From positions 2,108,001 through 2,172,000 of the forward strand of contig CDRNST010000090.1 in assembly GCA_977016875.1 (NCBI GenBank): DNA of 64,000 nt. The letters are read 5' to 3'. Positions 1 through 64,000 of the stretch are shown here, piece after piece; position 1 is the first letter of the stretch, and each line of letters starts with the position of its first letter. This stretch comes from Pavona decussata (taxonomy: Eukaryota). The notes under the pieces were generated by a model. That model had not been told where the DNA came from and searched no databases. It worked only from the letters and a program-made list of their open reading frames with translations. The translations under genes and the position numbers were made by a program.

Positions 1-375
1 AATATGCAGACCTCGCACCAGAAGACACAACACTGAAAACAGTAAAAACACTGCGCACTTCTTTTGTCGCAGTTTCCACATTTTACGCCGGTAGAGTTAC
101 ATTCTTGAATGGCCAACACATCCAATAAGCTGTTCAATCGAAAGTTGGTGGGCAACTGGTCAGGAGTTCCGCTCCCAGCGATTCTGAATTCGCTACGACA
201 TTCAGGGCAGCTGATCTGTCCAACTCTGCCGCTTGTTCGTTGAAGCTTGTTCAAACAATGAAGGCAATAGCTGTGTAAGCACGGCAGAACTTTTGGATCA
301 GTGAACGTGTCTCCACACACAGAACAAGATAGTTACCTCTTCGTGAAGGTTAAAAAGTAAGGTTTCCGGATCCAT
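1..375 (-). pseudogene. TRIM-NHL copy 1, 5' part only (RING/B-box1); frameshifted; runs off the window start
   Basis: Near-identical to 17960-18330. ATG at 375 (MDPETLLFNLHEEV). A 4-bp insertion (agtt, ~331-334) relative to the other copies shifts the frame before the RING and gives an early TGA. Confidence 0.85.
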
Positions 376-1942
376 TACTAGCGTCGTAAGAAAGCGAAGG
401 TTTAGTTGAATACAATATGCATGGTGGTCTTGTGATCAGGTAATAATACCGACCAATCACGAAGTGTAGTTTTGACATGTTTTGGCTAAGTCTGAGTTCT
501 GAGAATGATTCCAAAAATATTCAAGATTTCTAAGAATTGAGATCACAAAAGCTTGACCTACAACTGATTTTAAGAAGCAGACGACAGGATCCTTCGGGAT
601 GATCTTACGACTAAATAACTGACCTTTAAAGGTTTAACTAACAAGGAAAACAATTTACACCGCTTTAATATTACGATCTGTTGTATTCATATTATTATAA
701 ATCCCTATATAGCACACCCAACTACTTTTAATAACATATGCGATTTTATTAGTGTTTCAGTGCACTTAAAATTTTCAAAAGTGTGAAGGTTGCAGTGGAG
801 GTGATGAAAAATGACAAAATAAGATCTATCGTGATTTTTCATGTTCATGCATCATGGAGATGAAGGAGCGATGTACGGTGATATGCTGTTGGTGGGTTGC
901 TGTAAGAGGTTCCCTTGATCGTTTTTGAGATTATGGTCTTCAGACAGATCCTTTCACAAAATTATTAAAAGATTGGGTGAACGACCGAGGGGCTTAAAAT
1001 AGCATGGATTGTTTGAATTGCCTTTAATTTAAGGGTGGGGGTAAAGGGGCAAATTTTGTCTTTCAATTCACGGAGGAAATTTCAGGCGGTTATCGAGATG
1101 GAAAAGATTAGATTCTATGCTTTGTCGCTTTGGCCTTCTCTTCCCTCGAACGTCTGTCGAAATTGAAACAACCACAGCCCTGAACATAGATCCATCGTCC
1201 ACACAAAGTTGTGCCACCTCTCCCCCCAATTCTTGGTAATACATTTGTATATGATCGTTGCAAGCAAAGTTTCGGGTCGTCCCGGAACCGATAACAGACC
1301 GGTTACCGAGATCTCCCTTCATGAATAACTAATTTAAATTTCACTTCTTGTAAATACGTATGCGATTGTAAACCCGAAATAAACACGGGCGCATATTTTT
1401 TTGGTCTCGTCTCGGGTTGGGTAGTCTGGTTATATGAGGAAAAGTTGTCTGCCCTACCTGCCGAGACGAGAACTTGTTTCCAAATAGTGTATACCCAAAA
1501 ATCTTCCTGCCACCCACTGGGGTCAGAAAAGCCGGGACTAATAAAATATGAAGCCCTGAGACTTCTTCGAAACACCTCCTCTGCAAAATTATTCTATTAC
1601 AACATCATCCATTTCAAAACGCACTTTTGGGCTAGAGGCTGCCCTCACAATCTCATTGAAGAAATAACCTCTGATTTTCACTGATTTTTTACAACAAAAC
1701 GATAAAGTGCGAAACAAAATTCTTTCTTTTGTCACAACTTACCACCCGACGTTGCATGCCTAACCTCAAAAACATCTTGAGGAGCAAATGACTTTTAATT
1801 CAAAACCAACCTTTGCTTCGAGAAATATTCTGAAGGACATACTCTTATTTCATACAAAAAAAAAAAACCGTCAAAAAAGCAAAAGTCACATTTCATACCA
1901 CCATACCACGTTAATATGAGTCGCGTCTGGCCTATCACCACT

Positions 1943-2723
1943 CCCGACGTAACTAATCGAACCAAATCGAACGTTCGATTAATCGAACTTAATTAAACCC
2001 AATCGAAACCAATCACGCGATTGGGTTCGATTGAGTTCGATAATCGAACACAATCGAACCCTCACAAAAAAATGGGCTAATCGAACCAAATCGAACGTTC
2101 CAATGGATTCGATTAGGTTCGATTGAGATCGATGGGTTCCATTGAGTTCGCGGATTGGGTTTGATTTTGCAGCAGTGAATATATATTTTTCTGGTTGGAT
2201 TCCCCCGGTCCGATTGTTAGTTAAAAATGGTGGTCGGAGTATGAGAACACACACTGTTTTGGGGATGACTCCAGCAACAAAAATTGATTTATTTTCCGTT
2301 TTGACGAATCCATGGACCGGACAGTGTCATTCAACATTCAACACTGCCACGTGAAGCTCCAAGCCTGTATCGGCTACGTGGATCTGGAAATACGTGCATT
2401 TGAACAATGATTTTACAGTAAACTCACTGTATTTTCTATTCCCAATGGTTATTTCAATAAAGTGATTATTAATTATTGTTATTAATTTTTACTTATATAC
2501 ATATGCTAAGACAGTCCCGCCGCTGAACTGGCATATTTTAAGTGATTTTTATATCGTTCGATTAGGTTCGATTGGGTTCGGAAATCGAACTCAATCGAAC
2601 TCTCACACAAATTTTTTGGTTCGATTGTGTTCGATTTCCGAACTAATCGAACCCAATCGTTCGATTAAGTTCGATTGGGTTCGATTAGTTCGATTACCGA
2701 ACTGTTCGATTAGTTACGTCGGG
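1943..2723. mobile_element. Non-autonomous TIR DNA transposon (MITE) with subterminal AATCGAAC arrays
   Basis: Perfect 20-bp TIR cccgacgtaactaatcgaac / gttcgattagttacgtcggg. 7-bp TSD caccact at 1936-1942 and 2724-2730. No ORF. Confidence 0.9.
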
Positions 2724-3600
2724 CACCACTTTATTTACTAATAACATTTATCGGAACATTTTTCGATTCATCTTCGGTGGAAAATGAAGTGCGATCCCGT
2801 ACATACATTCTTGATGCTTTGTCTTCAAATTTTACGGCTTACAAAACGCCCACAACCTCCTACATTATGCATGCTGCAATGCATGCCGCGCGCTTCCACG
2901 ACTCGTGGCCGCCATTTTGTTTCAAAGGTTTTATTTATGCAAAATTGCATAAATTACTGTGTGACGTCAACGGACGACATTATAACGCTCGGAATTCAGA
3001 CGTCTCTCTCTCCTGCGCCCCCTGTAAGTTAGGGGGAGGAGACGGCTAACATTTCAGACTAGCGGGAATTGAAAAGTTCAAATGCTTGGAGGGTTGCCGC
3101 CCCCATGAGGGGAGAGGGGGTGGAAAGGGGGTATATTGAAGGTTTCAATTGAGCGGCGCATAACAACTATTTAATACCACACAAGTAATGCAGTAATGAT
3201 CGACCGGACTAACTTTTACAGAGTTTTTAATACCTTTCACTTTTGCCTTCGTCTCTTAGAAAATTAAACGGTGAAGCGTCCGGTGCTGAGTTTTGTCTGT
3301 TCCGGCTGTACAACACTCTGCTGTGTAATGTCTTTTTATCTTAGAATGCCAGAACAAACAGAACACAGGAACGTACTACTAAGTACTTTCAATTTAACGG
3401 TTTCATTCACAGTCTTCGACAAACGTACGTGCAGTTTATATTACCCACTGCTGGGAGTCTGGTACCTAATTTAGTCACATTCTGTTGCTTGATACTGTAG
3501 TGACAAGTCAGCCATGAAACCATTCACCCGCCGGGTCTCGTGCAGTACAAACTGATTCTTTTACAACCCAATGACGTTGATGTGTGTGAGATTGGTCCGG

Positions 3601-5902
3601 CTATCGCAATCCAGTTTTTTGAATGAGTTGTCTGGTGCTAGCTGCTACTTCTTCAACAAGTTGTCGAGTTTGTTTTATTCTTTCAGCCATCTTGTTTACT
3701 TCCTCGGTTAACTAGGAAACAACAAACACACAAAATGTCTAATGAGTATGCTTGCTTTATTAGGCCGTGTCTTCGTCCACAGACCGAGTAAAAAATATAC
3801 CAGGATATTGCCGAAATGACGGGCGTTTAGCGAATCTTAGGTATAAGTATCTTTGAATTGATAAGCTCTCAAATTTCACCCTCTGATGGGTTGGCGTTAG
3901 CGATCGACAAATTTTTTATTGGCTGTAATGAAAAAACTCTGACAACATTTAGCAGAAGCTAAAAGACGTTCCACTGAATTCATTTACCAATCAATGTCAA
4001 TGACTTCACCGCCACTTCCCACGATCACACAGAAGCAGTCACAGTAGTAGACTTTCCAAACAACAGAATATATGTGTCTAAGCACCGTATGTTCAAAGTT
4101 TCATTCTATTTACCTCATCCAAACTTGCTCAGTTTTTGTAATAGCTCCTCGTCCTCATAGTTCGGACCCAGCTCCTCTCTCTGCTCTTGAACCCAAATGA
4201 AAAACTGATCTCGCTGCCTCTTCTTATGACTAACAAAACAAGCAAAATTTGGTTCTACATTCAGTTGACAGGTACACGCCGTCAGAAAATCAACAGGCAT
4301 CAAGCAGCTCTTTTGGTTGGTAAACAACGCAACAACAACACTACAATTCAATATCGGACTGTTTTTTCAGCACAGTTAGTTAAACAGAGCTAAAGGACGA
4401 GAGAGCGGGAACGAAGTGACACAGCAGTATGCAAGCAGGTCTTTGTTTGGACCGAGTCAGAATAACCCTTTTCAAGAGTTTGAAATTGTGATTCTCCGCA
4501 CTGATTGACTCAAATATAAATTTTACTTGGTGCCAGGAACGTCTTGCCAGAGTTGAGTTTAGGCAGTATAGAAAGTAAATCTCAAAAATTATCATGAACA
4601 CGAAAATCCGCCAAGATAAGAGACGGAAAATAAATCTTTGTGCAGTTACAAACCTCACATTCTTGCCAAACCAGAGCTAATCTAAACACACATAAAAGAA
4701 TGATAACTGTACTTACTTATACGCTGCTTTCAAATCTTGAAATTCTTGCAGTGTATTCTTCATGGCGGCAATCCGGCTCTGGAGATCTCCCTCCTCTCTT
4801 AGCTGACTCTTTTCAGGCTCATCTTTCATATTCCTCAGTCCAAATCCATCCTCCCCCAGTTCCCCTTCAGAATGTCCCTCGTCTCTTTCCTCCCCTTCCC
4901 CCATTATCTCCCCCATCCTCATCCTTTGTTCACCATTCCGTTCTCTTATCTTTTCCTCTCTTTCATCTTCTCTTCTTAGCCTCTACTCGATGTGAAGGTG
5001 GCTGGAGAAGACGTCTCAAGTTTTTGACTGTCTAGGGAGGTACGAGGAGTGGACGCGAGATGCGTCGAGTTGGAATTACCCACCACCACACCCTGAGGTA
5101 AAGAGTCATGTAGTGAGGATGCCTTTGAGCGAGAAGGCAGGGTAAAGGACGACAGAGGCAATATCGTCTCTCTCTCTCTTGTTTTTTATTTTGTTTTGTG
5201 TTGTCAAGCGCTTCAATGACAGATGTTTGAACAGGTTTTGCTGCTGTCTCGCACATACCCTGCTGCTTGCTGTTGGTTACGACTTTTGTTAAATCTGAAA
5301 AGAACCAGCAATGTAATCAGCTGAGGGATTGATTGTTCACTTTCCTCGCTAGAGTTTGCGATTTTCTGTTTGAATTTCTTAGTCAATCAAAACAAGTAAG
5401 CGTCAAGTAAGGCGTGCACAGAAACAACCAAAGTCAGTAAAATGGCAACTTAATTGGCCGCCATTGTAGAAACACGTGGAGAAAAAGTTGGCAGATTAAA
5501 CAACTATAGCAATTATGGACATTTGACATTTGAACTGGTTGGCCTTTTTGAAAAAAAAACATACTACAAAACTGTGGCTTCTTACCGTATGCATCTTTCC
5601 CAGTCTTCTTCGATGTTTCTGCAACAACCAAAGATTCCTCCAGTGAAGAAGAAGGGAACACGATTGACTCCTCTCGAGCACGGTTCCTCTGGTGGGAATG
5701 AATATTGTTCCTTGTTTGATAACACGGCTGCGGTTGGGTGAGGCAAGGTTTTGTCTCATCTTCGCCTTTAGTTGTAACAAGCGTGGATGGTGCACTCGGC
5801 GGAAAATTTGTTACCATGGTTATTTGGGTGACGTTAAAGGGGTCCCTTTAGTAATCAGGTTTACCTGGTCTCAGATGCTCGTTGAAGGCTTCTGAAAAGA
5901 TT
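3601..5902 (-). pseudogene. SFI1 3'-fragment duplicate A (last four exons: 5586-5902, 4717-5294, 4114-4229, 3601-3711)
   Basis: Colinear with 50751-54488 including introns. In-frame TAA at 5848-5850 (TTA in the intact gene). Net +1 indel in exon 4114-4229. Homology to the SFI1 intron ends near 6100. Confidence 0.9.
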
Positions 5903-6701
5903 CTGTGGGTAAAACTGGAAAGAAACGGTGCATTAAGGTGGGTGAAGTGTATGCTGCCTGTTACTATACCGTCATGAAATTTAGAATCGTGTGTAGGTCA
6001 TAGACAATGTAAACTATGATTGCTAATTGATGGTGAGTGCGGAAATAGAATACAATTGCGGACGACTTGAAACCGAAGGGTTCATCAGTTTTAGTTGGGA
6101 TGGGCCCTCCTTTGTTTGTTAAAGGGAAAGCTAAAAAATGTTAAAAACATTATGTTTCAAACTCTAAATCCCAGTTTTAGGGCAATTCTATCTATGACCA
6201 TCTTTCCGGTGCTACACGCAGACACGATGTTTTTTTAAACTTTTGAAAAATGCTTGTGGGAGCTTCATCTCTCACCAAACAGTATGAGCCTATGTTTTGT
6301 CTCTTGCGACGTTGACACACGGAATTGACTTGGATATGACAACACCTGCTTCCAAACTCTCAAGCCTTTTCCTTTGTTTTGACACACTATCTTTCGTATT
6401 GGTTTTGAAAAGGAGGATTCTTCGACAGTTAAATCCAAATAAAATTCGTTCAGTGAATTTGAGAACGTATCCGCGCGAGAGTGCAGGCGATCTGCTCTGA
6501 TTAAGCACTTTGATAACCTCTACACACAGACGAGGTTGGACGCCATAATAATGGACGAGCTTGATGGCGTTGAATCTCTGAACGACGGAGGAGACATCAA
6601 GAATAAAATCCTTTTCTCAGTTTTGGTGGTAAGTGAAATCAAGTCTACCGTTCAGGTTCTTTGTAGTTCTTTGAGAAGTGTTTTTTACAAACAAGTGTTT
6701 C

Positions 6702-7054
6702 TGTAGCGGCGTTAGCTCCGTTGTCGGAGAGATCCGTGAAACTCAAAGAAAACTAAATGACTCACAGGTTCCACAAGGCTGAGAGGTTTATTGTGCCAAC
6801 TCTTACAGCAATCCTGTGTAGAAGGACGTGTTGGGGCGAACGCTCTAGTAGGTTCTGAGTTAAACAGCAATAGTTGATCCCGTGGTTCCCGTCGAATTTC
6901 TGTGAGCCTTATGGAAAATTACATACGTTTTCGTGGTGTAAAAGCTAAGGACACGTGACCACTAGCGGAAAATCCTTGTGACGTGTTGCGGTTACAATAG
7001 GCGAAATATCTAAAAATACTACGAAACAAACTAAGGCACGCGGGTGCCGTTACA
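6702..7054 (-). repeat. 3' LTR of BEL element 1
   Basis: Bounded by TG...CA; direct repeat of 11728-12075. Confidence 0.9.
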
Positions 7055-7182
7055 CTGCTTCCCTAAATGTTTCTTCATTTACTTATAAACGTAGTGACTT
7101 ATAAAAATGCTAAATAAAATCAAATATACGTCGATTAGGAAGCCTATTGGTAAAACTAAATATCAATCATTATAAATATTAA

Positions 7183-10100
7183 TCAGTTCTCATGGTCCTC
7201 TTTTGCCAAGAGTAGGACAAGCTTGAGCGCTGGTCGCTCGAAGAATTTTCTGTCTCCGTCTTTGGCGGTCATTATCTGTACTTTTCTGACAAGCTGGTCG
7301 CTGCTTGGATACGCTCGGGTGACTACAGCTAAGGGCCATTGATTTCTTGGAGATTCGTTGTCGCAGACTAGTACGACGTCTCCTTCTTTGATATTTCTTT
7401 TAGGTGTAGTCCATTTCTGGCGTTTTTGGAGTTGGGCACAGTATTCCTTCTGCCAGCGCAGCCAGAGTTGGTTAGCGAGGTACTGAGCTCTTCGCCAACG
7501 TTTGCGGGAATACTGGTCCGCTGACTCAAATTTTCCAGGCGGGGGCAGCACAACTTGGGTCTTGAGTGTCAGTAGGTGGTTCGGGGTCAGTGGTTCTGAA
7601 GCTAATGGATCTGACAGGTTCTCTACTGTTAGGGGACGGCAGTTGACGATACTCTCGGCTTCAGTCATAAGCGTACGTAGAGCTTCATCATCAAGCTGGG
7701 TACCATGTTCTAACAGCAGTGATGATAGGACTGATCTTGTGGTGCGTATTTGGCGTTCCCAAATACCTCCCATATGTGAAGCATGGGGAGTATTCAGATT
7801 GAAGTCAATCCAGTCGCAGTCTTGAGAAGACAGGTATTCTTTAACGGGTGTCGTGTCCAGTTCTTTGAGTGCAGCTGCGAGTTCGTTCTTTGCACCAACG
7901 AAGTTTGTTCCTTGGTCGGATCTAAGCTCACGGACTTTTCCTCTGCGGCTGATGAAACGTCTGAGTGCGTCAAGGAACGAATCTGTTGACATGGCGTTAA
8001 GGGTCTCCAAGTGTATCGCACGTGAGGACAGACAGGTAAATATGAGACCCCATCGTTTAAGCTCTTTTCGTCCTTCTTTAATGTAGAAAGGGCCGAAAAC
8101 ATCCATTCCAGTGTAGGTGAATGGAGCACTTGGTGTGACACACTCTGGGGGTAAGGGCGCCATCTGTTGATCTTGACTGCGGCCTCGTAATTTACGACAC
8201 AGTACACACTTGGCGATGATGTGGGAAATCAAAGAACGGCCATTGATAATGTGGTATCCAGCTTGGCGGATAGCGTTGTGCGTCATGCCATAACCTTGGT
8301 GGTGCTGCTTCCCATGATGGAACTGGCGTATCAGGAGAACTGTCACGTGACCATTTTTAGGCATGACGATGGGATGCTTGATTGCATAAGGAGTGGTCGC
8401 ATTCCTGAGTCGGCCGCCAACTCGAAGTAGGCCTTCTTTGTCGATGAATGGATCTAGCTTGTGAAGATTGCTGCTGAGCCTGACAACGCTGTTTCTTTTG
8501 CGCGCACTGTGGCGATCTTGAAATTGGTTATCGTTGCCTTCAAGCTTACTAAGGGTGTTGATCTCTTGTTTATAGTGGTAATGTTGAGTTGATCTCAGAA
8601 CTAAGTTCTCAGCTTGTGAAAGCTCTGTCACTGTGGGGGGTCCTTCTGTCGGACGCCAGTTATGCTTCTTGTTGGGTCTTAATCTTTCAATTGCTCTCTG
8701 AACTTGAACAATGCATCGTTTGACACGGTTGAACGAGGAGAAATGATTGAAGCGATCAGGTTCCAATATGTTCTGTCCGGTATAAAGGGTCTTTGTCTTT
8801 GTGGCTAGTGTCAATGCTGAATCCTTTCTGATTTCAATGTCTGATGGTAGTAGAGGACAAGCAGGCTGTGGGTGAAGTGGAAGTGGATCTTGTTGCCATA
8901 GAAACTTTGGTCCGTTGAACCAGTGGTCGTTCTGTAGTAACTCCTTTGGGGTTAAACCGCGAGAAGCTTCATCGGCTGGAATTTCCTTCCCGGGGACATG
9001 GAACCACTCTCTTGGGGAGCTTCGGTCTCTGATATGCTGTACGCGGTTGCCAACGTACACATGGAAGCGACGTGCGTCATTGTTGTCACCTATAACGATC
9101 TCAGAGTCGGTGTAGTAATAACAACGGATGTCTTCAATGTCAAGTTCACTCTTGAGCATTGTAGCTACGTTGACTGAGATAACGGCTGCTGTTAGCTCTA
9201 AGCGTGGTATAGATATAGGCTTGAGTGGTGCGACTCTGGATTTCGCCATGAGGAAGGTAACATGAACCTGATTCTTCTGGTTGATTATGCGTAGATATGA
9301 GACTTGGCCCACACCGGTGTCGCTTGCATCTGAGAAGCTATGGATCTCAGCACGAACAGGTTGGCCAAAACCTGCCGGTTTAAGACAGCGTGGGAACGTG
9401 AGCGTCTGAAGGAGAGGCAGCTCTGTCCGCCATTTCTCCCATAGTGGTAGAATATCCTCTGGTACTGGGTCGTCCCAGTTGATGTTCTGACGACAGAGTG
9501 CTTGTAGTATCTGTTTGCCGACTAATATGACGGGCGATACAGCTCCCAGGGGGTCGTAAACTGAACTTATGGTAGACAGGATCCCACGTCGGGTTGCAGG
9601 TTTGTCTTTCAATTCAATGCGAAATCCGAAGGTGTCCGATTCAATGCACCAGTACGTACCAAGGGACCTCTGGACTGGCATAGAGTCGTGTCTAAGGTCT
9701 ATGTCCTTAAGATCTTTGGCGCGGTCATCAGCAGGTAGAGCCACAAGAACTTCCTTGCGGTTACTTGCGAACTTGTGGAGGCGCAGATTGTTGCTTGCAC
9801 ACAAGGCTTGTGTATCTTTGATCAGACTAAGGGCTTGTTCTACTGTAGGTACAGATTTAAGACCATCATCTACGTAGAAATCTCTGCGGAGAAAATCTGA
9901 CGCCTGGTCTCCAAACTCTTTCCTGTGAGTTTCCGCTGTTTTATGTAGACAGAAGTTTGCTACTCCTGGGGATGAGGCTGCACCGAAGAGGTGTACGTTC
10001 ATTCGGTATTCAACGATTGGGCTTGAAAGGTCATTATTTTCAAACCACAGAAACCGGAGAAAGTCCTTATCGTCACAATTGACGTAGAAGCTGTGGAACA

Positions 10101-10881
10101 TTTGTTCAATGTCACAGGTGAAGGCCACTTCTTCTTTACGGAATCGCGTTAGTACTCCAATGAGGGAGTTGAGTTGGTCTGGTCCTTGGAGAAGATGCTT
10201 GTTCAGCGACTCGTTTTCGAAGACAGCACTGCAGTCAAACACTACTCGAATTTGATCAGGCTTTCGCGGATGGTAAACATTGAAGTGAGGAAGGTACCAA
10301 ACTTTACCTTCTGCTGTGTTCAGTTGATCTGCGGGGACTCGGCTAGCGTGACCATTATCAAGTGTCTTCTTCATAAAGGCTAAGTAATCCGACTTTAACT
10401 TGACGTCGTTCAAGAGCTTTCTCTTGAGAGACAAGAGTCTTTTCAGACAGTATTTACGGTTGTTTGGTAGGGTGATAGCATCTGTTTTGAAAGGTAGCGG
10501 TGCCTCCCAGTTTCCATTTGTATTCTTGTGTAGGCCTTTGGTAAGTATTTCTCTGAAGCGTTTGTCTTCTATAGACTCGGCTTGCTCAGTTCCACGAATC
10601 TTGCGACTGTGGTGAATCTCACTGTAGTCAAGTTCTATCATTTCGCGTACTTGTTTCGGACTTGTCATTTCCTTAGAAGATAATGTAGGGCTGATGAAAG
10701 GGTGTGTTCCAGGTGTTTCTATTGCGCGGTTTAGGAGCGTTTCCCTTTCCACAATCACTCGATTTACTGAGGCTGGTGTTGGTTGTGAGGGCTGATTCTT
10801 GCATACACGCCCAATTATTGTCCAGCCGAACTTGTACTGCTCTGCCCAGGGTTCATCCTCTTGACCGGATATGACGTTCAT
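7183..10881 (-). CDS. BEL/Pao pol: reverse transcriptase, RNase H, integrase (frameshifted from the upstream protease fragment 11056-11475)
   Basis: Motifs RVVFDCSA, DIEQMF, YVDD, FSDAS, IPRLELTAA, HHCC zinc finger, GMDVFGP, SDQGTNF, GGIWER. Upstream fragment has AVLDDQS. Confidence 0.9.
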   Translation of the reverse strand: MNVISGQEDEPWAEQYKFGWTIIGRVCKNQPSQPTPASVNRVIVERETLLNRAIETPGTHPFISPTLSSKEMTSPKQVREMIELDYSEIHHSRKIRGTEQAESIEDKRFREILTKGLHKNTNGNWEAPLPFKTDAITLPNNRKYCLKRLLSLKRKLLNDVKLKSDYLAFMKKTLDNGHASRVPADQLNTAEGKVWYLPHFNVYHPRKPDQIRVVFDCSAVFENESLNKHLLQGPDQLNSLIGVLTRFRKEEVAFTCDIEQMFHSFYVNCDDKDFLRFLWFENNDLSSPIVEYRMNVHLFGAASSPGVANFCLHKTAETHRKEFGDQASDFLRRDFYVDDGLKSVPTVEQALSLIKDTQALCASNNLRLHKFASNRKEVLVALPADDRAKDLKDIDLRHDSMPVQRSLGTYWCIESDTFGFRIELKDKPATRRGILSTISSVYDPLGAVSPVILVGKQILQALCRQNINWDDPVPEDILPLWEKWRTELPLLQTLTFPRCLKPAGFGQPVRAEIHSFSDASDTGVGQVSYLRIINQKNQVHVTFLMAKSRVAPLKPISIPRLELTAAVISVNVATMLKSELDIEDIRCYYYTDSEIVIGDNNDARRFHVYVGNRVQHIRDRSSPREWFHVPGKEIPADEASRGLTPKELLQNDHWFNGPKFLWQQDPLPLHPQPACPLLPSDIEIRKDSALTLATKTKTLYTGQNILEPDRFNHFSSFNRVKRCIVQVQRAIERLRPNKKHNWRPTEGPPTVTELSQAENLVLRSTQHYHYKQEINTLSKLEGNDNQFQDRHSARKRNSVVRLSSNLHKLDPFIDKEGLLRVGGRLRNATTPYAIKHPIVMPKNGHVTVLLIRQFHHGKQHHQGYGMTHNAIRQAGYHIINGRSLISHIIAKCVLCRKLRGRSQDQQMAPLPPECVTPSAPFTYTGMDVFGPFYIKEGRKELKRWGLIFTCLSSRAIHLETLNAMSTDSFLDALRRFISRRGKVRELRSDQGTNFVGAKNELAAALKELDTTPVKEYLSSQDCDWIDFNLNTPHASHMGGIWERQIRTTRSVLSSLLLEHGTQLDDEALRTLMTEAESIVNCRPLTVENLSDPLASEPLTPNHLLTLKTQVVLPPPGKFESADQYSRKRWRRAQYLANQLWLRWQKEYCAQLQKRQKWTTPKRNIKEGDVVLVCDNESPRNQWPLAVVTRAYPSSDQLVRKVQIMTAKDGDRKFFERPALKLVLLLAKEDHEN

Positions 10882-11727
10882 TGGTTGGAAAGCCGCTGGA
10901 ACATTTCGGCCGATGAGCAGGCCTATATCAACATCGGGGCGGTGCTGTATCTTGTCTGCAATGTGAGATAAATGTGTCCATTGACTGGCTACTCGGGGCG
11001 TGGCAATATCCTCGTGAGAAGCAGGAATGTACTCTTGTGAGTACGCGAACGGGATTTAGATTGGTGTATACTCATTGTCCATGTCTTGAATGAACAATCC
11101 AGCTACTTTCTTGGTTCTAATCGTGTTTGAGCCGACGATCGTGTTAACTTGTAGGTCGACTTCGGGTGCATCAACTTCCAGTTGATCTAGTAAGGTGTCG
11201 GAGATGAACACATCGGTGGATTGGTCATCTAGGACTGCATATGTGGTTAATTCTTTATTCGGGTTCGAGTGATGACTAACTTTCACCAGGACGATTCTAG
11301 CACACGACCGACCGGATTCCTCCCTCCCGCAGACTTGCGTGCAAGTTGTGGACGAATTCTCATTATCTGACGGCTTGGTGTCAATATGCATTGCTGTGAG
11401 GTGCCTTTTCTGGCAAATGTCGCATTTTGGTGGGTTGTGGTCGCACTTTTCGGCGAAATGCTTGTCTGAAGCCATGCACTTAAAAAATTCTTTTCTCTCG
11501 TCTAAACTTAGATCACGGAACTTCTGGCATTCATTTATTTTCCGGTGAGCACGTGCTCGACTCTTCTTGTCAGTTTTTCTTGCGTCTAAGTAACAAGAAA
11601 TGGAACGGACTTACTTGTTTTCCTCGGTTGACTGACCAAGTGTTTCCAGGGATGGACTTGCTGCCTTTAGTCTCTGACCTTTCACTGCTGGGTGCTGTAG
11701 GTCCTCAACTTCGGGTAGAAGTTCTTA

Positions 11728-12075
11728 CGGCGTCAGCTCCGTTGTCGGAGAGATCCGTGAAACTCAAAGAAAACTAAATGACTCACAGGTTCCACAAGGC
11801 TGAGAGGTTTATTGTGCCAACTCTTACAGCAATCCTGTGTAGAAGGACGTGTTGGGGCGAACGCTCTAGTAGGTTCTGAGTTAAACAGCAATAGTTGATC
11901 CCGTGGTTCCCGTCGAATTTCTGTGAGCCTTATGGAAAATTACATACGTTTTCGTGGTGTAAAAGCTAAGGACACGTGACCACTAGCGGAAAATCCTTGT
12001 GACGTGTTGCGGTTACAATAGGCGAAATATCTAAAAATACCACGAAACAAACTAAGGCACGCGGGTGCCGTTACA
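11728..12075 (-). repeat. 5' LTR of BEL element 1 (last few bases of its 3' end missing)
   Basis: Direct repeat of 6707-7054. The tgtag terminus of the other LTR is replaced by tctta. Confidence 0.85.
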
Positions 12076-12637
12076 GTTTCAGTTGATTCCTTCTTAAACC
12101 TTGCTATCTCGAGTCTCTACCTATCTTGAATATAAACTCATTTCCTTGGATACTGTAGTAAAGGGATTCGCTACAGGCTGTCTGGTCTTGAACTATGCTT
12201 TCTCGAATGATTGGCGAGACTGCTCGAGTTTACTGTTGATAGTTTTTCGACAAATCTAGACGTTGTATGGAGACAGGCAAGTTTTGCTTGTCTTCATACA
12301 AACGACTGTAAACAATCATGAACTTATAGAACCAAATCTTAACATAACTCTTTTTACTAATTTTAAGATGCTCTTTCCAGTGATGTCAATGGTTTTTTGT
12401 CAGCCAGCCGCAATCAAAATTTTAAATTCCCGAGAAAAAGGTCTATTAATTCTTTAAGCAACTGCTGGAAGATTAATTATTACGACATTAATATACAGGC
12501 ATGCAATAAAGCAAGAAATAAGGTGGAACAACAGTTTGATTACTGAACTGGGCTCTTTCATCGGCTATTTAGCATTCTATGAATATCCCATAAGGCGATT
12601 GAACACAAAAGAAAGATATTAATGTAACAATTATTTA

Positions 12638-12975
12638 AACAATTAGATTATTCTCTCTCGATTTGTAAGCGTGATAGTTGATAAGGGCGAAGCCCGAATC
12701 AACAATTCGCCCTCATCAACCATCAGGCATACTAATCGAGAGCGAATAATCTAATTGCTTAAGTATAAATCTAATATATAGTCGTTCAAAACTTAACAAC
12801 AAATCCTCCTCACAGACACTTCGAAAACGCGAAGAAGCGCCCGCCATTTTGTTGACAACCGCACGCTGTTAGGCTACTCATTCTACTCACTATCTACAAC
12901 GGAATAGATAGTGAGTAGTGTGGCCAATAGGAGAACAACATTCGTGATAGAATGCTAGTAGATTTACAGTTAAAA
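12638..12975. repeat. Palindromic interspersed repeat (also at ~43380-43675)
   Basis: Imperfect inverted arms aattagattattctctctcgat ... atcgagagcgaataatctaatt, plus a second hairpin ctactcactatcta...tagatagtgagtag. Confidence 0.55.
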
Positions 12976-13068
12976 TGAATAGAAAGAGCGAGGTATTGTT
13001 GTATTTTATTTCGTTGCCCCGAACTGCGCGGGAAACTGAACTGAACTGAACTATGTCAGCGTCTTAGC

Positions 13069-13494
13069 CGGGGCACCCAACAGTTCACTTCGGTGGATAT
13101 CTGCTCGGATGGCCTTAATCGACTCAGAAATTCAGATTTAGTTATTAACCAAATCTCGAGTTTTATTCGACAAAATGACAACTCAACATTACGTAACACT
13201 GGAAACTAGTTCGACCAGTTCCTTTCATTTTCTAAGGGACAAATATCTCCATAAAATATAAAGTAAGGTCAGGTAGCAATTTCATTAAGCAAACAACAGC
13301 TCATAAATTCGGGAAAAAAGATTCGGTTTCCTAATGTGACGTTCTGCGATTTAAATTCTCAGCTAAAGCGTGCGAATAGATCATCCTGTATTATAGCTCA
13401 AGTCAATATGTCTTTCAAAGGCCGCCAAACGATCTGGGAACACAGGAAATAACATTTTACGTCTTTTGCTTTGATGTTCTCGTTGGGTGCCCTG
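13069..13494. mobile_element. MITE with hAT-like termini
   Basis: TIR c(g/a)gggcacccaac ... gttgggtgccctg. No clean TSD. Absent from the paralogous unit. Confidence 0.5.
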
Positions 13495-13828
13495 TTTTAG
13501 GAAAGCTCCTTTTTTTACAGTCGACACCAAAACGATAGTCCTCAGTTTGAAATGTCTCTACTGTGGAAAGTCGTTTACGGAAACCTCTGCAATCTTATAG
13601 ATAAACATCTCTGTTTTCGATTGTTTTAGTGGGGATAGGGTTAAAGTTAGGGTTAGGGTAAGGCCTACTGATTGGTCTTAAGCCGGGGCCTAAGTTAGAC
13701 TCTGTTTAAATAACTGACCCTTTTAGTTTAGATCAACCTTTGACGGACGTTTTTACTTGGTGCCACACCGCTTAAGAAAAGCTATCATCCACCTGCATCA
13801 GCCCTTCATCATTTAGTTAGAATTGTAA

Positions 13829-14250
13829 AGGCCTTTTTTTTTACAGGCGAACGCGACCACGAACGGGAAACGCGGCGTTTGCATTGGATTGCGTTTAAGC
13901 AATTTGTATGAATCCGTTTATACCAAAGGCAACCACGAACGAGGCTGGAAATTGGTTCGTGCGGAAGGTCGCACGATTGCCTCTGGCGATGGTCGCACGA
14001 AGTATTTCTTGGGAACCAATCAGTTCGTTTGTTTTCGTGTAACTCGGACCGGGTTTCACGCCGTATGCGTTAAAAAATCGACTTTGTTGAGCACTGGTTG
14101 TGAACATGTCGGACAAATCTAAGGCCGTAGAGATTTTAAAAGACGCAGAGAAAAGGAAAAATGCGTGGAAACGTATTACACAGCCCAAACTACCCGGTTC
14201 TGTATGAACGGTTGTTCATGCGAAGTTACCAGCGGAAAGTCGCAATGGCC
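13829..14250. mobile_element. Degenerate MITE, PIF/Harbinger-like termini (paralogue ~44010-44456)
   Basis: Left end aggccttttttttacaggcgaacgcgaccacgaac is the imperfect inverse of gttcgcggtcgcggttgtgctctgtataaacaggcct at ~44420-44456. Confidence 0.4.
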
Positions 14251-14846
14251 GCATGTTACTCGCAGTTACGTCCACTACCGTTGGTGCTGTACTGTATGGG
14301 CAATGATAGACTGCTAGCATCTCTTTCGGGATAGTTAAGCGGGAGAGCTTAAAGAGTAACATGAGCTGGATGAAACTGGGGCTGACCCCTCGGCTCCTTC
14401 GCTCCAAGTCGGTCCTCTTCCCCCGGCTGCATGACAGCTCGCCCGCTCAACTATTTAGAAATGGACTGCTTACAGTATACCATAGATGTCTCCATTTGGA
14501 CTAATTACCACGGCATAACACACTCCACTTGTGCTTGTGGTGGATCTCATGTTAGATGTTAATGCATTTCTGCCTTTAACTCATTTATAACGAGTAATAA
14601 CAACTGTGAGCTGCAAAAACAAGTGCGGCCCTAACACCTTTCTTTCCCTGCACTTGAATGGTTTGTCTAGCCCGGTGACTGTTAATCAGATCGCTCCCTT
14701 TAGCAATCAATCGGTGCGTGGGGACGACTATCATCTCTGCTTTTCTCTTTAGCCTCAGGTTTGTTACTTGTTACTCACAGGGTTTTTTTGTTTATTTATA
14801 TATTATAATTCACAAAGGTTTCCCATCACTGTGAATGTACCTTACC

Positions 14847-15209
14847 TTTTCAATTCAATTCAATTCAATTTATTTGCCATTAACAAAAAAAATACAACAT
14901 AAATACATTATAGACGACACACAATATTCTTACTATTACAATATTCATACTTGACTATTTACAATATTAAATGTGTTAAAGGCTAGGAAGCCTATATAGA
15001 AGCCGGGGGCTTATTAACTATAGGCTTCCTAGAACTATTGGATAAACCATTGAAGTTAAGGGTACTGATTGAAATTTCCAATTAAATTTTTTTTTTAAAA
15101 GAAGAAAAGGAAAAAAAAAAAAAAAAAGGAAAGGAAGAAAAGAAAGAAAAGGTAAAGAAAAGGTGTGTAGCTCAACAAAGAGTCAATTTAACTTAGATAG
15201 AAGGAATTA
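14847..15209 (-). mobile_element. 5'-truncated non-LTR retrotransposon 3' end with (ATTGA)n tail
   Basis: 9-bp TSD taccttacc at 14838-14846 and 15210-15218. (caatt)n tail. Stem-loop ctaggaagcctat...ataggcttcctag. Single taccttacc at the paralogous site near 45992. Confidence 0.75.
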
Positions 15210-16089
15210 TACCTTACCACTGAGACAAAGTCGATTCATGTTTTCTTATCTTAGTTTAGAAAGTAATCAATAGTCGAAATAGATGCCATTTAATGAGTTA
15301 ATCCTGACGCACCATCAGTTCTGACAACAAAGATTGATCATGGGTAAAATATAATTTATTCACAGTTCAATTCCTTTGCGCGTTTACAAACTTGTAGTCA
15401 GAGTATAAACGCAATTACTTGAGTTCACAATGGATAGTACTGAAGTAGCTTCAATGAATAAACAAGACGTTACAAATTGTTTAAATACAAATACTAAAAT
15501 AAGATCATTTATGTAAAAAGATATTTGTTGTTATTTTAGGCTATGAATATGCTATGTGTAAGCTTCCTCTCAAAAAACTAAATTTCTCTAAAGGCTGGTT
15601 TGCATATACGAAGCAGACTATGGTCCACCGTGCGATAAACAGTCACTAGTGATACGTACAGGCACATTGACCGGCAGGAAATGTTGTAAAAACAAAAATT
15701 GAGTTCAACATGGTGAACTTTTGAGGAGTTTTCATGAAGGAGTTAATTTGATCAAATATGAAGAAACGGAAAATGCAAAGAGTCTTGTAACATTGCTGCT
15801 TCTTTCCAGCAAGGTGGAAGGGACAACTTTTCATTTCAAGCTCATTTTTGCAACCCAGCCTAAACTCCTCAATTACAAAATTCTTGATTATGTAAAAAAA
15901 GAGAAAGAAGCTGCTACTCTGAAGTTAACGGATTCAGTTAAAGGCAGCGATAACTCTATACATATAATGAATGATTACATAAATCAAATAGACAAAGGTA
16001 ATTATCTAATCGAATAATTAACAATTATTTCACGAGCGCGCGTTGAATATGAGATGATAGATATAGCCATACACTTTATAATATGATTC

Positions 16090-18330
16090 CTATTCAAATA
16101 TCTGAATACGGTCATTGCAGCCGCCACACACAACTATCCTACCATCAGTGAGTACTGCAGTAGAGAATGGTCCAGTAAACTCACCAATCTCACTGCCGGG
16201 TCCTCCAAATTTTGTTATAAAATTTCCGCTCAGATCGAACACCTGAATTCTGTCATTACCAAAATCAGAAACAATCAGTTGTCCTGCCTTGTCAACTGAC
16301 AAGCAATGCGGTAAATTGAATTCCCCGTCTCCCTTCCCCCTCTTTCCAAATGTATATAAAAAGTCACCCTCACCAGTGAAAACTTTAATACTATGATCAG
16401 CGTGGTCTGATACTATTAGATTGTTGCCCTTCTGTATACAGTGACACGGAATTACTAAAGAGTGCTCTCCACCAAATTTACGTAACAGCTGGCCATTAGG
16501 AGAGAAAATCTTAATTAGCCTGTGATTTGAATCAGTAACAATAATGTTACCATCACTGTCTACAGACAAACCCACGGGAAAATCAAGTTGGTGATCAAGA
16601 TTTCCCTCACCACCAAACTGACTGAGGTATTCCCCCTGCCCATTGAACATTTGCACTCGGTTGTTAAACTGGTCAGCCACAACAATGTTTCCATTATTAA
16701 GAAAAGCTATCCCAGTTGGACAGTCAAATTCCCCGTCTTGATCACCCTCCCCACCAAAAGACCTCAAGTAAGTTCCATCAATACTAAATACCTGGAGCCT
16801 ATTGTTACTTTTATCAGTCACAGCAATTTCGTTACGTTCATTCACTGTCACTCCCCAAGGTGTATTAAACATTCCAACAGATGAACCTTTTCGTCCAAAA
16901 GATAACACAGGCCTGTATTGTCTGGTTTTGATTTGAACAGTGAAAGGACTGTCACGAACATGTTCTCCATTTACCATCACTGATGCTTGGCATGTTCCAG
17001 TTTCTTTGGCAAAATAGCTGATATTGTAGGTGCCATCTTTGTTATCCTGTATATTCACTTCTGTCGTACAGTCATGGCCCTGATCATTTCTTATTTCCAT
17101 TGTTACGCAGTCAAACTCTTCGTAACATTGTTTCTCCTCAGCGTTTCGTGTTGTTAAAACGAGCTGTGCTTCAAGACCAACAGTTGCTTCGCTGATTCCT
17201 TTTCCTTCGGCACTTGATTGGTGCGCCTTAGTTTTGCTGATAAATGTTTTGACAGATCCGATCCGTTCATAGCTTGCTTTCTCCATTAGGTCAATGTTTC
17301 CCACGAAAAAAAGACAACCCGGATCTTCAAAATCACATTCAACTGGTTCTCCAGCATTACTGATGCTTTCCAGGGAACTTTCGTCCAACTGTACAAGTTC
17401 AGCGCTTGTGCTTCGGTTAGCAAGCGTTTCAATGTTTTCGATTGCTGTCTCTATCCTCTGTAATTCATTTTCCACCACGCACTGTTCCATATCCAGACGC
17501 TTCACTGATTCTTTCCCTTTGTTTTCAACTTCTCTAAAAAACTCCTGTTTCTTCGCTTCGATGACTTTCATCATGTTGTCAGCAAATATCTGCGCGTTTT
17601 GCTTGACGCTAGCGACCTGTCTTTGAATTTTAGTTCGCTCATCTTGTAGTTTGGAGAGTTTACTTTTCTTCCGAATCGCTTTTTGTTTGTGAGATTCAAT
17701 CACGCATTTTACGCGTAGCTTTCGTTCATTAGCAGCTTCTGCCAGTGGTGCCTTAGCATGACCGTCGTGAAGTGTTACAACACAAGTGTTGCAAATAGGA
17801 ACTTTGCAATCCTTACAAAAGAACTTCAGCTCTTCGTTTTCGTGATGTTCCTTCTGGCAAAATGCTGGTCGCTTTATCACATCTTCAATGTCTTGATGTT
17901 GAAAGTCTTTAAGAGCGAGCACGCGATGTTCTTTGTTCGCTCGGATTATGTTGTGCCCCAAAATGCAGTCCTCGCACCAAAACACTGAACACTGAAAACA
18001 GTAAAAACACTGCGCGCTTCTTTTCTCGCAGTTTCCACATTTTACGCCGGTAGAGTTACATTCTTGAATGGCCAACACATCCAATAAGCTGTTCAATCGA
18101 AAGTTGGTGGGCAACTGGTCAGGAGTTCCGCTCCCAGCGATTCTGAATTCCCCACGACATTCAGGGCAGCTGATCTGTCCAACTCTGCCGCTTGTTCGTT
18201 GAAGCTTGTTCAAACAATGAAGGCAATAGCTGTGTAAGCACGGCAGAACTTTTGGATCAGTGAACGTGTCTCCACACACAGAACAAGATACCTCTTTGTG
18301 AAGATTATGAAGTAAGGTTTTGAGATCCAT
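16090..18330 (-). CDS. TRIM-NHL E3 ubiquitin ligase copy 2 (RING, B-box1, B-box2, coiled coil, filamin-Ig, six NHL repeats); intronless; TRIM2/3/71-like
   Basis: 746-aa ORF with C3HC4 RING (CSVC...CLHSYCLHC...CPEC), B-boxes, filamin motif DNKDGTYNISY, and six F-x-x-P-x-G ... D-x-x-N-x-R-IQVF repeats. Confidence 0.95.
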   Translation of the reverse strand: MDLKTLLHNLHKEVSCSVCGDTFTDPKVLPCLHSYCLHCLNKLQRTSGRVGQISCPECRGEFRIAGSGTPDQLPTNFRLNSLLDVLAIQECNSTGVKCGNCEKRSAQCFYCFQCSVFWCEDCILGHNIIRANKEHRVLALKDFQHQDIEDVIKRPAFCQKEHHENEELKFFCKDCKVPICNTCVVTLHDGHAKAPLAEAANERKLRVKCVIESHKQKAIRKKSKLSKLQDERTKIQRQVASVKQNAQIFADNMMKVIEAKKQEFFREVENKGKESVKRLDMEQCVVENELQRIETAIENIETLANRSTSAELVQLDESSLESISNAGEPVECDFEDPGCLFFVGNIDLMEKASYERIGSVKTFISKTKAHQSSAEGKGISEATVGLEAQLVLTTRNAEEKQCYEEFDCVTMEIRNDQGHDCTTEVNIQDNKDGTYNISYFAKETGTCQASVMVNGEHVRDSPFTVQIKTRQYRPVLSFGRKGSSVGMFNTPWGVTVNERNEIAVTDKSNNRLQVFSIDGTYLRSFGGEGDQDGEFDCPTGIAFLNNGNIVVADQFNNRVQMFNGQGEYLSQFGGEGNLDHQLDFPVGLSVDSDGNIIVTDSNHRLIKIFSPNGQLLRKFGGEHSLVIPCHCIQKGNNLIVSDHADHSIKVFTGEGDFLYTFGKRGKGDGEFNLPHCLSVDKAGQLIVSDFGNDRIQVFDLSGNFITKFGGPGSEIGEFTGPFSTAVLTDGRIVVCGGCNDRIQIFE

Positions 18331-18405
18331 GACTAGCGTCGCAAAACGGTGAAGATTTAGTTGAATACAATATGCATTGTGGTCTTGTGATCATATGACA
18401 AAACC

Positions 18406-18427
18406 GACCAATCACGGAGTGTAGTTT
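18406..18427 (-). promoter_or_regulatory. Candidate proximal promoter motif (CCAAT box plus adjacent conserved block) of the TRIM-NHL genes
   Basis: gaccaatcac-N3-gtgtagttt lies ~75-100 bp upstream of the ATG in copies 1-3 (~451, ~18406, ~28931). Copy 4 has gaccaaccac (~49176). The conservation could simply reflect recent duplication. Confidence 0.35.
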
Positions 18428-19900
18428 TGGTTTACCTTAAAATTTGGAATCCGGAATCCGGAATCCGGAATAGTTAAAAAAAAATGAAAATTCGTCGACA
18501 TGAAAATTTCAACGAAGGTTAAAGCCACTTGGCAAACAGTTTTTATGGCTCTTGAAAAATTATAATATCAGTCAGGATCCCAGTGAAATTTTCAAAAGTT
18601 TGCCTAAGATTTCTATTGCTGCAGTTACAGTGTAAGCCTATGGCGTTAGTATTCTAAGGCAGTCCCTTTTAAAGCGTAAAACTTTAAAACACACTAGAAT
18701 GACACCTATCTATGTATTTTAAAATCAAATACACGGAATTCGTAAATCAGAAAAGACTTTCTTTTCTTTCTTTTTTCTTTTTCTGTGTAACTTGCCGTAT
18801 GCTGATTGGCTAATGAGTAGGGGATTTTCGTTCTTTCGGAAGAGCTAGGGGCGAGAGATGTGTACGATTGGTGGTATTTTGACAGGTACAGAAGGCAGCA
18901 AATTAACGCATTCACGATGGTGACGATGGAAAGATATCTTTTCATGTGTCATAACATTGTGACTAACGTATATTACGGCTCAACGATTTTTTTGGGCATT
19001 AGGGTGGAAATGGGGCTTAAAATATTCAGACTTATTACCTCTAAATCAAAACCAATAGATCTACGGCTTCCAAGGTACCTGGAATTAGAGGATATAAAAA
19101 AATTTGTTATCTACATCCTGCTATTGTGATCACTAAATTATGGGAAATCGTTCACGGGCTCCTGAAATTATTACTGTATTTCAAAAAAGGCCATCGACAC
19201 AAAACGTTTCCTTTGTACCGGCAGCTCGACAATCTTTTGTAAAAAGGTGGATAAATGAATACATGCATACATGACTGAACGTAGGAGTGTATGCCGGCAG
19301 GCATGACAGAACCACGAGCGAGTGAGTGAGTGAGCGAAGGAACGAATGAATGAATGAATGAATGAATGAACGAACGAACGGACGGACGGACGGATGAGTT
19401 AATAAATGAATAAATAATTTTGCCCGCTGCCTATCCAGCGTCGGTGCCAATTCCAAGCTGTTTTTTTTATTAGATGAAATCGAAGTCACCCCCCATACCG
19501 AGTTGTTTCAATACTTTTAATATTATTATGCAAAGACAGTGATCAGTCTTGCGAAGAGTTGATGAGTGATAAACTCAACACTGACTCTTTTCTCTAGTTA
19601 CCTTTCAGTGTCTCTCTTCGTTCTATGGGGAGGAGGAATCGTTAACGAGTAGGAAGAGGTGTGGGGGTATTTAAGAGTAGGTTTGAAGATTGGGGACCTT
19701 TATTCCAAATGAGTGGCTCAACTGCCTCAGCAATTGAAATCTAAGGCAAACTTTTGAAATCCTGCCTGATATTACAATTTTTCAAGAGCTATAAAAACTG
19801 TTTCCCAAGTGACTTTAACCTTCGTTGAAATTTTCATGTCGACGAATTTTCATTTTTTTATTTTATTCTGGATTCTGGATTCCTGGTTTTATGTAAACCA
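18428..19900. mobile_element. Non-autonomous DNA transposon with ~190-bp imperfect TIRs
   Basis: Termini tggtttac / gtaaacca. Arms 18428-~18625 and ~19720-19900 are reverse complements. Target tagttt is duplicated (6-8 bp depending on the terminus call). Empty site gtgtagttttgaca at ~464-477. Confidence 0.85.
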
Positions 19901-20213
19901 TAGTTTTGAGATGTTTTGGCTAAATCTGAGTTCTGAGAATGATTCCAAAAATATTCAAGATTTCCAAGAATTGAGTGTTGGAAACGAGTAGGGACTGGAA
20001 CTAGTCAAATTCGCACGTGATCATTTGTAATCAGATTTCTCGGAAAGATTCTTGTTTTGAGTGTGACTCTCGAAGGAACTCTGGAACTATTACTTCTAAA
20101 TGTAGCGGGATTTATCTTGTACGTCGGGAATAGCGGAATTCTCTCTCAAGGAATGTTATCATGTAATCTTCGAGTTTATCAAGTATTAAAGAGTTTGGTC
20201 AAGTACAACATTT

Positions 20214-20231
20214 TGGTGCCGAGACCCGGGA
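20214..20231 (+). promoter_or_regulatory. Primer binding site of BEL element 2 (tRNA-Phe-like)
   Basis: tggtgccgagacccggga just after the 5' LTR, one mismatch to the usual tRNA-Phe PBS TGGTGCCGAAACCCGGGA. Confidence 0.7.
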
Positions 20232-20274
20232 GTGAAAGCAAGGAGAACAGAGCACGTGTTTTGTGATCTTCGCC

Positions 20275-22068
20275 ATGTCGGATGTCAAAAAGAAAATTCT
20301 GGAGCGCTCAGGGTTCAGAGTTCACGTTCGTAAAGTTATGAACGAAGTCAAGGAGTTACTCAACAAAGGTGATGTGGAAAGCGTCCAACTGAAGCTGAAA
20401 TCGCAAAAGATTAACCTGGAAAAATATCAGAAGGAAATTGCATCGCTTGACCAAGAAATCGCAGAATTATTGCAAGCCGACGCAATCGAAAACGAAATCC
20501 TGGAGCGCTGCGAGTTCAACGCGTCGTTACAAGAAACGATCTTACTGATAACCTCATGTTTGTCGTCTCCTAAGCAGGAAGCGAATGATGTCGAAGAAAC
20601 GGTGACATTGCCATCGACGAGTCCGCAAGGATCTTTCCCTGCTCAAAATGGCGCGAAGGGCACAAACAAGGCAAAGCTACCGAAGCTCACGTTACCTAAG
20701 TCTACAGGGGATACCACAAAATGGACAACATATTGGGACAGCTTCTCATCCGCAATTCACACGAGTGAGGAGCTGAATGAAGTCGACAAATTTCAGTATT
20801 TGAAATCATTATTGGAGGGCGCTGCAGCCGAAACCATTTCTGGTTTACCTCTCACAAGCTCAAATTACAACCATGCGGTCGATCTCCTAAACAAGCGGTT
20901 CGGAAGCAAACAAGTTATCATCTCTAAGCACATCGAGATGTTAATGCAGCTACCAAACGTGAGTGATACTGGTGAGCTTAAACAATTGCGGCAATTGTTG
21001 GACAAAACAGAGTCGGCTGTTCGAAGTTTGCAAGGAATTGGAATTTCCATTGACACGTATGGAACATTCCTAACCTCCGTGATCATGGCGAAAATTCCCC
21101 AAGAGTTCCGTTTAATTTTGAGTCGTGGTATGAGCGACGAGTGGGACCTCGACACATTAATAAAGTCGTTTGCAGAGGAGTTACAGATACGAGAAAGGTG
21201 TGCTCTGGGTCCAGTGACAGATCAGTCGAAAATGAGAGAAAAACGAGAGTTTGGATATGGATTACGGTTCGGTCAAAACAAGAGACCCCCCACATCGTCG
21301 ACACTTGTTTCATACAACGACAGGCCTCAACAACATAAGGAAATGTGGTGTACTTTTTGCAGTGGACCGCACCCTTCGGCGAGATGCGCTGTTGTTACGG
21401 AGCCAGAAGCGAAGAAAAGAATTCTCCGCCAAAAGGGGCGATGTTTTGGTTGTTTGAGGAGTGGTCATGTGAGCCGAGATTGCCAAGCGAGATGTCATCG
21501 TTGTGGCGGGAAACATCATGTATCGCTATGCGGCGTGCAAAGCTTTTCACCACAGTTCACGCAAGCAAGAAGAACCAATCAGGAACAAAGTGTGAGTACA
21601 AATTTGTATTTCACTCAAGTTGTTAAGAGTAATTCTGTTTTGCTGCAAACTGCCAGAGCGAGGGTCGGAAATCCTAATGGAGAAAATTCTTGCCATGTGA
21701 GGGTTTTATTTGATTCATGTTCTCATAGGTCTTACATAAGTACACGGTTGAGGAGCAAGTTAGGCCTGCCCTCATTTGGAAATGAAACTGTTCTGATTAA
21801 AACGTTTGGAAACAATGAAGCCTCGTTGGAGAAATGTGACATTGTTCAGTTTGCACTGGAATGCCAAGATCAGCTGAAAGTGTTTGTCAATGCTTATGAA
21901 GTTGAACTGATTTGTGGACCCATAGCCAACCAGACCATTGACATTGCACAGCAAAATTACCCTCATCTACAAGGCTTACCCCTTGCTGACTATTCCCGTG
22001 GGGATTTAGATCTTGAAGTAGATATTATGATTGGCGCTGATTATTACTGGTCCATTGTCCAGCCTTAA
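20275..22068 (+). CDS. BEL/Pao gag with three Cys/His knuckles and aspartic protease (truncated by deletion)
   Basis: KLPKLTLP...DKFQYLKSLLEG; CTFC..H....C, CFGC...GH....C, CHRC..KHHVSLC; VLFDSCS; DIMIGADYYW. Confidence 0.85.
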   Translation: MSDVKKKILERSGFRVHVRKVMNEVKELLNKGDVESVQLKLKSQKINLEKYQKEIASLDQEIAELLQADAIENEILERCEFNASLQETILLITSCLSSPKQEANDVEETVTLPSTSPQGSFPAQNGAKGTNKAKLPKLTLPKSTGDTTKWTTYWDSFSSAIHTSEELNEVDKFQYLKSLLEGAAAETISGLPLTSSNYNHAVDLLNKRFGSKQVIISKHIEMLMQLPNVSDTGELKQLRQLLDKTESAVRSLQGIGISIDTYGTFLTSVIMAKIPQEFRLILSRGMSDEWDLDTLIKSFAEELQIRERCALGPVTDQSKMREKREFGYGLRFGQNKRPPTSSTLVSYNDRPQQHKEMWCTFCSGPHPSARCAVVTEPEAKKRILRQKGRCFGCLRSGHVSRDCQARCHRCGGKHHVSLCGVQSFSPQFTQARRTNQEQSVSTNLYFTQVVKSNSVLLQTARARVGNPNGENSCHVRVLFDSCSHRSYISTRLRSKLGLPSFGNETVLIKTFGNNEASLEKCDIVQFALECQDQLKVFVNAYEVELICGPIANQTIDIAQQNYPHLQGLPLADYSRGDLDLEVDIMIGADYYWSIVQP

Positions 22069-22073
22069 CACCA

Positions 22074-25061
22074 TTGATCTTTGACATTCTCCTACGATTT
22101 CGTCTCCACAGAGTTGCATTGATTGGTGACTTGGAGAAAGCATTTTTAAATGTTGAAGTGGATCCTGAACAGAGGAATTTGTTAAGGTTCTTGAGCATAA
22201 ATGACATCAGTTCCTCGAATCCGGAAGTCATTATCCTTAGATTCACACGGCTTGTGTTTGGCCTTGTCTGTTCACCGTTCATTTTGAATGTAACCCTGAG
22301 AAATCACTTAAGCAAGTATGAGAACATTGATCAAGACTTTGTGAACACTGTTGTCAAAGCTTTGATGTGGATGACTTTGCATCCGGAAAGGATTCGGTAA
22401 AGAACTGCTTCGAACTTTACGGAAAATTGAAGTTGCCATTCAGGGAAGGAGGTTTCAACATGCGAAAATGGGCATCGAACAGTGAAGAACTAAACCAGTT
22501 GATTGAGAAGGAGGAAGCTAACCTGTCATCATCAACTCAGACAATTTCAGAAACCAGTCCTTCTAGTTCTTTGACAAAGTCTGGTGTTCTTGAAGAAGAC
22601 CTCATCAAAGTGATGGGAGTTCCATGGGATAGGAAAGAAGATAGTTTCAAGTTTGATCTTGCAACCTTTGCTACTCAAGCACTGGATGGAACACTGGCAA
22701 AGCGGAAACTGTTGAGCATCACTGCTCGATTTTATGATCCATTAGGCTTGTCACCAGTTATGTTGCCATTGAAGTGTATGTTTCAAGAGATATGTCAGCT
22801 CAAGATTGGCTGGGATGAGGCCCTACCAGAAGAACTCTGTTTAAAGTGGAAAGAAGTCGCAGAAGACATGTTGAGAGTTTCAGTGATAAGTGTCCCTCGC
22901 TGTGTCCTAGCTGGGATAGAAGCAGAAGATGTCAAGTCTATTCAACTACACGGTTTTGCAGACGCGAGTAAGATTGCTTATGGTGCAAACATCTCAATCG
23001 GGTGACAACCTCTAATGTCAGCTATTCGCAGTTGTTAGCCTCTAAAACTAGGGTGGCACCCTTGAAGGGAGAGACAATTCCTAGATTGGAATTGATGGCA
23101 GCATTGACTCTAGCAAACCTGATGACAGCTGTGCACAAGGCATTGGCTTGTACCATCAAGATTGATGCTGTGTTCAATTGGATTGATTCTCAGATTGTAT
23201 GGTGGTGGATTAATGGAGAGTCAAAACAATTCAAGCAGTTTGTGCAGAATCGAGTAACAAAGATTCGAAGTCTCTGGAGTAAAGAACATTGGGGATATTG
23301 CCCTTCTGAACTTAACCCAAGTGACATTGCCTCGCGAGGAGCCAAGAGCTCCGATCTCGTTTCCAATGATCTATGGTGGGAAGAAGCACCATTTCTAGAG
23401 AAGGAGAAGAATCAATGGCCAAGCCCACCTAATTGTCCTGTTGGTGAAGGCACCCTCTCAGAAGAAACTTCAAAGAAAGTGAAGAAAGAACATGCAGATG
23501 GAATCTCACAAGTAATGAACGTATTGGTCCAAGCCCCTGCAAATATCTCTGAAGTCGTCCAACCAGAGAGATTTAGCAGTCTCAGCAAGCTTATCAGAGT
23601 AACTGCCCTTGTATTGAAGTTCATCAGACGGCTTAAAAGAGTTCCAGAAATGCATTCAAATGTTAGTTCACAGGAAATTAATGCCGCAAAAATTCTCTGG
23701 TACAAAGACGTTCAAGGGAAACTTGATGAAAGGGAGAGATCAAGTTCAACTTGGGAACAGTTAGGAGTCTTTAAAGATGAAGATGGAGTATTGCGATGCA
23801 AGGGAAGGATTCAGAATTCCTCTCTTCCATACTCAGCAAGTTTCCAATCCTGTTACCGAGAAAGCAGCACTTCACAAGATTAGTAATTGCACAAAGTCAT
23901 GAAAACGTGAAACACAATGGGGTTAGAGAAACTCTCACTGAAACTCGGTCACAGTTTTGGATAATCAAAGGACGACAAGCTGTCAAGGATGTACTCTGTA
24001 AGTGCATTACATGTAAGAAGATAGCTTTCAGTGGCCCACCTCCTCCACCATTACCCTCATTTCGAGTCTCAGATGATGTGGCCTTCTCCAAAGTTGGTGT
24101 AGATTTTGCTGGCCCCCTTTATGTTAAGAATATCTACCAGTCCAAGGGAAACATGTTCAAGTGTTACATTGCTCTATTTACATGTCCAAGTACCAGAGCT
24201 GTGCACCTTGAACTCACACCGGATTTGACCGCCAAGTCATTTCTAAGAGTGCTCAAACGTTTCTTTGGAAGACGAGGGATACCCAGCCTGTTTATCTCAG
24301 ATAACGGAAAAACTTTCAAAGATTCAGAAGTTCAGAAGTTCGTTCTTAACAAGAACATTGACTGGCATTTCAACGTGCCCACTGCGAGCTGGTGGGGCGG
24401 GTTTTTCGAAATCTGCGTCAAACTTGTGAAAAGGTATCTGAAGAAAGTACTGGGAAATGCAAAGCTTAGTTATGAAGAACTGGAATCAGCCCTGATTGAA
24501 ACTGAAGGAGTGTTAAATTCCAGGTCGTTAACCTATGTTTACAATGAGTTGTCAGAAGCTCCACTAACACCTTCTCATCTCGTAATTGGTCGACGTCTCT
24601 TGGAGCAACCTTCTGCTACCAGTGTACCTCTGAGCGCTCTAGCCCAACGGGAACGATATTTGGAGAGTCTCCTCACCCACTTCAGAAATTGATGGAGGAA
24701 AGAATACCTGACTGGCATCAGAGAGTATCAGAAACTTAAGGGAGAACCGAGGAGAACTATTCAAATTGGTGACCTTGTGCACATATATGCAGACAAAACA
24801 CCTAGACAGCAGTGGAGAATGGGGAAAGTAGAGAAGCTGTTGCGAGGAAGAGACAACGTTGTTCGCTCCGCCGAAGTGGCTACGGTAGACAAATCTCTGC
24901 GCAGGATTCGCATCAAGCGTCCAATTCAGAAGCTCTATCCTCTTGAAGTTAATGTGTTTGATGAAGGAGCAGCTGATACGGGAGCTGTCCAGTGTCACAG
25001 AGCAAGGAATATTTGTGTAGTCAGAGATGAAGATATTCCAATTGTGGTTACTGCATCTTAA
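22074..25061 (+). pseudogene. BEL/Pao pol (RT-RNaseH-integrase) broken into several frames
   Basis: DLEKAFL, VDD region, HGFADAS, IPRLELMAA, GVDFAGP, SDNGKTF, WWGGFFE, RPIQKLYPLE spread over consecutive ORF pieces. Confidence 0.9.
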
Positions 25062-26601
25062 CTTTCAGATCTAAAACTTTGAACATTGGGCTGAATTTAA
25101 AGAGTTATGTTTACAGGTTCGCCTTATGATTGACTCCGTCAATCAGGGGGAGTGTGTTGGAAACGAGTAGGGACTGGAACTAGTCAAATTCGCACGTGAT
25201 CATTTGTAATCAGATTTCTCGGAAAGATTCAGTCTTGTTTTGAGTGTGACTCTCGAAGGAACTCTGGAACTATTACTTCTAAATGTAGCGGAATTTATCT
25301 TGCACGTCGGGAATAGCGGAATTCTCTCTCAAGGAATGTTATCATGTAATCTTCGAGTTTATCAAGTATTAAAGAGTTTGGTCAAATACAACATTGAGAT
25401 CACAAAAGCTTGACCCACAACTGATAAGAAGCCGATGACAGGATCCTTCGGGATACTCTTACGACTAAAAAACTGACCTTTAAAGGTTTAACTAAAAAGG
25501 AAAACAATTCACATCGCTTTAATGTTACGACTTGTTGTATTCATATCATTATAAATCCCTATATAGCACACCCAACTACTTTAACATATGCGATTTTATT
25601 AGTGTTTCAGTGCACTGAAAGTGGTCAAAAGTGTGAAGGTTGTAGTTGAGGTGCTGACATGTAAAAATGACAAAATAAGATCTATCGTGATTTTTCATGT
25701 TCTTGCATCACTGGGCACGTATGCAAATAATCGATAAAACACTTCCAAGGAACTCGGCCGAGTGCACTGTGGAAAAGAGAGTTTATAATAGATGAAGGAA
25801 ATTTTACTTTTTGTAAATAAATAGTTGATTGTAAAACCGAAAACTGGAGCTCAAATAAATACGTGCGTATTTTTTTTTGAGGGGGGTCTTTGTTTACAAA
25901 GTAATCAATCGTCCAAATCGGTGACAATGAAACAACTGAATTATGACGCACGGTTTTCTGACAACAAAGATTCAAAGATCATGAATTGTGGATAAAATAT
26001 AATTTATTCGTAGTTTCATTCCTTTATGCTTTACAAACTGGTAATTGAGTGCAAACATAATATACTTGAGTCCAGGATGTAAACCCATGTTTAGTTATAC
26101 AACGAAAAACAAGATGCTACAAATTTTACAATGCAGAAAGAAAATAAAATCATTTAGGTAAAAAGGTATTTGTTATCATTCGTTATATGTTTGTTATTGT
26201 TAAGCTACCTCTGAAACAACTTAACCGCTCTAATGTAAGTTTCTTATTCAGTGTTATTTGGGTTCTGCTTTGGTAACTCCTCTCTAAGTACGAAAGCAAC
26301 TGAATCGCAGGAAATACAATCTTCACTCGTAAGAAGGTTTTCTTGTTTTAATGTGGTCACGCTTTAGTTTACAAAGTAAAACATCATCCAAATGGGCATT
26401 GAAATCAATTAACTCCTGCCATCCGAGGTTTTGTAACAACAAAGATTGTGGAAACATACACTCTAACGTGATGTTGATTAAAAAAGTTTACCTCAGGGAG
26501 CATCTATCTGCCGATGTGTATCGGGATCTGAATATATGAAACTGCATTATTAATCGATAACTAACCAGACGATATATAGTACAAAATGTAATATCTGATC
26601 T

Positions 26602-28845
26602 CTATTCAAATATCTGAATGCGGTGGTTTAAGTTATCACAAACAACAATCCTACCATCAGTGAGGACTGCAGTAGAATTTGGCCCATTAAACTTTCCAAT
26701 CTCTCTTCCGTTTTCTCCAAATTTTGTTACAAACTTTCCACTCAGATCAAAGACCTGAATTCTGCTGTTATAATAATCACAGATTATCAGATTTCCTGCC
26801 TTGTCAACTGACAAGCAGCCCGGACTATTAAATTCCCCGTCTCCCGTTCCCCTGTTTCCAAATTTATATAAAATGTCGCCCTTGTCATTAAACACTTTAA
26901 TACAATCATCACCCTCGTCTGATACTATCAGATATTTGTCCTTCCGTATACAGTGAAAGGGGTTGATTAACGAGCCCTCTCCACCAAATTTACGTAACAA
27001 CTGACCGCTGGGAGAAAAGATCTTAATTAGCGTGTGATTTGAATCAGCAACAATAATGTTACCATCATTATCGACAGATAAACCGCAGGGATATTCAAGG
27101 TGGTGATCAAGATTTCCCTCGCCACCAAACTGACTGAGGTATTCCCCCTGTCCATTGAACATTTGCACTCGACAGTTTAAGAAATCAGTGACTGCAATAT
27201 TTTCATTTGTGCAAAAATCTATTCCACAAGGACCATAAAGTTCCCCATCTACATCACCCTTCCTACCAAAAGATCCTAGGTAAGTTCCATCAATACTAAA
27301 TACCTGAACCCTATTGTTTTCTTTATCAGTCACAGCAATTTCGTTACGTTCATTCACTGTCACTCCCCAAGGTTCATTAAACATTCCAACAGACGAACCT
27401 TCTCGCCCAAAAGATAACACAGGTCTGTATTGTCTGGTTTTGATTTGAACAGTGAAAGGACTGTCACGAACATGTTTTCCATTTACCATCACTGATGCTT
27501 GGCATGTTCCAGTTTCTTTGGCAAAATAGCTGATATTGTAGGTGCCATCTTTGTTATCCTGTACATTCACTTCTGTGGTACAGTCATGGCCCTTATCATT
27601 TCTTATTTCCATTGTTACGCTGTCAAATTCTTCGTAACATTGTTCCTCCTCAGTGTTTCGTGTTGTTAAAACAAGCTGTGCTTCAAGACCAACAGTTGCT
27701 TCGCTGATTCCTTTTCCTTCGGCACTTGACTGATGCGCCTCAGTTGTGCTAGTGAATGTTCTAAGTGACCCGATCCCTTCTAAGTTTGTTTTGTCCATTC
27801 CTTCTTTGTTTCCCACGAAAATAAGGCGATCCAGATGTTCAAAATCCCACTCAACATCTTCTCGAGCATTACTTAGGTTGCTTTTCAGAGAGACAGCGTC
27901 TAATTGTACAATTTCAGCGTTGGGGCTGCAATGAAGAACCCTTTCAGTTTTTTCGATCGCTGTCTCAATCCGCTGTAATTCATGTTCTATCTCGCTTTGT
28001 TTTATCTTCAGACGCTCAAGTGATTCGTTCGCATTGTCATCCATTTCTCGAAAGATGTCTTCTTTCTTTGCTTCGATGACTTCCATCATGTTGTCAGCAA
28101 AACTCTGTACGTTTCTCTTGACCCTAGCGACATGTGCATGAATTTTAGTTCGTTCATTTTGAAGTTTAATGATTATATTTCTTTTCTGAAGCGCTTCTTG
28201 TTTCTGAGATTCAATCACAGATTTCACGTATAATTTTCGTTCATTGGCAGCTTCGTCAAGAAGAACCTTCGCGTGGCCTTCGTGCAATGTCACAACACAA
28301 GTGTTGCAAATAGGAACTTTACAATCCTTGCAAAAAAATTTCAGTTCTTCTTTCTCATGAAGTTTCTTCTGGCAAAATGCTGGTCGCTTTATCACATCTT
28401 CAATGTCTTCAGCTTGAAAGTCTTTAAGAGCCAGCACGCGGTGACCTTTGTTTGCTCGGATTATGTTGTGCCCCAAAATGCAGTCCTCGCACCAAAACAC
28501 AGAACACTGAAAACAGTAAAAACACTGCGCGCTTCTTTTGTCGCAGTTTCCACATTTTACGCCGGTAGAGTTACATTCTTGAATGGCCAACACATCCAAT
28601 AAGCTGTTCAATCGAAAGTTGGTGGGCAACTGGTCAGGAGTTCCCCTCCCAGCGATTCTGAATTGCCCACGACATTCAGGGCAGATAATCTGTCCAACTC
28701 TGCCGCTTGTTCGTTGAAGCTCGTTCAAACAATGAAGGCAAAAGCTGTGTAAACAAGGCAGACTTTTTGGATCAGTGATCGTGCTCATACACACAGAACA
28801 AGATACCTCTTCGTGAAGATTGCGAAATAAGGTTTTCAGATCCAT
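26602..28845 (-). CDS. TRIM-NHL E3 ubiquitin ligase copy 3 (most divergent paralogue); intronless
   Basis: Same architecture as copy 2. Start placed at the ATG of MDLKTLF (28845) by homology, giving 747 aa. Confidence 0.95.
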   Translation of the reverse strand: MDLKTLFRNLHEEVSCSVCMSTITDPKSLPCLHSFCLHCLNELQRTSGRVGQIICPECRGQFRIAGRGTPDQLPTNFRLNSLLDVLAIQECNSTGVKCGNCDKRSAQCFYCFQCSVFWCEDCILGHNIIRANKGHRVLALKDFQAEDIEDVIKRPAFCQKKLHEKEELKFFCKDCKVPICNTCVVTLHEGHAKVLLDEAANERKLYVKSVIESQKQEALQKRNIIIKLQNERTKIHAHVARVKRNVQSFADNMMEVIEAKKEDIFREMDDNANESLERLKIKQSEIEHELQRIETAIEKTERVLHCSPNAEIVQLDAVSLKSNLSNAREDVEWDFEHLDRLIFVGNKEGMDKTNLEGIGSLRTFTSTTEAHQSSAEGKGISEATVGLEAQLVLTTRNTEEEQCYEEFDSVTMEIRNDKGHDCTTEVNVQDNKDGTYNISYFAKETGTCQASVMVNGKHVRDSPFTVQIKTRQYRPVLSFGREGSSVGMFNEPWGVTVNERNEIAVTDKENNRVQVFSIDGTYLGSFGRKGDVDGELYGPCGIDFCTNENIAVTDFLNCRVQMFNGQGEYLSQFGGEGNLDHHLEYPCGLSVDNDGNIIVADSNHTLIKIFSPSGQLLRKFGGEGSLINPFHCIRKDKYLIVSDEGDDCIKVFNDKGDILYKFGNRGTGDGEFNSPGCLSVDKAGNLIICDYYNSRIQVFDLSGKFVTKFGENGREIGKFNGPNSTAVLTDGRIVVCDNLNHRIQIFE

Positions 28846-29357
28846 GGCTGGAAGCGTCGCAAGACAACGAAGGTTCAATTGGATATAAAACCCATTCAGC
28901 CATGGAACCTTGTGACATTTCTAAAATACTGACCAATCACGAAGTGTAGTTTTGACTTATTTTGACAAGTCTGGATTCTACGAATGATTCCAAAAATATT
29001 CAAGATTTCTAAGAATTGAGATCACAAAAGCCCACAACTGATAAGAAGCCGGCAGGATCCTTCTGGATAATCTTACGACTAAATAACTGACCTTTAAAGA
29101 TTTGATTAAAAAGGAAAATAGTACATACCGCTTTTTGAAGCGATATATAAACATCACGGTCCTGTTGTGTTCATATTATTATAAATCCCTACATAGAAGA
29201 CCATAGAACACCCAACTAATTTTACATACGCGATTTATTAGTGTTTCAGTGCACTGAAAGTGTTCAAAAGTGTGAAGGTTGCAGTGGAAGTGATTTAAAA
29301 TGATAAAACATAATCCATCGTAATGTTTTATGTTCTTGGATCACTGCATAGGTAGGC

Positions 29358-29552
29358 TTTACAGTGCGACTACTGTTACCGGGGTCACTTAAACAAAACT
29401 GGCCAATCAGATTGCAGGACAAGAACAATAAATTTCAACCAAAGCCGATTGAACCAATCACAAGTAGAATTTGAATTATTCACCGTTTGTATCATAATGT
29501 GATCTGATTGGCCAATTTTAAGTGACCCCGGTAATAGTAGTCGCACTGTAAA
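29358..29552. mobile_element. MITE with long TIRs
   Basis: tttacagtgcgactactgttaccggggtcacttaaa ... tttaagtgaccccggtaatagtagtcgcactgtaaa. Confidence 0.75.
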
Positions 29553-31079
29553 CAGGGGTTTATCTAAAACATGGAGTGGAATCCTGAATTCGGAAATCAG
29601 AAAAGACTTCTCATCTCAGTTTGGCATCATTTTATTTTTTTTATTTTTTTATTCTTGTTCAAATAGAGGACAATATTTTAAACCGAATGTTTCTGCAAAT
29701 AATCTTGCTCTTTTCAGAGGTCATTGTGTGTCGCCAATATCCCTTGACAAATCCGTTTTAAAATGGTATGAAAAATTTGGCGTTGCGTTCTGTTGGGATT
29801 AGCACGATCTTGTATACGGAGGAGGGGTGAGGAGAGGCCATCTCGGCTCGGGTAGGAGAGTCAAACTGTTCATATGAAGAAAAGTTGTCGAGGCGAGAAC
29901 CAGTCCAAATAGTGTGAAATGGAGCGAGAGGCCTGGATGTGACAGACTCAGGTCTTACAGGGTTCCAACGTAAACTTTAATTATAAACACAACGGACTAC
30001 GAAGACAGCTTTTTTTTCACAACTCGCTCTCTAAAACCGGAAAGCATGGACATGTTCAGTGAAGCATGACATAGTGACGTCATTGTCACGCAACCGGAAG
30101 TCATGACAACTTTGTCACCCATTCTTCTTCTTCTCTAGATAAAAATGGCACTGTTTTTTCAACACATACATCCTAACAAGGTCTATAAAAGCCTATCTGC
30201 GATAACTAGTAGCAAAAACAGATACAAAAAGGGACGTAGTTCAATGTCCGCTTAGTTTCGTGTAGAATCAAATCAATACCAACAAAATTCCAAAGGTGTT
30301 TGTGAAATAAAGTTCCTGATGACGAAAACACGACTCTAGTTCTCAAGTTCCACAGTCATACACATCCGTGTCTGAAGGCTCTGGACAGAGCGTCCGCATT
30401 CACATTCTCCTTGTCCGGCTTGTGCTGCACCGTGTACTGGTAACTTTGCAAAGTTAAGCTCCACCTTTTCATTGTTGTCCTTCATCCTGTCCAACACTAT
30501 AAAGCATGGAGTTCTGACTGGACAGTAAACTCTTGGCCATAGAGGTAAACGTGAAGGGACTGGATGGCCCGAACAATTGCTAAGCACTCTTTCTCTGCTG
30601 TAGCATAGTTCTGCTCTCGTGGCAACAATTTTCTGCTCTTGCTGGTCTCCTCCCAACTGGCTTAACACGGCGCCAATACCTCGCTCTGATGCGTCTGTCT
30701 GGATAATAAAAGGCTGATTGAAGTTAGGGCTTGCCAGCACTGGTGGAACACAGAGGTACTCCTTCAAACAGTGGAATGCTTCTTCACACTCTGGTCTCCA
30801 GTTCACTACTTGTGGGCAACATTTCTTCGTCAAATCTGACAAAGTTGCTGCAATGGAGGCATAACTTGGGATAAACTTGCGGTAGTAACCAATGAGCCCT
30901 AAGAATGGGGGGGACTGGGGAAGACCGCCATGGCGCGCGGACGTGTTCTCTGAAGTTCTACACAGAATGGATTTTTTCTCAGCTAAATGAGTAAGTCTGG
31001 CAGCACTTCTGGATCAAGAAATCGACTAACAAGCTTGTGAAAGCTTTCCTTACGATAGAAGCAGTATTTCTGTACTCTT

Positions 31080-31943
31080 ATGGGCAGAAAGCGTCCGAAG
31101 CAAGGATCGAGTTCATCCGTAGATGAAGATGACATGGCCGCCTCGAAGTTTAAATCGCTACAGAACTCTATAGATGGTTTAAACAAAGTGGTGACGGACG
31201 GCTTTGCGAACATCCATACTGATATAGACAACCTCCGCTTCGAATTCAAGACTGAAATTGAGGGAATTAAATCTACTATTAAAGATATCGAAAGAGGTTT
31301 GGAGACCACGCAAGAAGATGTCGAAAGCGTAAAGGAGGACGTGAAGAAGGTTGCTGAGGATTTTTTGGAGAGTACTAACACCTTGAGCGGAAAAATTGTC
31401 AAACTCGAGCAGCTCTCAAAGAGCCCTGAAGTCACTGAAGCCTTGAACGCAAAAATTGTGAAACTTGAAACCCAGCTCAAGCAGCAGGAAGAGGAAAATA
31501 TCAGACTCGAACAGTACACGAGAAGAGAAAATCTTCGCTTCAACAACATATCGGAAATAGAGGATGAGGACTGTAAATCAGTTATTCAAGATATAATTCA
31601 GCAAATGGGGATTGACTCATCTACAATTCGATACCATGCTGTGCATAGAGTTGGAAGAAGATTGGAAGGAAGACACAGACCTATTATAGTACGTTTTGTA
31701 AGTCGTGAAGACAGAGAGCTTGTATGGTCCAAACGAGGTAAGATTAAACAATTACATCAGTTCAAAGATGCCTACATAACGGAGGATTACGCCCGGGCGA
31801 TCCAAAAAGAGAGACAAATCTTAATTAAAGCTATGATGAAGGCCCGAAATGATGGAATGGATAACGTAAAGGTAGTAGGCAGATTTCTGGCGGTGAACGG
31901 AGAGAGATTTGATTGCAAATCGATCCCGGACAATTTAATGTGA
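31080..31943 (+). CDS. LINE ORF1 protein (coiled coil + RRM-like + CTD)
   Basis: 287 aa; long heptad region, then RRENLRF, HRVG, RPIIVRF, ITEDY, typical of L1/Tx1 ORF1. Confidence 0.85.
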   Translation: MGRKRPKQGSSSSVDEDDMAASKFKSLQNSIDGLNKVVTDGFANIHTDIDNLRFEFKTEIEGIKSTIKDIERGLETTQEDVESVKEDVKKVAEDFLESTNTLSGKIVKLEQLSKSPEVTEALNAKIVKLETQLKQQEEENIRLEQYTRRENLRFNNISEIEDEDCKSVIQDIIQQMGIDSSTIRYHAVHRVGRRLEGRHRPIIVRFVSREDRELVWSKRGKIKQLHQFKDAYITEDYARAIQKERQILIKAMMKARNDGMDNVKVVGRFLAVNGERFDCKSIPDNLM

Positions 31944-32376
31944 CTTTAGCTTTAGTTTTAGTAAAAATGTCTTGAAGGTTTTCAGTCTTCAAACATATTT
32001 GATGAGTACGGTAACACAAATGCTGCTCAGGAGGTTTTATCTGAATATTTATCCTTTAGACTGCCTCCGAAGTCTCAAATTTAGTTCCATATTATGTCGT
32101 ACAAAACTCTACACATTTACTTGTGTAATTAAAATTTCCCAGTTGTATGAGAAAAAATCCCTTTGTGGATGTTTTGAACACCTACAAAACCTCAGGGGAA
32201 AACGGCCCACTAATTGAACATTTTAATTGTAATGTTAGTATGTTGTGCTGGGGTTCTTCTGCGTATATATTTAAATCTTTGTTTGTTTCATGTGTATTAA
32301 TTCCAACCTTCCCTAGCTACCTTTTTCCGCTCCGTGGCTGCGCGATTTGCAATGGGCAATATCAACTCAATTATAA

Positions 32377-35300
32377 ATGAGTCTCAGTATCTGTTGTCTT
32401 AATGTGAGACGACTAGGTGACAATTTGAAAAGAAGAGAGCTCTTCAACTGGCTTAGAATGCAAAAACACTCAATCTACATGCTGCAAGAAGTTCATTGCT
32501 CTGAAGGCACAAATTCCATGTGGACCGCAGAATGGGGATATAGGACAATTTTTAGTGGGCAAGATAGCAGTAAGTGTGGGGTTGCCATTTTGTTTAACAA
32601 CACCTTTAGCTTTGAAATCCGAAAATTTTTCTCTGACCCAAATGGTAGATTTATTATTTGCGACATTGAAACAGAACAGAAATGTGTTACTTTGGCCACA
32701 TTGTACGCGCCTAATGTTGATGACCCAAGTTTTTTTGAGCTTTTCTTTGATCATTTACACGACTTTGGGTGTGACGAAATCATTATAGGTGGAGATTTTA
32801 ATCTTGTTTTGAACATAGAAATGGACAAGAAAGGCGGACTTGCTAGGACACACCTTAAGTCCCAAGTGACTGTTAAAGACCGCGCTGCCCAATTTGACTT
32901 AGTAGACGCGTGGAGAACAATAAACCCGGATAGCCGCAAATACACTTGGCGTCGAAGAAAGCCTGAAACCTTATGCCGCCTAGATTTTTTCCTCGTAAGC
33001 CAGTGTCTTATGTGTAGTGTTACGAGCGCAAATATCTCAGCTGGTTATAAAACAGATCACTCTCTTATTGACATTAAAATAGCCCTTCACTCGAACCTTA
33101 GAGGTCCAGGTTACTGGAAGCTTAACACCTCTTTTTTAACTGACATCGATTATATTACTCAGATCAGAAGTGTTATTAAGAAAACCCATGAAGAATATCA
33201 AGATGATGATACCGTAAGCAAAGGCTTGCTATGGGAGATGATGAAACTTAAGATAAGAGAGCAGTCAATAAAGTACGCGACGGCTAAAAAAGTAAAAATG
33301 TCTAAACGTGAAGGAGAACTTGAGAAAGAAATTAATTTTTTGCAAAATTTTATAGAATCTAATGAAATAAACCCAAACGAAAAAACAAAGATCTCTGGCA
33401 CTCTCGAGGCCAAGAAACGGGAACTGGAAAAGATTATTGAGTATCGCACCAAAGGGTCAATTTTAAGAGCTAGATGCAGATGGTATAACGAGGGGGAAAA
33501 AATACGAAGTATTTCCTAAACTTGGAAAAACGACATTTTAAGCAAAGCGCCATCACCCAGCTAAAAGTAGACGATCAGAACTTCGTTATAACTGATAAAG
33601 AAATTTTAAATCAATGTGAAGCCTTTTACAGAAACCTTTATAGTTCAAAGATTGACTCCCCTAATGAAAAGTATGATCATATTTTCTTTGAGGCATCTAC
33701 AAAGAAGCTAAATCAACTAGAACAGGACAGCTGTGAGGGTCTTTTGACGAAAACGGAATGCCTAAAGGCATTAAAAGAAATGGATTCCAATAAAACACCG
33801 GGCTCAGACGGGTTACCTGCTGAATTTTATAAAATGTTTTGGAATGATGTTGCCGACTTTCTTCTTGGCTCAATCAATTATGCTTATCAAACAGGGCAGT
33901 TATCCGTATCCCAGAAGCGTGGGATCATTAAACTTATTCCGAAAAAAGATACGGAGCCGTACCTCGTTAAAAACTGGCGTCCAGTATCTCTGCTAAATTG
34001 TGACTACAAAATAGCCACTAAAGCTGTCGCTAATCGCCTCAAACTAGTTCTTTCTAAACTCATTGATAACGATCAGACCGGCTTCCTAAAAGGTAGATTT
34101 ATCGGAGAGAACATTAGACTTATTGATAGTGTCATCAACTTTACAGCTGCTAAAAACATTCCCGGGCTTCTAGTTTTCCTTGATTTTGAGAAAGCCTTTG
34201 ATACAATTGAGTGGCCTTTTATACATAAGACCTTTGACCACTTTAATTTTGGCTCATCCACTCTAAGATGGATTAAGCTCTTTTACCATGACATAGAAAG
34301 CTGTATCTTGAACAATGGCTCGTCTAGTAATCTTTTCAAGCTAGAAAGAGGGGTTCGGCAAGGCTGCCCGCTGTCACCTTACTTGTTCATTCTAGGCGCA
34401 GAAGTTCTTGCTGACGCAATAAGGAAACACAATAATATTAAAGGCATATTAGTTGATGGACAGGAAATAAAAATCAGTCTATATGCAGACGATACAACTC
34501 TTATTTTAGATGGATCTAGGGCATCCTTCCAAAATTCACTGCAGATTTTAGAGTTTTTTTAGAGCGATATCCGGCCTCCAACTAAATTATAAAAAGACAG
34601 AAGTGCTGTGGATTGGCGCCAATGCAGGAAGCGAAGAAAAAACTGTGCCCCGAGCACGATTTAAGGTGGATGAGAGATAAGGTAAAAACTCTAGGGGTAT
34701 GGCTCTCAACAGACCCAGGAATAATGTTGAAAGTTAACTACGAGGAAAAAATAACAAAACTTAAGGCAAGCTTGGGCTGCTGGGAATTGCGTAGATTAAG
34801 TCTGCTGGGAAAAATTTCTGTATTAAAAAGCTTAATTGTCTCTCAACTCACGTATAATTTGTCACCTTTGCCAACAAGCCAGTGTGCTATTGGTGAAGTC
34901 AACACCCTATTCTTTAAGTTTTTGTGGGATGGCAAAGGCGACAAGATTAAGCGTGATATAATGATAAGTGATTATGAAGATGGAGGTTTAAAGATGATTG
35001 ATATAAGGCTCTTTACTCAAGCTTTGAAACTTAGTTGGGTGAAAAAATACCTTGACAAAGGAAATGAGGCAAAATGGAAGCTTTTCTTCAATGTACAATT
35101 AACAGACTTAGGCGGAGACATTATTTCAAAGGTAATCTCCACTAGAAGGATATATTAACTTACTTTAAGGTATCGGATGTTTTCTTGGAAGAAATTTTGC
35201 AAATTTGGTCAAATGTTATCTACGAAGATAACATTTGCTCAAAGAAACAGTTACTGTCACAGAGTCTCTGGCTAAATTCTCTTATTCGTGTTAATAATAA

Positions 35301-36084
35301 ACCAATACACTATTTATTATGGTCTTCTCAAGGAATACAGAATATCGGTCATTTGATGGAAAATGAGACCAGATTTTTATCTTTCTCTGAATTCAAAGAA
35401 CGTTTTCACATCAAGATAAATTTTCTGACTTTCTATGGAGTGATATCAGCTGTAAAACATCTGGTTATAACCTTTAAAAATAACGCCTCTCAGGAAAGCA
35501 TCAACTACGAAAGTTTTCTTGATAAGTTTCTAAAGGCCAAAAATACAAATAAGATAGTACACAGAAAACTTATAGAAAAGAAACGAAAGCAGCCCGTGAA
35601 TAGGCAAACGAAATGGTCGGGAGACTGCATGATAGAAAAAAATGAACCTATTGACTGGAAGACTGCTTATGGGCTGCCCTTTGAATGTACCAAAATCTCA
35701 AAACTTCGCGTTTTCTAATTTAAACTGCTACACAGGAGATTCGCCACTAATGATTTCTTAAAAAAAATAAAGCTAAGGGATAACGATCTTTGCAATTTCT
35801 GCCAAATTGAAGAGGAAACTCTCATCCATCTTTTCTGGAACTGTACGGTAACGTCCGGTTTCTGGCATAATTTTAGGCATTGGCTGCTCAGAAACGAATC
35901 TTCTGTGCGTTCTCTTGAGCTAACCCCTTCCTTGGTCATAGGCTTAAAGACCCACCCACTATTTTGCAAAAATTTTTACTTTTTATTCTTAGTCGCAAGA
36001 CTCTATATCTGGACTTGTAGAATACAAATGACTCATCCTACAATTGACACGTTCCCCCTTTTCCTCTCACATTACAATCTTTAA
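32377..36084 (+). pseudogene. LINE ORF2 (APE endonuclease, RT, C-terminal CCHC) with three frameshifts and one stop
   Basis: LQEVH, GGDFN, RLDFF, TDH; PGSDG, WRPVSLLN, LDFEKAFD, GVRQGCPLSP, YADD; CNFCQIEEETLIHLFWNC. Frameshifts at ~33500, ~34560, ~35125; TAA at 35716-35718. Confidence 0.9.
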
Positions 36085-46856: not shown

Positions 46857-49100
46857 CTATTCAAATATCTGAATACGGTGATTACCCCAGTCACACACAA
46901 CTATCCTACCATCACTAAGTACTGCAGTAGAGGTTGGTCCTTTAAACTCACCAATCTCACTGCCGGGTCCTCCAAATTTTGCTATAAACTTTCCACTCAG
47001 ATCGAACACCTGAATTCTGTCATTACCAAAATCAGGAACAATCAGTTGTCCTGCCTTGTCAAATGACAAGAAACGCGGTCGATAGAAATCCCCGTCTCCC
47101 TTCCCCTTCTTTCCAAATTTATATAAGAAGTCACCCTCACCAGTGAAAACTTTAATACAATGATCAGCCGCGTCTGATACTATTAGATTGTTGTCCTTCT
47201 GTATGCAGTGACAGGGATCTATTAAAGAGCGCTTTCCGCCAAATTTACGTAACAACCGGCCATTAGGAGTGAAGATCTTAATTAGCTTGTGATTTGAATC
47301 AGCAACAATGATGTTACTATCACTGTCTACAGACAAGCCCCAGGGATAATCAAGCTGGTGATCAAGATTTCCCTTACCACCAAACTGACTGAGGTATTCC
47401 CCCTGCCCATTGAACATTTGCACTCGGTTGTTAAAGGTGTCAACCACGATAATGTTTCCATTATTAAGGAAAGCTATCCCACGAGGACAGTCAAACTCCC
47501 CGTCTTTATCACCCTCACGACCAAAAGACCTCAAGAAAGTTCCATCGATACTAAATACCTGAACCCTAACGTTATTTCTATCAGTCACAGCAATTTCGTT
47601 ACGTTCATTCACTGTCACTCCCCAAGGTTCATCAAACATTCCAACAGACGAACCTTGTCGTCCAAACGATAACACAGGTCTGTATTGTCTGGTTTTGATT
47701 TGAACAGTGAAAGGACTGTCACGAACATGTTTTCCATTTACCATCACTGATGCTTGGCATGTTCCAGTTTCTTTGGCAAAGTAGCTGATATTGTAGGTGC
47801 CATCTTTGTTATCCTGTACATTCACTTCTGTGGTGCAGTCATGGCCCTGATCATTTCTTATTTCCATTGTTACGCTGTCAAATTCTTCGCCGTAACACTG
47901 TTCGTTCTCAGCGTTTCGTGTTGTTAAAACAAGCTGTGCTTCAAGACCAACAGTTGCTTCGCTGATTCCTTTTCCTTCGGCACTTGATTGAGGCGCCTTA
48001 GTTTTGCTGATAAATGTTTTGATACATCCAATCCCTTCAGAGCTTGCTTTCTCCATTAGGTCAATGTTTTCCACGAAAAAAAGGCAACCCGGATCTTCAA
48101 AATCACATTCAACTTGTTCGCCAGCATTACTGATGCTTTCCAGGGAACTTTCGTCCAACTGTACAATTTCAGCGCTTGTGCTTCGGTTAACAAGCGTTTC
48201 AGTTTTCTCGATTGCTGTCTCTATCTGCTGTAATTCATTTTCCACCACGCACTGTTCCATATCAAGACGCTTAACTGATTCTTTTCCTTTGTTTTCAACT
48301 TCTCTAAAACATTCTTGTTTCTTCGCTTCAATCACTTTCATCATGTTGTCAGCAAATATTTGTGCGTTTCGCTTGACGCTAGCGACCTGTGTTTGAATTT
48401 TAGTTCGCTCATCTTGAAGTTTAGAGATTTTACTTCTCTTCTGAAGCGCTTCTTGTTTGTGAGATTCAATCACAGATTTTACGCGTAGCTTTCGTTCATT
48501 GGCAGCTTCTGCCAGGGGCGCCTTAGCGTGACCTTCATGAAGTGTTACAACGCAAGTGTTGCAAATAGGAACTTTACAATCCTTACAAAAGAACTTCAGC
48601 TCTTCGTTTTCGTGATGTTCCTTCTGGCAAAATGCTGGTCGCTTTATCACATCTTCAATGTCTTGATCTTTAAAGTCTTTAAGAGCGAGCACGCGATGTC
48701 CTTTGTTCGCTCGGAATATGTTGTGTGCCGTAATGCAGTCCTCACACCAGAACACAGAACACTGAAAACAGTAAAAACACTGCGCGCTTTTTTTCTCGCA
48801 GTTTCCACATTTTACGCCGGTAGAGTTACATTCTTGAATGGCCAACACATCCAATAAGCTGTTCAATCGAAAGTTGGTGGGCAACTGGTCAGGAGTTCCG
48901 CTCCCAGCGATTCTGAATTCCCCACGGCATTCAGGGCAGGTGATCTGTCCAACTCTCCCGCTTGTTCGTTGAAGCCCGTTCAAACAATGAAGGCAATAGC
49001 TGTGTAAGCAGGGAAGAACTTTTGGATCAGTGAACGTGTCTCCACACACAGAACAAGAGACTTCTTTGTGAAGATTATGAAGTAAGGTTTTGAGATCCAT
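46857..49100 (-). CDS. TRIM-NHL E3 ubiquitin ligase copy 4; intronless; closest to copy 2
   Basis: 747-aa ORF with the same architecture. ATG is ~1.65 kb downstream of the SFI1 stop. Confidence 0.95.
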   Translation of the reverse strand: MDLKTLLHNLHKEVSCSVCGDTFTDPKVLPCLHSYCLHCLNGLQRTSGRVGQITCPECRGEFRIAGSGTPDQLPTNFRLNSLLDVLAIQECNSTGVKCGNCEKKSAQCFYCFQCSVFWCEDCITAHNIFRANKGHRVLALKDFKDQDIEDVIKRPAFCQKEHHENEELKFFCKDCKVPICNTCVVTLHEGHAKAPLAEAANERKLRVKSVIESHKQEALQKRSKISKLQDERTKIQTQVASVKRNAQIFADNMMKVIEAKKQECFREVENKGKESVKRLDMEQCVVENELQQIETAIEKTETLVNRSTSAEIVQLDESSLESISNAGEQVECDFEDPGCLFFVENIDLMEKASSEGIGCIKTFISKTKAPQSSAEGKGISEATVGLEAQLVLTTRNAENEQCYGEEFDSVTMEIRNDQGHDCTTEVNVQDNKDGTYNISYFAKETGTCQASVMVNGKHVRDSPFTVQIKTRQYRPVLSFGRQGSSVGMFDEPWGVTVNERNEIAVTDRNNVRVQVFSIDGTFLRSFGREGDKDGEFDCPRGIAFLNNGNIIVVDTFNNRVQMFNGQGEYLSQFGGKGNLDHQLDYPWGLSVDSDSNIIVADSNHKLIKIFTPNGRLLRKFGGKRSLIDPCHCIQKDNNLIVSDAADHCIKVFTGEGDFLYKFGKKGKGDGDFYRPRFLSFDKAGQLIVPDFGNDRIQVFDLSGKFIAKFGGPGSEIGEFKGPTSTAVLSDGRIVVCDWGNHRIQIFE

Positions 49101-50750
49101 GACTAGCGTCGCAAGACAGCGAAGGCTTAGTTGAATACAATATGCATTGTGGTCTTGGGATCAAATGATAATACCGACCAACCACAAAGTGTAGTTTTGA
49201 CATGTTCTGGCTAAGTGTGAGTTCTGAGAATGATTCCAAAAATATTCAAGATTTCTAACAATTGAGATCACAAAAGCTTGACCCACTACTGATATTAAAG
49301 AAGCCGACGACAGGATTCTTCGGGATAATCTTACGACTAAATAACTGACCTTTAAAGGTTTAACTAAAAAGGAAAACAATGCACACCACTTTAATATTAC
49401 GACCTGTTGTATTCATATTATTATAAATCCCTATATAGCACCCCAACTACTTTAACATAAGCGATATTATTGTTGTTTCAGTGCACTAAAAGTGTGCAAA
49501 AGAGTGAAGGTTGCAGTGGAGGTGATTAAAAGCAACATAATAAGATCTATCGTGGTTTTTCATGTTCTTACACCACTGGGTACGTATGCAAAGAACTGAT
49601 ATTACACTATGAAGGAACTCGGTCGAGTGCACTGTGGAAATGGAGTGTTTATAATAGATGAAGGAGCGATGTACGGTGATGTGGTGTCGGCGGTTTTTTT
49701 TTTTTTTTTTTTCTTGATCGTTTTTAAACGCGGACAGGCTTCTCGAGATTCTGGTCTTCAGAAAGGTCCTTTCATAAAATTAAAAGATCACGTGACCGAC
49801 CGAGGGGCTTTGAATAGCATGGATTGTTTTAATTGCCTTTAAGGGAGGGGCGCAGTGGAGCGAATTTTGTCTTTATTTTCATAGGGTAAATTTCAGCCGG
49901 TTATCGAGATGACAAAACGATGAGATGCTTCGCTTTGGCCTTCTCTTCCCTCGAACGTTTGTCGAAATTGAAACTACCACAGCCCTGAACATACATCTAT
50001 CATCCACACAAAGTTGTGCCATCTCCCAAACCAGTTCTTGGTAATATATTTGTTTATCAGCGTTGAAACCAAGGTTTCGAGACGTCGCGGTAACAGCCCG
50101 GTTACCGAGATCAGCTTGCTTTAGTAATATTTAAATTTCACTTCTTGTAAATGCGTATGCGATTGTGAACCCGAAATACATACGCGCAAATTTTCAAATT
50201 CAGCGCTAGGGTGGGCGGGAATTTGAAAAGTTCACTGAATGCTTGGAGGATTGCCCCCTCCATGAGGGGTGGGGGGTGGGGGTTGGGGGTTGGAAAGGGG
50301 GATATGTTGAAGGTTCTAATTGAGCGGCGCCTAACAACTGTTTAATACCACGTAAGTATTGCAATAATGGTCGACCGGACTAAACTTTTACAGAGTTTTT
50401 AATATCTTTCACTTTTGCCTTTGTCTCTTAGAAAATTAAACGGGGTCGCTTGTCTGTTCCGGCTGTACAACACAATGCTATGTAATGTCTTTTTACCTAA
50501 GAATGCCAGAACAAACAGAACACAGGAACGTACTACTAAGTACTTTCATTTTAAAGGTTTCATTCACAGTCCTCAACAAACGTACTGTCCAGTTTATATT
50601 ACCCACTGGTGGGAGTCTGGTAGCTGATTTAGTCACATTCTGTTACTTGTTACTGTAGTGACAAGTCAGCCATGAAACCATTCACCCGGTCTCGTGCAGT
50701 ACAAACTGATTCTTCTAAAACCCAATGACATTTTTGTGAGATTAGTCCGG

Positions 50751-53197
50751 CTATCCCAATCCAGTTTTTTGAATGAGTTGTCTGATGCTAGCTGCTACTT
50801 CTTCAACAAGTGGTCGAGTTTGTTTTATTCTTTCAGCCATCTCGTTTACTTCCTCGGTTAACTAGAAAACAACAAAGACGAAAAATTACACAAACTGTCT
50901 AGTGAACATGCTTTCTTTATTAGGCCGTGTCTTCGTCCATAAAGTAAAACCCTACCCTGGATATTGCCGAAATGATCGGTGTTCAGCGAATCTTAGCTAT
51001 AAGCATCTTTGAATTGATAAGCTCTCAAATTTCATCCTCTGATGGGTTGGCGTTAGCGATCGACAAGTGTTTTTATTGGCTGTAATGAAAAAAATCTTAC
51101 ATTTAGCAAAAGCTAAAAGAAGTTCCAGTGAATTCTTTTACCAATCAATGTCAATGACTTCCCCGCCATTCCCCACGATCACACAGAAGCAGTCAGAAGT
51201 AGACTTTCGAAAAAACAAAATATATGTGTCTTCTATTTACCTCATCCAAACATTGCTCAGTTTGTAATAGCTCCTCGTCCTCGTAGTTCGGACCCAGCTC
51301 CTCTCTCTGCTCTTGAACCCAAACGAACAACTGATCTCGCTGCTTCTTCTTATGACTAATAAAACAAACAAAATTTGGTTCAATATTCAGTTTACAGGTA
51401 CACTGCGTCAGAAAATCAACAGGCATCAAGCAGCTCTTTTGGTTGGTAAACAACACAACAACAACAATACAATTCAATATCTGACTGTTTTTTCAGCACG
51501 GTTAGTTAAACAGAGCTAAAGGACGAGAGAGCAGGAACGAAGTGACACAGCAGTATGCAAGCAGGTCTTCGCTTGGGGCGAATCAGAATTACCTTTTTTA
51601 AGAGTTTGAAATTGTGATTCTCCGCACTGATTAACTCAAATATAAACTTCACTTGGTGCCAGGAACGTCTTGCTAGAGTTGAGTTTAGGCAGTATAGAAA
51701 GTAAATCTCAAAAATTATTATGAACACGAAAATCCGCCAAGACAAGAGACGGAAAATAAATCTTTGTGCAGTTACAAACCTCACACATTCTTGCCAAACC
51801 AGAGCTAATCTAAACACACATAAAGAATGATAACTGTACTTACTTATACGCTGCTTTCAAATCTTGAAATTCTTGCAGTGTATTCTTCATGGCGGCAATC
51901 TGGTTCTGGAGATCTCCTTCCTCTCGTAGCTGACTCTTTTCAGGCTCATCTTTCATATTCCTCGGTCCAAATCCCTCCTCCCCCAGTTCCCCTGCAGAAT
52001 GTCCCTCGTCTCTTTCCTCCCCTTCTCCCATTATGTTCCCCATTCTCATCCTTTCTTCACCATTCCGTTCTCTTGTCTTTTCCTCTCTTTCACCTTCCTC
52101 TTCTGAGCTTCGACTCGATGCCGAGGTGGCTGGAGAAGACGCCTCAAGTTTTTGACTGTCTAGGGAAGTGCGAGGAGTAGACGCGGGATGCGTCGAGTTG
52201 GAATTACGCACCACCGCCCCCTGGGGTAAAGAGTCCTGCAGCGAAGATCCCTTAGAGCGAGAAGGCAGGGTAAAGGACGACGGAGGCAATAACACGGCTT
52301 TTCTACCGTCTCTCTTTGTTTGTTTTGTGTTGTTAAGCGCTTGAATGACAGATGTTTGAACAGGTTTTGTTGCTGTCTCGTTGACACCCGGTTGCTTGCT
52401 GTTAGTTGCGGCTTTTGTTGGATCTGAAAAGAACCAGCAATGCACTCAGCTGTTGGATTAATTGCTCACTTTCCTCGCTATATTTCACGATTTTCTGGTC
52501 GGTCGGTCACTCACTCACTCACTCATTAATTCATTCATTTATTTAGTTATTTATTGTAATTCATAGTAATACTACATAAAACAAATGGAAAAAAAAAAGT
52601 AAAAGGAAACAAAATAAATAAATAAATGCCACAAGAATGGTCTGTAAAAGACCAACCAAACCATAAACAAACCTCCTTTCCCCTCGAACAAAAATCAAAA
52701 CTTAAAAAACAATTCCTATACATGTGTGTATGCCCAAATAATCCAAGCAATTAAAGAAAAGGGTTAATAAATCAAAGAAGTCCATAAAAATGAACTAATA
52801 CAAGAAATCTATGCACTAGCACGAAAAAAATTCTTACTCCCCTCTTACATGTAAAAATCATAACGTTGAGAGCTGACAATGGTAAAGTATTCCATGACTA
52901 AGTCCACTATTCTATTAAAATAACTAAACTGAAATGCATTGGTTCTTGCAAAGTTCTTCCTCAAAGTATATCTGCCCTTACCTCTTAGAGTGTATCGATC
53001 AGAATCGGACTAAAAAACTGATGTATGAAAATCTCTGCGTCAAAGGCGAGACGAGCCAGCATTCAAATAATATGATAAAAAAGATGGCTGATGAAATACA
53101 TTTGAAGCAATCTTTGTTCATTGATCATACTGGTTTCGTTATTTTTTGGCTGATTCGATCCTTCAGGTTAGTTTTTGTGTTCCAGTCCAAAGAGCTG

Positions 53198-53238
<41 letters not shown>

Positions 53239-53817
53239 GACAGCACGACAGGTGGAATGGCGGTGGAATGCAAGCGATACCATAGTAGGCTGGCTGAGTA
53301 AGTTGCTACAAAGAAGGGCGAAAGCTATGCGACTACTATGTCATGGATCAGGGCAAGGGTGTCCTTCGAGTTGCTGAGATCAGCATTACTATGCTTAAGA
53401 GGTTCGCGAGCTACAAGGAGGATCCATCTGGATTTGACGGACATTGACTTTGACATCGAGAAAGGACATGCAAACATTCGTTAAAAACATTGAGAACATA
53501 ATTTTTTATTTCTTAGTTTTTCTTATTTTTCTTGGTAGCCTTCCATTTGATGTTGGTTTTTATTCCCTTTTTTTAAGATTTTTAACTTTGTAAATATTAT
53601 TGATTTTTTAATAAGAATAGCATAGTAACTTTATGGAAAAAAATTGGCTTGAAAGTAGTCTCTTTTTTCATCGAAATGAATTGTAAATAGTTTTTAAATA
53701 GTTTTTAATAGTTCTTTTATCTACTTTTAACTTGTGAATAGCATTTGCTTGAAATATGTTAATAAAGAGTTCTCATTCTTTTTTATTTTTTATTAAAAAT
53801 CATTATTATTCTTATTC

Positions 53818-53864
<47 letters not shown>

Positions 53865-56800
53865 TAAAATAAAAACATAACATGTACGAATACGTTACGT
53901 ATTAATGGGAGAGTCTTGCCAATAAAACATTTGTTCGCGGAATTTCTCATTCAATCAAACAAGTAAGCGCCAAGTAAGTTGTGCACAGAAACAAGCAAAG
54001 TCTATTTGTTTATTTATTTCGTTCAAGTAAAATGGCGGCTTAACTGGCCGCCAGTATAGAAAGCAACTATAACAATTATGGGCATTTTAGCTAGGTTGGT
54101 TCTTTTAAAAAAAAAATTGAAAAAAAACAAAAAAAAACAAAAACATAACAACGAAACATGTTGTGGCTTCTTACCGTATGTATCTTTCCCAGTCTCCTTC
54201 GGTGCTTCCGCAACATTGAAGGATTCCTCCCCTGAAGAAGAAGGGAACACGATTGACTCCTCCCGAGGGTTCCTCTGGTGGGGATGAATATTGTTCCTTG
54301 TTTGATAACACGGCTGGGGCTGGGTGGGGCGAGGTTTTGTCTCGTCATCGCCTTTGGTTGTAACACGCGTGGATGGCGCGCTCGGCGGACGATTTTTTCC
54401 CGTGGTTATTTGGGTGTCGTCAAAGGACTCCCTTAAGTAATCAGGTTTTCGTGGTCTCGGACGCTCCTTGAAAGCTTCTGAAACGATGCTGAGAGTAAAA
54501 CCGGAAAGAAACGGATATAACAAAGAAGGGAAACTCAGCGAGGTTGAAGTGTATCGTATGTAGGTCATAAACAATGTAAACTATGATTGCTAATGGCGGT
54601 GAGTGCAGAAATGGAATAAAATGGCGGACGACTTCAAACCAGACGATTCATTTTATCAGTTTTAGCTGGGATTAGCTTCACTTTTCTCAGCTTTTCTTTG
54701 CATAACAAAACAAAATGTGTGGTTAACCCACTTTGTTCCTTTTAAAAAAACATCAACTAAATTCTTGTTACAACATAGAATTACCTAAATTCAGTTTGAC
54801 AATAAAAAGCATCGTAGCTCACACTCGCTAAAGGTCGTCAACATAAAGGGCGGCTGTATTATTTTTTATAAAATCGAATTTAATATCCACTCTAAATTAA
54901 TGGGAAGATTCTGTATCGTTTTCGAAAAACACTTTCACGTTTTCACAAAAATCGCGCTACTTCCATGTGTCCTTTATACGTGTTATGTTCCCTCCACTGA
55001 TAGTTTTATCTACTATATCAGACCATGACAAACACCATTCAGCAAAGGTAATTTAAATGCTTTTATACCTGTTAATATCCGTACTGTAGACCGAGGGCTG
55101 CTGAGAAGGGACTGGGCGCGGGATACTTGTAACCTGCCAATCAGGTTCGGTCTCGATCACGGGTCTCGGTCTAGGCCTCCCTCCTCTTTGCCGCACTCGC
55201 TTTGCTGTTATTCGTCTCCAGTGGATCGCACAACGATATACACACCGATGAACCGAGTGAGCTGCCTGTAAACACGTGATCAACAAGGCATGAAAATGAG
55301 GCAGAGAGCTTTAAGGATAATAAAAGCGCTAAACGCTTTGGGCGGTTTTGGCATTGGGAAACAAGAGAAACCAAAACCCAAACCAACCTCCATTTGTCGT
55401 TCTTGAGCCAGTCTCGATCGTTCCGCAGCCAGGTGAAACCCAACCTAGGTTATTCATATTGAAAACAAGGTAAAAAAAATTAATTCGAATGCTGAGAAGC
55501 AGCCTCAAAGAACAAATGAATAGGCCATTTCCGAGTTGCTTTGAACTTCAATAAGAAAGTGAGGCTAAGTCCAACGTTTTTATTATGAAAATCAGTTTTC
55601 ATTCATATGCAAACAAAGCAAATTTTTTTATGAAAAGCTTTGCACTTAGCTTCGCTTTCATAACGAGGATCACAGCAATTCAGAAATGGCCTATTAGAGT
55701 TTCACAAAGCAAATCTTCTGTGTCCACACCTTCATCCACCGAGTGACTCCTGTCCGCAGAAGCCTGTTTCGTCGTTCTTCCAAAGCTCGGGCAATTCGGG
55801 CAGCTTTCCTCTTACGTCTGACTGCGTACTCCAATACTGCGTAAAATGCCTTGAAAACACATTTAATCACAAGTTAAAACCGTCGAAAGTTTCCCGTATC
55901 ACTCCATGCAGAACCCATTGGGAGAACAGCGAGACATAGTTCTTTGGCAAGAATTATTCGCATTTTCGTAGTTTAAGCTTTCGCCTGGCGAAAACAGTTT
56001 CATACAATGTGCAACTTCCTTCTGCCTATCGGGTCACTGACCCAAGTTATTCACTTGTGGTTGGCTGTTAGCGTTCACCAGATAGAAAAGTCTCGTGGCC
56101 TACAACTGTCGTTACTTACACCAGTTTCTGTGTTACGAAGAAACTAAGAGTACTACCACTAGTCTCTAAACTAGAAAATATTGCTACTTACAGACTCCCC
56201 ACAATTTCGTAGTTTTCACTAAAGATTGTTTAGTACCCATTCACACACCTTGGTGGAGAGAGACGATGTAGAGTTATGCCTGCCATGCCTCTTAATTCAC
56301 GCCGAGGAAACACTGAAAAATTCGCCAACAAATTCGACAAACTTCCGAAATTTCACGAAGACTTTCCCTAGATCCAGATTAGAGACGCTACTCCTCATTT
56401 GCACAGGCTACAAACTATTGTACCAAAAAAATGTCCAAATCGGAAGATAGTTTGAAGGTCATTGGAGCGTCATCGAACATTTCCTTCCCGAAATTTTCCG
56501 AAGACTAACGCGCGATTCCAAACGAAGATCCGAAGTCGCTTTCGCTATACCTCAAATACATACCAAGGTCAGTTCACCGTTTCAGTTTACTATACTTCGC
56601 TATAATACAGCACTATGACGAACGCCGAAAAACTAAGGTGAATGCGACGAGTGGGACAACATAGAATGCGTAACAGCTTTCCAGCTTATTGGCTGTATTC
56701 TGCATGGCATGGGATGAAAACCTCAGTGTGCAACAGTCACTACTTACCTTGCCCTGTAGGTTGATACTCCAATGCCATAATGCCAGTACTGTATGATTCT

Positions 56801-59800
56801 TTTCTTGAACTGCTGCACTGTGCTAAAAAGTTTACAAATTCACTTTGATGGTCAGAAGGTTGTCCAAGCATAAAGTAATCGAAAAGTGATACGGTTTTTG
56901 AAAATAACCAAAGTCTCATTGCTGATTAGCATTGGTGAAAAACGTGTTATTAATGCTGTTTGTAAAACAAACGATACCAGTGACAAGACCTACGGACGAG
57001 ATTTAACTTGTAAGGACACTCTTGAGGACTTCACCAACAGAAAGCTGCGTCCACTAATATCACATGACTCAAGGTTATCATAAAATGACAACTACTGTAT
57101 CCGCCAGGGATGGAGACAGGAACTGTAAAGTAAAGTGTAATATAGAATGACGCAACACCAGGTTGTAATTCAAGACTTGTTGGTTCTGTGATGGCTGCGC
57201 GCCGACCACAGTGAGTAAATAGCAAAAGTAGTAAAGTAGCTAAGAGTGGATCTTAAATGAAAATGCTTGTGATAGTTCCAAACGTTCATTAATTACAAAA
57301 TATCAAGGAAATGAACGTTACATGTCTGTTTACCTGTTTCTTCCACTTGTTGAAGAAAGCAGCGGTGATCCTTCGATTATGAAGCCACATGCTTTGTCTT
57401 TGGAGAATCTATAAAATCAGAGTATTCGTATGAGGTCCCTCTGCTGCTGTTGTTTTCAGAACTTCTAACGACCAAAGACACACGTTCCTTGTATGTCACC
57501 AAAGCCAATCTTTCCATATTATATTTTTCCTTTCAACACCCAAGCACCAATAGTTCTTGAGCTTTAAAACCTCAAAGTATTTGGCTATGAAGAACACAGA
57601 AGTTGAAAGATTGAAGTTGCTTTTCAGTGTCCGTATTCTAAAGCCAATTTTACAAATAACTGTCAAAATTCCCGCGCGCTGATTGGCTTCTAGTACAGAT
57701 AATAAAAATGATGCCATAAAAAATTGTCGTCAATTGCTTAATTACACACTGAAGTTCCGCTCACCTTGATCCTAAAACACAAGTGAACGTAGCTTTTCCA
57801 TGCCACCACTGCTTTGCGCATCAGCGTCTTGTTATGATGGATGTCAGCCTTGTGTTTGAGAATCTTGTCGTGAACTGACTTCCTTGTGAAGGATTTCCAG
57901 GCGCGAAATGAACGATGTAATTTACCTGGAATAATTTTTTTGATAGGCAACATGAATTACGGAGAAACACCTGACTCGAGGGTAAAACGACCAAGAAACA
58001 TTACTTCATATTCAGACGCCAACACATTTCTAACTGACTAGCTTGGTTGATCTTCTGATGTTGATCTCATATCTAAAAGGGACATGGTGTATTGGCTACG
58101 ATTAACTTAATACTTTAAAACCACAAACAGAAGCACGCCTTCCCGTTAGCAAGTCCACCGCATTTTGGACAAACAAAACAAGTTCTCCGAGAACAACCTC
58201 ACCCCCATCCTCAATGCTTATCTCATTTTATTATGTTTAGTGGCTTCATACAACCCACAAAAAATTTAATTATCACTTGTTGTTTTCTGTTTAGTTTCTT
58301 AGCACGTCCCTCTTGGAAAACAACTTTTAATTGATGAGACCTGCGTGTGTAAATAAAGGTTCGTTCGCTCGCTCGCTCGCTCGCTCGCTCATTCGTTCGT
58401 TCGTTTTCCGTGAGTGTAAACTAACCTTTGTCAAGTGTCCGTTGAATGTCCTGCACCCACTGCCACTGCTGCCATTTCTTCACTGCATGGTGAGACGCGA
58501 ATTCCCTCCAACAAGAGAAGCACTATAGTGAGATAACAACCCAGACAACAAAATGAGAAAATTAGTACGAACACTGTAGCTCTTGGAAGTTAAGGTGTTC
58601 CATTTTATAATGAGATATCAGCCCAGACAACAGAATGGGAAAATTCACATGAAAACTGTAGCTTTTGGAAGTTAAGGTGATTCCATTGTCTTGCATTGTG
58701 CATTCTTACTGCGCATAATATCTTGCAAGCAAAGCCAATAACTAAATGGCTATTTCTTCCTAAACGAGCATGGCATGGTGACTTATCTTTTTATCTCGTT
58801 ATTTTAACTTAGCTATTATCCTCTTTATGTTTAAACGTTTTTAGAAAAAATTGACGACAGAAAAATGAGTTATTGCCAGAAGTACGAGCCTGCCAACCAC
58901 TCATGGGCGTAAAATAGTGATACTGAGAACTCGCACGCAAGGAGCGTTTTGGGTCGATACTGCTTCATATTTTGCTTCCCTGCCATGAAATTCACCTTTA
59001 TTAATTAGTTGCCGATTATGCTTCATACATTCTATGTATAACGTTTTTCTAAGTTGTGCTTTATCTATGTAACTTCTGTCACCACCAGAAGTGACAATAA
59101 CTGATCAAATAAACTCACATTTGGAAGCGAATATTGCAAACGATTATGGGGTAAATCAGTGGATCGCAGCTCCTTCGCGGACATGGCGACCTATCTTTTT
59201 TATTTCATTTCTCGAAATAGTACATAGTAGTGAACAATGAATCACAGAAAGTTTGAGAAAATTTTTACAACAACTTTTATTTCGCGGATATCACCTTAAG
59301 CGATTGATGTACTTTTGTTATTTATTTATTTATTTATTTTATTTTATTTATTTATTTATTGCTTCTTCCTGTGGGTCTTATTCGCCTCACCTTCGAAAGC
59401 AGCGTTTGATTAAGAAAAGTCTTCGCCACGTGCTTGCTTTTCCTTTCCTCTTTGTTTTCTTTGACATTCTGCTTCCATGTTTCAAAGGCAAACCTGTTGG
59501 AAAAGTCGTACACAGGCTACTTCAGACAGGAACGTCGTGATAAGGAAGACGTACACTGTATGTGACGGACGGACAGCGCCCGAAAATTCGAGAAGGTAGC
59601 TTTTACAAGTCTCTCGCGAATTCAAACAGGAGAATTCAATTTTAAGTCAAAACAATTTACTTGTGGTTTTTGTGAAGTACGGACAACTCACCTTAATCGA
59701 TTCAAATTGCGCCTTTGAAGCTTGCTATCGCAATGCGCTTTAACTGCCTTCGTGTGATTCTGATGATCCTAGCATGTCGTAAAATAAAAAAGATGCAACA

Positions 59801-62800
59801 TTAGTAATACTGTACATTAATTCCGCTGAAATATATAAGCAAGTAAGGCACTGAGCTTTAAGGACAGGAGGGAAGTTAGTTAACAAAATACGCGATAAAT
59901 CCACTTTAACAGCGTATGGAAATAAATCACTCTTCGTTGCAGTGCTACCAGGGCACACCTCTTAAAACTGGACAAAGTTATATCACAGTATAAATCAGTA
60001 TAATGTTTCAGGGTAGAGACTGGCGCCTTGCTAATTTCCGCGGTCATTAGAACGGCAGCAGAATATTATCTTTAGCATCTTTCACAAAATAAGGCCTTTG
60101 TCATAATGCAACTCTAAAATGACCAATGACAAGGGCAATATGAGGACGATATCAGACAAAACCTTCCTCTATTAGAACGTTAATAGCACAGTTGAGCTGC
60201 CTCAAGTCGTCTTCTTGTGTGCCGAAAAGAGTGAAAGTCTAATAACACAGGAAATTAAGGTTCTCACCTTAAAGTTTTGCCTTGATGTGTGACGTGATAC
60301 ACTGTAAATACTACGTGTTCACGAATGAGATATAAAGCGAGAAAAAACAACTACTCATCTTATGTTACCTTCCAAGCGCTGATCACAGCAGACAGAAGAC
60401 GTTGTTGATGATGGAGATCAGCTCGCACCTGTTTCTGCCATTTTACCTGCCTGTGCTGAACAAACTGCAACAATCGCAAAACATTTGAAAATTGTTCTCA
60501 TAGAGCAGGACGTGGCTGCAAATTCTTATTTGAGAACAAAATATCTGGTGATTCGTAAGAAGATTCAACAGCTGGACCTAAGAACTGTATATCGACTTAC
60601 TTGTTTCCAAGCTCCCCAGGTCTTCTTTAGAAGGCGGATGTAGTAATGCCTCAATGATGACCGCTGTACAGAACGGCTGTTACAAGAAAACAAACAGAAC
60701 CATAAAGTTATGTGTTATGTCTATAACGTTTTATAACTACTAAGACAAGCAACAATTCTTCTAGGGATATTCAAGTGCGTGATCACACCAGTGCGTGCAA
60801 AAATCGTCCCTCGCGAGGGGACGCGCGAGGATAAGCGGCACACAGGGAGGATGGTGTTTTTTGTTTTTGTTTTTTAATTTTTTTTTTGCGTGAGACGATT
60901 TTCGCACGCACATGTATCCCTGTGAGAAAAAATAAACTTAAAAAAAGAAAATACTCTTAATGAGTATTCCGTTAAACGAATCCCATGGACAGTAGAATAA
61001 CTAACAAAAACTTGAACTTTTCGATTTTAATTACTTTCAAATAATTATTGTTTGATGTAAATAATTAGAAAAACCTTCACCATGTTGGCTCAACAAACTG
61101 GTTCGCCCAAAACAATCAGCCTGTTATGTATAATAGATTGTAAATGTATGTTTCTTAGCTTCTGATTGACAAGTTTTTCTGTTGTTTATGCAAGATTCCT
61201 GGTCTCCAGTGTATTGCTAGCTTAGTAAACCACTGATTCGTTTGTGTACCTTTGTTTCATTTCTCTGTTATACTCTCTCCATCTTTCAATTCCCATCAAA
61301 AGCAATCTTCGATTGTGATGATCATCTGCTTCGACCTTATGAACATTATGGAGACTTTATTAACATTTCAGCTATCTTGACGTAAACACACTCCCATAGC
61401 TAACAATTAAGGTAAGTTCATTTGTATAAACGATACAGAATTCAGAAGGCAATGCAGGAGGATAGGGTTTAATAGATACATTAGTGTGACGGTCAAGCAG
61501 AGGTCTAAACACTGCGGGAAATTAAACGGGCTACAGTTAAAATCTGCAATTAAAAAAACCAGTGGATTTGGAACCCGTAGGCTAAAATTTTGGGAATTTA
61601 TAGCAAAAACAGGTACGCATTACGTACATATGGGTAGTGCTGTGCACGCGCTGCGGACCTGTTTGTTTACGGACGGACACTCACTCACTCACTGACGACA
61701 TAGTGGGGTTGAGCACTACCCACAAAAACAGTTGCCTTTAAATATTGAAACAGCTTCTTCACTTGGAACATTAGGGTAAAGGCAAAAATATAAAAAAAAT
61801 AACATTATCCAGCAATAATAAATAATAACACAGAGGAGCTAGAGGACGGTTTGTATTTGTTCAGAATGTATAGGACCACACAATATTGAACCAGTTGTAA
61901 TGTTCCACGGGTAAGAAGCACCTTTTGCTCTGACAAAAATAAGAACCTATTTAAGAACCTAAACAGCCTGTATTCTCAGCAAGACCAAGGACCGGCCTAG
62001 CCTCCCACGCAGTCGTTTTTAGGGGACTCGTATTATCTCGTGGGGAGGAGGTAATACGAGTCACCTAAAAACGACTGCGTGGTAGGCTAGGACCAGCCTG
62101 GAGGGCTTTATGAATTCAGTTGTTGAACATCCCGGGAGGGGTACTCCTCGGAATTCTTGGTGGGGGTGTGCCGCCCGGGTCTTCAAATCCTGACCCTATT
62201 TCAGACCTAAACATGCCATTTTCCACACCCGTTTTCAGACCTGACCTCTAAAATTCATACCCGTTTTCAGACCTGATAATTATGCATCAGTGCCGAACGG
62301 AAGTTGACGCAAGGAGTAAAAGTAAGCTGGAATGACATAGTTTATCTATTTCTTTTTCTCGCTATCAGTTAGTCGTTCCAGTTACGTACTGAGAAGAAAA
62401 ATATGTTTGTAAGCTTTCGTAACTGTTCCCCGCCCCAAAAACCCGACCCGATTTCAGACCGTAATTGTCAAAATCTATACCCGTTTTCAGACCAAAACGG
62501 CTCAAAAACCATACCCTTTGGGGCGGCACATACCTATATACCTTATATAGGGGAGTACCCCCCCCCCCCCCGGGTTGAACATTAGCTCAACTGGGTAGAA
62601 AAATTAAATCTTTCCAAGCTATCAGAAGAAGATAGTTACCTCAAGCTCTCTTTCGTGCAGCTTTTCTCGCGCTCTTTGTACCCAGAACCGAAGGCAACGT
62701 CTTTTTATCACCTCATCATTATGAAGGATGGCCTACAGAAATGAACAACACCATCATATCTAAGTTGTTGTTTTTTATACCAACTCGTGGAAGAAAAAGA

Positions 62801-64000
62801 ACAAGAAACTCTTTTTGTTGTCGTTTTGACAGAGACAACACACACATTACTCAAACGTACAAACAGGATGCGAATCAGAATGTAAAATGAACGATAAGAC
62901 ATACTGAAGAAGTAATCATGAAAAATTAAGGGGGTTAGTCTCTAAAGAAACTGTGGTGCTGCGTCGGTTGGAAGAAGAAACAAAAGTTTGGTTTATCAAC
63001 AGAGTTGATAACTTAAGGTAAATTGTCTATACTGTAAAAATTACTTTATCAACTCTGTTGATAAAACCAAACATTCGTTATATGATGAAAACCCTGGCTT
63101 TTTCGGGGACAAAAACACAGGACCTCTTGGGCTTACACGAACGACAAAAGCATAAGGACCAGAACTCAGTAGAAACTTATGTGTAAACAGATGCAACGAA
63201 TGTATAAAGTCCTTATGATTTGTTCACGCTTGTGTGGGGTAATAGAGCAAGGAGAAAAATCGGACAGTTTGACCGTGCGATGCAGCGATGCAAGGATTAG
63301 TAAAATAGCAAAATAGGAAAAGGAAAGATTTCTTTTCTCTTAGTTTGTGTTTATGCTTGTGCAAGTTATACGACGTGTCAACTACGATGACGCAAACAAA
63401 AACATAAGCCTCAGGAAAGAATATAGAAACGACACGTTCGTTCTGTATTTCAATATGGCCACAGGCAAGGCTAGCTACGTCTTGTTGAGTCATATCGAAG
63501 TTTTTTCTGACTTGCACTCCTACTCATCGAGCATGTAAACGTCCTTGCAGTGCATTCGTACATATAAACCAGACTTCAGAAACAGGAAGGCTTAAAATAG
63601 ATAGGATTGGTGATGCTTTGATGCCAAGATATTTTATTTTCCAATGGAAGGATACCTTGCGCTCAGAATAAACGGAACAACAATTTTCAACATTGTACCA
63701 AGAAAACTTAAAATTATTAAGTTCGCTCGGAGTAAAAAAATTGCGTTCCTTTGAGAATGCTGTGTTCCTTTGAGTGTACTCTAGTGTTTCTAAACCAAAA
63801 TGAAAAAAGGCAGAATCGACCCTAGAGAATACGCCACTTATTTTGACCTGACAATGAATAAAAAGAGTCGATATTCCCTCATCCTGTGTAGAAGAAGGGG
63901 TTGACAAAGTGTTAGAGCCGTGGGAGCAGGCCCCTGAAAGTTGATTCGCGATATAAAGTCGAAGAATCGTACCATCCTTTCCATCATTCTGATGTCCATG
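50751..64000 (-). CDS. SFI1: SFI1 homolog (centrin-binding), 3' part. Exons 63973->64000, 62640-62732, 61250-61335, 60601-60676, 60369-60464, 59692-59768, 59391-59493, 58426-58522, 57765-57925, 57334-57408, 56748-56822, 55730-55849, 55388-55444, 55069-55265, 54175-54488, 51844-52423, 51241-51355, 50751-50861
   Basis: All introns are GT-AG with compatible phases and one open frame to TAG at 50751-50753. Repeated Sfi1 motifs (A..H....LL...+..W, e.g. ADLHHQQRLLSAVISAWK). ALWHWSINLQGK, AAHSVHRCVYRCAIHWRR, RPRPRKPDYL and the terminal coiled coil match my recollection of the vertebrate SFI1 C-terminus. Confidence 0.88.
53238..53800 (+). mobile_element. 5'-truncated CRE-like (RLE-type) non-LTR retrotransposon in an (ATT)n tract
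   Basis: Encodes [55 protein letters not shown]...TAA (53484), then an AT-rich 3' UTR. (ATT)n on both sides at 53200-53237 and ~53802-53864. Confidence 0.7.
55519..55695. mobile_element. Intronic MITE
   Basis: TIR aataggccatttccgagttgct / agcaattcagaaatggcctatt with further internal palindromy. Confidence 0.7.
58540..58688. repeat. Local tandem duplication, ~82-bp period, 2 copies
   Basis: cccagacaaca...actgtagct(c/t)ttggaagttaaggtg occurs at ~58540 and ~58622. Confidence 0.7.
61998..62089. mobile_element. 92-bp hairpin mini-MITE with 9-bp TSD
   Basis: tagcctcccacgcagtcgtttttagg ... cctaaaaacgactgcgtggtaggcta; flanks ggaccggcc / ggaccagcc. Confidence 0.8.
62131..62574. mobile_element. MITE with CCCGGG termini and 8-bp TSD
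   Basis: cccgggaggggtactcc ... ggagtacccccccccccccggg; TSD ttgaacat at 62123-62130 and 62575-62582; internal ccgttttcagacc repeats. Confidence 0.85.

Follow-up and report, generated by a model that had tools for sequence, protein, structure and literature searches.

Rapid adaptive evolution of TRIM proteins is associated with the vertebrate SPRY branch. In TRIM5alpha/TRIM22 of primates and the finTRIM/bloodthirsty TRIMs of fish, a constant RBCC E3 module is combined with lineage-specific tandem expansion, and positive selection is focused on loops at the surface of a C-terminal domain that mediates recognition. The genes encoding TRIM71/LIN-41, TRIM2, TRIM3 and Thin/TRIM32 are present in one or few copies, contain introns and evolve slowly. 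They belong to subfamily C of Marin 2012 (PMC3503706), and TRIM-NHL proteins are usually regarded as the slow-evolving, developmental TRIM branch (PMC2533329). Outside the TRIM proteins, the fungal NWD/HNWD NLRs HET-E and HET-D display hypervariable WD40 propellers under positive diversifying selection, in which the selected residue pairs flank a conserved residue. In every blade, these pairs are located on the top interaction platform, one in the d-to-a loop and one in the b-c turn (PMC1805685). Some corals have enlarged NHL and B-box gene groups, and gene-wide Ka/Ks>1 has been described for single NHL/TRIM71-like genes (PMC11639872, PMC7783167, PMC9145168).

In the coral locus that we describe here, expansion and diversification concern the NHL branch, and selection targets the very residues whose LIN41 equivalents contact RNA. 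We favor, with a probability of roughly 0.7, the reading that these genes belong to a large, fast-turnover, lineage-expanded family of intronless class-VII-type TRIMs in a scleractinian coral, whose diversifying NHL face is a candidate for intracellular recognition. The window, i.e., the whole 64-kb stretch of DNA that was analyzed, contains three intact single-exon TRIM-NHL genes, all on the minus strand. A pseudogene is truncated where the window begins on the left, and another intact copy, the fifth, lies just past its right edge. The features are as follows.

1..332, minus strand: copy 1, TRIM-NHL pseudogene of which the window holds an N-terminal stub (residues ~14-123), the rest lying further left (tblastn).
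6707..12075, minus strand: Pao/BEL-type LTR retrotransposon between copy 1 and copy A (self-comparison, Pfam).
16090..18330, minus strand: copy A (copy 2 of the earlier note), intact single-exon TRIM-NHL gene, 746 aa (ORF, Pfam).
16093..16932, minus strand: copy A residues 467-746, NHL propeller with six blades of four strands each (AF2, Foldseek, site models).
18430..25392, no strand assigned: nested insertions separating copy A from its ancestral upstream region (self-comparison, Pfam).
18453-19883: element with 169-bp inverted repeats at both ends (self-comparison).
19975-25395: degenerate Pao-like LTR element, LTRs 97.1% identical (self-comparison, Pfam).
26602..28845, minus strand: copy B (copy 3 of the earlier note), intact, 747 aa from an MDL start, NHL at 26605-27444 (ORF, Pfam, tblastn).
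31080..35718, plus strand: degenerate LINE lying between copies B and C, with ORF1-like, endonuclease and reverse transcriptase regions (ORFs, Pfam).
46857..49100, minus strand: copy C (copy 4 of the earlier note), intact, 747 aa, NHL at 46860-47699 (ORF, Pfam, tblastn).

Copies A and C share 89% amino acid identity and are part of a duplicated unit, 45992-49199 matching 15210-18429 with 88.9% nucleotide identity upon self-comparison. Copy B, whose synonymous divergence is mosaic, is 77% identical to both at the protein level. Copy 1, which extends over C90:2106131-2108338 and carries nine stops as well as indels, has its closest intact relative in another assembly (X31, 94.9% nucleotide identity). 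It shows no excess of C>T/G>A or CpG changes and is an ordinary decayed copy. Genome-wide, there are at least 133 related NHL domains, most of them in long open frames in tandem arrays, and a very close genome carries a copy of the family without a close counterpart in this genome. As for immune TRIMs, the expansion is thus lineage specific and in tandem, with birth and death of copies. One observation counts against our main reading: ~7 kb of transposon insertions begin ~100 bp upstream of the ATG of copy A. Pfam domains in this region are DUF1759 gag, Integrase_H2C2 and rve (element comparison and domain searches were run with positions 18743-18778 masked).

The array genes are class VII TRIM-NHL genes (TRIM2/3/71 type). 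Each encodes, in this order, a RING, two B-boxes, a coiled coil, a filamin domain and a six-bladed NHL propeller, which is the domain order of TRIM71/LIN-41, TRIM2, TRIM3 and Thin/TRIM32. In Pfam, copies A, B and C match RING (zf-RING_UBOX and zf-C3HC4, at the N-terminus), two zf-B_box stretches, Filamin (E 1e-19) and four to five NHL repeats, with no SPRY/PRY match in any of the three. In the AF2 model of copy A residues 1-470, the predicted coiled coil is one ~110-residue helix (196-306, pLDDT 70-90) followed by shorter helices, and the filamin domain forms a β-sandwich (373-468). The sister clade C129 has no filamin domain and shows a TRIM32-like layout. The NHL domain of copy A was modeled with 24 strands at a pLDDT of 96.5, and its top Foldseek matches are all TRIM NHL domains, including those of Thin and TRIM71/LIN41 (TM 0.93-0.94, 36-38% identity). 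Drosophila Brat, which has no RING and, unlike the coral family, is a single conserved gene, also has a six-bladed NHL propeller. It binds RNA on the top face (4zlr, TM 0.85), with only 28% identity. Since Pfam detects no signal peptide or membrane domain in these proteins, they are presumably cytosolic.

The ligase part is constrained. Across 29 paralogues, none of the eight RING zinc ligands (C16, C19, C31, H33, C36, C39, C55 and C58) varies, and those of the B-boxes are almost all invariant too; omega is ~0.4 in the N-terminal part. Purifying selection maintains the scaffold formed by the RING, B-boxes, coiled coil and filamin domain, which is partly homogenized between neighbors, and the gene-conversion-like tracts found in these genes sit outside the NHL domain.

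The NHL domain behaves differently. In each blade of copy A, the hypervariable residues are those at P-2, P-1 and P+1 around the invariant Pro with which strand A opens, and at D+1 and D+2 after the Asp that ends strand B; the B-C loop of blade 3 (DSNH[KR]), however, is conserved. We defined 36 variable positions a priori, P-2, P-1 and P+1 of F-x-x-P-x and D+1, D+2 and D+4 of D-x-x-N-x in the six blades. Between copies A and C, 21 of these 36 differ in amino acid, compared with 26 of the other 244 NHL positions, and codons differ by two or three bases at 12/36 vs. 3/244. This agrees with the radical, multibase loop changes between close copies reported in the earlier note, whose three ORFs and motif strings are all found, exactly as listed, in copies A, C and B. 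Amino acid usage at the 36 sites, enriched for Trp (55-fold), His (7-fold) and Tyr (3.8-fold), looks typical of binding interfaces, and their net charge ranges from -4 to +5 across paralogues.

Codon models were fitted separately to five clades (C90, C56, C519, C129 and C91, the order in which values are given below). In site models run with our own script, with branch lengths fixed at M0 values and without a formal recombination screen, M2a was favored over M1a in the NHL part by 2dlnL of 106, 60, 154, 137 and 120, and M8 over M7 by 118, 87 and 156 in C90, C56 and C519. Omega is 3-6 in the selected class, which comprises 4-11% of sites. By comparison, 2dlnL for the N-terminal part were 9, 0, 1.6, 12 and 6.5, with no strong positively selected class; the M8 "hits" in the N-terminal part of C56 belong to the omega = 1 class and were discarded. 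Most of the selected NHL sites fall within the 36 positions (11/15, 10/12, 15/17, 16/17 and 13/16), a concentration far above chance since hypergeometric P values range from 3e-8 to 3e-15. They map to the D-to-A and B-to-C loops, while bottom loops hold only 2/44 in C90, C56 and C519. Together, these findings show that, after each duplication, diversifying selection has acted recurrently on about 15-20 residues of the NHL "upper" face, which flank the invariant Pro and follow the Asp in each blade, with the RBCC part constrained, as in immune TRIMs.

Could the loops simply be unconstrained and neutral, or could gene conversion, misalignment or the approximate method have produced omega>1 artefactually? 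Gene-conversion-like tracts do exist, recombination can inflate site-model tests, and our branch lengths were fixed. However, M8 is preferred over M8a, in which omega is fixed at 1, by 2dlnL of 56-153. Ten null simulations gave a 2dlnL of at most 6.2. Fixed-partition omega at the 36 positions significantly exceeds 1 in every clade (2.4, 1.5, 2.8, 3.5 and 2.8), compared with 0.20 in strands and 0.23-0.40 in bottom loops. The remaining top-loop residues have an omega of 0.4-0.65, which indicates that the loops as such are constrained. When nine independent sister pairs were pooled without a tree, dN/dS was 3.1 at the 14 sites equivalent to LIN41 contacts (P=1e-3), 1.5 at the 36 sites, which is marginal (P=0.04), and 0.36 elsewhere. 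The NHL alignment has almost no indels, and third-position divergence is even along the domain. A neutral or artefactual origin, largely refuted by these results, is thus highly improbable. Hypermutation of loop codons was also rejected because synonymous divergence at these codons resembles that of the rest of the NHL domain. In a FUBAR-like two-rate grid with an EM prior (8-12 taxa, noisy per site and inconsistent in its site lists, of which only class means were used), synonymous means are 0.97-1.74 at candidate sites vs. 1.05-1.14 elsewhere, and nonsynonymous means 1.6-3.2 vs. 0.33-0.41.

The selected face coincides with a known ligand-binding surface. The NHL domain of zebrafish LIN41 (DrLIN41) makes 14 published RNA contacts (PMC5908797), and all 14 map onto variable positions in a phmmer alignment to 6fpt. 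Omega at these sites is 3.0, 2.4, 3.25, 4.5 and 3.75 (each P<1e-12 vs. omega=1). The placement of the variable sites on one face rests on strand topology and on this mapping. Nevertheless, the basic RNA pocket of LIN41 is not conserved, its equivalent positions being the hypervariable ones: R564, R581, R611, K628, R676, R707, R752 and R770 correspond to T, K, C, Q, N, C, L and G in copy A. The coral genes are therefore not orthologues of LIN-41, a single conserved developmental gene: the >100 copies are intronless and in tandem (at least 133 paralogous NHL domains), omega is 2.4-4.5 at contact positions, and the basic pocket is not retained. The earlier note's central proposal, in which an invariable RBCC effector carries an NHL top face that diversifies, is supported by omega, by location and by the constraint on the ligase part: in five independent clades, dN/dS exceeds 1 at its loop codons, and selected sites in the D-A and B-C loops match the "upper"-surface RNA contacts of LIN41 one to one.

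The same coincidence leaves room for a second explanation, in which the paralogues are endogenous posttranscriptional regulators of the LIN-41, Brat and Mei-P26 kind that acquire new cellular mRNA or protein targets, with no link to non-self. Among solved structures, the nearest relatives are developmental regulators that bind RNA, NHL RNA specificity has been argued to be evolutionarily plastic (PMC5908797), and Acropora has a TRIM71-like gene under developmental regulation (PMC12924552). We regard this as unlikely in view of the >100 copies, pseudogenes and copy turnover, the lack of conservation of the basic pocket, and the renewed change of the same positions between very recent duplicates (dS 0.05-0.2), which fits continuing rather than episodic selection.

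According to our main reading, each paralogue would display a distinct binding surface, its ligands would belong to a fast-changing intracellular class (possibly RNA or protein of viruses or transposons, or else factors from symbionts or pathogens), and binding might be coupled to RING-dependent ubiquitination. The logic would be that of TRIM5/finTRIM, but in a cnidarian host and with an NHL β-propeller in place of B30.2/SPRY as the recognition domain, any antiviral role being hypothetical. The convergence with fungal NLRs is clear, as the same two loops per blade are diversified with the same geometry of selected sites. There are differences: HET-E/HET-D combine a WD40 propeller with a HET/NACHT effector, compared with NHL and RING in the coral family, and their repeats are near identical and shuffled within and between genes, whereas coral blades are distinct and diversity lies between whole-gene paralogues.

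Because those fungal NLRs act in allorecognition while diversifying the same two propeller loops (PMC1805685), the coral face might instead read conspecific or algal-symbiont determinants, rather than viruses or transposons. An NHL-domain gene confined to scleractinians, at most a putative homologue, had Ka/Ks>1 in Acropora and was induced by native symbionts (PMC7783167). This alternative appears less likely still than endogenous regulation, as the proteins are presumably cytosolic, and the single near-allelic pair, D and X35, has identical NHL domains, whereas high polymorphism is expected at allorecognition loci. The D/X35 identity implies that diversity is established between paralogues and not as allelic polymorphism.

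We found no published description of this site-specific NHL pattern in the full-text literature. Coral immune and symbiont-recognition receptors are poorly known, and the family provides a concrete candidate for a germline-diversified intracellular sensor repertoire, with ~15-20 candidate specificity-determining positions per propeller now listed for binding studies. More tentatively, the stony-coral NHL propeller might be a general hypervariable intracellular recognition module, wired to RING E3 ligases and perhaps to other N-terminal modules and offering hundreds of germline-encoded specificities against foreign RNA or protein. If true, this would represent a previously unrecognized arm of cnidarian innate immunity or symbiont control, in which the propeller plays the part that SPRY domains have in vertebrate TRIMs or LRRs in NLRs.

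As for expression, short ENA contigs were dismissed as transcripts, since the one checked is a Tara metagenome DNA scaffold and is silent on the matter. Among copy A k-mers, only 15-21% are found in RNA or probable-RNA runs; they may derive from relatives and do not prove transcription. Finally, the Pao/BEL element between copy 1 and copy A has 348-bp LTRs that are 99.4% identical and an intact 1232-aa pol with Peptidase_A17, rve and DUF5641 domains (Pfam).

Three intact genes on the minus strand of the window (G000:C90:2108001-2172000, within the 602-Mb assembly) have in common a RING, two B-boxes, a Filamin domain and NHL repeats. They are accompanied by a pseudogene on the left and a further intact copy on the right:

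3-332 (genome C90:2106131-2108338), copy 1 (L003), pseudogene with stops and indels, cut by the left window edge
16090-18330, minus strand, copy A, uninterrupted ORF of 746 aa
26602-28845, minus strand, copy B, uninterrupted ORF of 747 aa counted from the MDL start
46857-49100, minus strand, copy C, uninterrupted ORF of 747 aa
2.4 kb right of the window, copy D, intact

In AlphaFold2 models, residues 1-470 of copy A form one ~110-residue helix (196-306), then shorter helices, and finally a β-sandwich (373-468), with an overall pLDDT of 61; as predicted, these are the TRIM-type coiled coil and the filamin domain. The NHL part (residues 467-746, pLDDT 96.5) folds into six four-stranded blades and superposes with the NHL domains of Thin, TRIM71/LIN41, TRIM2, TRIM3, and Brat (TM 0.85-0.94). 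Among named proteins, the best relatives are "TRIM71" predictions of Porites and Stylophora, and many unnamed relatives occur in coral genome assemblies and Tara coral metagenomes, so that the genome is that of a scleractinian coral. A search of sequencing runs returned only small k-mer shares for copy A.

The earlier note had singled out two motifs per blade, F-x-x-P-x and D-x-x-N, as the places where radical differences recur among the copies, and all the motif strings it quoted are present in the copies. With P for the invariant Pro at the start of strand A and D for the Asp at the end of strand B, the variable positions are P-2, P-1, P+1, D+1, D+2, and D+4, i.e., 36 codons over six blades. 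Copies A and C differ in amino acid at 21/36 of these vs. 26/244 elsewhere in the NHL domain, and two- or three-base differences affect 12/36 codons vs. 3/244. Among amino acids, Trp (55-fold), His (7-fold), and Tyr (3.8-fold) are enriched at the 36 positions, as are Arg and Asn, a composition typical of binding hot spots. The face also has constant elements: blade 1 carries Trp at P+1 in most copies, blade 3 has the loop DSNH[KR], and blade 4 has P-x-H-C.

We quantified selection separately in five paralogue clades named after their contigs, C90, C56, C519, C129, and C91 (the order of all five-value series below). Clade C90 combined copies A, B, C, and D with four relatives found in other assemblies, and the remaining clades contained 12, 9, 9, and 10 paralogues, respectively. 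Site likelihoods were tabulated over an ω grid with our own GY94/F3x4 pruning-likelihood script, using an IQ-TREE codon tree per partition, and M1a, M2a, M7, M8, and M8a were fitted as mixture models whose branch lengths stayed at the M0 estimates; the M0 likelihood was -4841.75 vs. -4841.73 in IQ-TREE. For the NHL part, M2a was favored over M1a with 2ΔlnL of 106, 60, 154, 137, and 120, while M7 vs. M8 gave 118, 87, and 156, and M8a vs. M8 gave 102, 56, and 153 (C90, C56, and C519). The selected class has an ω of 3-6 and represents 4-11% of sites. For the N-terminal RBCC-filamin part, the M1a vs. M2a values were 9, 0, 1.6, 12, and 6.5, with an overall ω of about 0.4. Null simulations under M1a passed through the identical pipeline (C519 tree, n = 10) reached a maximum 2ΔlnL of 6.2.

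The selected sites (posterior >0.9) fall largely within the 36 positions defined a priori (11/15, 10/12, 15/17, 16/17, and 13/16, against a chance expectation of about 2; hypergeometric P from 3e-8 to 3e-15), and most of the others lie at P-10, where the loop following strand D begins. In C90, C56, and C519, the A-B and C-D loops together contain only 2/44 selected sites. Propeller topology puts the D-to-A and B-to-C loops on one face. At the loop codons dN/dS exceeds 1, with an ω over all 36 positions of 1.5-3.5 across the five clades (2.4, 1.5, 2.8, 3.5, and 2.8). In C90, C56, and C519, ω is 0.43-0.65 for other top-loop residues, 0.23-0.40 for bottom loops, and 0.20 for strands.

An independent definition of this face is provided by zebrafish LIN41, in which RNA touches 14 residues of the "upper" surface, on the side away from the filamin domain (Kumari et al., PMC5908797). 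We mapped these contacts by a phmmer alignment of copy A with chain 6fpt_A, in which blades 4-5 were anchored on the invariant P and D. Each of the 14 falls on P-2, P-1, P+1, D+1, or D+2 in blades 1-5. At these 14 equivalents, a set defined without reference to the coral data, ω is 3.0, 2.4, 3.25, 4.5, and 3.75 (each P<1e-12 vs. ω = 1). The tree-free Nei-Gojobori method, applied to nine independent sister pairs pooled, gives a dN/dS of 3.1 at the same 14 sites (116 nonsynonymous vs. 11 synonymous, P = 1e-3); the value is 1.5 over all 36 positions (P = 0.04) and 0.36 outside them. Net charge over the 36 positions ranges from -4 to +5 among paralogues; the basic RNA pocket of LIN41 is therefore not preserved.

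Local hypermutation of the loop codons is rejected because the selected codons and the rest of the domain have similar synonymous divergence; the changes thus stem from selection on replacements. The NHL alignment has almost no gaps, and third-position divergence is even along the domain.

The family extends well beyond this cluster. Querying the genome with the NHL domain yielded 133 matches at E<=1e-30, a lower bound since 138/408 first-look candidates were scored, and about 95 of these at least 133 matches belong to open frames that are 600 aa or longer. The matches are clustered as tandem arrays on contigs C56, C129, C183, C91, C519, and C49. The C129/C183 genes (e.g., L037-L046) encode RING, B-box, coiled coil, and NHL without filamin (about 680 aa), while the C91 genes (L047-L056) carry a ~40-aa insert between filamin and NHL (about 793 aa). 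These sister arrays show the same top-face selection pattern as the other clades.

Within the window, the unit that was duplicated ancestrally spanned roughly 4 kb, a compact stretch of 3' flank, coding sequence, and some 0.5 kb on the upstream side. Insertions later spread it apart: a young Pao-type LTR element, a second LTR element that is degenerate, an element with inverted repeats at its ends, and a LINE. Three of them are delimited as follows:

6707-12075, Pao/BEL LTR retrotransposon, 348-bp LTRs 99.4% identical, intact 1232-aa pol ORF at 7183-10881
18453-19883, element with 169-bp inverted repeats, part of ~7 kb of nested insertions (18430-25392), compared with positions 18743-18778 masked
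19975-25395, degenerate LTR element, part of the same ~7 kb of nested insertions upstream of copy A

The Pao/BEL element looks like a recent insertion and may still be active. Copy A retains only about 100 bp of upstream homology to the other copies, the remainder of its ancestral upstream region being found at 25393-25713; its promoter may be displaced although its ORF is intact. Copy D and X35, the counterpart of D in assembly ERZ25073751, have a dS of 0.009 and identical NHL domains. The intact X31, on the same contig as X35, has as its nearest relative here the left-edge pseudogene, at only 94.9% nucleotide identity. Since D and X35 are near-identical yet X31 has no close counterpart, copy content differs between very close genomes.

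Together, these findings show that the E3-type scaffold is constrained, that diversifying selection on the NHL ligand face is strong, recurrent, and position-specific, and that tandem copies are born and die. The evolutionary reading in the earlier note is supported and the feature is real; its function we infer. Each paralogue would recognize a different fast-evolving intracellular ligand and couple this recognition to ubiquitination; the ligands might be RNA or protein from viruses or transposons, factors of symbionts, or endogenous targets. Their architecture places the genes in the class VII TRIM-NHL group. They are not LIN-41 orthologues because they do not preserve the basic pocket and are not single-copy. 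By analogy, they would work like the diversifying TRIMs TRIM5 and finTRIM but lack the SPRY domain defining those, and the family is an NHL-based cnidarian form of such recognition families, again with a function that we infer. The closest geometric parallel is the WD40 propeller of fungal HET-E/HET-D, whose top platform carries positively selected pairs around a conserved residue, in the d-a loop and the b-c turn (PMC1805685). In full-text searches, we found no description of site-specific selection on the NHL face, only three related reports: expanded NHL-repeat and B-box orthogroups in merulinid corals (PMC11639872), a symbiont-induced Acropora NHL-domain gene with Ka/Ks>1 (PMC7783167), and a TRIM71-like group with a Ka/Ks of 1.14 (PMC9145168).

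The constant modules show a different pattern. Codons 51-100 and 401-500 of A, B, C, and D have very low synonymous divergence between copies whose dS elsewhere is 0.3-0.8, the tracts in copy A being at about 18031-18180 and 16831-17130. Between A and B, dS is 0.05 in filamin vs. 0.5 in the coiled coil. The tracts look like the product of gene conversion that evens out the constant modules, or else of selection on synonymous sites. The filamin tract is homogenized within clade C56 (2/47 same-residue codons differ between its sequences L006 and L015) but not between clades.

Finally, elsewhere, in three assemblies or metagenome scaffolds (L031 16416-18500, L033 15847-18510, and L036 507-785), TRIM-NHL homologues have small ORFs with Pfam MIEAP matches beside them, and such an ORF may be a conserved neighbor of these genes.
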